Shown here in pieces: positions 1 to 64,000 of a stretch of DNA of 64,000 nucleotides; positions within the stretch are counted from its first letter, which is position 1; each line of letters opens with the position of its first letter. Below the pieces are notes generated by a model. The model was not told the origin of the DNA, did not search any database, and saw only the letters and a program-made list of their open reading frames with translations. Both the position numbers and the translations under genes were made by a program. The stretch comes from a virus. The stretch is taken from positions 32,001 through 96,000 of the IMG/VR virus record IMGVR_UViG_3300030419_002087; one strand, given 5' to 3'.

Positions 1-87
1 TAACAGTTGATTATTATGTTTCGGAGTTTATGATATGATGACTACATACAACAGCTCACATTATCAAGAAATTGTGGAGTATTTTAA

Positions 88-276
88 ATGGCATCAGAAA
101 CACTCATACGGCTCAGATCAGCACTTGATAGAATCATCGAAGTTGAGGAACTCGTCTTTGAAAATAGACAACAATCAATGCTTCATAGACACTTAAGCCA
201 TATAAAAACTGAATTACGCCGACAAATAAGAATAGAATCTGAGGAGGATTTAGCACCATTGCTTGATGCTTTATGA
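88..276 (+). CDS. hypothetical small phage protein
   Basis: 62-aa ORF, GGAG upstream, ATGA overlap with the next ORF. Confidence 0.6.
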   Translation: MASETLIRLRSALDRIIEVEELVFENRQQSMLHRHLSHIKTELRRQIRIESEEDLAPLLDAL

Positions 277-530
277 AGGCCAAAGATTTTAAACAAGGCC
301 TAATCATCAGTTATAAGAGTGATATTGATGTATGGGAAGGTTATGTTAATTTTATTAGTAAAGACTACATAACCGTTTGTTTACATGAATGGGAAACTCC
401 TCACACATTACACGGCTATTCACAATGTAACTTGTTAGTCTATCCTGATTATTATCAACATTGCAGTTCAAATGAAGCATACCACAATAGGACTATTTCC
501 ACAGCCATTAACAAAGATCGAATTGAATAA
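273..530 (+). CDS. hypothetical phage protein
   Basis: 85-aa ORF translationally coupled to the previous ORF; overlaps the next. Confidence 0.55.
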   Translation: MKAKDFKQGLIISYKSDIDVWEGYVNFISKDYITVCLHEWETPHTLHGYSQCNLLVYPDYYQHCSSNEAYHNRTISTAINKDRIE

Positions 531-1125
531 AGATCTTTGTACTTTGGCTGCGGAGATATTTGATAAGAAGATAAGGGAAGAAGTAGAAGCATTAAAGGAT
601 GATCGTTATCATGGTGAACAATTAAAACATTTTCACAATCACGAAAATGTATTTGATTTATATTCAGAATTACAGCCACTCCATGACAGTTTATTGGAGA
701 TGGCTGATTTTGTTTATTGTGATGTAATGAACCATGAATATGGTATGCGATTCACTCAAGCTTGGTATAATGAATGTCAAGTAGGAGGATGGCAGAAAGC
801 TCATTCACATTGTAATTGCACATTATCAGGAACGTTATATTTGAGAACTGATGAAAATAGTATTCTTGATTTCTTTAATGCTGGTAATACAAATGAAAAT
901 AGTCCAGCCATATTAGATGAACCAAGTAAGAAGAATAACAAGTTTGGATATATGTTCCATGCAAATAGTGTTACAGCTCCAGTAAATACAGGAGATGTTT
1001 TATTTTGGCCGTCACATATTAATCATGGTTATCCTGATAATAAAACACCAAATCGATTATCGTTAAGTTTTAATTTAATGCCGATAGCTTTAAATTCATT
1101 ATATGGGAACATAGGAGTACAATGA
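472..1125 (+). CDS. putative 2OG-Fe(II) oxygenase (TIGR02466-like)
   Basis: HSH...LSGTLY...FWPSHINHG...RLSLSFN pattern of DSBH-fold oxygenases common in cyanophages. Confidence 0.8.
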   Translation: MKHTTIGLFPQPLTKIELNKDLCTLAAEIFDKKIREEVEALKDDRYHGEQLKHFHNHENVFDLYSELQPLHDSLLEMADFVYCDVMNHEYGMRFTQAWYNECQVGGWQKAHSHCNCTLSGTLYLRTDENSILDFFNAGNTNENSPAILDEPSKKNNKFGYMFHANSVTAPVNTGDVLFWPSHINHGYPDNKTPNRLSLSFNLMPIALNSLYGNIGVQ

Positions 1126-1694
1126 GCAACATACCTACATTTATTGGTCAATATGATGATGTATTATCACAAGAAGATTGTGATATATTAATTGATGAAT
1201 TTGAAAAACATCCTAATAAGATAGAAGGATATGTATGGACTGAAGAAGGCACAAGTTATCATCCTGAGAGAAAGAAAGCCAAAGAATTACATCGTCAATC
1301 ATTAACGGATGATAATACCATTAATAAGATTGTATTAAAAGGATTAAATCCATGTATGAAATTATATGATGAAGAATTTGAACAATTACAATACAATGGT
1401 AATTGGGGAATAGATCGATGGTTTAATTTTCAAAAGTATGAGGATGAAACTGATGGATTTAAAATATGGCATTGTGAACATGGTCTAGGCAATTCCTCAT
1501 ATAGAATACTTGCATGGATGATTTATTTGAATGATGCAATATCAGGAACAGAATTTAAGATGTATCCAACAGTAGAAGCCAAACGAGGAAGATGTTTAAT
1601 ATGGCCAGCACAATTCACTCATACTCATCGATCAGAAATACCTAATCAAGGAATAAAGTATCTTGTAACAGGCTGGGTAAGTTTAATGCCCTAG
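1122..1694 (+). CDS. 2OG-Fe(II) oxygenase, prolyl-hydroxylase-like
   Basis: WHCE...AWMIYLND..GTEF...GRCLIWPAQFTHTHR...KYLVTGW. Confidence 0.85.
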   Translation: MSNIPTFIGQYDDVLSQEDCDILIDEFEKHPNKIEGYVWTEEGTSYHPERKKAKELHRQSLTDDNTINKIVLKGLNPCMKLYDEEFEQLQYNGNWGIDRWFNFQKYEDETDGFKIWHCEHGLGNSSYRILAWMIYLNDAISGTEFKMYPTVEAKRGRCLIWPAQFTHTHRSEIPNQGIKYLVTGWVSLMP

Positions 1695-2437
1695 ATTTGC
1701 CGACTAAATCTTTGATTATCATCATCTACAACAGTCTCCATAAACTGAACATTACCAGAAATAGAAATACGAGGTTTATCAGATGTATAGAATGGATAAA
1801 CCTGATGACTTAATTCACTAGGAAAGAAACATCCCCAACCATTCATATTAGGCGTCATAGGTATAACTTCATTACTAATACCTCTACCATCAGCATAAGT
1901 AAAAACAAAATTGCCGATATAATCATTAATACTGCCACGTGCTATATCTAACTTACGCTCATCATAATGTGAATAAGGTATATCAATCCATATAACAAAA
2001 GAATAAATTCCATGATGATTATGTAATGGATTAAATTCATGTTTATATTGCCAATTAACCCATAATGCAGAAAGATAAGGTTCTAAGTTATGACCAGTAT
2101 CTACATGGCCAGGAAATATCTTTTTATATGCCTCAGTAATCTCCTTATCCATTAACTCTACAGTAAAAGGATCATTCTCAGGTGAATGTAATAAATCAAT
2201 GAACATGCCATGTATAAGCATATTCTCAGGATCTTCTAATTTAAGTGAACGTGATATATTACCAGCAAGGTTATCTTTCCAATCAATATCATTATCTTCT
2301 GCTATCTTTATTCTATTAAGTAAGTAAGTATAGATGTTATCAGGTAGTTTAAACAGATGAGCTACAGTTTGTTTAGTTAATAGAATAGGTTTAATTTCAG
2401 GCCTTTTATATGTTGAATAAGGGGTGGGATTAGACAT
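1691..2437 (-). CDS. putative 2OG-Fe(II) oxygenase
   Basis: WVNWQ..HEFNPLHNH.G..SFVIW...FFPSELSHQVYPF...RISISGN. Confidence 0.8.
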   Translation of the reverse strand: MSNPTPYSTYKRPEIKPILLTKQTVAHLFKLPDNIYTYLLNRIKIAEDNDIDWKDNLAGNISRSLKLEDPENMLIHGMFIDLLHSPENDPFTVELMDKEITEAYKKIFPGHVDTGHNLEPYLSALWVNWQYKHEFNPLHNHHGIYSFVIWIDIPYSHYDERKLDIARGSINDYIGNFVFTYADGRGISNEVIPMTPNMNGWGCFFPSELSHQVYPFYTSDKPRISISGNVQFMETVVDDDNQRFSRQI

Positions 2438-2591
2438 AATAAATAATTGGTTTTAAAATAAAAGCCTTTTTTTAATTAAGCTGTGTTTTTTATGTAGTTT
2501 ATAATCTGTACGGAATATGTGTAGATTGAGTATAGATTATGCTTGGTAATTTATGTTAGAAACTTATGGCCTTATTGTCATCTTGGCGCTC

Positions 2592-2620
2592 AGCTTATCA
2601 TAAAATCTCTAAGAAGTCAA
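2592..2620 (-). promoter_or_regulatory. sigma70-type promoter facing the minus-strand oxygenase gene
   Basis: minus strand TTGACT-N17-TAAGCT with TG extended -10. Confidence 0.5.
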
Positions 2621-2718
2621 CATAAAACTCTGAAATTCTCACAAAACTTTATGGGAGGGGTCTTATGTTGCGAAGTATTGCGATGTTTATGACAGCTCTC
2701 AAAGTGTCACACAGCATA

Positions 2719-2748
2719 TTGACTTCGCAGGGGCCTGCGTGGTAGCCT
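2719..2748 (+). promoter_or_regulatory. sigma70-type promoter
   Basis: TTGACT-N18-TAGCCT with TG extension, directly after a TGACA-N10-TGTCA palindrome. Confidence 0.45.
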
Positions 2749-2790
2749 GAAGGGGTGCAGGGGAGGGCGCAGTAGATATACTTCGCACGA

Positions 2791-2825
2791 AGCATAAGGC
2801 CTGCGGGCGCAGCATAAGGCCTGCG
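2791..2825 (+). repeat. direct repeat AGCATAAGGCCTGCG x2 (20-bp period)
   Basis: exact copies at 2791-2805 and 2811-2825; CGTAACGCAGG is also repeated at ~2848 and ~2895. Confidence 0.85.
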
Positions 2826-2909
2826 TCCATCCGCAGCACATATAATGCGTAACGCAGGCAATATACTGCACGGGCCCACCAACCCGCCTGCCCACGTAAC
2901 GCAGGGGCC

Positions 2910-2939
2910 AGCCTAACATGTGTCTGCGCCTTATGTCAA
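2910..2939 (-). promoter_or_regulatory. sigma70-type promoter (minus strand)
   Basis: TTGACA-N18-TAGGCT with TG extension, back-to-back with the 2944 promoter. Confidence 0.45.
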
Positions 2940-2943
2940 GCGC

Positions 2944-2972
2944 TTGCCTTTTGGGCGCGGAGGCCTTATAAT
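2944..2972 (+). promoter_or_regulatory. sigma70-type early promoter
   Basis: TTGCCT-N17-TATAAT. Confidence 0.65.
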
Positions 2973-3290
2973 AGGTACAACTGGGAGCCCGAGAGCAGAC
3001 GCGGCCCCAGCCAACCACTGTGACACCTCGCCGACTGGGCTGGGGCTTGTGACAGTCAGGGAACTGGCCTCTCTTTTGGTGTGGGGCGGGCCGGTTCCAG
3101 AAGTGGCACAGTGGTTCGTGTTGGGGTCATATCGGACGTTGATAGACCAGTTATATAATTGTCACAAGGGCCTTCGCAGTTCGGCCGAAGTCCAGTTGCG
3201 AAACTGTCCTTTTATGTTAAGTTTTTGTTGTAAATATTCCTATAGGGTCGGGTGAGATTTTATAATGAGGGAGTACCAAACGAATTCGTG

Positions 3291-3458
3291 ATGAATCAAC
3301 TTGAAACTGTGCGTTCATTTTTCACGGACACACAATGGGATTTGATCGACTCCGCACTATCGGAATATCAAGACCACGATGCGGAGTATCTCAAAGAAGT
3401 TTTTGACGATGAGGAGATCGTATGGTCAACTCAAAAACGTCTTAACGAACTTTTCTAA
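3291..3458 (+). CDS. small early-region protein (paralog of 3736..3903)
   Basis: ATG at 3291 after TATAAT (3261); MNQLETVRSFFTDTQWDLIDSALSEYQD. Confidence 0.7.
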   Translation: MNQLETVRSFFTDTQWDLIDSALSEYQDHDAEYLKEVFDDEEIVWSTQKRLNELF

Positions 3459-3607
3459 TGAATGAAATTTCAATTCCTATGGATAACGACCAATGGAGGA
3501 CTGTCCTTGATGCACTTCTTGACAAGTACCCCGATTGTGACGTTGTAGACCTAATCATTGAAACTATTCCAGATTGCAAGGATTATTATTATAAGAGAGG
3601 GTTTTAA
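3458..3607 (+). CDS. small hypothetical protein (49 aa)
   Basis: TAATG coupling; MNEISIPMDNDQWRTVLDALLDKYP...; ends within a terminator. Confidence 0.6.
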   Translation: MNEISIPMDNDQWRTVLDALLDKYPDCDVVDLIIETIPDCKDYYYKRGF

Positions 3608-3618
3608 CCCTCTTTTTT
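3593..3618 (+). terminator. intrinsic terminator
   Basis: AGAGGGTT/AACCCTCT stem followed by a T run. Confidence 0.75.
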
Positions 3619-3735
3619 CTTGACAGGTCGGCCGAAGCCGGTTTTGAAATTGTCACAAGGAGATTTAATATTCTTTTAACAAGTTTTGTATCAAGGTGTA
3701 CTACGTGTTCCCTGAGATTCCTATACAATAAAAAT

Positions 3736-3903
3736 ATGAATAACACACCTTCAAAAATCGTGCGTGACTTCTTTACTTCTGAAGAGTGGGACGCAATCGA
3801 TTCCGCATTATGCGATTTCCAAGACTACGGTGAAAAGGAATCAGACCTTGCGAATTCCGTAGGTAACAAAATTTACAATCTTTTTAAGGAGGATCTAAAA
3901 TGA
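3736..3903 (+). CDS. small early-region protein (paralog of 3291..3458)
   Basis: MNNTPSKIVRDFFTSEEWDAIDSALCDFQD; ATGA overlap with the next gene; below the ORF-track cutoff. Confidence 0.7.
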   Translation: MNNTPSKIVRDFFTSEEWDAIDSALCDFQDYGEKESDLANSVGNKIYNLFKEDLK

Positions 3904-4082
3904 GTTTAATCAAAGAATTTTATTCTGGACTCCTTGACAAGGGATACACTGAACGGGAAATTCGGGAATCATGTAAAAAACACCAGACCCGAACCGCACC
4001 CGATTGGTGGGTTGGTAAGAATCCAAACGGAACTTACGAAGACTACCTTGAAGATCTAGGAGATTTTCTCAACGGACTCTAA
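3900..4082 (+). CDS. hypothetical protein
   Basis: 60-aa ORF with AGGAGG RBS. Confidence 0.7.
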   Translation: MSLIKEFYSGLLDKGYTEREIRESCKKHQTRTAPDWWVGKNPNGTYEDYLEDLGDFLNGL

Positions 4083-4097
4083 GGAGTCCGTTTTTTT
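4071..4097 (+). terminator. intrinsic terminator
   Basis: AACGGACTC-TAAG-GAGTCCGTT followed by a T run. Confidence 0.8.
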
Positions 4098-4235
4098 ATG
4101 TGACGGTGAGCGAAGCGGCCTTGGCCGCTAGCCGGTTGGGAAACTGGACTTTTTTACAACAAACCCGTTACAATCGATTTACGAGGCAACCCCTTACCGT
4201 TTATAATTTGGGAGTAAACAACGCACCACGTTTTT

Positions 4236-4607
4236 ATGCCACGTAAATCAACCGCATCCAAGTCAACCGCAACTGCTCCAAGAGCACCACGTAAGACAAG
4301 GACACGGAAGGTTACACCCGCTCCAGTTAAGACCGTAACAAGTCCAACACCTGAAGCGAAACCAGTTGAAATGCCCAAGGCAACAACTGTTACCACTTTC
4401 CAAGGCGGTAAGGTGATTGCAAAAGAGTTGATGCGTCCAACAGCACCATTAATCCAATTCAAGGATTATCGCCGTGACGCAATCAACCGCTGGAACATTC
4501 ATCGTTATGAGATCCAGCAACTAGGTAAAGACTTTCAAAAGTTCTTTAACTTCGTTCAACCCTTACACTCTGAGATGGTCAACCGTATTAAAACAGTTGA
4601 ACTCTAA
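4236..4607 (+). CDS. hypothetical protein with a basic K/R/T/P-rich disordered N-terminus
   Basis: 123-aa ORF after TATAAT (4202), followed by a terminator. Confidence 0.7.
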   Translation: MPRKSTASKSTATAPRAPRKTRTRKVTPAPVKTVTSPTPEAKPVEMPKATTVTTFQGGKVIAKELMRPTAPLIQFKDYRRDAINRWNIHRYEIQQLGKDFQKFFNFVQPLHSEMVNRIKTVEL

Positions 4608-4614
4608 ACCCCAT

Positions 4615-4643
4615 CACCCCGCCGCAAGGTGGGGTGTTTTTTT
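4615..4643 (+). terminator. intrinsic terminator
   Basis: CACCCCGCC-GCAA-GGTGGGGTG + T7. Confidence 0.85.
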
Positions 4644-4850
4644 ATGCTCAGTTGAGAAGGCCAGCTGGCCAGTCAAAAAACTGTCACAAGACCCCGTTTA
4701 CAGATTCCAAAAAATCGACTATACTTACTAATGTAAGGGACATGAGAGACACGGACATGGGATTCGTTTCTAGACCGTTTCCAGACATGTATACCCTCTG
4801 AACTCTGGAGTTCCTTACAACCAAAATTTCACACCAAAGGAGTTTTAAAA

Positions 4851-4979
4851 ATGTCAGTTCTACATCATGCGGAGATTCAAGAAACCTTATTAGATGAGGT
4901 TTGCGAAGAATTCCCAAATATGTCCTACGACACCCAAATCGAAATCGCAATGCAAAGATTTGAGGATTTATGTCAGTAA
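4851..4979 (+). CDS. small acidic cyanophage-type protein (42 aa)
   Basis: AGGAG RBS; MSVLHHAEIQETLLDEVCEEFP...; TAATG coupling to the next gene. Confidence 0.65.
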   Translation: MSVLHHAEIQETLLDEVCEEFPNMSYDTQIEIAMQRFEDLCQ

Positions 4980-5158
4980 TGAGTTTTTTCAACCACGTTC
5001 AACTTCATAAGTACGACCTGACAAACGCAGGTATCGACCAAGCATGCTACGATGAATTGGTCGCCTCTGGAAACAATTCTACAGAGGATCAACTTTGGAT
5101 TCTTGCTGCTGACATGCGTGAGAGATTCAAAGACTATATGCGACCCTTATTCGCATAG
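4979..5158 (+). CDS. hypothetical protein
   Basis: start taken at the coupled ATG 4979 (MSFFNHVQLHKYDL). Confidence 0.65.
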   Translation: MSFFNHVQLHKYDLTNAGIDQACYDELVASGNNSTEDQLWILAADMRERFKDYMRPLFA

Positions 5159-5173
5159 GTAACGAATTATTAC

Positions 5174-5200
5174 AGAACCCTTAACAAGGGTTCTTTTTTT
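5174..5200 (+). terminator. intrinsic terminator
   Basis: AGAACCCTT-AAC-AAGGGTTCT followed by a T run. Confidence 0.8.
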
Positions 5201-5258
5201 GATATTATTAAGGAGTGGGAGAGAAACCCACCAATTCACACCCCGATTTTTTTCCAAC

Positions 5259-5600
5259 ATGCGTAAAATTGAAAAACAAATGAACTTCGCAATTTCCAAC
5301 AAAGGTGATTGGTCTAAGGACAATACCAGAGTTGAATTCAACGATTCTACAAACTGTTCAGACGTTTTTCTACATGGTCACAACATCGCAACTTTTGACC
5401 ACGGAACACAGTCTGTAAGATTGAGTTCATGCGGATGGGAAACCGTCACAACCAAATCAAGATTAAATGCAATCTTGGATGAGGTCGCAACAGGTGCAGG
5501 GATTTTCCAAAAACAGTTTGAGTGGTTTTTGAATTCTGGAGGTCGTACAGTTGATTTCTTTGACGGGATGATCTTAACTGATTCAGGTGAGGTCATCTGA
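5259..5600 (+). CDS. conserved cyanophage-type hypothetical protein
   Basis: MRKIEKQMNFAI...LHGHNIA...GWETVTTKSRLNAIL; likely start 5259. Confidence 0.7.
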   Translation: MRKIEKQMNFAISNKGDWSKDNTRVEFNDSTNCSDVFLHGHNIATFDHGTQSVRLSSCGWETVTTKSRLNAILDEVATGAGIFQKQFEWFLNSGGRTVDFFDGMILTDSGEVI

Positions 5601-5602
5601 AA

Positions 5603-5749
5603 ATGTACGAAGGAATCACACCTTGGCAAATACCCGTCTATTCTGACGGGTATCGCCCCGCCGACGATGACGAATTAATGAACGTTTTTTATGACGACAT
5701 TAAGGAGGACATCGACCCCGAAACCCAAAAACTTTTAAACAACTTTTAA
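5603..5749 (+). CDS. small acidic hypothetical protein (48 aa)
   Basis: MYEGITPWQIPVYSDGYRPADDDELM...; tightly packed in the operon. Confidence 0.55.
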   Translation: MYEGITPWQIPVYSDGYRPADDDELMNVFYDDIKEDIDPETQKLLNNF

Positions 5750-5899
5750 ATGCCTTCATTTGCTAACACCACGATCCGCTACTGGATGCCCCACGATCAA
5801 AAATGCCGCTACATCTCATTTTCAACTTATCGCAAGGCATTGGAAATGCAAAAATGGTATAGCGAGATCGCCGGGTTTAAAACAGAAATCGTCGTATGA
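5750..5899 (+). CDS. small hypothetical protein (49 aa)
   Basis: MPSFANTTIRYWMPHDQKCRYISF...; starts right after the previous stop and ends just before a terminator. Confidence 0.6.
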   Translation: MPSFANTTIRYWMPHDQKCRYISFSTYRKALEMQKWYSEIAGFKTEIVV

Positions 5900-5904
5900 C
5901 ACTC

Positions 5905-5935
5905 AAGGAACCGGCCAGCAGTCGGTTCCTTTTTT
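5905..5935 (+). terminator. intrinsic terminator
   Basis: AAGGAACCGGC/GTCGGTTCCTT stem followed by a T run. Confidence 0.8.
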
Positions 5936-5987
5936 CTTGCCATCGCCTATAATGACTATAGGACACACACCCCGCTTCGTCTTCATT

Positions 5988-6233
5988 ATGACTCTTTCAG
6001 AATTAGGATCTTGCTCAAAGTTAGATCTTCTCATCGCCGAAACGCAGGGCAAATGCTGCGTCACCAGATTGAAAACCAGAAAACCCCGTAAGGGTGAACT
6101 GGTTATGAGCATGACCAAAGGGAGCAGGACTAACACGAATCGCAGGGGGCAGGCATACTCCGCCCACGCACTGCGACCCGAAACCAACGTGATCTCCGCC
6201 CCTGCCTCATCGTATTTCAAGACCAGCGGATAA
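5988..6233 (+). CDS. basic hypothetical protein
   Basis: ATG at 5988 after TATAAT (5948); the upstream part of the track ORF crosses a terminator. Confidence 0.6.
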   Translation: MTLSELGSCSKLDLLIAETQGKCCVTRLKTRKPRKGELVMSMTKGSRTNTNRRGQAYSAHALRPETNVISAPASSYFKTSG

Positions 6234-6241
6234 TCACACCT

Positions 6242-6278
6242 TGCCCCTGAGCGCTTCGTGTTCAGGGGCAGTTATTTT
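6242..6278 (+). terminator. strong hairpin / probable terminator
   Basis: TGCCCCTGAGCGC/GTGTTCAGGGGCA stem with a weak T tail. Confidence 0.55.
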
Positions 6279-6420
6279 GGGGGTTTATTAAAAATTGTAA
6301 CTTCCCTAACCTACAAAAGTCTGCTTTCGCCATAAAATACAAAACGCATAAGTGTTTTCCGTGGCATACAAAAAATTTTGGTGGCCTAGAAATTTGCCAC
6401 AGGATGTGTTATAATTAGAA

Positions 6421-6609
6421 GTGAAGCCACTCAAAGAATCTATGAGCGACTTAAGGTTCCATGTTTATGGGAGGAAGAACAAGGTTAAAGCAATCAATAT
6501 ATCGCATGAAGAACTGGAAGATCTCATAAAAACACGGAAATTTGATCCGTGTATAGATGAAGTAGTTCCAGTACTTGATGAATACCATAATGAAGATGCG
6601 TCTTATTGA
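6421..6609 (+). CDS. hypothetical protein
   Basis: ORF after TGTTATAAT (~6407); the real start may be ATG 6442. Confidence 0.6.
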   Translation: MKPLKESMSDLRFHVYGRKNKVKAINISHEELEDLIKTRKFDPCIDEVVPVLDEYHNEDASY

Positions 6610-6634
6610 CAAAGCCTAAATAAAATGGTATGAT
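6606..6634 (+). promoter_or_regulatory. sigma70-type promoter with embedded late-like CTAAATA
   Basis: TTGACA-N17-TATGAT with TG extension; CTAAATA at 6616-6622. Confidence 0.65.
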
Positions 6635-6672
6635 TTGATCAACATTACAAACTCACTGAATATTTTTCACTA

Positions 6673-7425
6673 ATGGCAAAAGGATTTAAAGTCCAAGCGG
6701 CGGCTCCCTCCGTACCGAAGGACGACTTCGATTTGGATAGATGTCGAAGCGAAATAAAAGGGAAGAAGATAGTTTTCTGTTTGCCTGGGAGAGGATGCAG
6801 TTATACATTTTTAAAAAACTTTGTACAACTGTGTTTTGATATCGTACAGGCCGGTGGAAGCATACAGATATCACAAGATTATTCATCTATGGTAAACTTT
6901 GCAAGATGCAAAGTACTAGGTGCAAATGTACTCAGAGGAAAGAATCAAATACCTTGGGACGGGAAATTAGAATATGATTATCAGTTATGGATAGACAATG
7001 ATATAGTTTTCAATAGTGAAAGTTTCTATCGTTTATTCCAGTTAGCTTTAGAGAAAGAAATCGCAGCAGGGTGGTATGCCACTGAAGATGGACAGACCAC
7101 TTCCATTGCACACTGGCTCGAAGAAGAAGACTTCAAGAAGAATAAAGGGGTCATGAACCACGAGACTGTGGAGACAATGAGTAAGAGACGTAAACCATTC
7201 ACATGTGATTACACAGGTTTCGGATGGGTTCTTATCAAGAAGGGAGTATTCGAGAATCTTCCATATCCTTGGTTTGCACCACAAATGCAAGTCTTCGAGA
7301 GTGGTGATGTACAGGACATGTGTGGTGAGGATGTCAGCTTCTGCTTAGATGCAAAGAAGGAAGGTTATGAGATATGGTGTGATCCGAGAATCCGTGTAGG
7401 CCATGAAAAGATGCGAATCCTTTGA
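6673..7425 (+). CDS. GT-A fold (family 2-like) glycosyltransferase
   Basis: YDYQLWIDND (DxD), TGFGWVLIKKGVFE, GEDVSFC, DPRIRVGH. Confidence 0.8.
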   Translation: MAKGFKVQAAAPSVPKDDFDLDRCRSEIKGKKIVFCLPGRGCSYTFLKNFVQLCFDIVQAGGSIQISQDYSSMVNFARCKVLGANVLRGKNQIPWDGKLEYDYQLWIDNDIVFNSESFYRLFQLALEKEIAAGWYATEDGQTTSIAHWLEEEDFKKNKGVMNHETVETMSKRRKPFTCDYTGFGWVLIKKGVFENLPYPWFAPQMQVFESGDVQDMCGEDVSFCLDAKKEGYEIWCDPRIRVGHEKMRIL

Positions 7426-7564
7426 CATTTATGTTGATGATCAGCTCGTTTTCTCGACTGAAGACGAGCTTGAAGCACTTGATAAAATACAAGACCTTTC
7501 CGAAGAATACTTTGAGAAAGGTCATCCAGACCCCTCTACAGTTCAATTAGTACGTTATGGCTAA
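7403..7564 (+). CDS. small acidic hypothetical protein (53 aa)
   Basis: MKRCESFDIYVDDQLVF...GHPDPSTVQLVRYG; fills the gap between neighbours. Confidence 0.55.
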   Translation: MKRCESFDIYVDDQLVFSTEDELEALDKIQDLSEEYFEKGHPDPSTVQLVRYG

Positions 7565-7703
7565 AATTAAATCGTCCCTTACCGGCGGCAACTCGATTGA
7601 GACGATCCCCAAAAAATCTCGGCAAGGAACGGGAAAACACTCGAAGTTCTCGGCAACCTCTCGAAATGCAAGGAAAAAAAGATATCGCGGCCAGGGAAAA
7701 TAA
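7557..7703 (+). CDS. small highly basic cyanophage protein (48 aa)
   Basis: MAKIKSSLTGGNSIETIPKKSRQGTGKHSKFSATSRNARKKRYRGQGK. Confidence 0.7.
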   Translation: MAKIKSSLTGGNSIETIPKKSRQGTGKHSKFSATSRNARKKRYRGQGK

Positions 7704-7744
7704 TAAAAACGTAAATAAGCTGTTTAGTTTGAAAGTACACTAAG

Positions 7745-8035
7745 ATGAGCTACAACGTTACCCTTATTACCGAAGAAGGTGAAGTTCAAATAACTTGTGA
7801 TGATGACACTCCAATTTTGGATGCTGCTGAAGATCAAGGTGTTGATGCTCCCTATTCATGTCGTGCAGGTGCATGTTCCACATGTGCAGGTAAACTACTA
7901 GAAGGTACAGTCGATCAAGAAGATCAAAGTTTCCTTGATGATGATCAGATTGAAGAAGGTTATATCCTTACATGTGTTGCAAAACCCACTTCCGACTGTA
8001 TTGTTGAGTTGAATCAAGAAGAAAAACTATATTAA
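7745..8035 (+). CDS. petF: plant-type [2Fe-2S] ferredoxin (auxiliary metabolic gene)
   Basis: [12 protein letters not shown]...LTC motif, 96 aa, acidic. Confidence 0.97.
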
Positions 8036-8049
8036 TAGTTGAGTTTGTG

Positions 8050-8071
8050 AGGGAGTCCTAGACTCCCTTTT
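8050..8071 (+). terminator. intrinsic terminator
   Basis: AGGGAGTC-CTA-GACTCCCT followed by Ts. Confidence 0.65.
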
Positions 8072-8084
8072 ATAATTTTTAACC

Positions 8085-8381
8085 ATGTATCAAGCATTAC
8101 CAACTGGACTCCATATAAAAGATAGTCCTATCGCAGGCCAAGGTATTTTCGCCAAAGAAGATATGCCTGCTGACCTAGAATTAGGTGTATCTCATGTAGT
8201 TGTGGATGATGATATAATGAGAACTCCTATAGGTGGTTTTGTTAACCATAGTGATGACCCTAATTGTGTTAAGTATCCTATCGAACAGGATTGGGGTGTA
8301 ATTTATCACATGAAAACGATTAAACCTATAAAAAAAGGTGAAGAATTGTTCCTAAAATATACTTTTTACTCAGTAGTATAA
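8085..8381 (+). CDS. minimal SET-domain protein
   Basis: SPIAGQGIFA, FVNHSDDPNC, IKKGEELFLKY SET signature motifs. Confidence 0.85.
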   Translation: MYQALPTGLHIKDSPIAGQGIFAKEDMPADLELGVSHVVVDDDIMRTPIGGFVNHSDDPNCVKYPIEQDWGVIYHMKTIKPIKKGEELFLKYTFYSVV

Positions 8382-8384
8382 ATA
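8377..8384 (+). promoter_or_regulatory. T4-type late promoter
   Basis: TATAAATA upstream of gp25. Confidence 0.75.
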
Positions 8385-8409
8385 TATAAGACCAAATTAT
8401 GTCATTTAG

Positions 8410-8814
8410 ATGCCAACCATTGGACAATCACGCTATTTTAAGGATATTTCCTTAAGTTTTAAGCGGCATCCAGTTACTAATGACCTACTTTCGTTAACAA
8501 ACGAAGCAGCAATTAAGAAATCAGTTAGAAATTTAGTTGAAACCATCAATGGTGAACGCTTTTTTAACTCTTTGATTGGTTCGGCGGTTCGTGAAAGTCT
8601 GTTTGAACAGGCTGATACTGAAGTTTTATTCAGATTAGAGCAAGAAATACGAACTTCCATTGAAAATTTTGAACAACGAGTGAATTTGACATCGGTTAAT
8701 GCTAAGCATCCTCCCGATACCAATGAAATTCAGATAGATATTAATTATACAATTATTGGCGAAGTCTTTCCGCCTCAAGAAATATCGTTCATTCTTCAAC
8801 CAACTAGACAATAA
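8410..8814 (+). CDS. gp25: baseplate wedge subunit gp25
   Basis: FKDISLSF..HPVTND...AIKKSVRNLVET..GERFF...IENFEQRV; synteny. Confidence 0.9.
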   Translation: MPTIGQSRYFKDISLSFKRHPVTNDLLSLTNEAAIKKSVRNLVETINGERFFNSLIGSAVRESLFEQADTEVLFRLEQEIRTSIENFEQRVNLTSVNAKHPPDTNEIQIDINYTIIGEVFPPQEISFILQPTRQ

Positions 8815-10697
8815 TGGCGTTAACTCAATATACTACTCTAGATTTTGAAGAAATTAAGGGTTCTATACGTGATTATTTGAGATCTAACTCAAATTTTACG
8901 GATTTTGACTTTGAAGGGTCAAATATGTCGATATTAATCGACACTTTAGCGTATAACACCTATGTTAATTCATATAATACTAACATGGTCGCTAACGAGG
9001 CCTTCCTCGATAGTGCTACTTTAAGGGAAAATATCGTTGCTTTAGCGAGAAATATTGGTTATGTACCCAAATCTCGTACATCGGCTACTGCTCAAATCAA
9101 TTTTAACGTAGATTTAGGTGCAGGAGCTACTAAATCAGCTCTTACTTTAAAGGCCGGACTAGTTGCAATAGGTGATTTTCAGAATTCTAACTATACTTTT
9201 TGTCTGCCAGAGGATGTTACTAACCCAGTTGTTAATGGAATATGTCAATTTACAGTAAATGTTAAGGAAGGTAACTTTTTATCGAAACAATTTGTTGTAG
9301 ATACCTCTCAACCTAACCAAAGATTCATTATTCCTAACTCATATGTTGATACATCTACTATTGTAGTCAAAGTTAGGAAGTCAACGACTGCCACAACGAA
9401 GAGAGTATGGAATTTAGTTGATAATATTGTTGGAGTTTCTACAATTACAGAGAATTATTTGATTCAAGAGGTTCAAGACGAACGTTATGAGTTACTTTTC
9501 GGTGATGGTAAGTTTGGTAAGAAATTAGATAACGGAAATGTCGTTGAAGTATCATATATTACATCAAATGGTGCAGATGGTAACGGTGTAAGTAATTTTG
9601 CTTTCGCTGGAACCATAAAAAATAATGATGGAGGGGATGTTGTAACAGGTATTTCCAATATTATTACGAATCAGAACTCTGCTAATGGTGCCGCAATAGA
9701 ATCTGTATCGACTATCAAGAATTTAGCACCAAGATACTATGCCGCACAGTATCGTGCTGTTACGGCCTCTGATTATGAAGCATTAATACCAACAATTTAC
9801 CCAAATATTGAAAGTGTAACTGCTTATGGAGGTGAATCTTCAAATCCACCTCAATTTGGTAAGGTTTTTATATCAGTAAAACCAAATAATGCACAATTTA
9901 TCTCTGATTTTGATAAAAGAACCATATTAGACAAGTTAAAAGGGTATTCTGTTGCTGGTATTAAACCAGAATTCATCGATCTTAAGTACCTTTACGTTGA
10001 ACTTGATAGTACTGTCTACTATAACGCTAATGCTATTGACAGTCCATCAACAATTAAGACCGAAGTTACAAGTACTTTATCCGAATATGCTAAATCTGAT
10101 GATTTAAACAAGTTTGGAGGTAGATTTAAGTACTCTAAGGTACTAAAAATCATTGATGACACCAGTATTGCTATTACTTCTAATATTACAAAGGTAAAAT
10201 TAAGGAGAGATCTTGAGGTAGAGACTAAAAATCCTGCTCAATATGAACTTTGTTATGGAAATGCTTTCCATAATAAGAGATCTGGTTATAACATTAAATC
10301 TAGTGGATTTAATATCGATGGAGTTGATGGTCTTGTCTACATGGCCGATGCTTATGTTTCTGAAACTAGAGGAAGATTATTCTTCTTTACAATTGGTCTA
10401 GATCAGGAACCATCTATCGTTAAAACCAACGCTGGCACAGTTAAATATGACGAGGGTGAAGTGCTTATAGATACAGTACGGATTTTATCAACTCAGAAAA
10501 CATTGAATGTTATTCAGATTGAAGCAATCCCAGATTCTAATGACGTTTTAGGGTTAAAAGACCTTTATGTACAGTTATCATTAGATTCATCCAAGATTAC
10601 ACCACTAGTTGATGTTGTATCATCTGGTGCAGATACTTCTGGTACTACATTCACTTCAACTTCTAGCTTCGTTAACGGCAAATACATTAGAGAATAA
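8814..10697 (+). CDS. gp6: baseplate wedge subunit gp6
   Basis: LDFEEIK...FTDFDFEGS...LDSATLREN...FGDG...RAVTASDY. Confidence 0.93.
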   Translation: MALTQYTTLDFEEIKGSIRDYLRSNSNFTDFDFEGSNMSILIDTLAYNTYVNSYNTNMVANEAFLDSATLRENIVALARNIGYVPKSRTSATAQINFNVDLGAGATKSALTLKAGLVAIGDFQNSNYTFCLPEDVTNPVVNGICQFTVNVKEGNFLSKQFVVDTSQPNQRFIIPNSYVDTSTIVVKVRKSTTATTKRVWNLVDNIVGVSTITENYLIQEVQDERYELLFGDGKFGKKLDNGNVVEVSYITSNGADGNGVSNFAFAGTIKNNDGGDVVTGISNIITNQNSANGAAIESVSTIKNLAPRYYAAQYRAVTASDYEALIPTIYPNIESVTAYGGESSNPPQFGKVFISVKPNNAQFISDFDKRTILDKLKGYSVAGIKPEFIDLKYLYVELDSTVYYNANAIDSPSTIKTEVTSTLSEYAKSDDLNKFGGRFKYSKVLKIIDDTSIAITSNITKVKLRRDLEVETKNPAQYELCYGNAFHNKRSGYNIKSSGFNIDGVDGLVYMADAYVSETRGRLFFFTIGLDQEPSIVKTNAGTVKYDEGEVLIDTVRILSTQKTLNVIQIEAIPDSNDVLGLKDLYVQLSLDSSKITPLVDVVSSGADTSGTTFTSTSSFVNGKYIRE

Positions 10698-13600
10698 TGA
10701 TCGATACCACTTCTCAGAAGGTTAAAGTCAATCAGGTAATCTTTAGCCAGATACCTTCTTTCGTTCAAGAAGAAAATCCTCTTTTTGTTGAATTTCTGAA
10801 GTCTTACTATCAAGGCCAAGAATATCAAGGTGGATCGATTGACATTATTCAGAACTTAAATGAGTATCAAAAGGTAGAAACGTATAGTAATAATGATAGT
10901 CTTATAGGGTTTACTACATGTAGTGGAGCCGTTACTTTTTATGATTCAACCATAAATGTAGTGTCAACAGATGGTTGGCCCGACACATATGGATTGTTGA
11001 GAATTAATGATGAGGTAATTTCATATACTGGTAAGACAAAGACCTCCTTTACGGGGTGCCTAAGGGGTTTCAGTGGGGTCGAAAACCTTCATACCCCCTC
11101 TAATCCAGAACAACTGGTATTTAAGGATACTAACGCTGCTCAACACAAAGATGAGACGCAAGTAATAAACCTTAGTAACCTATTTTTACAAGAATTTTGG
11201 AAAAAGACTAAAACTCTTTTCCTTCCAGGCTTTGAAGATAGAAAATTAGTTAATGAAGTTGATAAAGCTAATTTCTTACGTCAGGCCAAAGATTTTTATG
11301 CGTCTAAAGGTACAAACGAAGCGGTTTCGATACTTTTCAAGGTCTTATATGGTAAAGATGTTGAAGTTATCAAACCAATTGATTATTTGCTCGCTCCTTC
11401 TGACGCTGATTATGTAATAACTGAAGATATTGTTGCAGAATTGATAAGTGGTGATGCACTTAAGACGATTGGACAAGTAATAAAACAGACTGGTGATGAT
11501 TATTCAGAGGCATCAATCTTTAATATAAGATATTTGCCTAAAAATGGAAAAGACTACTATGTAATCAGTCTCAGTAAGAGTACTGCTAAAGGTGAGTTCT
11601 CAATTACTGGAGGAACTGCTCTTACTAACAACATTGGGGTTGGTGCAACAGTTTTAACAGTTGATTCTACTCTTGGATTTCCAAATATAGGAGATTTCTA
11701 TGTTGGTGCAGGTATTACTGTAGGTATTGCAACATATACTAGTAGATCATCTACACAGTTCTTCGGTGTTAGTGGTATATCGTCGGCCTACCAACAAGGA
11801 TCCACTGTACGGTCTTCTAACACGCTTGTTTCCTATGAAGAGGGTGATCTTAAGAAACCCGTCATTTTCAGGATGACGGCGGTTGCCAATAACGCTGATT
11901 TGGGTAATGTTGGGTTCTTATATCCTGGCGATATTCTTAGGGCCAAGAATCTTGGTAATTTTACAAAATCAACCAACCAAAGATTGAATAGTTGGATTCA
12001 TAATGTTAAAACTACATCAAATGTATCAAAGGATATCTATACAAATACATCAAATATTAATGTAGGAACAAATGAAATTAATACAACTGATCCACATCTG
12101 TTAAGACTTGGAGATCCTATTACTGTAATGGATCTCACCTCTAATACACCACAAAATGTAGAGGGAACCGTATCTCAGATTGTTGATAACAATACATTTC
12201 AGATTAACATCACATCTGGTACATTAAGTGTCAATAGAACCTATAAAGTAAGAAATAACACCATATTTGCGAATAGTAATGATCCTAAGTTAGGAGTTAG
12301 TGAATTTGTTGCTAACGTCCAGAATACCTATAGTGACGATGGAGAGAAAAATAGTTATGTGGCTAGTGGATCACTACCAGCGTACACAATCTACGCAACA
12401 GAGAGGATAAAGGCGTTCACTGGCGCTAATGTAGGCGATAATGAGATAACCATCAATAATCATGGATTCTTTACAGGAGATCTTATAAAGTATAGACCAA
12501 CTGGGGTTGGAAGAACTACATTAGTTGGATTGGCTACAGATGCTAACTATGCAGTAACTAAAATTGATAATAATACGGTAAAACTATCACAAAGTATTGG
12601 TGATGCGGCTGTAAAGAGATTTTTAGATATTAACAGTGGTAGTTTACCAGCATTAACACATGAACTCGTTCCATATGAATTATCTGGAAAGAGTGTTGAA
12701 CATCAAAGATTCCTTAGAAAGATTCCAACAGAAGTATCTCTTAATGAGTTTAATAAGGAGTTAAAAAATGAACCCGTCGGTATGTTCCGTAACGGTGTTG
12801 AGGTAATGTCCAATAGATCTGGTGATTATATCAGATATGGAACAGTAAGGACTATTGAAGTCCAAAATGGTGGTAAGGAGTATGATGTAGCTTATCCACC
12901 TAATATCAACATTACAGATACCGTTGGTACTGGTGCAACTGCATATGCTATTGTAGAAAATGGTAAAGTTGAAAGAATTGATATTCTTTCTGGTGGATAT
13001 GACTTAAGAGATGTTCCAAAAATAACAATTGAAGGTGCAAATGGTGTTGGTGCGGCCGCTGTTGGTAGACTTAGAAGAGTTCAGACTGTTAGGGGATTTA
13101 GCCCAGACTTGAATGTTAATTTAACTACTGATACAATTACTTTAGATGATAGACACTTATTTGACAATGGAGAATCGGTTTATTATAGAAAGGGTGTAGG
13201 ATATGCAGCTATTGGAGGTTTGGTTGATAACTCCTTATATTATCTCCATACTCCAAGTGAAACCCAAGTTCAGTTTATGGCAACTTATGATGATGCCGTT
13301 TCTGGAATCAATACTATCAATCTTACCAGTAAATCTGCTGGTAGTAATACATTAACATCTACAAAATTCAGAAATATTCTGGATAGTGTTGTTATTACCA
13401 ATCAAGGATCTGGTTATTCTAATAGAAGAAACGTAGTTAATAATACATTATATCCACCTATTAGTTACCTATCGGAAGGAGAAGTTAATTCTGGTATTAA
13501 TACAGCTAATCATTACATATATTTCAAAGATCATGGATTTAATCATGGTGATTTAATTGAATATGATTCAACTGGCCCAATATCAGGTCTATCTACTGAT

Positions 13601-16600
13601 CAGAACTATTATGTTATAAAATTAGATGAAAGTAAATTCAGACTCAGTTCAGCTGGTATTGGTACTACTTTAACTGATGTAAATTATGTTAAGGATGATT
13701 ATGTTGAATTTGGTAATATTGGTAGTGCAAATCATACTTTCAAATACCCTGATCTTCATATTGGAGTTGAGGCCATTTCTGGTGTTGCAAATACAACATA
13801 TTCAACACCAAAATTAAGACCAGTTTGTTTAGGTGAACTTATTCAATGTCCTATAACTTCTAGTGGTACTGGATATGGCGTTACTGATTGTATTAATGTC
13901 CATAGAAGACCAGATGTAACCATATCTAATGGATCTAGGGGTCTTATTGATGTTGTTATTGCTGATGGAGAAATTGTACAGGCCTTTATTAAATCAGGTG
14001 GTGGTGGTTATGCGACTCCACCTAAACTTGAGGTTAGGGGTGATGGTCAATTCGCAAAATTAGTTGCTAATACAACTGATGGTGTTATTACTTCTGTTAC
14101 TATTGTAAGTACAGGTAAAGGTTATACTTCAAAGAATACAACTGTTGCAGTAATTCCTTCTGGTTCTGGTGCAAAATTAGTTGGAAATGTTCAAAAATGG
14201 GATATATCATTCCTTGCTAAGTATAGAGGAAATATATCCGAGAATGATGATGGAGTTATTATTCCAAGTCAGGGTGATTATGGTTTAAAATATGTTCATG
14301 CTTATGCATCAAGAAAATTAAGACAAGTATTAGATGATAATATCGAAAATGATTTCTCAGAGAAGTCTAGTGTATCTCATTCACCCATTTTAGGATGGGC
14401 CTATGATGGTTCTCCAATATACGGGCCATATGGTTTTGGAACACCTACTGGTGGTCTAGTAAGACGTATGATTTCTGGATATACCAAGGTAACTAGGAGT
14501 AATAGACCTCCTGTATTAGAGTTCCCAACAGGTACGTTCATTAATGACTATGTTTATACTGCAACTGGTGATTTAGATCAATATAATGGTAGATTTTGTA
14601 AAACACCAGAATTCCCTAATGGAATCTATGCATATTTTGCTACTATTGAGGCAACAAATAGTTCAGATGCACCATTTGTTAATACTAGAGAGCCTGAATT
14701 CCCTTACATAATCGGTGGTTACAAGTATAAGAGAGAAGATTTCAACGTTGATCCAAGTTCTATTCAGACTTTAGATCTTCTTAATAGTGGTGACTTAGTT
14801 AGAAACACATATTATTATAAGTTTGGTTCTTCTAGTTCTGAATACGATTATTTGACCAGAAATCAATTAGAAGATACAGAATTAATTGTTAGATCAACCC
14901 AAAAAGCCGGAATTAGTACTGTTAATGTTATTATTCCAGGCCAAAGTTATAAAGTAGGTGATAGAATCACATTTAACAATTTGAATTCTGGTGGTTCTGG
15001 TGCTAGTGCTAAAGTTAAAACTTTGGTTGGTAAAGGATTATCTACTTTAACTTATGAGAGATTAGTTGTACCTAATGTAAAATTCAGATATGAAAATGAT
15101 GTTGTTGTGGGTGTTGCAACAACAGCACATAATTTGAATGATAAAGATTTAGTTGTTGTAGGTGGAATTGGTACAGGTGAACTAAATTTCATACAGGGAG
15201 CTTATAAGATTGGTGTTTCTTCTGTTGTTGTTAAGACTGATGAGTTCTTAGGATATGCTTCTACTACTGGAATAACAACATTTGTTACTCTTAATACTTC
15301 TGGTGCTGATGAGACTATAGAAGTTGATGATATTCTTGGTATTGGTACAGAAAGGGTAACTGTTCTTGATGTAAATGAGACTACTAATAAGTACAGAATA
15401 CTTAGAGATTTTGGTATATGGCCAAATTCAAGTCATCCAGCTGGAACAAAGGTTCATGTTGATCAAAGAAGATTTACTTATGATGTTGGGATTAAAACTG
15501 ATTTAACAACTAGGAAGAATAGAAAGATTGTTTTTGATCCTTTTGGATCTATAGGTATAGGAACTACTGTTCAGGTTGTAAGTGTAACTGGTATTGGAAC
15601 TACTACTAGAGTTGTTGTTAAGGCATCTGATGAATCTGTTCTTTTTGATCATGCAATTCCACCAGAAGGATCTAGTGCTGATAATTCAATAACTTTATTA
15701 GAACATGGATTTGTTACAGGTCAGAAATTAAAATACAATAAGGGAAGTGTTGGTAATGGATTAACATGTTCCAATAGTGTAGCCTTAACAGGTTTATTAA
15801 CACTTCAGGATGGCCAGACTGTTTATGCTGTTAGAAAATCACCAAATCTTCTTGGTATAACCACTACTATTGCAGGTATTGGTACTACAACAGGATCGTT
15901 ATATTTTGCATTTGGTGGTAGTATTGGTAAGGATCATTCATTCACTACTACAGAAAAAGAATATATTGGTCATATTGAAAGATTTGATGTAAATGCAAAA
16001 ACATCATCTGATCACACTCTACAGACTGGTAATGAAGTCAAGATTAGTATTCTTCCATCACAAACCACAACTACTCTTATTGAGTATGATACTCTAGCTA
16101 GAAAGACTATTGTAGATCCATATTATGTTGGTTCTGCGACTACATTTGTTGGTGTTGGTGCTTCTGATTCACTTATAACGATTACGGATCATGGATGGGA
16201 TGCTGGTGATAAAGTTCTTTATAAATCTGGTTCAAATGTTATTGCCCCATTAGTAGATCGTGGAGAATATTTTGTTCAAAAGATAAATGATAATCAATTT
16301 AGATTAACAACTAACTATACGGATGCAACTAACTATGGTGGTGAATTTATTGGAATTACTACCTTTGGATCTGGAATTCATAAATTCTCTAGAATTAATC
16401 CACATCTTCTAGGAACTAGAGGATCAACAATAGGATTTGCTGTTTCTGATCCCACCTTAACTGATTTAAGATTAGAGTTTTATGAAGATGAGAACTTTGT
16501 AACTAGATTTGAAGGTGTTGGTATATCAACTGAACTGGTTAGAAGTGGTACTCCAGGCCAAGCTGGTTCATTGGTTAATTTAAAACTTACCGATAATGTT

Positions 16601-19600
16601 CCAACTCCATTATATTACAAATTAGTTCCAACTGATCTTAATAGTATTGATGTTAATAAGAGAGATGCTGTTCCTGATCAAACCGTTGCAGCGGGATCTA
16701 AAATTATAATCAATAACAGTACTTTTGCTGGAAACTTTGGTATAAGAACTACCAGTAATACTGATTTTATATACCAAGTTACTAAAGCACCAGAGAGTAG
16801 TAGTTACAATACTCTAGGTGTTACCACTTTTAGTTATAGTACTGGTTCAAAGGATGCATTAGGTGGTGTTAATGAAATTGATGTTACCTTTGCTGGACTT
16901 GGGTATGAAAGGAATCCTGGCGTATCTACTATTACCACAACTACTGGTTTAAATGCATTATTACGTCTTTATGATGATAATATTGGTAGGGCAGGTCTTA
17001 CAGAGATGATAAAGATTGGATATGAGTATCCATCTGACAAATCTATTCAACCTAGTGTTGATATTCCTACCATACTAACAGTTAGTAATAACTTCACTCT
17101 TTCTAATGTTGGTGTAATTACTGCTGGTAGAAACTATGTTTCTGCTCCAGATTTAATCGTTCCTGATAGTTCAGAGGTAAAATTAAAGGCGTATCTTAAT
17201 GGTACATCAATTGGAGAAGTTGAAGTACAAAGAAAGGGTAGGGGATTTAATGAAGTTCCAAACCCACCAAGAATTATTCCAGTTAATAATACCAATGGTG
17301 CTGGTATTGTATCTACAAGTTCTAATGGAGTTACTAATTTCTTAACAATTGCACAACCTACTAATGGTTGGAAACCAGATGGATCTGATTTCCCATTCAA
17401 AGTTGGTGATAATGTCTACGTTGAGGGAGTTGGTACAGCACAAACCCAGTTTAGTGCTTCTAAAGGTGGATATAACTCAGATCTTTATGATTATAAGTTA
17501 TTTGAAGTTGTAACAACTAATCCTGGCAATTCACAATTAACTTACTCAATTGCTGGTCTTGGTACTACTGGTGGTACATTTGATCCAGATAATTCTGCTG
17601 GCCGAGTCATCAGACAACAAGATTTACCAACATTTACCGCTTTATTGACTCCAGAACCATTCTTTAGTGGAGAAAGAGTAACATATGGTGCAAATGGTAA
17701 GGCTTTTGTTTTGGAAAACGCTGGATATAACCCAGTTACTAATACTCTTAGACTAAGAACACCAACTGCTGACTTTGCTTTAGGTCAAGTTATTAAAGGA
17801 CAACTTTCTGGTGCAGAAGGTACTATAAGAAATATTGAGAAATTTAGTTCGTTCTATAAGACAAGTTACTTTGCAGATAGACCAAAAGGATGGCAAAGAG
17901 AGACAGGTAAACCAAATAATGACTTCCAAAAGATAGAAGACAATGATTATTATCAGAATTTCTCATATTCTGTTAAGAGTGAGGTTCCTATTGAAACATG
18001 GAAACCAGCTGTAGATAGTCTTATTCACCCAACTGGATATAAGAATTTCTCTGATTTAGTTGTACCTTCTGTTACTACTTCTGGTGTTGGTAGAAGTGTT
18101 GATCTTAGAATTAATGAATCTACTCCTCCTGGCATCGCAAACTTGAGTGTTTCAATTGATAATGAAGAATCATTCTTTACTAGAAAAGACTTTGATGAGG
18201 CCGGAGAAGAAACACTTACAAATGGACTTTCTAAGTTCATTACACTTAGAAATAGAAAGATTGCAGCGTTTATTAACGTAAAATCCAATAAAGTTGATGT
18301 TATTGATGATCTTTCTGATCAATTTACAGGTATTGGAACTACTACTTCTGCTTTAATAGTTGGATTGAGTAGTTTTAGATTAACTACTAATGAAGGACAA
18401 ATAACCCCATTTACTAAGACATTTAATCCCACAGGGACTATTAGTATTGGTTCTTCACTGATTAATTACAATAATCATAACTTCCAGACTGGAGAGAGAA
18501 TTAAGTACGATCCAGGCGGTGCTTATGGTAGTAATAGATTAGCTATTAATGCTACTAATGTAGTTCTTGGTGGTGTAACAACCAACTTCTTACCAGCAGA
18601 ACTTTATGCGATTAAATTCAATAATAATCAATTTGCTGTTGCTGGACTTGCAACTGCTGCGGAACAAAATTCACCATTAATCTTTAGTTCTGTTGGAAGT
18701 GGTACTTCTCATTCATTTGATGTTAATAGACCAGATGATAGAGTAGTTATTCAGGTTGATGGAATTCTTCAACCACCTCTCTTCAGAAGAAAGGTTGATG
18801 TTGCATTGGCCGAGGCTGTAGGTGTTGGATCAACTACTATTAAAGTTGTTGGTGTTACTTCTATTACAGGTAATGACCTATTAAACATTGGTAATGAAAT
18901 AGTAAGAATTACCAATGTTGGTTTTGGATCAACTAATGTATTGGCGGTTAATCGTGGTGTATTAGGAAGTGTAGCTGCTGCACATACTGTTGGTGCTGCT
19001 TGTACCATGAGAGGAGGAACATTCCATATTGTGAAAGATGTTCTTCACTTTGTTACACCTCCATATGGTACAGTTGGTGTTACAACATTTAGTGGGCCTG
19101 GTATTGGTACTAATTCTACTTTCCAAGGAAGAATATTCAATAGAGCTGATCCCACAACTAACTTCATCTTTGATGATCTATCTCAAGATTTTACTGGTGT
19201 TGGTAAGACATTTACATTATTACAGGATAATGAGGATGTAACTGGTATTGTTACTACTATCTTGGGCCCAGAAGTTATTAATCAAGGTATTATTTGTATT
19301 AATAACATATTCCAGAGACCAGCTTTCGACTATAACATGGCCGAAAGACAAGATCCTGGCATAGGTGCTTCAATATTCTTTACTGGAGATGATAGAGAAA
19401 GTCTACCTAGAGGTGGTAAGGTTAATGAGTATACCATTGGTTTTGGAACCAACTATCAACCATTAGTTGCCGCTGCTGCAACAGCTATTGTTAATAATGA
19501 TGGTTCTATACAAAGTGTAGTTGTAACGGGTGGTGGTGCAGGTTATAGAAATGGCCCAATTGATATTATGGTTTATAACCAGACACCAACTGGTGCTGGT

Positions 19601-22600
19601 ATTGGATCAACTGCTGTTTTAACTGCTACTGTTGGTAATGCAGGTATCCACACATACAATGGTGGAACCTCATCTAACGCAGTTACTATTGGTAGTACTG
19701 CTAAGAATGTAACTAATGCCACGTATGATGCTATAACGGGTGAGTTGGTGATGACCATTGGTTCTCACACCTTTACAACCAGTGATACCGCTACTATCGG
19801 TGCGAACAAGTTATCATTTACATGTTCTGTTGATGATCATCAAACAAGTCATACATATCCTCGTGCTACTGACCCTGTAAGTGGTGTAGCCATTGGAATT
19901 CAGGCAGTATCAAGTACCACAATTACTGTTAATGTTGGTGCTGTTAGGGGTACTGTTACTGGTATTACAACTGTAAGTGGTGGTACTGGTTATTCCTCAC
20001 CAGACCCAGTGTTTGCTAAGGATATTCCAGTTGTATCAACAGCAGGAACAACCATTACTGTTAACGTAAATCCATCATATCCTGGCTCAATATATGAGCA
20101 TCAATATGTAAGTGCTGCAACAAGTGCTGTATATAATGGTGGTAATTACGTTCATACCTTTAAACCAGCATCTAGTTCCTTATCTGATGCAGTATTTACG
20201 GGTGGTGATTATAATCATAAGTTCGTTCGTGTATTAGGTAACGCAGTTAATGTACAAAGTGGTGCTGAATCTGGTAATCAGAAGACACCTAATAATGTTT
20301 CTTATGTGGCCTCTACAGGTGTATTGACATTAGAATTTGGTTCTGCACATGGAATGTCAACTAGTGATACTATCACTCTTGATGCTAATTCCATATTCAT
20401 GAGTTGTGAAAGAGATAATTATCAATCAGAACATGGTTATCCAAGATCTACTGACCCCATATCTGGTGTTACAACTGCGGTTACAGTAACTTCTAGCACT
20501 GCATTTACTATTAATGTTGGTTCATCACCTCAAGTTAACCATGCAATAACAACCTCAACTTACACTCCAACAGACGGTAATTTAGTATTAAATGTTGGTG
20601 CTGGACATCCATTTACTGCTCCAACATCTCATACTATTAGTACATGTTCATATAATCCTCATAATGGATATATGGACTTTGAGATAACCAGTCATGGATT
20701 CTCTGCTGGTGAATATATTCAAATTCCTGGCAATGCATTGACATTCACATGTTCAATGGATGGACATGCTACTCAACATACTTATCCTAGAACAGGTTCA
20801 AGAGACACCGATAGAATTGGCCAAGGTTGGTTGCCTATTGATCAGGTTGGTGTAAATACATTCCGTGTTTATGTTGGTGCTGCTAATGAAACTTCTGTAG
20901 GTGTTCATACTTTCGTAAGTTCTAAGGCTAATTCAGTTAATATAACAAGTGGTTCTGAATCTGGTAATCAGAAGACTCCAAATGCTGCAGATTATAATCC
21001 AGAAACAGGTATTTTAGAATTATCGTTTGCATCTAATCATGGAGTTTCAACTGGTGATACTCTTACATTAGATAATAGTTCTTTGACATTCACATGTTCT
21101 AAGGATAATCATGCAACTGAACACACATATCCTCGTGCGGCCGTAGATCCAATAGCTGGTGTTGGAACCGTTGTTACTAAGACATCTGACAAATCATTTA
21201 ATATATTTGTTGGATTGGCTGAGCCAGGATCAGTTGGAGTTCATACTTTTGTTAGTGCATCTGCACAGATTAAGAGAGCTAAGACTGTTATTGGTATTAA
21301 GACTGATTCTTTAGGATTTACATGTTCTCAAAATAATCATGGTACGGTTCATACATATCCTCGACCAACTGGTGATCCTGTTCATAATAGACAAATCGGT
21401 GTAGGTGCGACAGCTACTGAAACGGTTACTGTATTTGTTGGTATAACAACTGCTGAGTCATATCAAGTTGATAATGCTGATTATGATCAATTTGATGGTG
21501 ATCTTATATTATCAATTGGTGCAAATAATTTAACAACACCAACGGCATTCTGCCCAACAAAATCAATATATGATCCTACATCAGGAATAGTAACATGTAC
21601 ACAAGTTGGACATGAATTACAAACTGGTGACAAGATCAAACCTGGCCAAGGTACATTACAATTTAAGTGTACTTATGACGTTAGTGATGCATCTTACAAT
21701 CCAATAACAGGTGATCTTACATTAACTGTTGGTGCTGGACATGGTTTAGTTGCTGAAGTTGATAGTATCAGAATCCCAGAAAATGCATTGACATTTACTT
21801 GTGATTATAATGGTGACGGTAACACTACTCAGAAGACATATCCTCGTTCTTCTGGTGCATCAACATCTGATGGTGCTGACTATGCATACAACACAGATCT
21901 ACTAATCAAATCTGTTGCTAATACAACAATTACAGTAAATGTAAATGGTGGTCAAGGCCCAATTACAGACCTTACTACACATAACTTTGTTTCTGGTAGT
22001 ACTGTTAATCCAGCTGTTGTCTTTGGAACTAAGAAATATCCAAGATCAAGTGATCCTATTAGAGATCCTTTGAACAGACATCAAGGATGGATGCCAGTTA
22101 CTAGAGAAAGTAAAGATGAGTTTAGTTTCTGGTGTGGTACTTCTCCTAATACAAGTACACATACATTTGTAGCCAATGATTTCTTAACACCTACTAATGC
22201 GAATTATAATGGAGCTAGTGGTTTACTAACAGTTGAAACTAATGTAGATCACAAATTAGCAGAAGGTGATTTTGTTAAATTTGAGAAAGGTGCTTTCACA
22301 TTGAGTTGTGAAATGAATAATAATGCAACTACTCATGATTATCCACGTAAGACAGATCCAACTTACTTCCAATGGCTACCAATTTCTAATGTTGGGCCTA
22401 AGAATTTTGATGTAAGTGTTGGTACTTCTCCAGTTGGAATCTTAACAGTTTCCGCTGCAACTTATAACCCAAGTTCAGGAGCACTTGTATTAACCATGAA
22501 CAATCATGGTTTGAAAGTGGGTCAAGCAATTAGACTCTGTGCAAACTCCTTAATATTCACATGTAATTACAATGGCGATGGTAACACTACTGAAAAAACT

Positions 22601-25600
22601 TATCCTCGTGCAACTGGTGCTGCAACAACAACAGGAGCTGATTATCTTTACGACACCTCTATTAGTATTGGTTCAACGACAACTAACACCGTTACTATAA
22701 ATGCAAACGGTGGAATGGGTGCTATTACAGACACCACTGGTCATGTCTTTGTTGTTAACTCTAAACTAACTCCAACTGATGCAGATTACAATCCCAACAC
22801 TGGTGTTGTAACGATTACAGTTAATGGTCATGGTATGGCCAATGGTGATTATGTCAAACTTGATGATAGTTGCTTGAAGTTTAGTTGTACTTATGGCGCT
22901 GGTGGTAATGGAGATTATCCTAGAGCATCTGATCCAATTAGTGGCCAATGGGTAAGAGTATTTGGTGTAACTGCTAATACATTCGATATTCAAGTTTTAA
23001 CCGCAGATCCATCTACAACTGGAAATGTACCTCCATCTTCTAATGTAGATCCACATACGTTTGTTTCTGCTGTTTCTAACAGTATTACAAGAGGTGTAGT
23101 TAGAACAGGTGGTGATTATCCACATACATTTGTAAATGCTGTTGGAACTCACATTTATGTTGGTGGAACCTCATCTAATGCTATTACAATAACTGCTGGT
23201 AGTGTTCAGAAGGATGTAACTGATGCAACTTATATCCCAAGTACAGGTCTATTGACCATGACCATTGGTACTCATTCCTTCACAACTTCGGATACTGTGA
23301 CAATTGGTGCTGATAAGTTGGCCTTTACTTGTGATGCTGATAATCATGCAACAACTCATTATTATCCTCGTGCAACTGATCCAGTATACAATATAGCAAG
23401 TCCAATTGAATCAGTTACTTCAACAACAATAACTGTTGATGTAGGTTCACCGAAACAACAAGACGGTATTACTAAAGGTATTATTACAAAACCAACTTCT
23501 GTAATTAGACTTGCTGATAAATCATTAACATTTAAGTGTTCTAGTGATAACTTCGTTACTCCACAGTCTTATCCACGTAACGGTACACAGAATCCACCAA
23601 TAGTAACTGTTGGATTGGGAAGTGGATATAGTGATTTACAATACAGTGGTGGTTCTGGTAGTGGATTTAAGGCCTCTATTCAGATTGGTAGTGGTGGAAG
23701 TGTTACTGACTTTACTGTAGTAGATTCTGGTATAGGATATAAGAATGATGAAGTATTGACTGTTGTGGGTGTTCCAACTGCAAATGGTGGATATAGCGCA
23801 CATACAATTACAGTTAATTCTATTACTAATGATTTGTTCTCTGGTTGGTCATTCGGTCAATTATTAGAACTTGACAGTTTTGCCGATCAATTTGATGGTA
23901 ATCAAACTACATTTACATTAACTAGAACAACTGTTACTAAGGATATTGTAAATATCGCAAGTAATGATACTAGTATTGATGTTGGTAATAACTTATTAGT
24001 ATTCTTAAATGATATATTGCAACAGCCAGGATCAAACTATACATTCAGTGGTGGTACTCAATTAACATTTAGTGAACCACCTAAAGCTGGTAGTAAGTTA
24101 CAAGTTCTATTCTTTAGAGGATCTAATAAGGATGTAGATGATGGTAGTCCATTCATAACCATTAAGAAAGGTGATTATTTACAACTTGAAGAGAATGGAG
24201 TATATGAACAACAAGATCCAAGAAGAGTTATTGAAATTACTGGTGTTCAGAAAGTTCAAACAAACATTTATAATGGAGTTGGTATTAATGCTGATAAGAC
24301 GTTTACTAGGCAAATGGCCTGGACTAAACAGAAACAGGATTTGATTCTTGATAATCTACCACTTGCTAAAGATAGGAGTAATTATATCCCAAGAATAAGT
24401 CCTACTGCTTATATTATTCAGCCTGTAGGAGTTGGTTCACAGGAGATATTTGTTGATAACGCCTATCCAACATTCAGTGCATATGATAACAGAGCAACAC
24501 CTAATGAAGTTCCTGGCGCTGGTATTGAGTTAGTTAAAGCTAATATTGTTGATCGTGCAGATGCCACAGTATCGGTTTCTGCTGGTGGAACAGTGTTTAA
24601 TGCAGTTGTTACTGATGGTGGTGCAGGTTATCAAACTGTTCCAACTGTTTCCTTTGCTGCAACTATTCCTAGAGTTCGTGAAATTGGTAAGAATTGGTCT
24701 TCCAGACTATCTGCTCTTGATCAGGATTGGAGAACTGTTACACGTAACGGTTATGGATTATTTGTTATTGCTGGTGATAGTAGTGGTATTAATACATCAT
24801 CTAATGGTAAACAGTGGTATGCTAGTGGTAACTCTACTACCTTTGGTGATATTAAAGGAATCGTTGGTATGGGTACTCATACTGTTTTGGTTGGTGCAAG
24901 TGGAACTTGTGGATTCTCAACAAATGGTAGAACGTTCAGTAAATCAACAGTTTACAGAAGGAGAAATGTATTCCCATTAGTATTCTGGGATGATATTACT
25001 CTTGCTGGTGATATGAATGCCCTCGCATATGGTGATGGAATTGGTGTTGCAGTTGGTGCTGCTGGATCAATTATGTTCACTAAGCCTGGTGCGGCTGGAT
25101 TTGGTACTGCTTTTGAATTGGCCCAGAAGTTTAGTTCTACTAATCTAAATGGTGTTGGTAATAACGGTAATGTATTTGTTGCCGTTGGTGTTAATGGAGA
25201 AATGTTGAGATCACCTAATGGTGAAAACTATGTTGGTGTAACTACTACAACTGTTTCTACTACTCTAAATGATGTTACTTATGCAGATGGTAAGTGGATT
25301 GCAGTTGGTGCTGCTGGAACTATTATCAAGTCTACCGATGATGGTCAGAATTGGGCTGTAGTTTCTGCTGGTGGTACATTTGACTTGAATAAAGTTGGAT
25401 ATGCAAACAGTGTCTTTGTTGCAGTTGGTCAAAGTGGAATGGTTATGAATTCCGTTGACGGAACAAATTGGTATAAGAAATTCATTGGAGTTGGAACTGA
25501 CTTTGCTGGTCTTGCATTTGGTGATAATAAATTTGTTGCTGCTGGTCTATCATCAGCAATATACACATCTGAGTTTGAATCTGTATCTGCTGCTGGTACT

Positions 25601-26263
25601 GCAACCGTTTCAGCTGCTGGAACAATAACTTCAATTAATATTGATGATGGTGGTTTTGGTTATGATATAAATGCTCCTGTTGAAGTACTTGTTTCTGTTG
25701 AACCAGTTATTAGAGAAGTTATTACTAGTGTAAATGCTGAAGGTGACTTTGGAGATGTTGTTAGTGTTGCAACTTCTGCTGCTGGAATAAACACCACAAG
25801 TCCAATGTTGATATTTGAACTTGATTCATCATCATTCTTGAATCAGGCTGGATTTGGTAATATCTCTAAATCTGGTATCGCTGCTGGTGATTACTTTGTT
25901 GTTACTAATTCAACAACTGGAGTCGCCTGTACTTCTATAAATCTTGGTAATGAGATCGTCGGATCTGGTACAACATTCTTAGATAATGTCTATGTTGTTG
26001 GCCAAAGAGATGAGTCAACTAGTGGTATTGTTACTGTATTCTGTAATGTAAGGAGTATCGCTGGAATAGGAACGACTACTTATAGTCCTAGAATTGGTAA
26101 ATATAGTTGGGGAAGATTCTATAGTTTCCAAAGAGATAGACTTTCTCCTCAAGCTTTCCCTGCTTACACCAACAACGGTTCGGCAGGTATTGACACCAAT
26201 CCAACAGTAGTCAGGATCAAACCACTCGCTGAAAATTACAGCGACTTTGATCAGACATCATAA
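10697..26263 (+). CDS. gp7: giant baseplate wedge protein (gp7 position), 5188 aa, with YHYH-like domain, Cys/His repeat modules and C-terminal beta-propeller
   Basis: lies between gp6 and gp8; KDFYASKGT N-terminal motif; DNDYYQNFSY...HPTG motif; SPILGWAYDGSPIYGPYG...DLDQYNGR. Confidence 0.8.
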   Translation: MIDTTSQKVKVNQVIFSQIPSFVQEENPLFVEFLKSYYQGQEYQGGSIDIIQNLNEYQKVETYSNNDSLIGFTTCSGAVTFYDSTINVVSTDGWPDTYGLLRINDEVISYTGKTKTSFTGCLRGFSGVENLHTPSNPEQLVFKDTNAAQHKDETQVINLSNLFLQEFWKKTKTLFLPGFEDRKLVNEVDKANFLRQAKDFYASKGTNEAVSILFKVLYGKDVEVIKPIDYLLAPSDADYVITEDIVAELISGDALKTIGQVIKQTGDDYSEASIFNIRYLPKNGKDYYVISLSKSTAKGEFSITGGTALTNNIGVGATVLTVDSTLGFPNIGDFYVGAGITVGIATYTSRSSTQFFGVSGISSAYQQGSTVRSSNTLVSYEEGDLKKPVIFRMTAVANNADLGNVGFLYPGDILRAKNLGNFTKSTNQRLNSWIHNVKTTSNVSKDIYTNTSNINVGTNEINTTDPHLLRLGDPITVMDLTSNTPQNVEGTVSQIVDNNTFQINITSGTLSVNRTYKVRNNTIFANSNDPKLGVSEFVANVQNTYSDDGEKNSYVASGSLPAYTIYATERIKAFTGANVGDNEITINNHGFFTGDLIKYRPTGVGRTTLVGLATDANYAVTKIDNNTVKLSQSIGDAAVKRFLDINSGSLPALTHELVPYELSGKSVEHQRFLRKIPTEVSLNEFNKELKNEPVGMFRNGVEVMSNRSGDYIRYGTVRTIEVQNGGKEYDVAYPPNINITDTVGTGATAYAIVENGKVERIDILSGGYDLRDVPKITIEGANGVGAAAVGRLRRVQTVRGFSPDLNVNLTTDTITLDDRHLFDNGESVYYRKGVGYAAIGGLVDNSLYYLHTPSETQVQFMATYDDAVSGINTINLTSKSAGSNTLTSTKFRNILDSVVITNQGSGYSNRRNVVNNTLYPPISYLSEGEVNSGINTANHYIYFKDHGFNHGDLIEYDSTGPISGLSTDQNYYVIKLDESKFRLSSAGIGTTLTDVNYVKDDYVEFGNIGSANHTFKYPDLHIGVEAISGVANTTYSTPKLRPVCLGELIQCPITSSGTGYGVTDCINVHRRPDVTISNGSRGLIDVVIADGEIVQAFIKSGGGGYATPPKLEVRGDGQFAKLVANTTDGVITSVTIVSTGKGYTSKNTTVAVIPSGSGAKLVGNVQKWDISFLAKYRGNISENDDGVIIPSQGDYGLKYVHAYASRKLRQVLDDNIENDFSEKSSVSHSPILGWAYDGSPIYGPYGFGTPTGGLVRRMISGYTKVTRSNRPPVLEFPTGTFINDYVYTATGDLDQYNGRFCKTPEFPNGIYAYFATIEATNSSDAPFVNTREPEFPYIIGGYKYKREDFNVDPSSIQTLDLLNSGDLVRNTYYYKFGSSSSEYDYLTRNQLEDTELIVRSTQKAGISTVNVIIPGQSYKVGDRITFNNLNSGGSGASAKVKTLVGKGLSTLTYERLVVPNVKFRYENDVVVGVATTAHNLNDKDLVVVGGIGTGELNFIQGAYKIGVSSVVVKTDEFLGYASTTGITTFVTLNTSGADETIEVDDILGIGTERVTVLDVNETTNKYRILRDFGIWPNSSHPAGTKVHVDQRRFTYDVGIKTDLTTRKNRKIVFDPFGSIGIGTTVQVVSVTGIGTTTRVVVKASDESVLFDHAIPPEGSSADNSITLLEHGFVTGQKLKYNKGSVGNGLTCSNSVALTGLLTLQDGQTVYAVRKSPNLLGITTTIAGIGTTTGSLYFAFGGSIGKDHSFTTTEKEYIGHIERFDVNAKTSSDHTLQTGNEVKISILPSQTTTTLIEYDTLARKTIVDPYYVGSATTFVGVGASDSLITITDHGWDAGDKVLYKSGSNVIAPLVDRGEYFVQKINDNQFRLTTNYTDATNYGGEFIGITTFGSGIHKFSRINPHLLGTRGSTIGFAVSDPTLTDLRLEFYEDENFVTRFEGVGISTELVRSGTPGQAGSLVNLKLTDNVPTPLYYKLVPTDLNSIDVNKRDAVPDQTVAAGSKIIINNSTFAGNFGIRTTSNTDFIYQVTKAPESSSYNTLGVTTFSYSTGSKDALGGVNEIDVTFAGLGYERNPGVSTITTTTGLNALLRLYDDNIGRAGLTEMIKIGYEYPSDKSIQPSVDIPTILTVSNNFTLSNVGVITAGRNYVSAPDLIVPDSSEVKLKAYLNGTSIGEVEVQRKGRGFNEVPNPPRIIPVNNTNGAGIVSTSSNGVTNFLTIAQPTNGWKPDGSDFPFKVGDNVYVEGVGTAQTQFSASKGGYNSDLYDYKLFEVVTTNPGNSQLTYSIAGLGTTGGTFDPDNSAGRVIRQQDLPTFTALLTPEPFFSGERVTYGANGKAFVLENAGYNPVTNTLRLRTPTADFALGQVIKGQLSGAEGTIRNIEKFSSFYKTSYFADRPKGWQRETGKPNNDFQKIEDNDYYQNFSYSVKSEVPIETWKPAVDSLIHPTGYKNFSDLVVPSVTTSGVGRSVDLRINESTPPGIANLSVSIDNEESFFTRKDFDEAGEETLTNGLSKFITLRNRKIAAFINVKSNKVDVIDDLSDQFTGIGTTTSALIVGLSSFRLTTNEGQITPFTKTFNPTGTISIGSSLINYNNHNFQTGERIKYDPGGAYGSNRLAINATNVVLGGVTTNFLPAELYAIKFNNNQFAVAGLATAAEQNSPLIFSSVGSGTSHSFDVNRPDDRVVIQVDGILQPPLFRRKVDVALAEAVGVGSTTIKVVGVTSITGNDLLNIGNEIVRITNVGFGSTNVLAVNRGVLGSVAAAHTVGAACTMRGGTFHIVKDVLHFVTPPYGTVGVTTFSGPGIGTNSTFQGRIFNRADPTTNFIFDDLSQDFTGVGKTFTLLQDNEDVTGIVTTILGPEVINQGIICINNIFQRPAFDYNMAERQDPGIGASIFFTGDDRESLPRGGKVNEYTIGFGTNYQPLVAAAATAIVNNDGSIQSVVVTGGGAGYRNGPIDIMVYNQTPTGAGIGSTAVLTATVGNAGIHTYNGGTSSNAVTIGSTAKNVTNATYDAITGELVMTIGSHTFTTSDTATIGANKLSFTCSVDDHQTSHTYPRATDPVSGVAIGIQAVSSTTITVNVGAVRGTVTGITTVSGGTGYSSPDPVFAKDIPVVSTAGTTITVNVNPSYPGSIYEHQYVSAATSAVYNGGNYVHTFKPASSSLSDAVFTGGDYNHKFVRVLGNAVNVQSGAESGNQKTPNNVSYVASTGVLTLEFGSAHGMSTSDTITLDANSIFMSCERDNYQSEHGYPRSTDPISGVTTAVTVTSSTAFTINVGSSPQVNHAITTSTYTPTDGNLVLNVGAGHPFTAPTSHTISTCSYNPHNGYMDFEITSHGFSAGEYIQIPGNALTFTCSMDGHATQHTYPRTGSRDTDRIGQGWLPIDQVGVNTFRVYVGAANETSVGVHTFVSSKANSVNITSGSESGNQKTPNAADYNPETGILELSFASNHGVSTGDTLTLDNSSLTFTCSKDNHATEHTYPRAAVDPIAGVGTVVTKTSDKSFNIFVGLAEPGSVGVHTFVSASAQIKRAKTVIGIKTDSLGFTCSQNNHGTVHTYPRPTGDPVHNRQIGVGATATETVTVFVGITTAESYQVDNADYDQFDGDLILSIGANNLTTPTAFCPTKSIYDPTSGIVTCTQVGHELQTGDKIKPGQGTLQFKCTYDVSDASYNPITGDLTLTVGAGHGLVAEVDSIRIPENALTFTCDYNGDGNTTQKTYPRSSGASTSDGADYAYNTDLLIKSVANTTITVNVNGGQGPITDLTTHNFVSGSTVNPAVVFGTKKYPRSSDPIRDPLNRHQGWMPVTRESKDEFSFWCGTSPNTSTHTFVANDFLTPTNANYNGASGLLTVETNVDHKLAEGDFVKFEKGAFTLSCEMNNNATTHDYPRKTDPTYFQWLPISNVGPKNFDVSVGTSPVGILTVSAATYNPSSGALVLTMNNHGLKVGQAIRLCANSLIFTCNYNGDGNTTEKTYPRATGAATTTGADYLYDTSISIGSTTTNTVTINANGGMGAITDTTGHVFVVNSKLTPTDADYNPNTGVVTITVNGHGMANGDYVKLDDSCLKFSCTYGAGGNGDYPRASDPISGQWVRVFGVTANTFDIQVLTADPSTTGNVPPSSNVDPHTFVSAVSNSITRGVVRTGGDYPHTFVNAVGTHIYVGGTSSNAITITAGSVQKDVTDATYIPSTGLLTMTIGTHSFTTSDTVTIGADKLAFTCDADNHATTHYYPRATDPVYNIASPIESVTSTTITVDVGSPKQQDGITKGIITKPTSVIRLADKSLTFKCSSDNFVTPQSYPRNGTQNPPIVTVGLGSGYSDLQYSGGSGSGFKASIQIGSGGSVTDFTVVDSGIGYKNDEVLTVVGVPTANGGYSAHTITVNSITNDLFSGWSFGQLLELDSFADQFDGNQTTFTLTRTTVTKDIVNIASNDTSIDVGNNLLVFLNDILQQPGSNYTFSGGTQLTFSEPPKAGSKLQVLFFRGSNKDVDDGSPFITIKKGDYLQLEENGVYEQQDPRRVIEITGVQKVQTNIYNGVGINADKTFTRQMAWTKQKQDLILDNLPLAKDRSNYIPRISPTAYIIQPVGVGSQEIFVDNAYPTFSAYDNRATPNEVPGAGIELVKANIVDRADATVSVSAGGTVFNAVVTDGGAGYQTVPTVSFAATIPRVREIGKNWSSRLSALDQDWRTVTRNGYGLFVIAGDSSGINTSSNGKQWYASGNSTTFGDIKGIVGMGTHTVLVGASGTCGFSTNGRTFSKSTVYRRRNVFPLVFWDDITLAGDMNALAYGDGIGVAVGAAGSIMFTKPGAAGFGTAFELAQKFSSTNLNGVGNNGNVFVAVGVNGEMLRSPNGENYVGVTTTTVSTTLNDVTYADGKWIAVGAAGTIIKSTDDGQNWAVVSAGGTFDLNKVGYANSVFVAVGQSGMVMNSVDGTNWYKKFIGVGTDFAGLAFGDNKFVAAGLSSAIYTSEFESVSAAGTATVSAAGTITSINIDDGGFGYDINAPVEVLVSVEPVIREVITSVNAEGDFGDVVSVATSAAGINTTSPMLIFELDSSSFLNQAGFGNISKSGIAAGDYFVVTNSTTGVACTSINLGNEIVGSGTTFLDNVYVVGQRDESTSGIVTVFCNVRSIAGIGTTTYSPRIGKYSWGRFYSFQRDRLSPQAFPAYTNNGSAGIDTNPTVVRIKPLAENYSDFDQTS
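19645..23580 (+). repeat. about 12 copies of a ~100-aa module (Y.P.TG.L...HG...LTFTC..D.H.T.HTYPR.TDP...HTFV) within gp7
   Basis: 12 YPR-containing units counted in the translation; nucleotide-level similarity between pairs (~19650/23150, ~20245/20935, ~21790/22555). Confidence 0.85.
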
Positions 26264-26290
26264 ATAAATCTATAGGAAAACCGTAGTAAA

Positions 26291-27898
26291 ATGCCCGCAA
26301 TTATTAGTGATCAATTTAGGATCTTAAATGCTGCGAATTTTGTAGCTGGTGTGGCGGATACCACCCAATCATATTACACTTATCTTGGTTTGCCCAATTC
26401 AGGTGATTTTGGTGCTGGTTACGGTACTACGGATTGGAATACAAACACTCCCGCCCCCAAGGACGGATTTAGAGAATATAATGATGATTACGACACAATG
26501 ATCGCACTCAAGAAATTGAGTACAGGTGACGTAAAGAGAATGATTAGAAAATATTCGTGGTCTGGTGGTACAGTTTTTGAGATGTATAAGAATAATTATA
26601 CTCGAAGTAACTTATCTCCACAGACTTCTTCAACTAATCTGTATGATGCAAAATATTATATTGTAAACAGTCAATTTAAGGTTTATCTTTGTATTAACAA
26701 TGGCCAAGATCCTGCTAACCCATTAGGTAAGCAGTCACTTGACGAACCAACTTTTACTGATTTAGAACCAAAGGCTGCTGGTACTTCTGGTGATGGATAT
26801 CTCTGGAAGTATATGTACACCATTAATCCAAGTGATATTGTTAAATTTGATTCTATTGACTATATTCCTGTTCCTGATAATTGGGGTGATGGAGATACAA
26901 CAGATGTTAAAAATGCATCTGTTGATGGTAAAGTCGAAACAGCCTTAATTGTTAACTCTGGTGGTGGATATCAACCAATTTCTACTACATTTAATAATAT
27001 TCCAATTTTAGGTGATGGTACTGGAGGTAAAGCTTCTGTTACTGTTGATGCTCAAGGTAAAGTTTCGGATGTTACTGTAACTAATGGTGGTGTTAATTAT
27101 ACAAGAGGTGTTATTAATTTCTTCCCAGGCGCTCCTGGCTCTGAAACTGGTGGCCCTATTGTAGGACTTTCTGCTGTTGGTGTTGGTACAACATCTGTTG
27201 CTGAATTTGAAGTTGTAATGCCTCCTCCTGGCGGTCATGGTGCTGATGTTTATCGTGAATTAGGTGCATTTAGAGTCCTATTGTATAGTAGATTTGAAAA
27301 TGATGCATCAAACCCAGATTTTATTATCGGGAATGATTTTGCAAGAATTGGAGTAGTTAAAAATCCATTAACTCCATCTGGGTCAATCTTAAATTCATCT
27401 AGAGCTAGTGCTTTAGTTGGATTGAAATTACAGAGTTTGACTCCTGGCGGAAGTGTAGTTAATACTACTTTCAAGGTTGATAGTCCTGTATATCAAACAA
27501 TTGGTGTTGGTTCAACAGCAGTTGGATATGTTGCTAGTTGGGATAGTGCTACTGCTGTATTGAAAATCTATAATCCAGTTGGATTAGGTTCTACCGCCTA
27601 TGGATTTAGACTTAATGATTTCACATCACAAATAGGTGTTGGTGGAAGTTATGCTGTTAATGGTCAATCAGCTGGTGGAACTCTTGGTATTGATACAAGT
27701 TTTGGAAATGTTAGTACGCCAGGCACAGCTACCACTGTTGGTAATGCTTTAGTCCAATTAGGACAAAGTTTCGTGGAGGGTGTTGCATCACCCGAAATTA
27801 AAAAATATTCTGGGGATATGTTATACATAGATAACAGGGCCGCGATACAACGTAGCGCTAACCAGAAAGAAGACATTAAGATCGTATTAGAGTTCTAA
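26291..27898 (+). CDS. gp8: baseplate wedge subunit gp8
   Basis: MPAIISDQFRILNA..., VYLCINN, DGYLWKYMYTI, QKEDIKIVLEF; late-like CATAAATA at 26259. Confidence 0.9.
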   Translation: MPAIISDQFRILNAANFVAGVADTTQSYYTYLGLPNSGDFGAGYGTTDWNTNTPAPKDGFREYNDDYDTMIALKKLSTGDVKRMIRKYSWSGGTVFEMYKNNYTRSNLSPQTSSTNLYDAKYYIVNSQFKVYLCINNGQDPANPLGKQSLDEPTFTDLEPKAAGTSGDGYLWKYMYTINPSDIVKFDSIDYIPVPDNWGDGDTTDVKNASVDGKVETALIVNSGGGYQPISTTFNNIPILGDGTGGKASVTVDAQGKVSDVTVTNGGVNYTRGVINFFPGAPGSETGGPIVGLSAVGVGTTSVAEFEVVMPPPGGHGADVYRELGAFRVLLYSRFENDASNPDFIIGNDFARIGVVKNPLTPSGSILNSSRASALVGLKLQSLTPGGSVVNTTFKVDSPVYQTIGVGSTAVGYVASWDSATAVLKIYNPVGLGSTAYGFRLNDFTSQIGVGGSYAVNGQSAGGTLGIDTSFGNVSTPGTATTVGNALVQLGQSFVEGVASPEIKKYSGDMLYIDNRAAIQRSANQKEDIKIVLEF

Positions 27899-27902
27899 GA
27901 AC

Positions 27903-30900
27903 ATGCCACAAGAGACAAACCTCAATGTAAGTCCTTATTTTGACGATTTTAATGAGGACAAGAATTTTAATAGGGTTCTGTTTAAGCCCGCTACGCCAAT
28001 TCAGGCTAGAGAATTAACACAATTACAATCGATTCTCCAAAATCAGATTGAAAGATTTGGACAACATTTCTTCAAAGAAGGATCTCAGGTTATCCCTGGC
28101 CAGATTGCTTATGACTCTCAATATAATGCTGTAGAACTTACTGAAAGTTTCTTAGGTATACAACTGACCAATTATATTGATCAATTAGTAGGTAAAACTA
28201 TTAAAGGTGAACAATCTGGTGTTGTAGCTAAAGTTGTTAATAATTTAACTGCAACTAAGTCCGACAGAGGAAATAATACTCTTTATGTAAAATATCAGAA
28301 GTCTGGTGATGATTTTGAGACCGTAACTTTTCAGGACGGTGAAAATTTAATCTGTACTAGTGATATTGAATATGGTAATACTAGAATTGTAGCTAATAAC
28401 CCTTTTGCTGCTTGTATTCCATCCAATGCATGTTCTATTGGATCTGCTGCTTCTATTGCGGATGGTGTTTATTTTGTTAGAGGATTCTTTGTAAAAGTAA
28501 CTGCAAATACTGTAATTCTTGATCAGTATACTAATGATCCAACATGTAGAGTTGGTCTGTTTATTAGTGAAAATTTAGTTACTGCTTATTCAGATGATAC
28601 ATTATTTGATAATGCATCTGGTTTCTCTAACTATGCTGCGCCTGGAGCTGATAGACTTCAACTTCAAACTACTCTTATAAAGAAAGATATTGATGAATTT
28701 AACGATGAGAATTTCGTTGAATTGATGAGATTGAAGAGTGGTAATATTGAAAAATTTGTAGAAAAGACAGATTATAATATTTTAAAGGATGAATTGGCCA
28801 GAAGAACATATGAAACTAGTGGTGATTATTATGTAAAACCTTTCCAAGTTAATATTAAGGAATCTCTTAATAATAGACAAGGAAATGGTGGTATCTATTA
28901 TAAAGATCAAAAAACTGCTGAAGGTAATGATCCATCAAAAGATTTGATGGTTTATCAAATGTCGCCTGGTAAGGCATATGTAAAAGGATATGATATAAAG
29001 AAAATTACTTCTACAAATATTGATGTAGAAAAACCAAGAACAATTAAGACTATAGAAAGTGATATAGTTCCTGTTGAAACAACATCTAGTGTTATTGTTA
29101 ATAATGTTTATGGATCTCCAAAAATAGGTTTTGGATCAACAGCTACAATAGATCTTTATACTGATAGAATTAATAGTGGTGGTAGTGCAAATGGTACATA
29201 TATCGGTAATGCAAAGGTATATGACTTTAAATTAGAGAATACTCCATATGCAAATGCTGCAACCAACTATGAAGTTTCATTATACGATGTACAGACATTT
29301 ACAGTATTAACAGTTAATACCGCACAAACATTATCAACTCCAATTTATGTGGAGGGTGCAAGAAGTGGGGCCTCTGGTTATCTTAAGAGTAATGTTAGTA
29401 GTAGTGTTTCTTTAACACTTACTGGTACTAAAGGAGCCTTTATTGTAGATGAACCACTTAAAATAAATGGAGTTCAAGAATCTGTTAGTGTAACTTCAGT
29501 TGTTGAATATGATTTTGGAGATGTTAAATCATTCCATCAAAATAATTCACCTAATGTTTTTACAGCTGACTTAGATCTTACAGAAAAATTCTCTATTGCG
29601 CCTCCAGGCACACAGTTTACAATAACTAGTGGTGGTACTGTTACGGTTCCTGGCAAGAGATTTGCTGTAGGAATTAAAACTGGTGATATTGTTTCATATA
29701 ATTTACAGAGTAATAGTGATATAACCTATAACAAGGTATCAGCATTGTCAGCTGATGGATCTACCATGACAATTGTTGCTTGCCCTCAAGATATTGCTGG
29801 GGTTTGTGATAAAGATCTACCAGGCGGTACTGTATCTCCAAGTGATTTTGGTATTGTAAAACCAGCTTTACGTAATGCTCAGAATTCAAGACTAACATCA
29901 AATTTACCTCAAAGGTTTATTTCTTCTGTTGATCTTAAAAATGCTCAACTTTTAATTAGAAAACAGTATGTTCTTAATATATCCTCTAAGAGGGGTACTG
30001 TTACTGTAGATGATCCAGATTTATTCTTCCAACCTTTTGATGAGGAAGATTATAACTTAACATATTCAGATGGATCGATAGAAACTCTTTCATCTCAAAA
30101 TGTTCAGTTTAACGCTGATTTTAAAACAATTACTTTACGAAGTTTAACTAAGACTTCTGATACTAATGCAGTTCTTGTTACCACACTTAAAAAGATAAAT
30201 GTAACTTCAAAAGCTAAAACTCTTTCTAAATGTGCAAAAGTAACATTTAATAGATCAAAACATGATTATTCTGGAACTAATACTACATCATTTAATAATG
30301 GATTAACATATAATGCAATCTATGGAACTAGGGTAGAAGATGATCAGATATGTTTAAATGTTCCAGATGGTCTTAGGGTTCATGCTATATTTGAATCTTC
30401 AGGAACATCAGATCCATCTTTGCCTGGAGCTACTTTAATTAATAGAAGTGATGCTTTAACAAATACAATTCAAGGTGAACAAGTTCTTGGTGTAGAGAGT
30501 GGTGCTTTGGGCCAAGTTGTATCTACAACTACTAGTACATTTGAAGTAGTTTATAAGAATGAATTTATCTTCCAAGTTGGAGAAACACTTATTTTCCAAT
30601 CTTCTGGTATAACTGGAGAAGTTTCTCAAGTTGTAGCTGGTGATAAGAATATTGGTGAAGATTTCCAGTTTGATAATGGAGATAGGAAGGAATATTTAGA
30701 TTATTGTAGAATTGTCAGAGAACCAACTGCTGATGAACCCAAGAAACGAATAACTGTTGTGTTTGACCACTATGTTGTTGATGCTGGATCTGGTGGAGAT
30801 GTAGTTACTGTAAACAGTTATCCTTCAGATGCCTTTGAATATGATTTACCAAAAATTCGTGGTAGAGCTGCTACTGATTTTGTTGATATTAGGCCTAGAG

Positions 30901-33900
30901 TAAAGGATTATAGTACAGGTGATAGTGACTCTCCATTTGAATATGATTATCGTGATTTTTCAAGTACTGGAGCAAGTGCTGCGAATATATTAGTACCTAA
31001 TGAGGCTTTAATTTTAGGTTATTCTTATTATCTGGGTAGAATTGATAAGATTCTTTTAAGTAGAGATGGATTCTTTGAAATTAAAAAAGGAGCTCCTTCT
31101 GAAAATCCTATAGCTCCAGATACTCCTACTGGAGGATTCTTAGTATCAACTGTATTCAATGCTCCTTACATTAGAAACGCTACATACGAATCTAATAGTA
31201 TTCTTTCTTCTCATAAGAGATATACGATGTTTGACATCGGTAGACTTGAGAATAGGGTTAAGAATATAGAGTTCTATACACAATTATCTTTACTTGAAAC
31301 TGAAACATCAAATTTAAACATAAGGGATGCTGGTACTGGTCTTGATAGATTTAAGTCTGGATTCTTTGTAGATAATTTTAGAGGACATGGTTCTCATTCT
31401 ATCTCACATCCATTATTCAAGGCATCTGTTGATAAGGCCAAAGGTGAATGCCGTCCTTCTCATTACACTACATCATATGATCTTTTAATTGGATCAGAAC
31501 AAGTTGTTGGAATTGGTACAACTGCCGATCCTAATGCTGATTTAACTCAGGTTTCTGATTTACAGTCCAATTCACTACAGAGAACAGGTGATGTTGTTAC
31601 TTTAAAATATACTGAATCTAAATTTATTGAACAGAAGTTTGCTACTACTGTTGAGAATGTAAACCCATTTGCGGTTATTAACTGGGTTGGTGTTATTACT
31701 TTAAGTCCAGCATCAGATACTTGGTTAGATGAAAAACATTTAGATGTTAATAATATCATCATGGAAGGTGAATACCAATCCTTGATGGCTGAATTAAATA
31801 TTGATCCTAATACTGGATTCTCTCCAATTGATTGGAATGCTTGGGAAGAAGATTGGAGTTCTGTAGATGTTTCTGAGAGAGAATTAGGCCAAAAAATAAC
31901 TGAAACTGATAGAAAAGTAGGTAACTGGAGTAGAGGATTTACTGAAGGTGGAGAACTTTTACCACCTATACATGGCGGACATATATCCAGAACTAGAAAA
32001 ATTGATATTAAGGAAACTATTGAAACAGAATTTGAAGAAACTACAACTGTTACAACTGGTTTAAGTAGAAGTGGTGTTCAGTTTAATGTTACTGAAAGAT
32101 GGGATACAGAAAGTCTTGGAACTAGATTAGTTAATAAGGAAATAATTCCTTATATGAGATCAAGAAATATAGAATTTACTTCATATAGAATTAAACCAAG
32201 AACTCAATTCTATCCATTCTTAGATGGACAGGATATTGCGAAGTATTGTACTCCAAAACTTGTTGAAATTGAGATGCAGAGTGGTGTCTTCCAAGTTGGT
32301 GAAACTGTTTATGGTACTACAGATGCGTTCTTCCAATTTGGTGTTGATCAAGGCCCTCACATAATTTTCAGAGTTGCTCAAACCAACCATAAATTTGGTG
32401 CCTATAATAATCCAGAAATTACTTATGCTGTAAACCCATATTCTGATACTGTTGGATTAAGTTCTACTTATTCTGCTACAAGTGGTGTTCTTAACGTTGA
32501 TTGTGGTTCATTACAACTTGAAGTACTTGGTGATTTCTATGGTTATATTAGTAAGGGTATGAAACTGGTTGGTCAAACCAGTGGTGCAGAGGCTATTGTT
32601 CAGAAGAATAGATTAATCACTGATGAGAAAGGTAATTTACTAGGAACTATATTTGTTCCTGATAATGATACTTCTATATCAGCTCCACAATTTACTACTG
32701 GAACTAAGACATTTAGATTATCAAGTTCTAAGGTTAATTCTCAAAGTCCAGTTGATAATCCATCAACTGCGGAAACTACTTATGCTGCAGAAGGTACTCT
32801 TGATATATTCCAAGAGGATATTCTGAGTGTTCGTAATGCTGATGTTTCTAGACAAACATTTAGTGATTCTACCGTAAGAACCAATACAACTCAGAAGACA
32901 TTTAAGACACAATCATTTGAGAATAGAACAGTCTTCCAAAACCAGTGGTATGATCCTCTTGCTCAATCGTTTGAGATTACAGAAGATAATGGTGTGTTTA
33001 TAACTTCCTTGGATGTATTTTTCAAATCTAAGGATAGTGCTATTCCAGTTACAGCACAGATTAGAACTATGTTGACTGGTATGCCTACTTCTACCATAGT
33101 TCCATTTGGTGAAGTAATATATGAACCAACTCAGATTAACTTATCAAATAATGGTACTGTTGCTACCAACTTTAAGTTCCCATCTCCAGTTTATCTTGAG
33201 CCGGGAGAATATGCTATAGTACTCTTATCAGCATCTAATGATTATGAATGTTTCATATCTGTTATGGAACAAGAAGATATTACAACGGCTGATCTACCAG
33301 AAAGTGAGAGAATTATTGTTTCTCAACAACCATACATGGGATCTTTATTCAAATCCCAAAATGGTTCTACATGGACTCCAGCACAGTTTGAAGATCTTAA
33401 ATTCAGTCTTTATAAGGCCCAATTTGTTCAAGAGCCAGGTACTCTTAAGTATTATAATCCAGAGTTGGGTGTTGGTAAATTAGGTAGACCAAAATTAAGG
33501 AATAATCCTTTAACATTCTTATCACAAGAAATTAGAGTTGGTCTTGGTAGTACAGTACAAACACAAGACTTTAGTAATGGTTCTAGATTAACTCAAGTAA
33601 GTAATCTCACTGCCGAAGGTAATATTATTAAGTCTTTAGGTAAGATTAAGATTGATACTCTTGCTACAGCAGCTGGTGGTATAACAACTAACTCTGTTGG
33701 AACAGGATTAACTCCATCAGGATCTAATTTAACATATACTGGAATAGCATTAACTACTATAACAGGTGAAGGTTCTGGAGCAGTTGCGAATATACAAGTT
33801 GTTTCTGGTGGTGTTGGTGTAGTAACTGTCACTACTGGTGGTAATGGATATGCTGTTGGAGATGTTCTTGGATGTAATCTTGGTGAAACTGGTAAGAATT

Positions 33901-35438
33901 TACGATTTAATGTTGGTATTGTTTCCGCAACTAATGCCTTTATATTAGACAAAGTGGTTGGTGATTTCAATACCAGTACAGAATTGATGACTATTAATGC
34001 TGTTGGTGTTGCATCTACATTAGTTGGTTCTTTACCCGCTACAATTTCAAATACTTATCCATACAGAGATGGCCTTCATGTTAAGGTAAATCATAGAAAT
34101 CATGGTATGCACTCTAGAACTAATAGAGTGACTATATCAGGAGCTGTTGGTGTACAGACAGCTGGTAAAGTATCTGAGGTATATCCTAGTACTTCAACTG
34201 AAGATATCAGACTTGATTCTGCTTCTGTCTTTAGTTCATTTGAAAATGTTGGTGTATCTACTACTAACCCAGGCTATGTCAAGATTGGTAATGAAGTACT
34301 TGAATACACGGGAGTTAATGGTGCATCTACACCAAACAGATTGACTGGTATTACCAGAAGTATTGATAATACAAAGGCCTCAGAACATAAGGTTAGTGAT
34401 ACGATTTATAAGTATGAATCTTCTGGAGTTTCCTTAAGGAGAATTAATAAGACACATTCATTTGCAGATATTGATAGTAATATTAATATTGGATTAGATG
34501 AATATTATATTAAAGTTGATACCACTGCTACAGGTGTTGGTACAGTTAGGGATGGTACAAGTGCCTTACCTAAGTTGAAGATTTCTGAAACTGAAAAAAT
34601 TGGTAGAAATGCTGTAAGGGCTACACAAAATACTCAATTTGAGACTATCACACCAAATATCCAGTTTATGACTCCAAGGGATACTGGAATATCAGCTAGA
34701 ATGAGAACTACCTCTGCTACTAGTGTTGATGGTAGTGAGACTTCATTTGTGGATCAGGGATTTGAAGCTATTGATATGGGAGGTTCTACTTCGTTGAGTT
34801 CTCCAAGAATCATTGCTTCTAAGATTAATGAGTCTAATAATCTTACATCATTGCCTGGCAATAAATCATTTACAATGGAACTAGTCTTTGAAACAGAAGA
34901 CATTAATGTTTCACCAGTAATTGATACTGATAGAGCTGCTATCATTACTACAACAAATAGAATTGATAGACCTATTACTAATTTTGCTGATGATCCAAGA
35001 GTGAATGCTAGATTTGGTGATCCAAATAGTGCAATTTATATAAGTAAGAAGATTAATTTGGAAAATCCTGCAACCTTCTTACAAGTGAAATTAGCTGGAT
35101 ATAGACCTGATTCTGGTGATATTCGTGTTCTTTACAAGTTGTTTAGAGCCGATAGTGTATCAGCTGAACAACCATTTGAATTATTCCCTGGCTATGATAA
35201 CTTAACTGATACTAATGGAGATGGTTTTGGTAATCAAGTAATTGATTCTAAGAGTAATAATGGTAGACCTGATAAATTCGTACCTGCTGCAAGATTTGAT
35301 GGAGATTGGAGAGATTATCAATTTACCAATGATAAACTTCCTGAATTTAATGGCTTCCAAGTTAAAATTATTATGAGTGGAACGGATCAGGCAAATCCAC
35401 CAAGAATTAAAGACCTTAGAGTAATTGCTTTCGCATGA
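27903..35438 (+). CDS. large virion structural protein (DUF4815/VrlC-like)
   Basis: NLNVSPYFDDF...RVLFKP..IQARELTQLQSILQNQI, APGADRL, DPLAQSF, DLRVIAFA; position after gp8. Confidence 0.85.
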   Translation: MPQETNLNVSPYFDDFNEDKNFNRVLFKPATPIQARELTQLQSILQNQIERFGQHFFKEGSQVIPGQIAYDSQYNAVELTESFLGIQLTNYIDQLVGKTIKGEQSGVVAKVVNNLTATKSDRGNNTLYVKYQKSGDDFETVTFQDGENLICTSDIEYGNTRIVANNPFAACIPSNACSIGSAASIADGVYFVRGFFVKVTANTVILDQYTNDPTCRVGLFISENLVTAYSDDTLFDNASGFSNYAAPGADRLQLQTTLIKKDIDEFNDENFVELMRLKSGNIEKFVEKTDYNILKDELARRTYETSGDYYVKPFQVNIKESLNNRQGNGGIYYKDQKTAEGNDPSKDLMVYQMSPGKAYVKGYDIKKITSTNIDVEKPRTIKTIESDIVPVETTSSVIVNNVYGSPKIGFGSTATIDLYTDRINSGGSANGTYIGNAKVYDFKLENTPYANAATNYEVSLYDVQTFTVLTVNTAQTLSTPIYVEGARSGASGYLKSNVSSSVSLTLTGTKGAFIVDEPLKINGVQESVSVTSVVEYDFGDVKSFHQNNSPNVFTADLDLTEKFSIAPPGTQFTITSGGTVTVPGKRFAVGIKTGDIVSYNLQSNSDITYNKVSALSADGSTMTIVACPQDIAGVCDKDLPGGTVSPSDFGIVKPALRNAQNSRLTSNLPQRFISSVDLKNAQLLIRKQYVLNISSKRGTVTVDDPDLFFQPFDEEDYNLTYSDGSIETLSSQNVQFNADFKTITLRSLTKTSDTNAVLVTTLKKINVTSKAKTLSKCAKVTFNRSKHDYSGTNTTSFNNGLTYNAIYGTRVEDDQICLNVPDGLRVHAIFESSGTSDPSLPGATLINRSDALTNTIQGEQVLGVESGALGQVVSTTTSTFEVVYKNEFIFQVGETLIFQSSGITGEVSQVVAGDKNIGEDFQFDNGDRKEYLDYCRIVREPTADEPKKRITVVFDHYVVDAGSGGDVVTVNSYPSDAFEYDLPKIRGRAATDFVDIRPRVKDYSTGDSDSPFEYDYRDFSSTGASAANILVPNEALILGYSYYLGRIDKILLSRDGFFEIKKGAPSENPIAPDTPTGGFLVSTVFNAPYIRNATYESNSILSSHKRYTMFDIGRLENRVKNIEFYTQLSLLETETSNLNIRDAGTGLDRFKSGFFVDNFRGHGSHSISHPLFKASVDKAKGECRPSHYTTSYDLLIGSEQVVGIGTTADPNADLTQVSDLQSNSLQRTGDVVTLKYTESKFIEQKFATTVENVNPFAVINWVGVITLSPASDTWLDEKHLDVNNIIMEGEYQSLMAELNIDPNTGFSPIDWNAWEEDWSSVDVSERELGQKITETDRKVGNWSRGFTEGGELLPPIHGGHISRTRKIDIKETIETEFEETTTVTTGLSRSGVQFNVTERWDTESLGTRLVNKEIIPYMRSRNIEFTSYRIKPRTQFYPFLDGQDIAKYCTPKLVEIEMQSGVFQVGETVYGTTDAFFQFGVDQGPHIIFRVAQTNHKFGAYNNPEITYAVNPYSDTVGLSSTYSATSGVLNVDCGSLQLEVLGDFYGYISKGMKLVGQTSGAEAIVQKNRLITDEKGNLLGTIFVPDNDTSISAPQFTTGTKTFRLSSSKVNSQSPVDNPSTAETTYAAEGTLDIFQEDILSVRNADVSRQTFSDSTVRTNTTQKTFKTQSFENRTVFQNQWYDPLAQSFEITEDNGVFITSLDVFFKSKDSAIPVTAQIRTMLTGMPTSTIVPFGEVIYEPTQINLSNNGTVATNFKFPSPVYLEPGEYAIVLLSASNDYECFISVMEQEDITTADLPESERIIVSQQPYMGSLFKSQNGSTWTPAQFEDLKFSLYKAQFVQEPGTLKYYNPELGVGKLGRPKLRNNPLTFLSQEIRVGLGSTVQTQDFSNGSRLTQVSNLTAEGNIIKSLGKIKIDTLATAAGGITTNSVGTGLTPSGSNLTYTGIALTTITGEGSGAVANIQVVSGGVGVVTVTTGGNGYAVGDVLGCNLGETGKNLRFNVGIVSATNAFILDKVVGDFNTSTELMTINAVGVASTLVGSLPATISNTYPYRDGLHVKVNHRNHGMHSRTNRVTISGAVGVQTAGKVSEVYPSTSTEDIRLDSASVFSSFENVGVSTTNPGYVKIGNEVLEYTGVNGASTPNRLTGITRSIDNTKASEHKVSDTIYKYESSGVSLRRINKTHSFADIDSNINIGLDEYYIKVDTTATGVGTVRDGTSALPKLKISETEKIGRNAVRATQNTQFETITPNIQFMTPRDTGISARMRTTSATSVDGSETSFVDQGFEAIDMGGSTSLSSPRIIASKINESNNLTSLPGNKSFTMELVFETEDINVSPVIDTDRAAIITTTNRIDRPITNFADDPRVNARFGDPNSAIYISKKINLENPATFLQVKLAGYRPDSGDIRVLYKLFRADSVSAEQPFELFPGYDNLTDTNGDGFGNQVIDSKSNNGRPDKFVPAARFDGDWRDYQFTNDKLPEFNGFQVKIIMSGTDQANPPRIKDLRVIAFA

Positions 35439-35650
35439 CGTACAAAAAAGTTGAAGGACATGATGACCTTATAAGAGATATGGCCAATGGTGCTATTATA
35501 AACAAAGACACCAGTGGTTATAGGGATTATATTACATTGAGGAATCAGAAGATAAAAGAACAAGAACGAATTGATTCTATAGAAGATGAGATTGGTGAAA
35601 TCAAATCTTTATTAAAAGAATTAGTTCAGAATATAAATACATCTAGATAA
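35435..35650 (+). CDS. conserved small hypothetical protein
   Basis: KVEGHDDLIRD..NGAIIN followed by a coiled coil. Confidence 0.75.
   Translation: MTYKKVEGHDDLIRDMANGAIINKDTSGYRDYITLRNQKIKEQERIDSIEDEIGEIKSLLKELVQNINTSR
35632..35639 (+). promoter_or_regulatory. T4-type late promoter
   Basis: TATAAATA. Confidence 0.7.
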
Positions 35651-35669
35651 AGTACCAAGTATTTGAAAT

Positions 35670-36008
35670 ATGTCAATTTACGTTGTAAATTTGGGTATTG
35701 AACAAGGTACTGATTTTCAACAGACCTTCGATCTGACTGCTACAAACGGTCAACCTCTAAACTTAGAGAATTACTCCGGCAAATCTCAGATGAGAAAATA
35801 TGCTGGGAGTAGAAATGCTTATGACTTTACCGTAACTTTTACGGATAGAGCATCTGGACAGATCAAACTATCGATAACCGATACAATTACCAAGAGAATT
35901 AAACCAGGCCGATATATTTACGATATCCAATTAACGGATTCTAATGATGAAAAACTCAGAGTTTGTGAAGGTCAGGTGCTTGTGAGAGAAAGCGCTACTA
36001 AGGGGTAA
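35670..36008 (+). CDS. small beta-sandwich virion protein
   Basis: NLGIEQGTDF...GQIKLS...PGRYIYDI...RVCEGQVLV. Confidence 0.7.
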   Translation: MSIYVVNLGIEQGTDFQQTFDLTATNGQPLNLENYSGKSQMRKYAGSRNAYDFTVTFTDRASGQIKLSITDTITKRIKPGRYIYDIQLTDSNDEKLRVCEGQVLVRESATKG

Positions 36009-36013
36009 GCTAA

Positions 36014-36232
36014 ATGGCTGGATCTTCACGATTTAGAGGTGGGGGTGTCAACGCAATTAAAGTGGCTGCTACGTCTCGTGCTGAGGCTGGCGGTACATTT
36101 CGATCACTTTCCGACACTGATGTGAGTAACCTAGGCGATGGTTATCTTGCAGTATATAATGTCACAACAGGTAAATGGACATCTCAAGTTAACTTGGGAG
36201 ACAATACCGAAATAGACGGAGGCACCTTCTAA
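36014..36232 (+). CDS. small fibre-associated protein
   Basis: LSDTDVSNLGDG.LAVYN..TGKW, ends IDGGTF. Confidence 0.65.
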   Translation: MAGSSRFRGGGVNAIKVAATSRAEAGGTFRSLSDTDVSNLGDGYLAVYNVTTGKWTSQVNLGDNTEIDGGTF

Positions 36233-38052
36233 TGGCCGTCATAAGAATTAAACGGAGTACTGGCTCAACTGCTCCTGTATCATTGGGTGTAGGTGAACCT
36301 GCGGCTACCGTAGAAACCGCTACCCAAGGTGCATGGAATAATAAAGCTGGTCGTCTTTTTGTAGGTAACGCTTCTGGAGTGCCTGTAGAAGTAGGTGGAG
36401 AATATTATACAGAATTATTAAATCATCAACAGAGTATTCTTACTAACGATTCAGCTGTAATCGTAGGTGCTGCTGGTTCCATAGATCATTGGAACGTTGT
36501 TGGTATGGCGACATTCCAACAAATAAAAGTAACAGCAGCTGCTGAATTTTTAGGTGATGTAACACTTAGTAATCCAGTAACATTTGATTATCTATCTGGT
36601 ACTTCACTAACAGTCAATAGTAATTTTTATTCTGCTGGTGTTACTACTTTACAAAGAGCTTATATTCCAGAAGATCTGAATGTTGTTGGATTATCAACTT
36701 TTGTTGGATTCTCGACATTTGGGGCTAATGTTGCTGTTGCCGATTCTGTTGGAGTAGGTACTGGTTTCTATGCAACTAATGCTGGAGATGTTAAATTAGA
36801 ATCCTTAACCATAACTGGGTTAAGTACTAATAGGATCCCATACCTTACACCTAATGGTTCTGGTGAACCTGGCAAACCACAGTTTACTACTGGTAATGGA
36901 TTAATATACAATGTAGCTGGTTTTGGAACTGGCCCGACTCCAGAATTTGTTACTGATGCAATCGCTGTATCTATAGCTGGTACTGTTTATGCACCAGCTG
37001 GTGTTGTTACTACTATTAATGGTACAACACTAACATATACCAATGGATCTATTAATGATCTAACCCTTGGTGTGGGAACAGAGGCATATTCTTTCCCTAA
37101 TCAAGATGCTACAACTGCTGGTTGGATTCTAAGAAGTGATTCTAATGGTACATTAAATTGGGCTCCAAATGATGCTCGACTTAATTACATTGGTAGAACT
37201 GGAGCTGGATCAACTAGTGCTGGTACTGTTGGTCTTAACACTGAGACTTTTGAAATATGGGGTTCAGCAAACGAGATTGATACTGTTGCTGTAGGTAGAA
37301 CTATAACAATCAGTTTACCAGATGAAGTTATTATTGGTACTGCATTAACAGTTAGTGGCCCAGTAAGTATTGCTGGAAGTCTATCTGTTGAAGGAAGTGT
37401 TACTTATCTCGATTCTACGATTACGCAGATTAAAGATAAGAAAATTGATCTTGCATATTCTGATTCTCCAAATGATACTAATGCCGATGGTGGTGGTATA
37501 TCCATTAAAGGTAATAGTGATTATGAAATAACATGGGCAAGTGGTGTTGGTGCTTTCCAAGTAAATCAAAGTTGGCTACCATATAGTAACAACACATACG
37601 ATCTTGGTTCTGATTCTGTTCAATGGAGAAATATATACGTTGATGGATATGTTGATACTGATGAAATATTAGTTTCTGGTATTGGTACTCTAACATCAGC
37701 TGATATCAACGGTGGTAATATAGACAGTACTGTTATTGGTGCTGCTGTATCAACTACGGCATATTTTGAAAGAATTGGATGGGGTGCAACTGCACATGCA
37801 ACTCAATTAACTCTTTTAAGTGGTACTGTAACTAGTTTACAAGTTACTGGTATTACTACATTAGGAAGATTATTCTCATCAACCTCTCCAGATGAAAATG
37901 GAGTTGGTTATGCTGGTTCTACTGGTGAAGTAGGATTTACATCCTCACCATCAGCTGGAATATCAACTTCCCATTACTTACTTACTTCAGTAGGTATCGC
38001 AACCGATGATCGGCCTGTATGGACTGATACAATAGATTGTGGAACTTATTGA
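36232..38052 (+). CDS. tail/collar fibre-like protein
   Basis: IRIKRSTGSTAP..L..GE N-terminus, YDLGS...WRNIY, ends IDCGTY. Confidence 0.75.
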   Translation: MAVIRIKRSTGSTAPVSLGVGEPAATVETATQGAWNNKAGRLFVGNASGVPVEVGGEYYTELLNHQQSILTNDSAVIVGAAGSIDHWNVVGMATFQQIKVTAAAEFLGDVTLSNPVTFDYLSGTSLTVNSNFYSAGVTTLQRAYIPEDLNVVGLSTFVGFSTFGANVAVADSVGVGTGFYATNAGDVKLESLTITGLSTNRIPYLTPNGSGEPGKPQFTTGNGLIYNVAGFGTGPTPEFVTDAIAVSIAGTVYAPAGVVTTINGTTLTYTNGSINDLTLGVGTEAYSFPNQDATTAGWILRSDSNGTLNWAPNDARLNYIGRTGAGSTSAGTVGLNTETFEIWGSANEIDTVAVGRTITISLPDEVIIGTALTVSGPVSIAGSLSVEGSVTYLDSTITQIKDKKIDLAYSDSPNDTNADGGGISIKGNSDYEITWASGVGAFQVNQSWLPYSNNTYDLGSDSVQWRNIYVDGYVDTDEILVSGIGTLTSADINGGNIDSTVIGAAVSTTAYFERIGWGATAHATQLTLLSGTVTSLQVTGITTLGRLFSSTSPDENGVGYAGSTGEVGFTSSPSAGISTSHYLLTSVGIATDDRPVWTDTIDCGTY

Positions 38053-38093
38053 TCTAAGCCCATACTAAATAGATAGGAGCTAGTTTTATATAC

Positions 38094-39221
38094 ATGGCGA
38101 AACCTAGCAGTAGACAAGAACTAATCGATTATTGCCTGAGACAGCTGGGCGAGCCCGTCTTGGAAGTAAACGTTGATGAGGATCAAATTGACGATATAGT
38201 TGATGATTCTCTTCAGTACTTCCAAGAGCGACACATGGATGGTGTTGAGAGAATGTATCTCAAACACCAGATACAACAATGGGAAATTGATGCAGCAAGA
38301 ACTAAACAGATAGGATCTGTTGGAATTTCTTCACAGACATTTAATGGAGCCACTGGAGTAAATACAAGTACAAACGGAAATAATATATTAATACCAAATC
38401 ATGGCCTAGCAACAGGCTCACAGATATGGTATAGTGTTGGTGCAGGTTGTACTCCTATTGGAATAACAAGTGATATAGTTCTTGCTGGAGTAGGTACTAC
38501 TTCTTTCTTGGGTATAGGAACTGATAGTGTAGAACTTTATGCTATAGCAGATAATAAGAATCAAATTAGAGTTGCTGCAAGTAGTAGTGAAGCTGGTGCT
38601 GGAGTTGCAATAACATTTACTTCAGCTGGTATTGGTTCAACACACTTTGTTGCAACACAATCACAATTTTACGAAGCAAGAAATTATATTGAAATACCAG
38701 ATCATGTTATAGGTGTTCAAGGTATTTTTAGATTTGATGATAATACTATTTCACAGAACATGTTCAGTATATCGTATCAGATATTCTTGAATGATGTTTA
38801 TAATTTTAGTTCTGTGGAACTACTTAATTATACAATGGTTAAACAGTATCTTGAGACTATTCAATTCTTGATAAGTCCAGATAAAAAGATTAGATATAAT
38901 AAACGTGGTAATAGATTGTATCTTGACATGGATTGGGCCTCACAGTCCGCTAATGATTATCTTGTAATTGATTGTTATAGGATTTTAGATCCAAGTACTA
39001 ATACAGAAGTTTTTAATGATAGTTTCTTAAAGAAATATGTGACCGCAAAGATTAAACGTCAATGGGGTCAGAATTTAATGAAATTTACTGGGGTTAAATT
39101 GCCTGGTGGTCTTGAATTAAATGGCAGACAATTGTATGAAGATTCTCTAAGAGAATTAGATGAAATACAAAATAGGATGCCAACAGAGTATGAATTACCA
39201 CCTCTTGACTTGATAGGATAA
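38094..39221 (+). CDS. gp13: neck protein gp13
   Basis: RQELIDYCLRQLGEPVLEVNV...KRQWGQNL.KF.GV.LPGG; ACTAAATA at 38064. Confidence 0.93.
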   Translation: MAKPSSRQELIDYCLRQLGEPVLEVNVDEDQIDDIVDDSLQYFQERHMDGVERMYLKHQIQQWEIDAARTKQIGSVGISSQTFNGATGVNTSTNGNNILIPNHGLATGSQIWYSVGAGCTPIGITSDIVLAGVGTTSFLGIGTDSVELYAIADNKNQIRVAASSSEAGAGVAITFTSAGIGSTHFVATQSQFYEARNYIEIPDHVIGVQGIFRFDDNTISQNMFSISYQIFLNDVYNFSSVELLNYTMVKQYLETIQFLISPDKKIRYNKRGNRLYLDMDWASQSANDYLVIDCYRILDPSTNTEVFNDSFLKKYVTAKIKRQWGQNLMKFTGVKLPGGLELNGRQLYEDSLRELDEIQNRMPTEYELPPLDLIG

Positions 39222-41191
39222 TGGCACCATTAAATCCGTTTTATAGACAAGAAGTTGCTAGTGAACAGAGACTAGTACAAGATTTGGTCAATGAACATCT
39301 AAGGATGTATGGCCAAGAGGTATATTATTTGCCTAGAAAGTACATTGGTACTGATAACATCATGAGGGAGAATGTTCTCGCAAAGTTTGATGATGCTTAT
39401 CCAATAGAAGCCTATGTTATGAATGTTGATGGTTTTCAGGGTTCTGGAGACTTGATGACCAAATTTGGAATAAGAGTAACAGATGAAGCAACCTTTATAA
39501 TTTCAAGAGAAAGATTTGAGGATTATATTTTTAACCTTATTAGTACTATTGATGATACACAAGATTCTCGTAGAGCTCTTGGTTTAGATCTCGGAATGAG
39601 ACCATATGAAGGAGATTTAATATATTTTGGATTAACAGATAGTCTTTTTGAAATTAAGTTTGTAGAACATGAAAATCCATTCTATCAACTTGGTCAATTA
39701 ACCACATATGAATTAAGGTGTGAACTCTTTGAATATGAGGATGAGGTTATTGACACTGATATCGCTGATATCGACGATAATGCAGCAGATATAGGTTATG
39801 TTGTTACATTGACCCTGGCGGGTCTTGGAGTGACCGCTGGGGCGCAAGCTGGCCTATCTACGGGATCTGTTAGTAGGGTAGTTATTGAAAATGATGGATA
39901 TGGATACTCTACAGTTCCAACAGTTGCGATTTCATCTTCACCAAATACGGCTCCTTTTGCAGATGCAAGAGCTGTTGCTATAGGTACAGTTGGTACTGGT
40001 TTAACAACATACTCTGTACAAGAGATTAAACTAATAAATCCTGGCTTTGGATATACTCAACCACCAACCGTAACTCTTGTTGGAGATGGTGGTGGTGCAG
40101 TATTGAGAGCAGATATTGCTGCAATTGGTGCTGTTAGGATTGACCAAGTTGCTCCATTCGTGGGTGGATTGGGTTATAGGCCTGGTGCAAATATTAATGT
40201 TTCTATTAGTACTTCTCCAGTAGGTCTTGCTACTGCAAATGCTACTGCTGATGGAGTTGTATCTGCTGCTGGTACAGTTGAACAAATAAGATTCAGTAAT
40301 GCTGGATTTGGATATACCGTAACACCATCCTTTAATATTGATAGTCCATATCAAACTAGAAATGCTATTGCGAATATTGGATTTACAACTGTTGGTATGG
40401 GAACAATTACCAATATTACTATAGCGGATGCTGGTCTTGGAAATACTACTCCTCCAGCTATTACAATATCCAGTCCATCAGGATTTAGACAAGGTATTGT
40501 TACCTCTGGAGTTGGTATAGGAAGTACTGTTAATTCCTTGTCTATAGGTAATACTGGAGCATATTATGGATCTGCCCCAGTAGTAACCATCGCTGATCCT
40601 CCTACTATTGGTGTTGGTTCAGGTGTAACTGCTACCGCAACTGCTTATGTTAATGTAACAACTGGTATACTTACTGGAGTAACCATAACAAATCCTGGCT
40701 TAGGATATACGGCCGCACCAGATGTATCATTGAGTAGTGGTATTGCAACTGCTACTGCAACTGCACTTGTTAATGCAATAACTGGAATTGTAACTGATAT
40801 TAATATCACCTATGTTGGTGCTGGATATACTACACAACCAACTATATCCTTCTCTGAACCTCCAGTTGGTGTTAATACAGGTGTCTTTATGATGAATGAG
40901 ATGGTTACAGGAACCACAGGCCTAGCAACTGCTCTTGTTAAAGATTATGATGATGTCAATAAGACATTGAAGGTTTATCGTGTTGCTGGTACATTTGTTA
41001 ACGATGAGAAGATAGTTGGATCTGCAACTACTCTAGATGGAGTAGATAGAGCAGGTAGTTACTATATTAATAAAGTTTCCTATGAAGATACTGATGATAA
41101 ATGGGAAGCAAATACAGAAATTCAAGATGCTGCTACGGATATAGATGGCATAGTTGATTGGACAGAGACTAATCCATTTGGAACATTTTAG
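39221..41191 (+). CDS. gp14: neck protein gp14 with a long internal repeat insertion
   Basis: EQRLVQDL..E....YG..VYYLPR, PYEGDLIYF, PFYQLG, ends NPFG. Confidence 0.9.
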   Translation: MAPLNPFYRQEVASEQRLVQDLVNEHLRMYGQEVYYLPRKYIGTDNIMRENVLAKFDDAYPIEAYVMNVDGFQGSGDLMTKFGIRVTDEATFIISRERFEDYIFNLISTIDDTQDSRRALGLDLGMRPYEGDLIYFGLTDSLFEIKFVEHENPFYQLGQLTTYELRCELFEYEDEVIDTDIADIDDNAADIGYVVTLTLAGLGVTAGAQAGLSTGSVSRVVIENDGYGYSTVPTVAISSSPNTAPFADARAVAIGTVGTGLTTYSVQEIKLINPGFGYTQPPTVTLVGDGGGAVLRADIAAIGAVRIDQVAPFVGGLGYRPGANINVSISTSPVGLATANATADGVVSAAGTVEQIRFSNAGFGYTVTPSFNIDSPYQTRNAIANIGFTTVGMGTITNITIADAGLGNTTPPAITISSPSGFRQGIVTSGVGIGSTVNSLSIGNTGAYYGSAPVVTIADPPTIGVGSGVTATATAYVNVTTGILTGVTITNPGLGYTAAPDVSLSSGIATATATALVNAITGIVTDINITYVGAGYTTQPTISFSEPPVGVNTGVFMMNEMVTGTTGLATALVKDYDDVNKTLKVYRVAGTFVNDEKIVGSATTLDGVDRAGSYYINKVSYEDTDDKWEANTEIQDAATDIDGIVDWTETNPFGTF

Positions 41192-41199
41192 GAGGTAGT

Positions 41200-41532
41200 A
41201 TGACGAGTAGTTATGATAAGGATTGGTTTAAAGATCCACCAGATTTAGCACCTTCATCTTATGAGCCTCCTGAAAATCCGCTAGATAGTATGCCGATAGC
41301 AACATATAAAAATAGATATGCTGATCCAGAACGTCAAGCAGAAATAGAAGCTATCTTAGAACAAAACCCAAGACCAGAGGAAGATATGGCAGAATGGTTT
41401 AATGATAAATCAGAAAAGAAAGAAGATAAGAGTATACATCAAAAGATGTATGAGATTGCAACTAATAGATATAATCCATTTTCTATAGGTGGATCTGAGA
41501 ATTGTGATTCTGATATATCTTGTAATCAATAA
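41200..41532 (+). CDS. acidic hypothetical protein
   Basis: AGGAGG RBS, 110 aa. Confidence 0.65.
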   Translation: MTSSYDKDWFKDPPDLAPSSYEPPENPLDSMPIATYKNRYADPERQAEIEAILEQNPRPEEDMAEWFNDKSEKKEDKSIHQKMYEIATNRYNPFSIGGSENCDSDISCNQ

Positions 41533-41549
41533 ATAGTTAAAAAATTGTC

Positions 41550-42635
41550 ATGATAGGAAATTATTTCTACCATCAGATATTGAGACGTACCGTAATTGGA
41601 TTCGGTACTCTTTTCAATAATATTGAGATCCGTCATAATGACGATGATGGTAAATCTCAAAGTAGAATGAAGGTGCCATTGGCTTATGGGCCAATGCAGA
41701 AATTCCTTGCGAAGGTTGATACACAGAGAGATTTGGCTGGTAGAGCTGCAATTACTTTACCTCGTCTTTCTTTTGAGATGATTTCTATAACATATGATTC
41801 AACACGTAAGGCATCAATAACTCAAACATTTAGAACTAATACTGGCGCAAAAGTAGATCAGACTAAAAAAGTCTTCATGCCAGTTCCATATAATATCGGA
41901 TTCCAACTTAGTGTTGCAACTAAATTAAATGATGATATGTTGCAAATTATGGAACAAATTCTTCCATATTTTCAACCTGCACTTAATGTCACAATAAATT
42001 TAGTTGATAGTATTGGTGAGAAGAGAGATGTTCCTATAGTATTAGAATCTATCAATATGTCCGATGATTATGAAGGTAGTTTTGATAATCGTCGTGCAAT
42101 GATATCAACTCTCAATTTTTCAGCTAAGACATATTTGTTTGGTGCAATTGCTGATTCTCCAGAGGGTCTTATCAAGAAAGTTCAAGTTGATTACTTCCTT
42201 GACACTAATACAGAAAGAGCAAGAAGAGAAGTTCGTTATCGTGTTACTCCTAGAGCTGTTAAGGATTATGACAATGATGACACCACTACATTAAGAGGTG
42301 CAATTACAGCAGAAGAGACACTTCTTAAACTTAAGAGTGTTGCTGGCCTCAATGTTGATGACTACATTCGTGTTGGTGATGAAAATATGCAGATCAGAGA
42401 AATTGATACAATTGAGAAGAACTTAGTTGTATTCCGTGGTGTTGATAACACTCCTGTTTCTGCACATATAACCAATACATCGGTTGATATTATTTCTGGT
42501 ACTAGAACTCCAGATCTACCTCTAACTGGTGATGATGCTCTTATACTTGATGGTGATGACTTTGGATTTAATGAACTTACTTCCGAATATTCAGACTATA
42601 AGACTTACTCACCATCATTAGGTGAAGATGTATAA
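41550..42635 (+). CDS. gp15: tail sheath stabiliser/completion protein gp15
   Basis: YFYHQILRRTVIGFGTLFNNI, VPLAYGP..KFL, LPRLSFE, PVPYN. Confidence 0.93.
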   Translation: MIGNYFYHQILRRTVIGFGTLFNNIEIRHNDDDGKSQSRMKVPLAYGPMQKFLAKVDTQRDLAGRAAITLPRLSFEMISITYDSTRKASITQTFRTNTGAKVDQTKKVFMPVPYNIGFQLSVATKLNDDMLQIMEQILPYFQPALNVTINLVDSIGEKRDVPIVLESINMSDDYEGSFDNRRAMISTLNFSAKTYLFGAIADSPEGLIKKVQVDYFLDTNTERARREVRYRVTPRAVKDYDNDDTTTLRGAITAEETLLKLKSVAGLNVDDYIRVGDENMQIREIDTIEKNLVVFRGVDNTPVSAHITNTSVDIISGTRTPDLPLTGDDALILDGDDFGFNELTSEYSDYKTYSPSLGEDV

Positions 42636-42650
42636 TTTGGAGATGTTATT

Positions 42651-43052
42651 ATGTCATTTAACGAAATTAACAAAGCACTTGATATCGATAGTGATGATAT
42701 AGTTTCTGTTGACAAAACGGAAGTAGAAGTAGGGATAACTAAACCAGATATAGATAGAGATTATGAATATACTCGTGGTCAACTCTATTCTTTAATAGAG
42801 AAGGGTCAGGAGGCGATTGATGGTATTATGGAAATATCACAAGAAACTGGATCTGCCAGGGCTTATGAAGTTACTGGACAGATAATTAAGAGTGTGGCTG
42901 ATGCCACAGATAAATTATTAGACCTACAGAAAAAACTTAGAGATATTGAGGATCCTAAAGAAAAAGGCCCCTCAACTGTTAATAACGCTTTATTCGTGGG
43001 GTCAACTGCTGAGTTGCAAAAATTACTCAAAAAAGGTAAACTAGATGACTGA
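42651..43052 (+). CDS. gp16: terminase small subunit gp16
   Basis: DYEYTRGQLYSLIEKGQEA...RAYEV...NNALFVGSTAEL. Confidence 0.92.
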   Translation: MSFNEINKALDIDSDDIVSVDKTEVEVGITKPDIDRDYEYTRGQLYSLIEKGQEAIDGIMEISQETGSARAYEVTGQIIKSVADATDKLLDLQKKLRDIEDPKEKGPSTVNNALFVGSTAELQKLLKKGKLDD

Positions 43053-43485
43053 AGAGGTAAAAAAGAAAGAGGACAAGAAGAAAAATCTCTTTGCTAAGGC
43101 AAAGGATGCAATTCTTCCTGATCAAGATGAGCAAGCTGCTATCATTAGTACATTTGTTCGACTCGGCGTTTTGGTTTGGAGTGGCGGAATTTTAACTTTA
43201 AATTACGTGGCCATACCTGGCGTACCTCAACAAAAAATAGATCCGACATTCATAGCTTCAGTTTTTACTGGCGTTCTGGCTAGCTTTGGCATTCAGACTG
43301 CATCTAAGAAAGGTGACGGTACTATGAAAATGGATGCTGCAAAGGCTGCAGCTGCTGCTGTTAATGGTGGTTCTGGAGGAACAGTTCAAACAATTAGAAT
43401 TGAACAGATGCCTTTAAAAATTATTGCAGCTGATATTCCTCCTACATTAGATCCTAAGAAGGATCCTCCTAAACCTATCGTATAA
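43045..43485 (+). CDS. membrane protein with two hydrophobic segments
   Basis: VRLGVLVWSGGILTLNY and DPTFIASVFTGVLASFG. Confidence 0.75.
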   Translation: MTEEVKKKEDKKKNLFAKAKDAILPDQDEQAAIISTFVRLGVLVWSGGILTLNYVAIPGVPQQKIDPTFIASVFTGVLASFGIQTASKKGDGTMKMDAAKAAAAAVNGGSGGTVQTIRIEQMPLKIIAADIPPTLDPKKDPPKPIV

Positions 43486-43489
43486 AATT

Positions 43490-43735
43490 ATGCAAAAAAT
43501 TGTAAATGTACTTGCTGTTGCGTCTTTCGCTGTATCTGGTGCCGTTGTCGCTAGTGGGCTATACGTATTTGTCAATCGTGCATCCATCATTGATGGAATT
43601 AAATCTCAAGCTTTGGAGGCAGTTGCAGGTTCTTTGGGAAGCCTTGTAGACGATTCAATGCCTGAGTTGCCATCCACAACTGGTGGGGTTGCTCCATTGC
43701 CTTCTCCTGCTGCTCCGACGACTCCAAGTTTATGA
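43490..43735 (+). CDS. small membrane-anchored protein
   Basis: N-terminal hydrophobic helix, Pro-rich tail. Confidence 0.7.
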   Translation: MQKIVNVLAVASFAVSGAVVASGLYVFVNRASIIDGIKSQALEAVAGSLGSLVDDSMPELPSTTGGVAPLPSPAAPTTPSL

Positions 43736-43896
43736 GTGTAATTATCTATCAAGAACACATAAAGGAACTTGAAAGAGAATTAATTCAAGCGAAAGAAGAG
43801 ATTGTTTTTTTAAAAGAACAATTGGAAGTAAAGACTTATGGTTTACCTGAGATAACTATGTTATCCCAAGTTTACCGTAAGGAAACTTCTGGTTGA
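43732..43896 (+). CDS. small coiled-coil protein (54 aa)
   Basis: ATGA coupling; MSVIIYQEHIKELERELIQAKEEIVFLKEQLE. Confidence 0.6.
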   Translation: MSVIIYQEHIKELERELIQAKEEIVFLKEQLEVKTYGLPEITMLSQVYRKETSG

Positions 43897-43922
43897 TAAA
43901 TAGAATCGCTTCATTTTGAAAT

Positions 43923-44726
43923 GTGGAAATACCTAATATTAATGATATTAATGTTAGATCGACTAATATTAATGTAAGATCCATTAATGTATCGGAGATA
44001 CGTAATCCGAATATTAGACAGTTATGGCTTAGGCCTATTTTCGACGTATATACTCCGAGAGTCTTTGTTCCTATTGCACCAATCACTGCTACTCTACGCA
44101 GACCTGTAGTAGATTATCCAGGCTGCGTAGAACATGCTGTAGCAATAGAAGATGATAAAAAGTTAATAAAGTGTGATGGTGAAGTTCCGCATTATAATGC
44201 GATGGACTATACACCAGAAAATTTAATTGTTACAAGAGAGGTTCCACCACCATCAGTTGATCCTCCAACACCTCCAGAAACCCCAGAAGTAGAACCACCT
44301 AATATTCCTAAGACAGATGCCGAGGTTCCATGTCCTGGCCCCAATCAACCAAGAATAGGAGATGTAGCTCAAAATCAAAAAGAAAAGGTGTCTGGATACG
44401 AGTTACAACCCGATCCAAACAACCAAGGAAAACAAATTTGTGTGATATTATATGAAGATATAGGAATAGTAGAACAATTTTTGCCTTCTAGTCAAGTAGT
44501 TTCAACTACGGCTGTTATTGCGACGGTTGCAACAACTTCGGCACTTCTTGCAAAACCTCTTGCCGATTTACTTCTAAAGGTGGTAAAACCTGCTGTGAAG
44601 AAGTTGATGACGAAGTTGAAGAGTCTTGCTGGGAAAACAGGTTCGATTGAATCGAAAGGGGAGCGCCTAGTGGCCCAGCGTGAGAGGAATCGGACGATTC
44701 TTGCCCTGAGAAGGTCTCTGAAGTAA
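43923..44726 (+). CDS. Pro-rich hypothetical protein with a C-terminal hydrophobic segment
   Basis: 267-aa ORF after late-like GATAAATA (43895). Confidence 0.75.
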   Translation: MEIPNINDINVRSTNINVRSINVSEIRNPNIRQLWLRPIFDVYTPRVFVPIAPITATLRRPVVDYPGCVEHAVAIEDDKKLIKCDGEVPHYNAMDYTPENLIVTREVPPPSVDPPTPPETPEVEPPNIPKTDAEVPCPGPNQPRIGDVAQNQKEKVSGYELQPDPNNQGKQICVILYEDIGIVEQFLPSSQVVSTTAVIATVATTSALLAKPLADLLLKVVKPAVKKLMTKLKSLAGKTGSIESKGERLVAQRERNRTILALRRSLK

Positions 44727-45392
44727 TCCTTTTATCCTTATACGTTAATGAATGTACATGAGGTTGTATAGCATTTTTGCCCATAACTACCACATCAGAA
44801 CATACAACAGCATAAGGCGATTGTGGATGGAACATAATGCCAGCTTTAATAAGTTCACCACAGTTCTTAAGTCTTGCGATCTCAAAATCTAATCTTTTAT
44901 TGGCAAGTAATTGAGCACGATATTCATTATGTGTTTTTGCTGCTTCTGTACATAATTTTTGTTGTTTTTTATTCAGTGGTATACTGAGTGTAGCTGAAAA
45001 TCCAGCATTAAAATTATGGTTATCTTTTTGACCAGTTCTTGTAGGTACGTAATATAAAATGTCGCCAGGGTTATCCAACACGCCATCATTGTTGGCGTCT
45101 GTCATGTCATATACGGGATCTTGATAGTAATATTCTCTTGGAATTTGATGGCTTTGGCTTTGAGTCACATATGGTGTGAAGTTAAATGTGGCTCCTTGAC
45201 AACTAATACCATCACCGTATTGATTGGTTATGTAAGGCCCTTGTAAGACCTGTATGGCTTGATTGGTGACGGAGCCTGTACTGTTCGCTATCGGCGATGC
45301 TGTCGCTGATACTCCTCCAACTGTCTCTGATCGAACAGATACAGGGGTCACGCAAGCACTTAAGGCAAGGCCTAAAGTGGCTAGTCGCTGAA
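44515..45392 (-). CDS. putative secreted/envelope protein; start uncertain
   Basis: signal-like (I)QRLATLGLALSACVTPVSVRS then ETVGGVSATA...; the frame is open to ATG 45675, but that part overlaps the upstream gene. Confidence 0.7.
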
Positions 45393-45833
45393 TACACTGG
45401 TTGTGTCGGTTACGCTTGTTATTTCTGTAGTTCTCTGAATTACTGTCTGGTTGGTAACGCCTGGCCCCATATAGCTTTCCGTAAATTGGAAACTGCCTGC
45501 GCCAGGAGTTATTGTGAAGTTCCCTCTGGTTCCCAGATCTAAACCAGAGTTTGTTGTAGTAACTGATCCACTTACTCCTCCCAATGGATCGAGGGTTACT
45601 GTGTTTATATTTGCTGAAGGGCTTAAGGTTGTTCCATCGTGCGAAACCCCTGTGCCTGTTACCGTATAGCTCCATCCTGTTGAATAATCTATTGAATTTA
45701 TCGTTTCAGTCACCGTGGAGCTAGTCTCCGTGTGGCTAGTCATGCTGCCCTGAGTAAAGTTTGGCACCACAGGAACCGCACTAACAGGCGTCGCCATACT
45801 CAACAACGCAAATGTTGTTAGTAGACGTTTCAT
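45381..45833 (-). CDS. putative secreted Thr-rich protein
   Basis: signal peptide MKRLLTTFALLSMATPVSA. Confidence 0.75.
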   Translation of the reverse strand: MKRLLTTFALLSMATPVSAVPVVPNFTQGSMTSHTETSSTVTETINSIDYSTGWSYTVTGTGVSHDGTTLSPSANINTVTLDPLGGVSGSVTTTNSGLDLGTRGNFTITPGAGSFQFTESYMGPGVTNQTVIQRTTEITSVTDTTSVFSD

Positions 45834-45837
45834 GGAC

Positions 45838-46347
45838 TTACTTAACTGTTACTTCACTAACGAACTGGCCTACGGCTGAAGTGCCGGCGCCTCCTGCTGT
45901 TAGTGTCATGGCTCCCGCTGAAGTGATTGTGCCGGCTAAATTGCCCGCTACACCGCCAGAACTTGTGGTAACGTTACCAAAAGCCGGTAATGCAGATACG
46001 ACACCAGAAGAAACAGATGTTCCATCAGTATCGACACTATCACCCATAATAAAACCCTCACTAAATGAGTAGGCTGAGCCAGCAGTGGTAATTGTGTATG
46101 TCGCATCAGTCATGGTAGCAGGTGCAGTTAAAGCATTGTCCCCGCTTGCCGCTGTCAATCCACCGAAGGTTGATGCTGTGATATTAGATCCAGAACTTGT
46201 GTAAGTCGAGCCAATTCGCTCAGCAACTGAGCCAGCTCCATCCACCGTAATTTGAGTTGAGCTAGTTAACCGATGTATTAAATCGGCCTTAGCACTCATA
46301 GGTGCAACCAATGAGAGTAATAATACTATAGGTAAATATCTTTTCAT
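45838..46347 (-). CDS. putative secreted Ser/Thr/Gly-rich protein
   Basis: signal peptide MKRYLPIVLLLSLVAPMSAKA; ACTAAATA late-like promoter on the minus strand at 46370-46377. Confidence 0.75.
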   Translation of the reverse strand: MKRYLPIVLLLSLVAPMSAKADLIHRLTSSTQITVDGAGSVAERIGSTYTSSGSNITASTFGGLTAASGDNALTAPATMTDATYTITTAGSAYSFSEGFIMGDSVDTDGTSVSSGVVSALPAFGNVTTSSGGVAGNLAGTITSAGAMTLTAGGAGTSAVGQFVSEVTVK

Positions 46348-46405
46348 AAAGATAATGAGTTACCAATTTTATTTAGTAAAAAGTTTTGTAAAGATTATCC
46401 TACGA

Positions 46406-46413
46406 TATAAATA
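46406..46413 (+). promoter_or_regulatory. T4-type late promoter
   Basis: TATAAATA, divergent from the minus-strand ACTAAATA. Confidence 0.7.
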
Positions 46414-46443
46414 ACCAAGTGAGCTGTATCTTGTTTTACGGAA

Positions 46444-46710
46444 ATGCTTAATGAAAAAGTAGAAAGATATATGGAAATTGGCCACACTATAGTGGTTAAT
46501 CTTTTATGGAGAGGTCAATTATATAATCTTCAAATGTTTTTTCCTGGCGCTGGTTTTCCGTCCAGACAACAAGTACAGAGACAGGTTCAAGGAATTTATC
46601 CTGGCGCTGTAGTGCAAACCGTATTTCCAGCAACTACAGATCCTACTAAACCAACAATTCGTGTAGCTGAAGAATCCACTTATAAAACTTTTAAAGAATT
46701 TAAACAATGA
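46444..46710 (+). CDS. hypothetical protein
   Basis: WRGQLY.LQMFFP...IYPGAVV, ends KTFKEF. Confidence 0.7.
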   Translation: MLNEKVERYMEIGHTIVVNLLWRGQLYNLQMFFPGAGFPSRQQVQRQVQGIYPGAVVQTVFPATTDPTKPTIRVAEESTYKTFKEFKQ

Positions 46711-46991
46711 CTTTTTTGATAGCAATAATGTCCTTTGCCAATTTTGTATTTTATCCATTGGTAATAGGAACTCTTGTAGCCGTAGTAATAGAACAAATCT
46801 TTAGGGCAAGAGGTAATGAAGATAACCCAGAAGATGTAAAGAAGGTTATAGTCTCTATGGGTATTAGAAAGTATCTTTATAGACAGGCCTGGTTGTTTAA
46901 TATCATATGGTTTATTGGATATTTTATTCTTATGTTTACGATAGGAAGACAACAACCATCAGCAATGCCTGACATGATCTGGCAAGGTTAG
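46707..46991 (+). CDS. small membrane protein
   Basis: two hydrophobic segments, ATGA coupling. Confidence 0.7.
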   Translation: MTFLIAIMSFANFVFYPLVIGTLVAVVIEQIFRARGNEDNPEDVKKVIVSMGIRKYLYRQAWLFNIIWFIGYFILMFTIGRQQPSAMPDMIWQG

Positions 46992-47063
46992 TGAGTCCAC
47001 ACATTAATGCGTAAAAATACTTACGTGGTATAATAAATATTGACAGTATGGGATTGAAAGATC

Positions 47064-47279
47064 ATGCCCCTTGCTCATTATACGGTAGGTTATCACGACC
47101 TACAACAACATAAGTATGAGATCTGCGAATATGCAACAGATTCATACGAAGCAATAGAACACAGTAAAGAGGATGTGCCTTATCTACAAGCACATCCTCA
47201 TTTTATTGATTACGTTAAGAACGCAGAGGTCGATAATGTTTATCGATTAATGGCCTCAGGTATACCAATGGGACATTAA
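47064..47279 (+). CDS. hypothetical protein
   Basis: HYTVGYHD...EICEYA.D.YEA; overlapping TGGTATAAT/ATAAATA promoter at 47026-47039. Confidence 0.7.
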   Translation: MPLAHYTVGYHDLQQHKYEICEYATDSYEAIEHSKEDVPYLQAHPHFIDYVKNAEVDNVYRLMASGIPMGH

Positions 47280-47280
47280 T

Positions 47281-47382
47281 ATGACAACCTTAAGAAAGAA
47301 ACAAATAAGTCTTTGGACTTATAGATTTGTTGCGTGGACAACGATTTTTAGTACTCTTACGATGATTGCCAAAATGGCGTAA
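47281..47382 (+). CDS. possible 33-aa membrane peptide
   Basis: MTTLRKKQISLWTYRFVAWTTIFSTLTMIAKMA, starts 1 nt after the previous stop. Confidence 0.4.
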   Translation: MTTLRKKQISLWTYRFVAWTTIFSTLTMIAKMA

Positions 47383-47439
47383 AGTCAGTGTTTGTGAAGA
47401 TAGGTGCCAAGTGACCTATCGTATTGTATAATATAGAGT

Positions 47440-47769
47440 ATGACTCCAGACAGACACGACTTTCCCATCATAGGGGATTTTTATACTAAGAAGGAAGTTG
47501 ATGCTATGATTGCAGCAGCTCTTGAAGAGGCTCGTGCAATTGATGAAGCATCGATGGCAGAACATAACTTCAAGGCAACAATTATAAGCATGGTTCTAGG
47601 ATTCATATGTCTAGCACTATTCGTAGATGGATTACTTCGTATACTTGGTATCATTCCACCATTCATGGATCTTGATGTTAATATCTTGGACGATATTGCA
47701 GAGAAGACTAAAATCATCGTGGAAAATGATATGGTCAAAGCTGGTCTAAATAAAATACCAAGACTATAA
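47440..47769 (+). CDS. membrane protein
   Basis: hydrophobic ATIISMVLGFICLALFVDGLLRILGIIPPF. Confidence 0.7.
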   Translation: MTPDRHDFPIIGDFYTKKEVDAMIAAALEEARAIDEASMAEHNFKATIISMVLGFICLALFVDGLLRILGIIPPFMDLDVNILDDIAEKTKIIVENDMVKAGLNKIPRL

Positions 47770-47770
47770 C

Positions 47771-47878
47771 ATGATTGACACTTCATGGCCATCAATAAGA
47801 ATGTTTCTTATTATCGTGATGGGCGTGGTGTGGTTTTATCTGTTAAACATAGAACTTAGAAGCACAGACAAGGATTAA
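47771..47878 (+). CDS. possible 35-aa membrane peptide
   Basis: MIDTSWPSIRMFLIIVMGVVWFYLLNIELR..., TAATG-coupled to the next gene. Confidence 0.5.
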   Translation: MIDTSWPSIRMFLIIVMGVVWFYLLNIELRSTDKD

Positions 47879-48147
47879 TGTACCAGCTCCAGAACATTTT
47901 ATTTTTAGTATTACTCGTTTCTCTTTTAGGAACAACCATATGGTTTATGGCCTCAATTTGGCTTAAAGAGGAAAAGAAACCAATCCGTCGTATACATCCA
48001 GAAATGTTGGAAGTGGAAGAGGGTACTAAATTAATGGGAGTAACCTTTAAGCCTAAAGACAGTTGTAGTATATCTGAATATAAGAAACTTCAAGAAAGGA
48101 TAGATAAGATACGTACTCAGTTGGAGAATGATCCAGAATTGGCATGA
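47878..48147 (+). CDS. membrane-anchored hypothetical protein
   Basis: N-terminal TM helix, HPEM motif, coiled-coil tail. Confidence 0.7.
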   Translation: MYQLQNILFLVLLVSLLGTTIWFMASIWLKEEKKPIRRIHPEMLEVEEGTKLMGVTFKPKDSCSISEYKKLQERIDKIRTQLENDPELA

Positions 48148-49811
48148 CTGATAACATATACTTAGGTAATCCCAATTTAAAAAAAGCTAATACTCCTGTT
48201 GAGTTCACTAAGGAACAGATACAGGAGTTTATTAAATGTAAGGATGATCCTGTATATTTTGCGAAGAATCATATACAAATAGTTTCTCTTGATGAAGGTC
48301 TAGTACCTTTTGAACCTTACAAATTTCAAGAGAAATTGATCAATAGGTTTCATAAGAATAGATTTAATATATGCATGATGCCACGACAGACTGGTAAATC
48401 AACAACGTCTGTATCATATCTTTTACATTATATTGTTTTTAATGATAGTGTTAATGTTGGTATTCTGGCCAACAAGGCATCTACTGCAAGAGAATTATTG
48501 GGTAGGTTGCAACTGGCATATGAAAACTTACCTAAATGGATGCAACAGGGTATAATATCATGGAACAAAGGTTCAATGGAGTTGGAAAATGGATCTAAAG
48601 TACTGGCTGCGTCTACTTCTGCTAGTGCTGTTAGGGGTATGTCTTTCAATATCCTATTCTTGGATGAATTTGCTTTTGTTCCCAACCACATCGCTGATTC
48701 TTTCTTCGCTAGTGTTTATCCTACTATTACTTCTGGTAAATCCACCAAAGTTATAATGGTTTCAACGCCACATGGTATGAATCATTTCTACCGTATGTGG
48801 CATGATGCAGAAAGAAAACAAAATGAATATGTTCCCACATCAGTTCATTGGTCAGAAGTTCCTGGCAGAGATGAAAAGTGGAGACTTCAAACTATTGCTA
48901 ACACTTCAGAACAACAGTTTAAGGTTGAGTTTGAATGTGAGTTCTTAGGATCTGTTGATACTTTAATCAATCCAGCTAAACTTAGAGCATTAGTATATGA
49001 TAATCCCATTAAATCACATAATGGTTTAGATGTTTATGAAAATCCAATCAAGGAACATGATTATCTTTGTACTGTTGACGTAGCAAGAGGTGGTGGCCAA
49101 GATTATTCTGCATTTGTAGTTATTGATATTACGACTTATCCACATAAAGTAGTTGCTAAGTATAGAAATAATGAAATAAAACCAATGTTATTTCCATCTA
49201 TCATCTATGATACTATAAGAGGATATAACAGTGCATGGGTTTTATGTGAGGTAAATGATATTGGAGATCAGATTGCAGCTATCTTAAATTATGATATGGA
49301 ATATCCAAATCTACTTCAGTGTTCTATGAGAGGTAGAGCTGGACAGATAGTAGGTCAGGGATTCTCTGGTAAGAAAACTCAACTTGGAGTTAAGATGTCT
49401 AAGGCAGTAAAAGCTCTTGGATGTTCTAACCTTAAGACTATAATTGAGTCTGATAAAATTTTATTCAGGGATTATGATATTCTCTCAGAATTAACTACAT
49501 TTATTCATAAACGTAATTCATTTGAAGCAGAAGATGGATGTAATGATGATTTGGCCATGTGTCTTGTGATATATGCATGGTTAGTTCATCAGGAATATTT
49601 TAGAGAACTTACTGATCAGGATGTTCGTAAAAAACTATATGAAGATCAAAGGGATCAAATTGAACAGGATATGGCTCCTTTTGGTTTTATATCAACAGCA
49701 ACCGATGAGGAAATCATTGAAGAGAAAGATGGTACTGTTTGGAAGAAGACGGATATTCAAGATATCGATTCTACATATGGCGATATGAGTTATATGTGGG
49801 ATTATCAGTAA
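48144..49811 (+). CDS. gp17: terminase large subunit gp17
   Basis: YLGNPNLK, PRQTGKST Walker A, LDEFAF Walker B, STPHG, DVARG..DYS. Confidence 0.97.
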   Translation: MTDNIYLGNPNLKKANTPVEFTKEQIQEFIKCKDDPVYFAKNHIQIVSLDEGLVPFEPYKFQEKLINRFHKNRFNICMMPRQTGKSTTSVSYLLHYIVFNDSVNVGILANKASTARELLGRLQLAYENLPKWMQQGIISWNKGSMELENGSKVLAASTSASAVRGMSFNILFLDEFAFVPNHIADSFFASVYPTITSGKSTKVIMVSTPHGMNHFYRMWHDAERKQNEYVPTSVHWSEVPGRDEKWRLQTIANTSEQQFKVEFECEFLGSVDTLINPAKLRALVYDNPIKSHNGLDVYENPIKEHDYLCTVDVARGGGQDYSAFVVIDITTYPHKVVAKYRNNEIKPMLFPSIIYDTIRGYNSAWVLCEVNDIGDQIAAILNYDMEYPNLLQCSMRGRAGQIVGQGFSGKKTQLGVKMSKAVKALGCSNLKTIIESDKILFRDYDILSELTTFIHKRNSFEAEDGCNDDLAMCLVIYAWLVHQEYFRELTDQDVRKKLYEDQRDQIEQDMAPFGFISTATDEEIIEEKDGTVWKKTDIQDIDSTYGDMSYMWDYQ

Positions 49812-50044
49812 TGGATGATATTGAAAAGCAATTTGACTTAGATCATTTATTTCTTACAGAAAGAACATGTAGAGTATGTGGAGAAAGTAAAGACTTAGTA
49901 AGTGAGTTTTATCTAACTCGTAAGGGTAGAGGTGATATTCCTTCAGCATATTCTTATGAATGTAAGATATGTACAATTAAGAGAATAGTTAAGAATAGAA
50001 GAAACAAAAAACCCTTTACTGACTGGCTTTATCCCGACTGGTAG
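49811..50044 (+). CDS. small CxxC...CxxC zinc-ribbon protein
   Basis: TAATG-coupled start; CRVC...YECKIC. Confidence 0.7.
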   Translation: MDDIEKQFDLDHLFLTERTCRVCGESKDLVSEFYLTRKGRGDIPSAYSYECKICTIKRIVKNRRNKKPFTDWLYPDW

Positions 50045-50131
50045 CTGTTCATGTGCTGTTTCCCCAGCCGAAAGTGTAATTTGGGATAAATAAATTTAGA
50101 TAAAAATTGTCAATTTTTACGGGGAATTCAG

Positions 50132-52771
50132 ATGGCTGGTTTAGGCTTAGTATCTCCTGGCATTAAGGTAAAAGAAGTTGATCTTACTAGGGGTGGAATC
50201 ACTGGAGTCAGTGATCAGACCGGCGCTATTGCTGGCCCTTTTCTACAAGGCCCCGTAGAAGATCCTATCCTAATCGAAAATGAGAAGGATTTACTTGATA
50301 CTTTCGGAGAACCAAAGAATACAAGCTCCCAATACGAGTATTGGATGGCTGCTTCTTCATATCTTTCATATGGAGGAGTTTTAAGAGTAGTAAGATCCGA
50401 TGGATCTACTCTCAACAATGCAAACGCTGCTGTTGCTACTGGGTCTGGTAGTTCAGAAGCTGCATTAAAAATTAAGAATACGGAGGATTATTATAATTCA
50501 TTCGATAGTGCAACCAGTTGGTATTGGGCCGCTAAGAACCCAGGCACTTGGGCTAATGATATTAAGGTCTGTGTTATTGATGCAAAGGCTGACCAGACTT
50601 TAACTGGTATTGATACTTCAGGTATTGTAGTTGGTGCTGCAGTTACTCAATCATTTGGTGGATCACAAGTTGGTGGTATCGGAACATCCGTTACACTAAA
50701 CGGTTATCTTAAGGGTATCATTACTGGAATCGGTGCAAGTTCAGTTGATGTTAAGATCACAAATCAAGTTTCTACTGCTGGAACTGAAGCAACAGCTGAA
50801 TATGGAAAAGGTGGGGCTTATTCATTCGATACAGCTTCTGCAACTACCATTGCAGGTGCAACTGCTTCTGCTGAAAACGTAATAACTGCAACTAGATCTC
50901 TTAATGGTGCTGGTGCAGGTCAAATCGGTGTTGGAAGTGCTTTATACCGTTGGGATTTACAGAGTTCAACCATAACAGTTGACCAAGCTGGTGGTGCTAC
51001 TCTTGGTGCTGGTGATACTGGTGTTTATGTTTCAAGTACTAGTGGTATTAATACAATTGGTGTTGGAACTGGTAACGTCGTATTAATTGGATCAGAACTA
51101 ATTGGTATTGGTGAAACCATTGGTGGTGGATTCGTTGGATTCTCTACTAGAGGTCTTGATAACACTACTGCTGCTGCACACGCAGATGGTGCTACTATCA
51201 ACGTTCTAACAAACGCTGGTGCTGCAACAACAGTTAAGACTGCACAAAGTAGTGCTTCTGATACAAACTTCATTGTTAATTCAATTGGTGGTTTTGAGAA
51301 TAATGATTACTTTAGACTTGGAACACCAGCTGCTGGAGAACTTTGTCAGGTAACTGGAGTAAGTACAAACTCTGCTTTAACACCTTCTACTGCTATTGAT
51401 TGGTATGAGGCTCAAACATTAGGTCTTGAGAACTCAACAGTATTCTGGAAGAATATTGCACCAAAACCTGGCACATCTAACTACGCTTCAGGACGTAAGG
51501 GTAGATTTGATGAAATTAACGTAGTTGTTGTTGATGATGATGGATCTATTACTGGAACTTCTGGCCAGATCCTAGAGAAATTTGTTGGGTTATCTAAGGC
51601 ACTTGATGCAAAACAGTTTAATTCTAAGATCTACTACAAGAACTATCTTGCAGATAATTCAGAGTATATCTATGCTGGATATGCACCATTAGGTTCACCA
51701 ACTGGATTCTCTACTGGTACTACTGCATTTACTGCTTCTGCATCTGCATGGGGATTAAATGCTCAAGGAGTTACATTCTCTGGTATTGGTAAGACAACAT
51801 ACAATCTACAAGGTGGTAAGGATTACGGCGGTGATTACGCTAATCCTACATACGTCGCAACTCTCGGTGATTTAATGTCTGCTTACGATAAGTTTGCAAA
51901 CATAAGAGAGTATCCAATCAATTACTTAATTATGGGCCCAGGCCTATCATCTAGAGATGAAACTGTAGGTAAGGCCAATAAGTTAATATCACTTGCTGAA
52001 AATAGAAAGGACTGCATTGCAGTTATTTCTCCTGCTAAGTCAGACGTTTGTAGTGGAAATGCTCCAATAGCAAACTCTGATACACAGACAGATAATGTGA
52101 TCAAGACAATGGATCAGGTTAATTCCTCTTCCTATGCAGTTCTTGACTCAGGTTATAAGTATGCATTTGATCGTTTCAATAACAAATTCCGTTATCTTGC
52201 TTGCAACCCTGATGTTGCTGGTATGATGGCAAGAACATCTCAGAATTCCTATCCTTGGTTCTCACCAGCTGGAGTTGCAAGAGGTGTTGTAAATAATGCT
52301 GTTAAACTTGCATACAACCCATCACAAGCACAAAGGGATCTTCTCTATACTAGAAGAATTAATCCTATAATTGCTGCTCCTGGCGCTGGAATTATCTTGT
52401 TCGGAGATAAGACTGCTCTATCATATGTTTCTGCTTTCGATAGAATCAACGTTCGTCGTTTGTTCTTGACAATAGAAACTGCAATCGAAAGAGCCGCAAG
52501 AGCACAACTCTTCGAGTTCAACGATGCTATTACAAGAGCAAACTTTGTAAATATAACCGAACCATATTTACGTGACGTTCAGGCCAAGAGAGGTGTCAGT
52601 GAATTCCTCATCGTATGTGATGAGACCAATAACACTCCAGATGTTATTGATGCAAATGAATTCCGAGCTGATATCTTTGTCAAACCTGCTCGCTCAATCA
52701 ACTTCATCGGACTAACATTCGTTGCAACTCGCACGGGAATTAGTTTTGAAGAAGTCGTCGGTACAGTCTGA
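50132..52771 (+). CDS. gp18: tail sheath protein gp18
   Basis: SPGIKVKEVDLT, PWFSPAG, FDRINVRRLF, KPARSINFI. Confidence 0.96.
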   Translation: MAGLGLVSPGIKVKEVDLTRGGITGVSDQTGAIAGPFLQGPVEDPILIENEKDLLDTFGEPKNTSSQYEYWMAASSYLSYGGVLRVVRSDGSTLNNANAAVATGSGSSEAALKIKNTEDYYNSFDSATSWYWAAKNPGTWANDIKVCVIDAKADQTLTGIDTSGIVVGAAVTQSFGGSQVGGIGTSVTLNGYLKGIITGIGASSVDVKITNQVSTAGTEATAEYGKGGAYSFDTASATTIAGATASAENVITATRSLNGAGAGQIGVGSALYRWDLQSSTITVDQAGGATLGAGDTGVYVSSTSGINTIGVGTGNVVLIGSELIGIGETIGGGFVGFSTRGLDNTTAAAHADGATINVLTNAGAATTVKTAQSSASDTNFIVNSIGGFENNDYFRLGTPAAGELCQVTGVSTNSALTPSTAIDWYEAQTLGLENSTVFWKNIAPKPGTSNYASGRKGRFDEINVVVVDDDGSITGTSGQILEKFVGLSKALDAKQFNSKIYYKNYLADNSEYIYAGYAPLGSPTGFSTGTTAFTASASAWGLNAQGVTFSGIGKTTYNLQGGKDYGGDYANPTYVATLGDLMSAYDKFANIREYPINYLIMGPGLSSRDETVGKANKLISLAENRKDCIAVISPAKSDVCSGNAPIANSDTQTDNVIKTMDQVNSSSYAVLDSGYKYAFDRFNNKFRYLACNPDVAGMMARTSQNSYPWFSPAGVARGVVNNAVKLAYNPSQAQRDLLYTRRINPIIAAPGAGIILFGDKTALSYVSAFDRINVRRLFLTIETAIERAARAQLFEFNDAITRANFVNITEPYLRDVQAKRGVSEFLIVCDETNNTPDVIDANEFRADIFVKPARSINFIGLTFVATRTGISFEEVVGTV

Positions 52772-52807
52772 TTCGTCTTAACACTTAACAGGAGAGAGTA
52801 AAGAACA

Positions 52808-53434
52808 ATGCCTCAACAAATCCCAAATACAGGGGCTAATGCGAGAGTCCTTGATACATTCAAATCAAAGTTATTGGGCGGCGGTGTACGTCCCAATTTC
52901 TTTGAAGTGGAACTTAAGTTTCCAACTCTTGCCATTGATGATAACGATATCAGTGACAAGACTCGCTTTTTAGTCAAAGGTGCAAATTTACCTGCATCAA
53001 ACATCGCTCCAATTTCTGTTCCATTCAGAGGAAGGGAACTAAAGATTGCTGGAGAGAGAACCTTTGACACTTGGACAATTACAGCTATTAACGACACAAG
53101 TTTCTCTTTGCGTGATGCATTTGAGAAATGGATGAACTTAATAAACAAAGTTTCTGATAATGGTGGTGAAGTCGATCCGACAATCTATCAACAAGAAGCT
53201 TATGTTCATCAGTTGGGTAGAGCTCCTATCAGTAACCCTGGCGCAGAGCCTGTGGCCACTGGTAATGTAATTCCAATTTTACGTTCATATCACATGCACG
53301 GCGTATTCCCAACTCAGGTTGCTCCCATAGAACTCAGTTACGATCAAAATAACGTAATCGAAGAGTTTGCTGTTGAATTCCAAGTTCAGTGGTGGGAAGC
53401 TCTCAATGAGGCAGGAACAGTTGTTGTAGGCTGA
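52808..53434 (+). CDS. gp19: tail tube protein gp19
   Basis: GGGVRPNFFEV, LPAS, FRGRELKIAGERTFDTW. Confidence 0.95.
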   Translation: MPQQIPNTGANARVLDTFKSKLLGGGVRPNFFEVELKFPTLAIDDNDISDKTRFLVKGANLPASNIAPISVPFRGRELKIAGERTFDTWTITAINDTSFSLRDAFEKWMNLINKVSDNGGEVDPTIYQQEAYVHQLGRAPISNPGAEPVATGNVIPILRSYHMHGVFPTQVAPIELSYDQNNVIEEFAVEFQVQWWEALNEAGTVVVG

Positions 53435-53463
53435 TAAATAAGACATAGGCAACGGTTTATAAC

Positions 53464-55110
53464 ATGGCTGGTAGATTATTTGGGTTTTCAATCCAAGGAT
53501 CTGATGGCGATAATCTGCCCCCTTCAGCGGTTACTCCTGTTCCGCAGAATGAGGCAGACGCATCGGATTATTATGTGAGTAGTGGCTTTTATGGCCAATA
53601 CGTTGATATAGAAGGCGTATTCAGAAATGAATATGACCTAATAAAACGATACAGAGAGATGTCGCTTCATCCAGAGTGTGATGAGGCGATTGAAGATATT
53701 GTTAATGAAGCCATAGTTTCTGATATAAACGATAGTCCTGTTCAAATTGACTTATCGAATTTGAACGTGAGTGATCAAATGAAAAAGATCATTCGTGAAG
53801 AGTTTAAGTTTGTTAAGGATCTTTTAGATTTTGATGGTAAAGCTCATGAGTTATTCCGTAATTGGTATATTGATGGCCGTGTTTATTATCATAAAGTAAT
53901 TGATCTTAAAAAGCCAGAAGAGGGATTACAAGAACTAAGATTTATTGATGCATTAAAGATCAAATATGTTCGTAGACAAAAGAAAGAAGATAATAATCAA
54001 ATTCCTATAAAAACTCAGGATCAGAATGTATTAACTAAGAGTCCTGAGATTGAAGAGTATTTTGAATATAATCCTAACTCTGGTAAATCTGGTCAAGGTT
54101 ATCTTCCAACTCCAGCAGGTACAAAACAGGGAGCTGTTAGGATTGCAAAAGATGCAATTACATATTGTACTTCAGGACTAGTAGATCGCAATAAACATAC
54201 AACACTTTCTTGGTTGCATAAGGGTATTAAGGCACTCAATCAACTTAGAATGATTGAAGATGCACTTGTAATTTATCGTTTATCTCGTGCTCCTGAAAGA
54301 AGAATATTCTATATTGATGTTGGTAATCTACCTAAAGTAAAGGCAGAACAATATCTTAGAGAAGTGATGAATCGTTATAGATCTAAATTGGTCTATGATG
54401 CAAACACTGGTGAAGTCAGAGATGATAAGAAATTCATGTCTATGTTGGAAGATTTTTGGCTTCCACGTAGAGAAGGTGGTAGGGGAACTGAGATTACTAC
54501 ATTACCTGGCGGACAAAACTTAGGTGAAATTACAGATATACAATACTTCCAGAAAAAACTTTATAAGGCCTTAGGTGTTCCTGAGACTCGTTTAAGTGGT
54601 GAAAGTGGATTTAACTTAGGAAGATCTTCAGAAATCCTTAGAGATGAATTGAGATTTAATAAGTTTGTTGGTAGATTACGTAAGAGATTTTCAAACATGT
54701 TCTTAGACATGTTGAAGACACAATTACTTCTTAAGAATATAGTATCTGCCAAGGATTGGCCTAGTATAGCTGAACATATACAATTTGATTATATTTACGA
54801 TAATCACTTTACAGAGTTAAAAGAGGCTGAGTTGTTCCAAAATAGAATGGGTAACTTAGCTCAGGCTGAACCATATGTGGGTAAATACTTCTCACAAGAT
54901 TACTTACGTAGAGAAATACTTCGCCAGACTGATGATGAAATTGTTGAACAGAATAAGATTATGGATAAAGAGATTGAGGCTGGATTATATCCAGATCCGG
55001 CCATCGCTCAAGCATTAGAAACTGCACAGGCGGCTGCGGATATAGAAAATACTGAGGCTAATACAGCTTCTACTCTAGATCCTGAAGCACCTGAAGGTGG
55101 CGAAATATAA
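53464..55110 (+). CDS. gp20: portal protein gp20
   Basis: WYIDGR, IYRLSRAPERRIFYIDVGNLP, EDFWLPRREGGRGTEI. Confidence 0.97.
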   Translation: MAGRLFGFSIQGSDGDNLPPSAVTPVPQNEADASDYYVSSGFYGQYVDIEGVFRNEYDLIKRYREMSLHPECDEAIEDIVNEAIVSDINDSPVQIDLSNLNVSDQMKKIIREEFKFVKDLLDFDGKAHELFRNWYIDGRVYYHKVIDLKKPEEGLQELRFIDALKIKYVRRQKKEDNNQIPIKTQDQNVLTKSPEIEEYFEYNPNSGKSGQGYLPTPAGTKQGAVRIAKDAITYCTSGLVDRNKHTTLSWLHKGIKALNQLRMIEDALVIYRLSRAPERRIFYIDVGNLPKVKAEQYLREVMNRYRSKLVYDANTGEVRDDKKFMSMLEDFWLPRREGGRGTEITTLPGGQNLGEITDIQYFQKKLYKALGVPETRLSGESGFNLGRSSEILRDELRFNKFVGRLRKRFSNMFLDMLKTQLLLKNIVSAKDWPSIAEHIQFDYIYDNHFTELKEAELFQNRMGNLAQAEPYVGKYFSQDYLRREILRQTDDEIVEQNKIMDKEIEAGLYPDPAIAQALETAQAAADIENTEANTASTLDPEAPEGGEI

Positions 55111-55113
55111 ATA
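55106..55113 (+). promoter_or_regulatory. T4-type late promoter
   Basis: TATAAATA. Confidence 0.7.
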
Positions 55114-55137
55114 GATTGTAGTACATTTGTCAACATA

Positions 55138-55350
55138 ATGAATCCTGCTGAATTGATAGATAAAGTATTGGGTGATGCACCCGCTCATGAAATATCCGAT
55201 GGTATCAAAGATATTTTGATGCAGAAATCGGTTGATAGAATTGAAGCTGGTAAACCTGTTGTAGCCGACAGTATGTTTCAATCGCAATCTGAAAATGATG
55301 CTGAAAGTGAGGTAACTGAACAAGAACCTACTGAGGAACAAGATGGCTAG
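55138..55350 (+). CDS. small acidic protein at the prohead-core position
   Basis: lies between gp20 and gp21, acidic tail. Confidence 0.65.
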   Translation: MNPAELIDKVLGDAPAHEISDGIKDILMQKSVDRIEAGKPVVADSMFQSQSENDAESEVTEQEPTEEQDG

Positions 55351-55621
55351 GATTATTTTAAAGGGAAGTGAATTACGAATTGCTGCTGGCGCTGCTGCTA
55401 GTACAAATGTAGGTAATGCTACACTGGTTAGGGTAATGAATCCTACTGCTACTGCTGCAGTTATCCATGTCCAAGACCCAGCTGCATTAAACGAGTATTC
55501 GGGTATCGGTACTTATACAATAGCAGGTAGTGCAGTTGACTTTGTTGAGAAACAACCCACTTATACTATTCATAGTGAGTCAGCTGTGTACGTAACTAAA
55601 GTTGGATTTAGCGGAATCTAA
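55343..55621 (+). CDS. small hypothetical virion-type protein
   Basis: 92-aa ORF between gp20 and gp21. Confidence 0.65.
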   Translation: MARIILKGSELRIAAGAAASTNVGNATLVRVMNPTATAAVIHVQDPAALNEYSGIGTYTIAGSAVDFVEKQPTYTIHSESAVYVTKVGFSGI

Positions 55622-55622
55622 A

Positions 55623-56273
55623 ATGAAACTCATCAGAGAAGAAATTGAAAATGTAGAGGTTATCGTCGAAGAACGTGGCGGTAAGAAAAACCTTTATATT
55701 GAAGGTGTTTTCCTTCAAGGAGACATTAAAAACCGTAATGGTAGAATGTATCCAGCGATGACTCTTGCAAAAGAGGTTGCTAGATATAATGAAGCCTTTG
55801 TCGGTAAAGGTCGTGCCTTAGGTGAACTAGGTCATCCAGATGGCCCTACTGTCAATCTTGACAGAGTTTCCCATAAGATTACTTCTTTGAGACAAGAGGG
55901 TTCTAATTTTGTTGGTCGTGCTAAAATCTTAAATACACCTATGGGTGCTATCGCTAAGAATCTCCTTGATGAAGGAGTTAAACTTGGTGTTTCTTCTCGT
56001 GGTGTTGGTTCAGTTCGTACAAATAATGAAGGTGTTAACATTGTAGGTGAAGACTTCATGTTAGCAACTGCGGCTGATATAGTTGCAGATCCTTCTGCAC
56101 CTGATGCTTTCGTTGATGGCATCATGGAAGGAAAAGATTGGGTATGGGATGGTGGAGTTCTTAGAGAAAGAGCAGCTGCTAGAACTTATAAACAAATCAA
56201 TACTCTTGCAAGTTCTCGTGAGCTTCAAGAGAACAAACTAAAACTTTTCCAAAACTTTTTGGGAAGTTTATAA
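55623..56273 (+). CDS. gp21: prohead protease gp21
   Basis: MKLIREE, NRNGRMY, ALGELGHP, GVSSRG, DIVADPSAPDA. Confidence 0.96.
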   Translation: MKLIREEIENVEVIVEERGGKKNLYIEGVFLQGDIKNRNGRMYPAMTLAKEVARYNEAFVGKGRALGELGHPDGPTVNLDRVSHKITSLRQEGSNFVGRAKILNTPMGAIAKNLLDEGVKLGVSSRGVGSVRTNNEGVNIVGEDFMLATAADIVADPSAPDAFVDGIMEGKDWVWDGGVLRERAAARTYKQINTLASSRELQENKLKLFQNFLGSL

Positions 56274-56276
56274 ATC

Positions 56277-56284
56277 TATAAATA
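56277..56284 (+). promoter_or_regulatory. T4-type late promoter
   Basis: TATAAATA upstream of gp22/gp23. Confidence 0.75.
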
Positions 56285-56325
56285 AGTATAGATTAAATCT
56301 AAAAAAATCTATAGTCTAATTCGGA

Positions 56326-57420
56326 GTGGCAAAAATGTCCCGTGGTAACGATTTACAAGAAATGGAAGTAGGCACTGTTCAATCCAAGACTGCCGTAAAT
56401 GCTGGAGCTAAAGCTGGTGATCCTCAACAAGGAATTTCACCAAGCTCCACTCCTGGCCAGTCCATTGAAGATCTCGGCGGGCCCACTCCAGATAACTATA
56501 AGCCCGACAATGATTCGGCTAAGTTAAAAGTACCTGGCAAAACACTCGCACAAGTTGCGAATGTTGTTAATAAGGGTGCAAAACCAGCAGAACCAATGCA
56601 ACATCTCGACAAGAAAGCAAATTATGAGGAGACAGAAGCTGCTCCTGAAGAAGTAATTGCTGAAGAGCCAGTTGCAGAGGAGAAGGTCGAAGAGAAAGCT
56701 CCTGAGTTTAATGTCGATGAAGACATGAGTGCTCTGTTCTCTGGTGAAGAACTCAGTGAAGAGTTCCAAGAAAAAGCAAAGACAATCTTTGAAGCAGCAA
56801 TTAACTCCAAAGTTTCATCTATTGAAGAAGAGATGAAGAAGGAGAATGAGGCTAAGATTGCAGAAGAAATTGAGTCCGTTAAAACCTCTCTAATCGAGCG
56901 TGTTGATGGTTACTTGGAGTACGTCGCAGATGAGTGGCTCCAAGCTAACGAGCTCGCTATTGAGCATGGACTTAAATCAGAAATGACTGAATCATTCCTA
57001 ACTGGAATGAGAAGTCTCTTTGAAGCACATTATGTATCAATCCCTGAAGATAAATATGATGTCGTTGAGAATATGGTCAACAAACTTGATGAAATGGAGA
57101 CCAAACTTAACGAGCAGATCGAGAAGAATGTATCGCTAAACTCTAGACTCGCTGAGTCTACAGCAGATGGGATAATTTCTGAAGTGGCTGAAGGACTTGC
57201 CTTAAGTCAGAAAGAGAAGCTCCAAGAGCTCGCAAAGAGTGTTGAGTTTGAAAGTGAAGAATCATATCGTGAAAAACTGGGTACTCTAAAGGAGTCTTAC
57301 TTCAATAAGAGTGTTCAGAAAGAAACCTCAGAACAGGTACTAAACGAAGAAACAGCCGGAGCAGATTATACTGGTTCAATGGCTCGTTACATGAGTATCC
57401 TAGACAAGGTTAATAAGTGA
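56326..57420 (+). CDS. gp22: prohead scaffold protein gp22
   Basis: LSEEFQEKAKTIFEAA, VDGYLEYVADEW, acidic coiled coil, synteny. Confidence 0.92.
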   Translation: MAKMSRGNDLQEMEVGTVQSKTAVNAGAKAGDPQQGISPSSTPGQSIEDLGGPTPDNYKPDNDSAKLKVPGKTLAQVANVVNKGAKPAEPMQHLDKKANYEETEAAPEEVIAEEPVAEEKVEEKAPEFNVDEDMSALFSGEELSEEFQEKAKTIFEAAINSKVSSIEEEMKKENEAKIAEEIESVKTSLIERVDGYLEYVADEWLQANELAIEHGLKSEMTESFLTGMRSLFEAHYVSIPEDKYDVVENMVNKLDEMETKLNEQIEKNVSLNSRLAESTADGIISEVAEGLALSQKEKLQELAKSVEFESEESYREKLGTLKESYFNKSVQKETSEQVLNEETAGADYTGSMARYMSILDKVNK

Positions 57421-57480
57421 ATTTAACATTATAGGTTAAACACAACCCTACTCTTTATATCTTTTTAAAAGGAAAAGGCA

Positions 57481-58869
57481 ATGTTCCAATCAGAACAGTT
57501 GCAAGAGAAGTGGGCCCCTCTACTAAATCATGAAGGTCTTGGTGAAATTAAAGACCCTCATCGTAGAGCAGTTACCGCTTGCTTGCTAGAAAACCAAGAA
57601 AGATTCTTAGCTGAAGAGTCTTCATTCTCCAGAGGGCAATCCCTCATGGAACAACCAACAAACGCAGTTGGTTCAAACGGATTTACAGGGGATGCTACAG
57701 CAGCAGGCCCAACAGCAGGTTTTGACCCCGTATTGATCAGTCTAATTAGACGTTCAATGCCTAACTTGCTTGCATATGATCTATGCGGCGTTCAGCCAAT
57801 GAACGGCCCAACAGGTCTTATATTCGCAATGCGTTCTCGCTACGACGGACAGGCAGGAGGAGAAGCTCTATTCGATGAGCCTAACTCAGCCTTCTCTGCT
57901 GAGCGTGAAGGTAACGACGCAACAGCAGGTTGGACATCAACCAACGCTGGTTTCGGTACAACTGGTCAAATCGGTTCTAATCCTTCCGTACTTGGTGCTA
58001 CAGACGCTAACCAAGGTCTATACTCTGTTGGTCAGGGTATGCGTAAGGATGAGGCAGAAGGTCTTGGAGAATCTGGAAATGATTTCCACGAAATGGCCTT
58101 CAGCATCGAGAAAGTAACTGTTACAGCGAAATCTCGTGCGCTAAAAGCTGAGTATTCATTAGAACTTGCTCAAGACCTCAAGGCAATCCACGGATTGAAC
58201 GCTGAGTCTGAGTTAGCAAATATTCTTTCTAGTGAGATCCTCGCTGAAATAAACAGAGAAGTTATCAGAACTATCTACAAAGTTGCTGAGTCAGGTGCTC
58301 AGAACAACGTAGCAACCGCTGGTACTTTCGACTTAGACGTTGACTCCAACGGTAGATGGTCTGTTGAGAAGTTCAAAGGACTTCTATTCCAGATCGAAAG
58401 AGATGCAAACGCAGTTGCACAAAGAACTCGTCGTGGAAAGGGCAACACAATCATCACTTCTGCTGATGTTGCTTCCGCACTAACCATGGCTGGTGTACTT
58501 GACTACACCCCAGCTCTTAATGCTAACCTAAACGTTGATGACACTGGCAACACATTTGCTGGAACAATCAATGGTAAGTATCGTGTATACATCGATCCTT
58601 ATTCTGCAAACGTTGCTGCAAACCATTACTACGTAGTTGGTTACAAGGGTTCTAACCCATATGATGCAGGTTTATTCTACTGCCCATATGTACCGCTCCA
58701 GATGGTACGTGCCGTCAACGACGGAACCTTCCAGCCAAAAATCGGCTTTAAGACTCGTTACGGTATGGTTGCTAACCCATTCGCTGAGGGAACTACTCAG
58801 GGACTTGGCGCTCTTACTCAGAACGCAAACCGCTACTACAGGCGCGTTAAGGTTACAAACCTAATGTAA
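57481..58869 (+). CDS. gp23: major capsid protein gp23
   Basis: LQEKWAPLL, GVQPMNGPTGLIFAMR, KSRALKAEYSLELAQDLKAIHG, FQPKIGFKTRYG. Confidence 0.98.
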   Translation: MFQSEQLQEKWAPLLNHEGLGEIKDPHRRAVTACLLENQERFLAEESSFSRGQSLMEQPTNAVGSNGFTGDATAAGPTAGFDPVLISLIRRSMPNLLAYDLCGVQPMNGPTGLIFAMRSRYDGQAGGEALFDEPNSAFSAEREGNDATAGWTSTNAGFGTTGQIGSNPSVLGATDANQGLYSVGQGMRKDEAEGLGESGNDFHEMAFSIEKVTVTAKSRALKAEYSLELAQDLKAIHGLNAESELANILSSEILAEINREVIRTIYKVAESGAQNNVATAGTFDLDVDSNGRWSVEKFKGLLFQIERDANAVAQRTRRGKGNTIITSADVASALTMAGVLDYTPALNANLNVDDTGNTFAGTINGKYRVYIDPYSANVAANHYYVVGYKGSNPYDAGLFYCPYVPLQMVRAVNDGTFQPKIGFKTRYGMVANPFAEGTTQGLGALTQNANRYYRRVKVTNLM

Positions 58870-58898
58870 GAAAGAAGGTTATATCTTCTTACTATAAC

Positions 58899-58926
58899 AA
58901 GACCTCCTTCGGGGGGTCTTTTTTTT
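58899..58926 (+). terminator. intrinsic terminator after gp23
   Basis: AAGACCTCC-TTCG-GGGGGTCTT followed by a T run. Confidence 0.9.
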
Positions 58927-58955
58927 GTCTAAATAGATTAGTTTGTCCAAAAATA

Positions 58956-59753
58956 ATGACTGCACTGATTGACCCAAAAAAGTATAGTGAGACCGTTGAC
59001 CTATTGAGGTCATTTTTTTTGTCTAAAGGTTTCCTAGAGGTTCATACTCAAAACCGTTTAAGTATCCTTGCTGCATGTGAAGATCCAGAAACAGTAGCAA
59101 CATACAACTACGCTGGCAATATATGGCCATTACCACAGACAGGACAGATGTGGTTAGAATATGAATTACTTTCCAACCCCGAAGCAGAGGGGTTTTTCTG
59201 TGTCTCCACTTCATACAGAGCAGAACCAAATCCAGTTCCAGGCCGACATGAGATTATATTTCCCATGTTTGAGTTTGAAATGAAGGGAGGTGTAGAAGAA
59301 CTTAAGAAGATGGAAATTGAATTATGTGAACATCTTGGATTACCATTAGATACTGAAAATATTCAGACCTATGATGATTGGGGTAATCAGTTCAATGCAA
59401 AAGAACTTGACCACGATCATGAAGATAAGATTGGTACTGGTATGATTACTGATTTCCCTGAGTTCACATCACCATTCTGGAATATGGCAAGGAATGATGA
59501 TGGTACTAGTAAAAAGATTGATGTTATCCTTGGTGGTAAAGAAACAATCGGTAGTGCTGAAAGAAGTACAGACAAAAAACAGATGAGAGATACATTCTAT
59601 ACCATCTCGGATGGCCAGTATGCACAACTCATCATTGATTTGTTTGGTAAGGAAAGAGTAGAAAAAGAACTAGAAGAGTTCTTAGAGTTTGATTTCTTCC
59701 CCAGAAGTGGTGGAGGTATTGGTATGCAACGTCTAATGTCAGCCCTTTCATAG
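58956..59753 (+). CDS. class IIb aminoacyl-tRNA synthetase-like protein (Asn/Asp/Lys family), catalytic core only
   Basis: motif 1 LRSFFLSKGFLEVHT, motif 2 YRAE...RH..FPMFEFE, ETIGSAER, motif 3 RSGGGIGMQRL; no N-terminal OB-fold; CTAAATA at 58929. Confidence 0.85.
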   Translation: MTALIDPKKYSETVDLLRSFFLSKGFLEVHTQNRLSILAACEDPETVATYNYAGNIWPLPQTGQMWLEYELLSNPEAEGFFCVSTSYRAEPNPVPGRHEIIFPMFEFEMKGGVEELKKMEIELCEHLGLPLDTENIQTYDDWGNQFNAKELDHDHEDKIGTGMITDFPEFTSPFWNMARNDDGTSKKIDVILGGKETIGSAERSTDKKQMRDTFYTISDGQYAQLIIDLFGKERVEKELEEFLEFDFFPRSGGGIGMQRLMSALS

Positions 59754-59762
59754 GGCTTTCAA

Positions 59763-59847
59763 TGTGAGGTGGCGAAACGGTAAACGCTCTAGTCTGTTTA
59801 ACTAGTGTTCCTGGCGGGACTTATAGGTTCGACTCCTATCCTCACAG
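59763..59847 (+). tRNA. tRNA-Asn(GUU), atypical: long variable arm, U37, no encoded CCA
   Basis: acceptor TGTGAGG/CCTCACA + G73; D stem GCG/CGC with GG in the loop; anticodon stem CTAGT/ACTAG, loop CTGTTTA; variable arm GTTCC-TGGC-GGGAC; T arm ATAGG-TTCGACT-CCTAT. Confidence 0.88.
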
Positions 59848-59879
59848 TTTTAAAACAATATTTATGGTATAATGTATTT

Positions 59880-59947
59880 GTCAGAGAAATACTGACTGCG
59901 GTGATCCCCTTTGGTAGTTTCAGGATTAGCGGCGATAGGAAACTACC
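59880..59947 (+). ncRNA. candidate structured small RNA (hairpin plus pseudoknot)
   Basis: TGGTATAAT at 59865-59873; GTCAG/CTGAC hairpin; GGTAGTTTC/GAAACTACC stem whose loop GGATTA can pair with upstream TGATCC. Confidence 0.5.
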
Positions 59948-59979
59948 TACTAAATATAACAGGAGACCTGCTTTCTACC

Positions 59980-60147
59980 ATGCTCTGCAAAGTAAGAAAA
60001 TCACTCAAAGAATATCGTGAGTGGCAATTGAAAATGTACAATCGCTGGGAAGATACTCTGGAAGTAAGACTTGCAGGTATTAAGGCCGCGAGAGAAAAAC
60101 TTGAAGAACAAATGAGTAGAGATACTACTACCGAAGATAATGGCTAA
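59980..60147 (+). CDS. small coiled-coil hypothetical protein
   Basis: CTAAATA (59950) and AGGAG, ATG 59980. Confidence 0.6.
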   Translation: MLCKVRKSLKEYREWQLKMYNRWEDTLEVRLAGIKAAREKLEEQMSRDTTTEDNG

Positions 60148-60706
60148 CAACCCGCTTTTAAATCAAGTTGCTAATAGGAACTTTCTGTCTCCTATTGGTT
60201 TTAAGTTAAAGATACAGAAATGTCCAAAGGTAGATTTTCTTTCAATTGGATGTAATTTACCTGGCGTTACTTTAGGAAGTGCTGTACAATCAACATACCT
60301 AAAGGATATTGATGTACCTGGCGATAAATTAATTTATGAAGATTTTCGTGTAAATTTTATAGTTGATGAGAACTTAGAAAATTATAATCAGATCTATAAA
60401 TGGATAATGGGCCTTGGTTTTCCAGAGTCGCAACAACAATTTGTAGAACTAAAAACGGATGATAAGTATTATCCAGATGTATCAGATAAAGATAATCCCC
60501 TTGCAATGTATTCGGATGCAACCCTTCAAATTTTGAATAGTAACTATAGACCTCAATCTTATGTTAAAATAAAGGATGCATTTCCAACTAGTCTAACTGG
60601 ATTAGAATTCAATGCGACTGACACTACTGTAGAATATTTCACAGCGTCAGTTATGTTCAAATATAGAATATTTGAATTATTAGACCAAGATATGAAACCT
60701 ATGTAA
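60140..60706 (+). CDS. gp3: tail completion / tube terminator protein gp3
   Basis: NRNFLSPIGF, PGDKLIY..F...FIVDENLENY, SDATLQILNSN, FPTSL. Confidence 0.9.
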   Translation: MANNPLLNQVANRNFLSPIGFKLKIQKCPKVDFLSIGCNLPGVTLGSAVQSTYLKDIDVPGDKLIYEDFRVNFIVDENLENYNQIYKWIMGLGFPESQQQFVELKTDDKYYPDVSDKDNPLAMYSDATLQILNSNYRPQSYVKIKDAFPTSLTGLEFNATDTTVEYFTASVMFKYRIFELLDQDMKPM

Positions 60707-60709
60707 TTT

Positions 60710-61144
60710 ATGAACCTTGATACAATTCAGGATATGTGGTCAAAAGACTCTGTTATTGATCCTGATGAACTACACAATGCTTCGCTTGCCATTCCAAATT
60801 TACACTCTAAATACTTTCAGTTGTATAACGATCTGAAACTTCTAAGGGCTAAGGCCAAGAAGATACAACAATCGGTATATCACGAAAGGCATTTATATTA
60901 TTCAGGAAAGGCAGAACCAGATGTTTACGTCAAAGATCCTTTTCCCATAAAAGTGAGAGAGAAGGATGCGTTGCAAAGATATTTGGATGCTGATACGAGA
61001 CTGACTGATGCCGTACTCAAAGTAGAGTATTATGATGTGATGTTGAATTACCTTGAAGAAATAATCAAGACTATTCAAAACCGAACTTTTCAGATCAAAA
61101 ACGCAATTGATTGGCAAAAGTTCATCCGTGGATACGACAGTTAA
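60710..61144 (+). CDS. uvsY: recombination mediator UvsY
   Basis: W.KDS.ID...IPNLHSKY...YYSGKA...RTFQIKNAIDW.KF. Confidence 0.92.
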   Translation: MNLDTIQDMWSKDSVIDPDELHNASLAIPNLHSKYFQLYNDLKLLRAKAKKIQQSVYHERHLYYSGKAEPDVYVKDPFPIKVREKDALQRYLDADTRLTDAVLKVEYYDVMLNYLEEIIKTIQNRTFQIKNAIDWQKFIRGYDS

Positions 61145-62594
61145 AATCTCAAAAAAGAATGAAGCTTATCTGAAGATTCAAGCAGATCCCCATGTCTTCT
61201 ATGAATTATCAGATTATTTTACTTTCGATGTTCCAGGCGCAAAGTTCATGCCTCAGTATCGAAGTAAATACTGGGATGGTAAGATTAGATTATTTAACAC
61301 AGGCTCTGGTGAGATCTATGCTGGTCTAGTAGATAAAGTTGTTACTTTTCTAGACAGGCGTGGATATGAATATGAATTTGAACATAGTGAATACTATGGA
61401 AACCCCTATGAGGAGAACGAGATGGTTTCTCCCGAAGGGGTTTTTGATTATATGAATAAGATATCTAGTATTAAACCAAGACCTTATCAGGTAAAAGGTG
61501 TATATGATGCACTGAGACAAAACAGAAGGTTATTAGTATCTCCTACTGCTTCTGGTAAATCATTAATGATCTATACCATAGTTAGGTATATGATTGAGAA
61601 GGAAAATATTGTTTTATTAGTTGTTCCTACTACATCACTTGTAGAACAGATGTATAAGGACTTTAAAGAATATGGATGGAACTCAGAAAAATATTGTCAT
61701 AAAGTCTATTCTGGTAAAGAAAAATTTGATCCTAGGCCTGTAACTATTACAACTTGGCAATCTGTCTATAAATTAGATCGTAAATTCTTTTCAAGATATG
61801 ATTGTGTTATAGGTGATGAAGCACACCTATTTAAGTCAAAATCTTTAGTTAGTATCATGACAAAACTACGTGATGCAAAATATAGATTTGGTTTTACTGG
61901 TACATTGGATGGTACACAAACTCATAAGTGGGTACTAGAAGGTTTATTTGGCCCAACATATAAGATTATTAAGACTGATGAATTAATGGAAAAGGGTCAT
62001 CTTGCAAAGTTAGATATTAAAATTCTTTTATTAAAACATGATCCCCAGATGTTTGATACTTATGAAGATGAGGTTCAATTTATTATTCAAAATGAAAAAC
62101 GTAATAATTTTATTAAGAACCTTGCTTTAGATTTAAAAGGAAATAGTCTCATATTATACAGTAGAGTGGAATCACATGGAGCTGTATTATACGACTTAAT
62201 AAATAATTCCGTAACTGATCGAGAAGTATTTTTTGTTCACGGTGGTGTGGACGCTCAAGAAAGAGAACAGGTCAGAGAAATAACTGAAAAGGAAAACAAT
62301 GCAATTATCATCGCTAGCTACGGCACTTTTAGTACTGGGATTAACATTAAGCGGCTGCACAACGTCATCTTCGCCAGTCCCTCAAAGTCCAGAGTTAGAA
62401 ACCTCCAGTCCATTGGTAGAGTCCTTAGAAAGGGAACAAACAAAGTAAAAGCAATCTTATATGATATTGCCGATGACTGTACTAAAGGTTCTCGAAAAAA
62501 TTATACTTTAAATCATCTCATAGAGAGGGTTAAAATCTATAACGAAGAAAATTTTAATTATGAAATAATCCCTATACGAATGAATTCCTCATGA
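61128..62594 (+). CDS. uvsW: SF2 helicase UvsW
   Basis: WDGKIRLF, SPTASGKS, DEAH, GFTGT, QSIGRVLR; probable GTG start at 61128. Confidence 0.95.
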   Translation: MDTTVKISKKNEAYLKIQADPHVFYELSDYFTFDVPGAKFMPQYRSKYWDGKIRLFNTGSGEIYAGLVDKVVTFLDRRGYEYEFEHSEYYGNPYEENEMVSPEGVFDYMNKISSIKPRPYQVKGVYDALRQNRRLLVSPTASGKSLMIYTIVRYMIEKENIVLLVVPTTSLVEQMYKDFKEYGWNSEKYCHKVYSGKEKFDPRPVTITTWQSVYKLDRKFFSRYDCVIGDEAHLFKSKSLVSIMTKLRDAKYRFGFTGTLDGTQTHKWVLEGLFGPTYKIIKTDELMEKGHLAKLDIKILLLKHDPQMFDTYEDEVQFIIQNEKRNNFIKNLALDLKGNSLILYSRVESHGAVLYDLINNSVTDREVFFVHGGVDAQEREQVREITEKENNAIIIASYGTFSTGINIKRLHNVIFASPSKSRVRNLQSIGRVLRKGTNKVKAILYDIADDCTKGSRKNYTLNHLIERVKIYNEENFNYEIIPIRMNSS

Positions 62595-63004
62595 CAAAAG
62601 ATTCAGACACATATGCAATTATTAAATTAGTTAGTGGCGAAGAGTTATTTTCACAAGTAGCAGAGTTTTATGATGACGATATAAAGGCCATATTATTAAT
62701 GGATCCATGTACAATGAGACAAATCGCCTCTCGCCGGGGTGGTAAATCTTATTATAAAATTGATAAGTGGGTCAAATTATCCGATGAACAAGTCTACTGT
62801 GTTGAAATGAAACATATTATGTTCTACACTAGATGTATGGATACACACGTAATTAACACCTATAGGAAGTGGGTCAAAGCCATAAATAATGGAACGGAAG
62901 AACGGCAATACACGAAAGTTGGGGTATCTACATCAATGGGATATATATCTTCCGTCGAAAAGACTAGAGATTCTCTAGAAAAGCTTTTTAAAAAAGACAG
63001 CTAA
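62591..63004 (+). CDS. conserved hypothetical protein (IKLVSGEE, Sm-like type)
   Basis: typical position between uvsW and gp55. Confidence 0.75.
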   Translation: MTKDSDTYAIIKLVSGEELFSQVAEFYDDDIKAILLMDPCTMRQIASRRGGKSYYKIDKWVKLSDEQVYCVEMKHIMFYTRCMDTHVINTYRKWVKAINNGTEERQYTKVGVSTSMGYISSVEKTRDSLEKLFKKDS

Positions 63005-63051
63005 GTGTCCCTTGAACCCTAGCAGAGTTATTCTACTGATTTAATCGGAGC

Positions 63052-63080
63052 TTGTCAAGGCCCCGATTTATTGGTATAAT
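63052..63080 (+). promoter_or_regulatory. sigma70-type promoter for gp55
   Basis: TTGTCA-N17-TATAAT with TG extension. Confidence 0.75.
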
Positions 63081-63117
63081 GACTTATGGTTATGATGTTC
63101 AAGAAATGACTGTCCTA

Positions 63118-63594
63118 ATGGCTAAGAAAAGGCGATCAGAACATTACGTCAATAATAAAGAATTCCTTGCAGCTATTGTTGAATACAAGGTTGCGGTTAG
63201 GAAGGCCTTAGAGGCCGATCAACCAAAACCAAGGATTACTAATTATCTTGGCGAATGTTTTCTAAAGATTGCAACACATTTATCATATAAACCGAACTTT
63301 GTCAATTACATGTTCAAAGACGATATGGTATGTGATGGTATTGAAAACTGTGTCCAGTATATTAATAACTTTGACCCAGAGAAATCTTCTAATCCTTTTG
63401 CTTATTTTACTCAAATTATCCACTATGCTTTTTTAAGAAGGATACAAAAGGAAAAGAAACAATTAGAAATTAAAACAAAAATTATTGAAAGAACTGGATA
63501 TAGTGAAGTATTCAGTGATGATGGTAATTTCGCTGGTACAGAAAGTGATTATAATACCATTAAAGATAACATAAATTATCGTTATAATAATTGA
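63118..63594 (+). CDS. gp55: late-transcription sigma factor gp55
   Basis: HYVNNKEF, YLGECFLKIA, PNFVNY, NPFAYFTQI...AFLRRIQKEKKQ. Confidence 0.96.
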   Translation: MAKKRRSEHYVNNKEFLAAIVEYKVAVRKALEADQPKPRITNYLGECFLKIATHLSYKPNFVNYMFKDDMVCDGIENCVQYINNFDPEKSSNPFAYFTQIIHYAFLRRIQKEKKQLEIKTKIIERTGYSEVFSDDGNFAGTESDYNTIKDNINYRYNN

Positions 63595-64000
63595 TGTTCC
63601 CTGTAACAATTATTGACAATTTTTTCTCTGATCCAGATAAAATTGTTGAGATGGCTCGTTCTCAAAAATTTTATAAAACGGATGAAGGTCAATGGCCTGG
63701 AAAGAGAACTCGTGAAATATCTCAATGGAATACAGATTTTTTTCTTTTTACTGCTTTAAAAATTTTAAAAACTTTCTATGAAAGTCCAGTTGAAAGTATT
63801 GATATGTCAATGACTTTTCAATTGATAAAACCATTTAAAGAAGATAGGAATAAAGGATGGATTCATAGGGATAATGATATGCAGTTTGGTGGTTTAATTT
63901 ATCTAAACTCTACACCTGAACCAGATACAGGCACGACTTTATATGAGGAAAATGATGGTTATTCTTTGGTAGATAGAGAAACGAATAGTGTTAAAATAGA
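63594..64000 (+). CDS. partial putative 2OG-Fe(II) oxygenase-like protein (runs off the window)
   Basis: TGATG coupling; MFPVTIIDNFFSDPD...WPGKRT...GWIHRD...GLIYL...GTTLY. Confidence 0.7.
   Translation, partial: MFPVTIIDNFFSDPDKIVEMARSQKFYKTDEGQWPGKRTREISQWNTDFFLFTALKILKTFYESPVESIDMSMTFQLIKPFKEDRNKGWIHRDNDMQFGGLIYLNSTPEPDTGTTLYEENDGYSLVDRETNSVKI

Follow-up and report, generated by a model that had tools for sequence, protein, structure and literature searches.

Why would a phage genome keep some copies of a short restriction-type site and lose all others according to a single neighbouring base? The question is raised by a 64-kb window, meaning the whole stretch of 64,000 nucleotides analysed here, taken from a 118,934-bp contig of an ocean cyanobacterial virus, a T4-like cyanomyovirus fragment that is 60% complete. 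A first-pass annotation made by eye had claimed that CCWGG and CCGG occur there only where GCC or GGC overlaps them, and that GGWCC appears to be missing. We report that this footprint is statistically robust and that it goes with the genes a phage carries, not with its host. The reading we favour, with a probability of roughly 60%, is that restriction-site avoidance is combined with a phage-borne GpC mark that shields the outer C of the surviving sites; we infer both the base modification and the identity of the base.

Restriction-type sites survive only beside a flanking G

Exhaustive counting in the window gave 70 CCWGG sites (22 GCCWGG plus 51 CCWGGC, minus three that are doubly flanked) and 19 CCGG sites (14 GCCGG plus seven CCGGC, minus two doubly flanked), with HCCWGGD and HCCGGD both at zero; GGWCC was absent and GGCC occurred 149 times. 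The full contig behaved identically, with 109 CCWGG and 31 CCGG sites, none of them unflanked, no GGWCC and 300 GGCC, so that what had been noticed by eye holds well beyond the window. The features on which the argument draws are as follows, in window coordinates.

1..64000, no strand: footprint of 70 CCWGG and 19 CCGG sites, each preceded by G or followed by C, no GGWCC and GGCC at about twice expectation (counts and shuffle null)
10697..26263, plus strand: ORF of 5188 aa ('gp7') with many Pro-Gly pairs written CCW-GGC (ORF list, site positions and contig-wide codon rule)
19096, 21223, 24025 and 25084: GCCWGG sites inside the 5188-aa ORF, all four named by the first-pass annotation, the first of them near 19094 (exhaustive site count)
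27903..35438, plus strand: ORF of 2511 aa that follows the flank rule, its sites including CCWGGC at 34269 and GCCWGGC at 34853 (ORF list and site positions)
20985..20990, plus strand: CTGCAG site, one of nine in the contig, at contig position 52985 (site listing and null model)

The codon-shuffled comparison proposed with the original observation was run as 300 within-gene synonymous-codon shuffles over 128 greedy ORF calls, which keep both the proteins and the codon usage. None of the three forbidden patterns was observed, against 86.0 ± 6.0 for HCCWGGD (minimum 70), 61.0 ± 7.3 for HCCGGD (minimum 40) and 82.0 ± 5.2 for GGWCC (minimum 62) in the shuffles; GGCC stood at 300 in the contig against a shuffled 147 ± 8. 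Under the same null TTCGAA (0 versus 31.5 expected), GGTACC (0 versus 18) and unflanked CTGCAG (0 versus 16.8 ± 3.8) were also missing. Total CCWGG was only slightly depleted (109 versus 122 expected), indicating that these sites were shifted into a G-flanked context rather than deleted, and binomial tests of the flanks gave p = 4e-55 for CCNGG (n = 114, none unflanked) and p = 2e-15 for CCGG (n = 31, none unflanked). Counts this far below a protein- and codon-preserving null are those of restriction-site avoidance: restriction-type sites are selected against, with an exemption given by one flanking G.

The same rule is visible codon by codon. Across all contig ORFs, Gly following Pro CCA or CCT was GGC in 65 of 65 cases where the codon preceding lacked a final G, GGC accounting for 328 of all 2963 Gly codons; where that codon did end in G, Gly usage was ordinary (GGA 13, GGT 11, GGC 5, GGG 1). 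Gly preceding Pro was written GGC 59 times, GGG 23 times and never GGT or GGA. Both of these codon habits had been described in the window, the first of them in gp7, and extend to the whole contig, and in these phages the rare codons GGC, GCC and GGG can be read as placed by site avoidance, not translation.

Sequence context of the exemption and a proposed shield

The base 5' of GCC was unconstrained (C 42, T 29, G 27, A 19), so the relevant context is G-CC and not GGCC. CTGCAG, a case that the first-pass annotation missed, obeys the same flank rule: all nine contig sites are GCTGCAG, written GCT-GCA-G (Ala-Ala) and therefore G-flanked, which favours GC (or GCY) over GCC as the protecting context. 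GGCC, GGGCC and GGCCC, which contain GC, were kept or enriched, and GGWCC was wholly missing. TTCGAA, GGTACC, GTGCAC and others were likewise lost completely through synonymous recoding. A GC step inside the site, as in CTGCAG and GTGCAC, evidently gives no protection; the mark would have to be confined to GCY, or the enzymes be insensitive at that position.

These patterns would fit a phage that faces restriction at four sites, CCWGG, CCGG, GGWCC and CTGCAG, with TTCGAA, GGTACC and others as probable further targets. Synonymous recoding would remove the sites that can be spared, and those forced by the protein (Pro-Gly, Ala-Ala and similar) would be placed right after a G or, for the other strand, ahead of a C. 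The phage DNA would then likely be modified after replication at the self-complementary step 5'-GC-3', so that, in one strand or both, the outermost C of the site is marked and cutting is blocked. The complete purge of GGWCC would follow because no GC step can overlap that site. That several target sites are gone, or kept only after a G, thus points to a protective G-C mark that the phage may place on its own DNA. The exemption also looks phage-determined, since S-PRM1 and S-BM3, both recorded on Synechococcus WH 7803, differ in CCGG (32, all G-flanked, versus 0); S-RSM4, recorded on the same host strain as S-PRM1, has none. The earlier proposal of a short-context cytosine mark thereby stands as to selection with a one-G exemption and gains a phage-determined look, but of its two contexts, GC and GCC, the first (or GCY) is favoured, and the contig yielded no methyltransferase to go with it.

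Two known phenomena resemble this pattern. Avoidance of palindromic restriction sites is known from phage genomes, and GGWCC, TTCGAA, GGTACC and GTGCAC are gone here through synonymous recoding in that way, yet in this case avoidance hinges on a single flanking base, and total CCWGG (109 versus 122) hardly falls. Overlapping methylation, such as Dam or Dcm overlap or GpC methylation by M.CviPI, can block restriction sites in the laboratory, and there too the mark, whose motif is shorter and overlaps the site, shields some copies and not others; here, in contrast, the effect is read as a genome-wide evolutionary footprint, and the contig yielded no methyltransferase.

Gene content in relatives and alternative explanations

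At contig positions 108610-109761, 12.6 kb past the end of the window and between gp44 and gp62, lies a gene for a 383-aa DUF4338/DruA-type GNAT protein. We scored its presence or absence on the whole records of 21 isolates (11 with, 10 without), so that the two genome groups compared are picked by gene presence and the link is a correlation among related phages. With a homologue of at least 61% identity, total and unflanked CCGG were 31/0 in this contig, 22/0 in S-8S55, 37/0 in S-CAM9, 32/0 in S-PRM1, 14/0 in S-SCSM2R and 12/0 in Sf-FS3, that is 148 sites in six genomes and none unflanked; S-SSM7, which also has such a homologue, showed 10 unflanked among 206 CCWGG and none among 27 CTGCAG. 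Eight whole genomes without DUF4338, carrying a D12 methyltransferase in that slot, had CCGG counts of 0, 0, 0, 0, 1, 0, 0 and 0, and a ninth, ACG-2014f, showed no CCGG avoidance (73 of 95 unflanked in the first 120 kb). Among the 205 ORFs of S-CAM9, only the DUF4338 gene was found in five of five rule genomes and in none of eight non-rule genomes.

The gene was always positioned between gp44 and gp62, its neighbours being gp44, a PRTase-like ORF, gp62 and regA. Nine of the 10 isolates without DUF4338 have a D12-class methyltransferase next to gp44, at a distance of 0.3-1.2 kb towards gp62 (annotated between gp44 and gp62 in two records); in the tenth, ACG-2014f, it is about 14 kb away. No D12 methyltransferase is present in 10 of the 11 isolates with DUF4338. 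Environmental contigs carrying the DUF4338 gene gave 28 CCGG with none unflanked in 41 higher-GC loci, and 185 CCWGG in 38 low-GC loci, where the rule is leaky (14 unflanked). Low-GC relatives with G-flanked CCWGG hold just seven CCGG in 286 kb, five of them from a single locus (L142), a near-loss implying that the shield would fail against some enzymes.

Distant DUF4338 homologues (at most 55% identity) came without the GC rule, with unflanked CCGG at 2 of 13 in S-T4, 31 of 48 in S-SM2, 59 of 72 in S-SRM01 and 260 of 378 in S-B68; seven environmental loci of the more distant set had eight of 14 unflanked, one of the seven carrying an 87% homologue (2/0). Pelagibacter phage HTVC008M applies a G-flank rule to G-starting sites instead (GATC, 70 with none unflanked), so that DUF4338 family membership alone does not predict the motif.

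The first-pass annotation had proposed a search of the rest of the genome for cytosine methyltransferases or base-modification genes. The 60%-complete contig had no match to PF00145 (C5), PF01555 (N4/N6), PF02086 (D12) or PF02384 (N6), nor had 10 of the 11 complete DUF4338-bearing relatives, five of which show the CCGG rule. PF00145 was missing from all 21 isolates, including six complete genomes with the footprint, although the same search recovers CmoX in S-B43 (E = 5e-54). This bears on the closest known GC-specific cyanophage system, CmoA-CmoX-CmoY of S-B43, itself a T4-like cyanophage, for which PMC12783734 describes cytosine hypermodification on the C of GC, the context inferred here from the footprint, in about 75% of GC sequences, and protection from HhaI in vitro. 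The contig being 60% complete, another enzyme may sit in the missing part, and the shield might be a GC mark of the S-B43 kind, 5-carboxymethylcytosine or the corresponding glycine amide, produced by a CmoA-CmoX(-CmoY) cluster in the missing 40%. In 31 of 80 CmoX-bearing IMG/VR loci the flank matches the last 6 kb of the contig (gp43, uvsX, 3' end), so such a cluster could lie just beyond it. S-B43 itself offers too little to go on, with three CCGG sites, none unflanked, in the 100 kb counted of its 214 kb. We nevertheless consider this unlikely: CmoX is a C5-methyltransferase homologue, and none turned up in the 60%-complete contig or in those complete relatives where the footprint recurs; and over the 668 kb of the 80 CmoX-bearing loci a G-flank rule is not seen (unflanked CCGG 131/210, CCWGG 566/656, CTGCAG 101/172), eight of the longer ones without any CCGG lacking the G-flanked form as well. 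A tblastn search with S-B43 CmoA against 80 uvsX loci gave no match.

Explanations that dispense with a cytosine mark fare worse. Host enzymes that need a non-G before and a non-C after the site (HCCWGGD, HCCGGD, HCTGCAGD) would leave the same trace, indistinguishable from a shield by sequence alone, and enzymes with 'not-X' outer positions exist, such as PspXI (VCTCGAGB); but an identical flank rule at three unrelated sites, the difference between same-host phages (S-PRM1 32/0, S-BM3 0, S-RSM4 0) and the tracking of a phage gene make this quite improbable. Less probable again is a 7-deazaguanine-type modification of G within GGC, similar to that of CAjan DpdA, whose motif is given as GA and GGC in PMC10484667: GGC is the complement of GCC and the modified G would fall inside CCWGG-C, yet the 60%-complete contig, the only sequence searched for these families, has no TGT/DpdA, QueC or QueD match (PF01702, PF06508, PF01242), and the context that shields CTGCAG, GCT/AGC, differs from GGC. 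A bias of mutation, repair or codon pairing acting in place of selection on sites found no support and is hardly credible against a shuffle that preserves proteins and codon usage (0 versus 86, 61 and 82), with the rare GGC chosen 65 times out of 65 and only where needed, in a pattern that close relatives of similar composition do not share.

A candidate enzyme in the clamp-loader operon

If a GpC mark is indeed made, the 383-aa DUF4338/DruA-type protein, which has a GNAT fold and is not a methyltransferase, is our tentative candidate for the enzyme, at somewhat less than even odds. It matches Pfam PF14236 (DruA) with 38.1 bits (cut-off 27; E = 1.3e-9) and no other Pfam family, the DruA match recurring in 40 of 42 aligned family members, in which S133 and R141 are nearly invariant. 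The AlphaFold2 model (mean pLDDT 89.7) is a GNAT fold, and its top structural match, with the longest alignment (183 residues), is Mu Mom (8bv8_A; Z 9.8, rmsd 4.2), a rank that is a tie with ordinary GNATs (Z 9.0-9.6). DUF4338 is termed a GNAT domain in PMC10853773, and the S-SCSM2R homologue is annotated 'methylcarbamoylase mom' (PMC12801897).

Mom is likewise a GNAT-fold phage protein, a tRNA-dependent enzyme that makes N6-carbamoylmethyl-adenine at SAS (PMC13219725, PMC7261163), with Gly-tRNA as donor and R111 and S124 as catalytic residues; it marks double-stranded DNA after replication, at a motif of very few bases, and many restriction enzymes are then unable to cut. The DUF4338 protein would mark newly replicated DNA in the same manner. 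The two differ in length (383 versus 241 aa) and setting (replisome versus late operon), and profile comparison of the candidate with Mom gave nothing (hhalign probability 0.2%). Mom's target is the adenine of SAS, whereas the footprint is determined by a G before C, holds only G and C at its critical position and includes CCGG, which has no A. Short-motif phage DNA marks have precedents in SAS for Mom (PMC13219725), GA/GGC for CAjan DpdA (as given in PMC10484667) and GC for CmoX (as given in PMC12783734).

The candidate passes the PF14236 cut-off like DruA of type I Druantia, but it is solitary in a phage clamp-loader operon, with no DruB-E genes beside it. We know of no activity for DruA itself. 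More speculatively still, the DUF4338/DruA GNAT domain could be a new class of DNA base-modifying enzyme that, in T4-like marine phages, replaces the usual Dam-like methyltransferase in the clamp-loader operon and marks every GpC on new DNA (GG/CC in pelagiphage HTVC008M) by way of a Mom-like acyl or aminoacyl donor. If so, genome sequence alone would reveal the mark, as a flank rule of one base at restriction sites, and for uncultured ocean viruses both a DNA modification and the motif it uses could be predicted from sequence; the footprint would also report the restriction specificities used by their hosts, and the candidate, whose family includes a component of the unexplained Druantia defence, would suggest a role for DruA there. 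The DUF4338 protein has 655 relatives at E ≤ 0.001 among 1.84 billion cluster representatives.

Restriction sites and their flanking bases

The window (bases 32001-96000; 37% GC) belongs to a linear 118,934-bp IMG/VR viral contig of 60% completeness (CheckV), which encodes T4-type neck, sheath, portal and scaffold proteins along with gp23, terminase and UvsW. Among isolates it is closest to the Synechococcus phages S-8S55, S-8S56 and S-8S53, to which 43% of an 8-kb query aligns with about 75% DNA identity. Two giant structural ORFs lie in the window:

window 10697-26263: giant structural ORF, 5188 aa
window 27903-35438: giant structural ORF, 2511 aa

The first-pass annotation had proposed, from counts by eye, that CCWGG and CCGG occur only where G precedes or C follows the site and that GGWCC seems to be missing. 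Exhaustive counting bore this out: all 70 CCWGG and all 19 CCGG in the window were flanked in this way, and GGWCC was absent from both window and contig. Across the contig there were 109 CCWGG and 31 CCGG sites, none of them unflanked (neither G directly 5' nor C directly 3'). The null, built from 300 within-gene synonymous-codon shuffles of 128 greedy ORF calls, gave 86 +/- 6 unflanked CCWGG, 61 +/- 7 unflanked CCGG and 82 +/- 5 GGWCC, against zero observed for each. This footprint is genuine and far from random.

The total of CCWGG was nearly that of the null (109 observed vs 122 expected); the sites were relocated into a flanked context. GGCC was twice as frequent as expected (300 vs 147), largely because Gly-Pro is always encoded as GGC-CC (59) or GGG-CC (23) and never with GGT or GGA, the codon choice reported earlier. 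Likewise, Gly following Pro-CCW was the rare GGC in 65/65 cases where the preceding codon did not end in G, and Gly usage was normal where it did.

As for the context of the supposed mark, given earlier as GC or GCC, the GC version fits, whereas a strict GCC/GGC requirement is weakened by CTGCAG, which obeys the same rule with a GCT flank (9/9 sites read GCT-GCA-G; 0 unflanked vs 16.8 expected). The base 5' of GCC was unconstrained, which rules out GGCC-specific methylation as the shield, and positions -2 to -6 showed no added constraint. With a probability of roughly 60%, the footprint is best explained by site avoidance together with a putative phage-borne GpC mark.

TTCGAA, GGTACC, GTGCAC, ACCGGT, TCCGGA, CTCGAG and CGATCG were also at zero. 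Across the contig, depletion of TCGA (162 vs 257) and AGCT (279 vs 411) was strong but incomplete, and GGATCC was depleted (8 vs 31, Markov estimate) without a flank rule, 2 of the 8 being G-flanked.

A GNAT-fold gene in the gp44-gp62 slot

The earlier statement that the window lacks a methyltransferase could be extended to the whole contig, where PF00145, PF01555, PF02086 and PF02384 had no match; nor did PF01702, PF06508 or PF01242. The Pfam scan, which took in 58 contig ORFs, returned one unusual gene, a 383-aa ORF matching DruA/DUF4338 (E = 1.3e-9), located beyond the window:

contig 106328-110141 (L084:11328-15141 in the fetched stretch around it): gp44-gp62 slot region, 12-14 kb past the window end
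contig 107390-108623 (L084:12390-13623): 117-aa ORF and 192-aa phosphoribosyltransferase-like ORF (phrog_32468), between gp44 and the GNAT gene
contig 108610-109761: DUF4338 GNAT gene, 383 aa, between the clamp-loader genes gp44 and gp62

The 117-aa and phosphoribosyltransferase-like ORFs were ruled out as general partners of the GNAT gene, as they occur just in the contig and in L161, a 97%-identical relative.

PMC10853773 treats DUF4338 as a GNAT domain, and in S-SCSM2R the homologue bears the structure-based annotation 'methylcarbamoylase mom' (PMC12801897). The fold of the candidate is GNAT in an AlphaFold2 model (mean pLDDT 89.7; 42 input sequences). It is thus predicted to share its fold with Mom, the DNA-modifying GNAT of phage Mu, but profile comparison of the two found no similarity. 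VIA-align ranked Mu Mom top (Z 9.8, 183 residues aligned), yet tied with ordinary GNATs; Foldseek against the PDB gave no match at E <= 0.001, with weak GNAT rows alone, and a PDB sequence search with the protein and its family profile returned nothing under E = 1. Literature searches, with supplements outside their scope, found no work on phage DNA modification for DUF4338, none on restriction site avoidance for cyanophages, and no flank rule in the titles and abstracts examined on cyanophage methyltransferases, restriction or DNA modification.

A whole-record search split 21 cultured phages, related to one another, into comparison groups by presence of the gene, 11 with it and 10 without. 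Its location was constant, in the gp44-gp62 slot. A D12-class DNA methyltransferase was found in all 10 isolates without the GNAT gene and was missing from 10 of the 11 with it. In nine of the 10 isolates lacking the GNAT gene, the methyltransferase lay towards gp62, no more than about 1.2 kb from gp44 (ACG-2014f, about 14 kb off, being the other), and the S-RIM8 and S-RIM14 records annotate it between gp44 and gp62. No C5 methyltransferase was present among the 21 isolates, and N4/N6 methyltransferases were limited to five gene-less phages.

The footprint followed the gene, a link weakened by the choice of groups on the gene itself, by the relatedness of the phages, and by the exceptions given below among distant homologues, low-GC relatives, HTVC008M and gene-less phages. 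In six genomes with a homologue of at least 61% identity CCGG was rare and never unflanked (148 sites, 0 unflanked), and S-SSM7 showed the rule at CCWGG and at CTGCAG; homologues at or below 55% identity came with no GC rule. In eight gene-less genomes CCGG was practically gone (1 site overall), and gene-less ACG-2014f showed no CCGG avoidance. When 205 S-CAM9 ORFs were screened, the GNAT gene alone was present in 5/5 rule genomes and 0/8 others. Because WH 7803 is recorded as host for both S-PRM1 and S-BM3, the exemption appears to be set by the phage. Among environmental contigs with the gene, 41 higher-GC loci held 28 CCGG, none unflanked, and 38 low-GC loci held 185 CCWGG, 14 unflanked, and 16 GGWCC, 7 of them in one locus. 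Low-GC relatives keep G-flanked CCWGG, yet have only 7 CCGG in 286 kb, 5 from one locus. The gene had no match in five long gp23 contigs, which is uninformative since each is 31-53% complete. For the enzyme behind the putative GpC mark, we tentatively favour the DUF4338 GNAT over other candidates. New here are the link between footprint and slot gene, the mutual exclusion of GNAT and D12 methyltransferase, and the absence of the flank rule from CmoX carriers, described below.

Other possible sources of the proposed GC mark

The closest known system is the Cmo hypermodification of Synechococcus phage S-B43, whose GC motif fits the context inferred from the footprint. As set out in PMC12783734, CmoA makes carboxy-SAM, CmoX, a C5-methyltransferase homologue, puts a carboxymethyl group on C within GC, CmoY adds glycine, and about 75% of S-B43 GC sequences are modified. 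A CmoX encoded in the missing part of the genome is the main rival for the enzyme, and the Cmo cluster does adjoin gp43 and uvsX, that is, just past the contig's end, in some CmoX-bearing contigs. We nevertheless consider it improbable: PF00145 detects CmoX in S-B43 but has no match in the contig or in complete relatives with the footprint, and 80 CmoX-bearing loci showed no flank rule. The uvsX-anchored loci fetched for the region past the contig end (best relative 83% identical) contained no CmoX. S-B43 itself, with just 3 CCGG in 100 kb, is uninformative as a positive control for a GC mark producing the flank rule. Its gp44-gp62 slot holds two small ORFs.

Since Mom uses charged tRNA, we also considered a truncated class II synthetase-like ORF followed by an odd tRNA (window 58956-59850 together):

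window 58956-59753, + strand: class II synthetase core, 265 aa, PF00152 E = 3.7e-15, no anticodon-binding domain

By analogy with CmoY and Mom chemistry, this ORF might be an AsnA-like amide ligase. It had no match in any of the 21 cyanophage and pelagiphage isolates, so it was ruled out as the cause of the common footprint.

Flank rules in related phages

The clade as a whole does not share the rule: just 3 short loci among 80 gp23-anchored ones obey it. Most had abundant unflanked CCWGG, many lacking GGCC or CCGG instead, and in S-8S55, the nearest isolate, 279/356 CCWGG were unflanked. The purge sets of these loci (L002-L081) differed, with GGCC, or CCGG, or CCWGG plus GGWCC missing, which suggests that restriction pressure is lineage-specific. 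L161 obeyed the rule throughout the 13.9 kb common with the contig, its sole exceptions being confined to an end that may stem from a recent acquisition or from a join made in assembly:

L161:13866-15138: 1.3-kb end without match to the contig; two GGWCC, one unflanked CCWGG

Gene-less phages also had flank biases, of lesser degree. In P-RSM1 (HQ634175.1, first 120 kb), where the GNAT gene is absent, 32/34 CTTAAG had a 5' T or 3' A. The rule of S-SRM01 (NC_070963.1, first 120 kb), whose DUF4338 homologue is distant, differs from the G-flank rule, with 5' T or 3' A at 92/98 CCWGG. In the Pelagibacter phage HTVC008M (NC_020484.1, first 120 kb), with two DUF4338 homologues in its genome, the rule acts on sites starting with G: all 70 GATC were GGATC or GATCC, and GANTC (37/37) and GTATAC (11/11) had a 5' G or 3' C, with none unflanked, implying a GG/CC motif there.

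Follow-up and report, generated by a model that had tools for sequence, protein, structure and literature searches.

What does the catalytic core of a class II aminoacyl-tRNA synthetase do when it lacks a domain for reading anticodons and is encoded immediately upstream of a tRNA gene of non-canonical shape? The question is raised by a marine phage locus in the window analysed here, a stretch of 64,000 nucleotides of the IMG/VR record IMGVR_UViG_3300030419_002087, in which an AsnRS-like core is followed by a long-arm tRNA(GUU). In the first-pass annotation the two genes were taken as a possible private orthogonal pair for translation, the core charging the tRNA with asparagine via the acceptor stem and variable arm, with the purpose of providing Asn-tRNA for late protein synthesis or of evading anticodon nucleases; we now regard this as quite unlikely. 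The module is also present in the cyanophages P-SSM2, P-SSM5 and P-SSM7, where the enzyme is annotated as 'tRNA ligase', a name that the gene has carried, unanalysed, since 2010 (PMC3037559).

Layout of the locus

The module runs from the gp23 terminator through a late-type box and the enzyme ORF to the tRNA gene, which a 9-nt spacer separates from the ORF (table 1). The initial description of an ORF of 265 residues stopping just before an 85-nt cloverleaf, beyond the gp23 terminator and behind a late-like box, is thus confirmed, the terminator and the box as sequence features. The terminator hairpin has a stem of nine pairs, five of them G-C, followed by a T run, and weak terminator-type matches in Rfam coincide with it. 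The enzyme ORF begins 36 nt past the terminator stem and leaves no room for an N-terminal domain, the gp23-like ORF reaching to 58869 and being followed by the hairpin.

Table 1. Features of the enzyme/tRNA module in the window.
Feature	Position	Strand	Remarks
Intrinsic terminator hairpin and T run	58899..58920	+	ends transcription of gp23 (major head protein) and bounds the module on its 5' side
CTAAATA, T4-late-promoter-like box (putative)	58929..58935	+	read from sequence; 27 nt 5' of the ATG
AsnRS-like class IIb catalytic core, 265 aa, without anticodon-binding domain	58956..59753	+	ATG start; phrog_29758
tRNA(GUU), 85 nt, tRNA-Leu-like body, no encoded CCA	59763..59847	+	ARAGORN: Asn GTT

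Of 84 related loci, 33 have an ATAAATA box at most 90 nt upstream of the ORF (30 of them at −27 to −30), and among 12 upstream stretches that were inspected the five without an exact ATAAATA carry CTAAATA, as does the window. Two genome neighbourhoods are occupied by the module, namely after gp23 (P-SSM7 and the window) and elsewhere (P-SSM2 and P-SSM5), and in P-SSM7 the enzyme gene lies within a tRNA cluster. The latter position, and a late-type promoter next to head genes, would both suit a pair acting in translation. RNA-library contigs (Logan) span the ORF−tRNA junction in three of four runs, with DNA carry-over being possible and with strand, ends, CCA and level not readable from contigs.

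The enzyme

The protein matches the class II D/K/N core of Pfam (PF00152, E 3.7e-15), with residues 11−264 aligned to positions 26−292 of the 308 of the profile. Its AlphaFold model (pLDDT 96.5) retrieved the catalytic cores of AspRS, AsnRS and LysRS as the top Foldseek matches (E ~1e-17 to 1e-14), so that the predicted model, Foldseek and PF00152 all indicate the antiparallel-sheet fold of class II. The same fold is found in the catalytic domains of AsnRS from Brugia (PDB 2XTI and 2XGT), human (8TC7) and Pyrococcus horikoshii (1X54), which gave Foldseek E values of ~1e-17. AsnRS was also the best match in a PDB profile search (E 3.4e-15, range 3.4e-15 to 2.4e-12), followed by archaeal and eukaryotic AspRS (~1e-12), archaeal asparagine synthetase A (2.2e-7) and GenX and LysRS (~1e-4).

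The ATP-binding arginines of motifs 2 and 3 are kept and align with those of AsnRS, with R88, E90, R97, H98, G252−G256 and R259 conserved in at least 97% of 165 sequences, and so is Q32 in the motif 1 region. The Q..Q..LE and E.E motifs are common to the family and to AsnRS, while AspRS has K and D there; on this sequence criterion the pocket is AsnRS-like. The initial claim of class II motifs 1−3 is therefore correct for motifs 2 and 3, but the motif 1 proline is missing, EVHTQ (Thr-Gln) in the family aligning with EVAPP (Pro-Pro) of AsnRS. The absence of an OB-fold anticodon-binding domain, also part of the initial description, is upheld by the start of the PF00152 match at residue 11, the lack of upstream room and a search of 15 longer family members, none of which had an OB fold. 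Besides the missing OB fold and the replaced proline, the phage enzyme differs from AsnRS in its overall sequence (~18% identity), in its NCBIfam score (18 bits versus a cut-off of 414) and in its pyrimidine-gene context. No curated NCBIfam cut-off was reached, the best score being 24.8 bits versus cut-offs of 264−468. The AsnRS-like pocket and the intact ATP motifs would be those expected of a charging enzyme.

Cores of class II synthetases may also act on acceptors other than tRNA. EpmA/PoxA/GenX, a LysRS paralog that modifies EF-P, resembles the phage enzyme in being a class IIb core without the anticodon-binding domain. However, the EpmA and GenX models gave 19.5 bits versus 264 and 12.4 bits versus 286.9, both below cut-off, with profile E values of ~1e-4, and the phage pocket has the Arg of the Asp/Asn enzymes rather than the LysRS pattern. 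Archaeal asparagine synthetase A (AS-AR or AsnRS2, PDB 3P8T and 1NNH), which acts as a metabolic enzyme independently of tRNA, and bacterial AsnA are truncated AsnRS-type cores of similar size (294 aa). Similarity of the phage enzyme to them (E 2.2e-7 and 1.3e-5) is lower than that to AsnRS, the asparagine synthetase A model NF005055 yields 24.2 bits versus a cut-off of 389, and the phage family is partnered with PyrD/E/F and with a tRNA.

That the enzyme makes asparagine in this way without a tRNA (Asp + NH3 + ATP), with the tRNA as an extra decoder of AAY codons and the two genes linked only because both raise the supply of Asn-tRNA, appears rather improbable. The architecture is that of the truncated AsnRS paralog of PDB 3P8T, the NCBIfam asparagine synthetase A match, weak as it is, and the pocket point in the same direction, and AsnB was found in none of five enzyme-bearing Saccharibacteria genomes. 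However, the family is nearer to AsnRS than to AS-AR, and in three of the same five genomes no AsnRS-like gene that could use free asparagine was found, while GatB was present in all five. Furthermore, fusions and clusters involve PyrD/E/F and never asparagine genes, and the complementarity with PyrB, PyrC and CarB described below would call for a further enzyme converting asparagine to dihydroorotate. No Asn-rich leader peptide was seen upstream of the homologs in the two huge phages. A search of literature listings and abstracts returned nothing on AsnRS or asparagine synthetase in Prochlorococcus.

The tRNA

The Rfam tRNA model recognizes the tRNA at 52.3 bits (E 5e-10), the variable region having an insert of 15 nt in the alignment, and the ARAGORN call agrees with the fold proposed initially. 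All the features listed at first pass were confirmed from the sequence, namely U1-A72, G73, the GUU anticodon within the loop CUGUUUA (hence U37), a D stem of three pairs and a variable stem of five. Among 57 distinct relatives all 24 pairs that were tested are 100% paired, with both-side changes in 20 of them, including three of the four variable-arm pairs, even though pairing of the arm was not required when the relatives were selected. Thus, the cloverleaf covaries in the aligned sequences, long arm included, with a variable region of 14−38 nt that retains a covarying stem. U1-A72, G73 and G34-U35-U36-U37 are invariant in the 57 sequences, while U33 is changed to C in nine.

Bacterial tRNA-Asn has a short variable loop, a 4-bp D stem and a purine at position 37. 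The phage tRNA shares with it GUU, G73 and U1-A72, but differs in the long variable region, the three-pair D stem and U37 (57/57). The same elements are relevant to tRNA-dependent asparagine synthesis, in which a non-discriminating AspRS and GatCAB act on tRNA-Asn: U1-A72, G73 and GUU are kept, whereas the long variable arm, the 3-bp D stem, a Leu-like D loop and U37 set the phage tRNA apart from the substrates of that route. The tRNAs for Leu, Ser and Tyr have their own anticodons, and A73 in the case of Leu and Tyr; the phage tRNA has in common with them the long variable arm and the Leu-type D arm, but not the invariant GUU and G73. When cellular genomes were searched with a covariance model of the tRNA, the best matches were tRNA-Leu, which accounted for nine of the ten fetched in Saccharibacteria and for seven of seven further ones, and the window tRNA is 77% identical to a tRNA-Leu(CAA) of a huge phage. 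The gene is well supported as one for a class-II-shaped tRNA that combines the identity marks of Asn/Asp with pyrimidine-37.

Related long-arm tRNAs, with GUC or GUU, pyrimidine-37, U1-A72 and G73, are found in bacteria, among them Bacteroidota and alphaproteobacteria, whether or not the enzyme is present. Long-arm tRNA(GUC) genes were detected in five of nine enzyme-bearing and in four of 19 enzyme-less Bacteroidota, and those of four Bacteroidota without an enzyme homolog (E 0.001) have GUC, U37, U1-A72, G73 and an arm of 40−66 nt. No conserved partner was seen among the genes flanking the Bacteroidota odd tRNAs, and no description of such a tRNA type was found in listings and abstracts of the literature, with few subscription journals covered.

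For charging in the service of translation, the invariance of U1-A72 and G73 and the conserved, covarying long arm are favourable. On the other hand, C33 in nine and U37 in all of the 57 sequences are each poor for decoding, which also speaks against an ordinary AAY decoder, and an enzyme without an anticodon reader leaves the invariant GUU unexplained unless the tRNA decodes.

Linkage of the enzyme and the tRNA

In all of the 73 IMG/VR loci with at least 98 nt of downstream sequence the tRNA is next to the enzyme, mostly 7−13 nt past the stop codon, and this adjacency spans enzyme identities of 61−92%. The enzyme and the odd tRNA are therefore a real and strongly conserved two-gene module in marine phages. 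Given the varied enzyme identities and the different neighbourhoods, the spacing would hardly have been kept had the pair not been under selection, and strict adjacency in two different genome contexts is what a private pair would predict.

Homologs without the tRNA, named beforehand as a finding that would speak against a private pair, are nevertheless common. The tRNA is adjacent in only seven of 80 genome-collection loci, leaving 73 without it beside the enzyme, and in neither of two huge-phage loci; together with the odd tRNA of the four enzyme-less genomes, these counts show that pairing is not obligate across the enzyme family. The tRNA-less homologs are ~60% identical to the window enzyme, and ~95 positions reach at least 97% identity across enzymes with and without the tRNA, so that closely similar proteins work without this tRNA next to them. 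In a quick tree (SH-aLRT supports, midpoint root) the tRNA-linked enzymes form one group (SH-aLRT 94). A search of the 165-sequence alignment for basic residues specific to this clade gave none, and the window protein has a pI of 4.55 and a net charge of −22. Tight tRNA binding is not favoured by such an acidic protein in a clade that has gained no basic residues, a further argument against private charging.

The same observations bear on the view that the enzyme belongs to the pyrimidine pathway as proposed below and that the tRNA is an independent passenger, a member of the wider long-arm tRNA-Asx class acting, for example, as a decoy for anticodon nucleases or as a non-ribosomal aminoacyl donor, with adjacency maintained only by a shared promoter and a mobile cassette. 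The odd tRNAs of the four Bacteroidota lacking the enzyme, the CPR genomes that have the enzyme without the odd tRNA and the lack of clade-specific basic residues are in line with it, but the 7−13 nt spacing in nearly all 73 phage loci, across identities of 61−92% and differing neighbourhoods, is not, and we consider this view unlikely.

Bacterial pairs of a synthetase and an odd tRNA are known, as in the case of ProRSx and tRNA-ProA of Streptomyces and of allo-tRNAs. As in the phage pair, a non-canonical tRNA is encoded with a special synthetase-like gene, but the ProRSx-type enzymes are full synthetases driving mistranslation, whereas the phage enzyme is found in a metabolic context and is without an anticodon domain.

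Distribution and association with pyrimidine synthesis

The family is carried by abundant ocean phages, with over 8000 protein clusters (90% identity) and 594 IMG/VR stretches, and it extends to Saccharibacteria, Bacteroidota, alphaproteobacteria and huge phages, where it stands without this tRNA alongside. One member is a fusion of DHO_dh with the core (P0123, 59% identical to the window protein) and another a fusion of the core with OMP decarboxylase (P0154). Of 137 proteins encoded directly beside the enzyme, seven are PyrD, PyrF or PyrE-PyrF; pyrF-pyrE/pyrD-enzyme clusters are found in seven Bacteroidota loci, and pyrE lies within ~1 kb of the enzyme in four phage loci.

In nine enzyme-bearing Bacteroidota genomes PyrB and PyrC above cut-off were found in none and CarB in two, while PyrD was strong in all seven that were searched for it. 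In the order sample of 81 genomes PyrB was absent from the three with the enzyme and present in 69 of the 78 without it (hypergeometric p = 0.0026), and eight hand-picked PyrB-positive controls gave PyrC in eight and CarB in seven, plus one split gene. As for phages, pyrE is carried by the genome of the window, P-SSM7 and P-SSM2, and in a set of 50,697 phage records pyrE homologs occur in no named isolates other than P-SSM2, P-SSM5 and P-SSM7, i.e. those having the enzyme. One phage record that is 85% complete has the enzyme and no pyrE, and six marine virus fragment records have pyrE with no enzyme on the fragment.

A link with pyrimidine genes was not seen in Saccharibacteria, in which a strong PyrD was found in 9/39 genomes with the enzyme and 8/40 without it, OMPdecase in 17/39 and 18/40, respectively, and the neighbourhoods (ABC transporter, GGDEF, NUDIX, Dus, DnaX, ClpP) were uninformative; the two huge phages with the enzyme have no pyrD and no good pyrE. 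Nonetheless, from fusions, clusters and complementary occurrence the wider family appears to be tied to pyrimidine synthesis rather than to translation. Of the private-pair proposal there stand the conserved two-gene module, the invariant identity nucleotides and the AsnRS-like pocket, but its dedication of the enzyme to the tRNA and to translation is opposed by the tRNA-less homologs and by the pyrimidine context of the family.

A possible dihydroorotate route with a tRNA partner

The reading that we prefer, tentatively and with rather less than even confidence, is that the enzyme would be of the Asn/Asp type, use ATP and take part in a non-canonical route to dihydroorotate, together with a tRNA partner specific to its lineage. 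The pair probably serves the making of nucleotides, and not just private tRNA charging, because bacterial relatives of the enzyme seem to replace the first steps of pyrimidine synthesis. The family, so far uncharacterised, would act mainly ahead of dihydroorotate dehydrogenase in the de novo synthesis of pyrimidines, where an adenylate-forming, ATP-using enzyme with an asparagine-type pocket would stand in for the carbamoyl-phosphate route (CarAB, PyrB, PyrC). By context and complementary occurrence it occupies genomes that lack CarAB, PyrB and PyrC, upstream of PyrD, although its fold is unrelated to theirs and its chemistry, being adenylate-forming, presumably so. With the phage PyrE and host PyrD and PyrF, the supply of pyrimidine nucleotides would be raised during infection. 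We know of no reaction by which a class II core makes dihydroorotate, and the literature search (listings and abstracts, few subscription journals) returned neither a functional description of the enzyme nor one of a pyrimidine route free of aspartate transcarbamoylase.

In a second step, the enzyme of one marine phage lineage would have gained a tRNA partner dedicated to it. Although the enzyme is without an anticodon reader, GUU, G73 and U1-A72 are invariant while U33 drifts, so that the simplest assumption is recognition of the invariant nucleotides by enzymes of the host: host aspartyl-tRNA synthetase would read the anticodon and G73, and host GatCAB would read U1-A72. The tRNA would then bring an Asp or Asn substrate to the phage enzyme or, alternatively, be charged by it. 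U1-A72 is described as a bacterial GatCAB determinant, and an extra D-loop nucleotide as an anti-determinant, in PMC1635274.

Besides the negative findings in Saccharibacteria, the huge phages and some marine virus records and the acidity of the protein, further points count against the preferred reading. Host AspRS or GatCAB might be unable to act on a tRNA with the long arm and the Leu-type D loop; the putative late-type promoter would be unusual for a gene of nucleotide metabolism; and in cells the odd tRNA and the enzyme can each occur without the other. In its most specific form, to which we give little credence, a single enzyme would bypass CarAB, PyrB and PyrC by making dihydroorotate from an asparagine-type substrate and ATP (e.g. 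Asn + CO2), the substrate being carried by a dedicated, non-translating tRNA loaded by host AspRS and GatCAB.

Implications

If the bypass were true, nucleotide biosynthesis would include a step that depends on a tRNA, one from a previously undescribed class of long-arm tRNA-Asx, also found in Bacteroidota and alphaproteobacteria. As for the pair itself, the tRNA may turn out to be a metabolic substrate carrier, or the enzyme a minimal synthetase that is blind to the anticodon and has a tRNA to itself, and both outcomes would be novel in phage biology and of use in engineering orthogonal pairs. More broadly, if the family does replace carbamoyl-phosphate synthetase, aspartate transcarbamoylase and dihydroorotase, it would represent an undescribed entry into pyrimidine synthesis, used by free-living Bacteroidota with genomes of 3−8 Mb and carried by abundant phages of the ocean.

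Layout of the locus and properties of the enzyme

The window forms part of a 118,934-base record of a T4-like cyanophage, in which the gene for the AsnRS-like core and the tRNA gene follow gp23 (table). ARAGORN finds tRNA-Asn(GTT) as the sole tRNA of the window, and Rfam, which places 15 inserted nt in its variable region, recognizes it at 52.3 bits (E 5e-10). The first-pass annotation had described the locus correctly in all checkable points except the motif 1 proline, which is replaced in the enzyme.

Coordinates of the window features, of the odd tRNAs of cellular genomes and of marine contig L090
Feature	Sequence	Position	Strand	Remark
gp23-like ORF	window	57481-58869		upstream of module
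Terminator hairpin	window	58899-58920		3′ of gp23-like ORF
CTAAATA box	window	58929-58935		between terminator hairpin and enzyme ORF
Enzyme ORF, 265 aa	window	58956-59753		
tRNA-Asn(GTT), 85 nt	window	59763-59847		ARAGORN; starts 9 bases past enzyme ORF
Bacteroidota odd tRNA	L179	1501-1639		covariance model
Bacteroidota odd tRNA	L180	1501-1615		covariance model
Bacteroidota odd tRNA	L184	1522-1654	-	covariance model
Bacteroidota odd tRNAs	L185-L190			covariance model
tRNA(GUU), 87 nt, of G145	L191	92-178	-	contig other than enzyme's
PyrD-like fragment	L090	1276-1962		
Enzyme	L090	2028-2834		
Long-arm tRNA(GUU), 107 nt	L090	2859-2965		

A terminator-like hairpin followed by T8 is found within the 5′ end of the enzyme ORF (window 58997-59012, codons about 14-22), and the related locus L037 shows the same stretch; it could act as an internal attenuator or arise by chance from the conserved peptide ..LRSFF.. 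Just 3′ of the tRNA, at window 59886-59950, contigs of RNA-library run X16 reach a summed depth of 580-1148 where a 78-aa ORF (59911-60147) begins, far exceeding that over the module, contig depth being a poor measure to which other organisms may here contribute.

The enzyme matches Pfam tRNA-synt_2 (E 3.7e-15) and phrog_29758 (E 3e-172), the latter with function unassigned, and reaches no NCBIfam cut-off (top score, 24.8 bits versus cut-offs of 264-468). Its AlphaFold model (pLDDT 96.5, from a 57-sequence alignment) resembles the catalytic cores of AspRS, AsnRS and LysRS at about 18% identity. With the family profile, solved AsnRS is the top match (3.4e-15 to 2.4e-12), followed by archaeal/eukaryotic AspRS, archaeal asparagine synthetase A (2.2e-7), and GenX and LysRS (about 1e-4). 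At the positions that set Asp versus Asn specificity, the alignments show Q..Q..LE and.E.E for both the family and AsnRS, and Q..Q..KQ and.D.E for human AspRS. Pocket and sequence motifs point to ATP-dependent chemistry with a putative substrate of Asn/Asp type. The window protein has a pI of 4.55 and a net charge of −22.

A genuine long-arm tRNA

The window tRNA is genuine and under selection as a long-arm tRNA. In an alignment of 57 rows (56 distinct copies and the window) all 24 pairs are 100% paired, with two-sided changes at 20, as opposed to 40-49% pairing in slid controls. The acceptor and T helices were partly selected, since the collection script demanded 7/7 acceptor-stem and at least 4/5 T-stem pairs; the pairs with two-sided changes include the D, anticodon and variable-arm stems, none of which was demanded. 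U1, A72, G73, U8, G34, U35, U36 and U37 are constant in 57/57, while two positions vary, 33 (U in 48, C in 9) and 38 (A in 34, C in 23). Variable-region length ranges from 14 to 38 nt. Unlike the window tRNA gene, three copies that are more distant have an encoded CCA following G73. Ordinary tRNA-Leu are the top cellular matches of the family covariance model, and the closest tRNA that the phage database offers beyond the family is tRNA-Leu(CAA) of a huge phage. The molecule thus combines a Leu-like body with an acceptor end and an anticodon of Asn type.

The pair as a phage module

The same pair of 'tRNA ligase' and tRNA-Asn recurs in cyanophages P-SSM7, where it lies 3′ of gp23, and P-SSM2/5, where its neighbourhood is a different one. 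Ordinary Ile-TAT, Arg-TCT and Leu-TAA tRNAs separate gp23 from the enzyme gene in P-SSM7 (L001 2220-2443) and in the IMG/VR relatives L009 and L013; the window has none there. A table row of Sullivan et al. 2010 (PMC3037559) classifies the gene (T4-GC194) simply as a sporadic 'host' gene.

At least 594 related stretches occur in IMG/VR. Among the best 80 (78-92% identity) the tRNA is present in 73 (71 by ARAGORN, 2 by stem search), and in the other seven the sequence stops at most 89 nt past the ORF; ORF and tRNA lie 7-13 nt apart in 71 loci, and in two the distance is about 90 nt. Contigs from four RNA-library runs (three studies) cover relatives of both genes, and those of three runs span the junction, DNA in the libraries being possible. 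Short marine contig L090, alone among the loci seen, has the enzyme flanked directly by a PyrD-like fragment on one side and a long-arm tRNA on the other.

Tight coupling of the two genes, which is confined to phages, argues for a functional tie. The first-pass annotation took the two for a possible private orthogonal pair, which could serve translation. Charging of the tRNA by the enzyme itself is possible; however, an enzyme without anticodon reader, together with the invariant GUU, G73 and U1-A72 and the variable U33, favours recognition by host AspRS and GatCAB. U1-A72 is the GatCAB determinant (PMC1635274).

Distribution of the enzyme

The enzyme query matched more than 8000 protein clusters. 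In the library of 50%-identity representatives, 659 clusters were found at E<=0.001 and 171 at E<=1e-30, the majority being proteins that stand alone and measure 260-380 aa. With one genome per species scanned, 406 relatives were obtained; the best 80 come chiefly from large contigs of Saccharibacteria or further Patescibacteria, and the remainder of these 80 from Saprospiraceae/Chitinophagales, alphaproteobacterial MAGs and phage-like marine contigs. By the covariance model, the odd tRNA adjoins the enzyme gene in just seven of the 80, and both huge-phage loci lack it there. In a quick, midpoint-rooted tree of hand-chosen rows, the seven belong to a group of 27 rows (SH-aLRT 94) that includes the cyanophage clade and one trio without tRNA; neighbouring this group are alphaproteobacterial genes adjoining pyrF. 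Comparison of 90 tRNA-linked with 75 tRNA-less enzymes gave about 95 positions at least 97% identical over both sets and no Lys/Arg specific to the tRNA-linked clade.

Within Saccharibacteria/Patescibacteria, a dihydrouridine synthase adjoins the enzyme in seven loci (e.g. L132, L134, L138, L149, L152, L161, L166) and a YbaK-type aminoacyl-tRNA editing-domain protein in three (L133, L148, L157), and 13 loci have a tRNA-Lys no more than about 2 kb away; these proximities could reflect synteny or a tRNA link. An asparaginase-domain gene directly follows the enzyme gene in one locus (L141 3816-4313), and a huge phage (L004 4937-6496) and a Saccharibacteria genome (L121 6285-6695) have RimK-like ATP-grasp genes in its vicinity.

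Association with pyrimidine synthesis

Two fusions, P0123 (DHO_dh and core) and P0154 (core and OMP decarboxylase), connect the enzyme with pyrimidine synthesis; the other 13 longer family proteins have no extra Pfam domain. Among 137 immediate neighbour proteins seven are pyrimidine enzymes (PyrD, 4; PyrF, 2; PyrE-PyrF, 1). Local tblastn revealed pyrF-pyrE or pyrD-enzyme clusters (L097, L104, L111, L114, L115, L128, L145) and, in phage loci L031, L043, L059 and L069, pyrE about 1 kb or less from the enzyme.

The canonical early enzymes tend to be missing, all statements of gene absence being limited by MAG incompleteness: PyrB is above cut-off in one of 12 non-CPR enzyme-bearing genomes, and the seven Bacteroidota among these lack any PyrB match and match PyrD strongly. 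In 81 genomes evenly sampled from the order of G138, an enzyme-bearing genome, PyrB occurs in 0/3 with the enzyme versus 69/78 without (hypergeometric p 0.0026). PyrC is above cut-off in 0/9 enzyme-bearing Bacteroidota versus 8/8 hand-picked PyrB-positive controls, and CarB in 2/9 versus 7/8 plus one split gene.

In the same order sample, nine genomes of 2.2-7.6 Mb (G158, G159, G165, G176, G189, G198, G211, G215, G224) have neither PyrB (E 1e-50) nor the enzyme (E 1e-20), for which incomplete assembly, a more distant relative or another bypass could be the cause.

PyrE is encoded by the window's genome, P-SSM7 and P-SSM2. In the phage collection its relatives (E<=1e-10) occur in 14 records, namely P-SSM2/5/7 (six records), six marine virus fragments and two unrelated phages, the only named isolates being those with the enzyme.

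Other data speak against the link. The six marine fragments carry pyrE without the enzyme on the fragment; of five longer IMG/VR records with the module two have pyrE (one 100% complete, one a 25% fragment), while an 85%-complete one lacks it. The two enzyme-bearing huge phages have neither pyrD nor a good pyrE. In Saccharibacteria, a class with the enzyme in just 4/101 sampled genomes, strong PyrD is found in 9/39 genomes with the enzyme versus 8/40 without, and OMPdecase in 17/39 versus 18/40. 

As to asparagine routes, five enzyme-bearing Saccharibacteria genomes all have GatB (four above cut-off, one split) and lack both AsnB and an asnS above cut-off, two having a 244-bit AsnRS-like gene; thus, a role purely in making free Asn would be of no obvious use there.

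Odd tRNAs in cells

In Bacteroidota the covariance model also detected tRNA-like genes (table) that are 115-140 nt long, share U1-A72 and G73, and devote 40-66 nt to the variable arm. ARAGORN made no call on the two of these loci scanned with it (L179, L180). Their anticodon loop is YUGUCUC (GUC, U37) in 7/9, the exceptions being G138 (UUGUCGC, G37) and G163 (CCGGUCU). They occur in 5/9 enzyme-bearing genomes (G138, G143, G147, G171, G182) and in 4/19 enzyme-less ones (G156, G163, G216, G218), these four having no enzyme homolog at E 0.001. In the alphaproteobacterial MAG G145 the enzyme adjoins pyrD and pyrE, and a long-arm tRNA(GUU) has C37, U1-A72, G73 and a 5-bp arm. Neighbours of the cellular odd tRNAs are not conserved. 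Enzyme and odd tRNA are therefore separable in cells, and the phage tRNA is one member of a broader, apparently undescribed group of tRNA-Asx genes with long arms.

Proposed role

The enzyme most likely acts in pyrimidine synthesis, ahead of PyrD. Host AspRS and GatCAB would recognize the phage tRNA, which may then serve as a substrate carrier. An orthogonal pair for translation is possible and less economical than pyrimidine synthesis with the tRNA as putative carrier.
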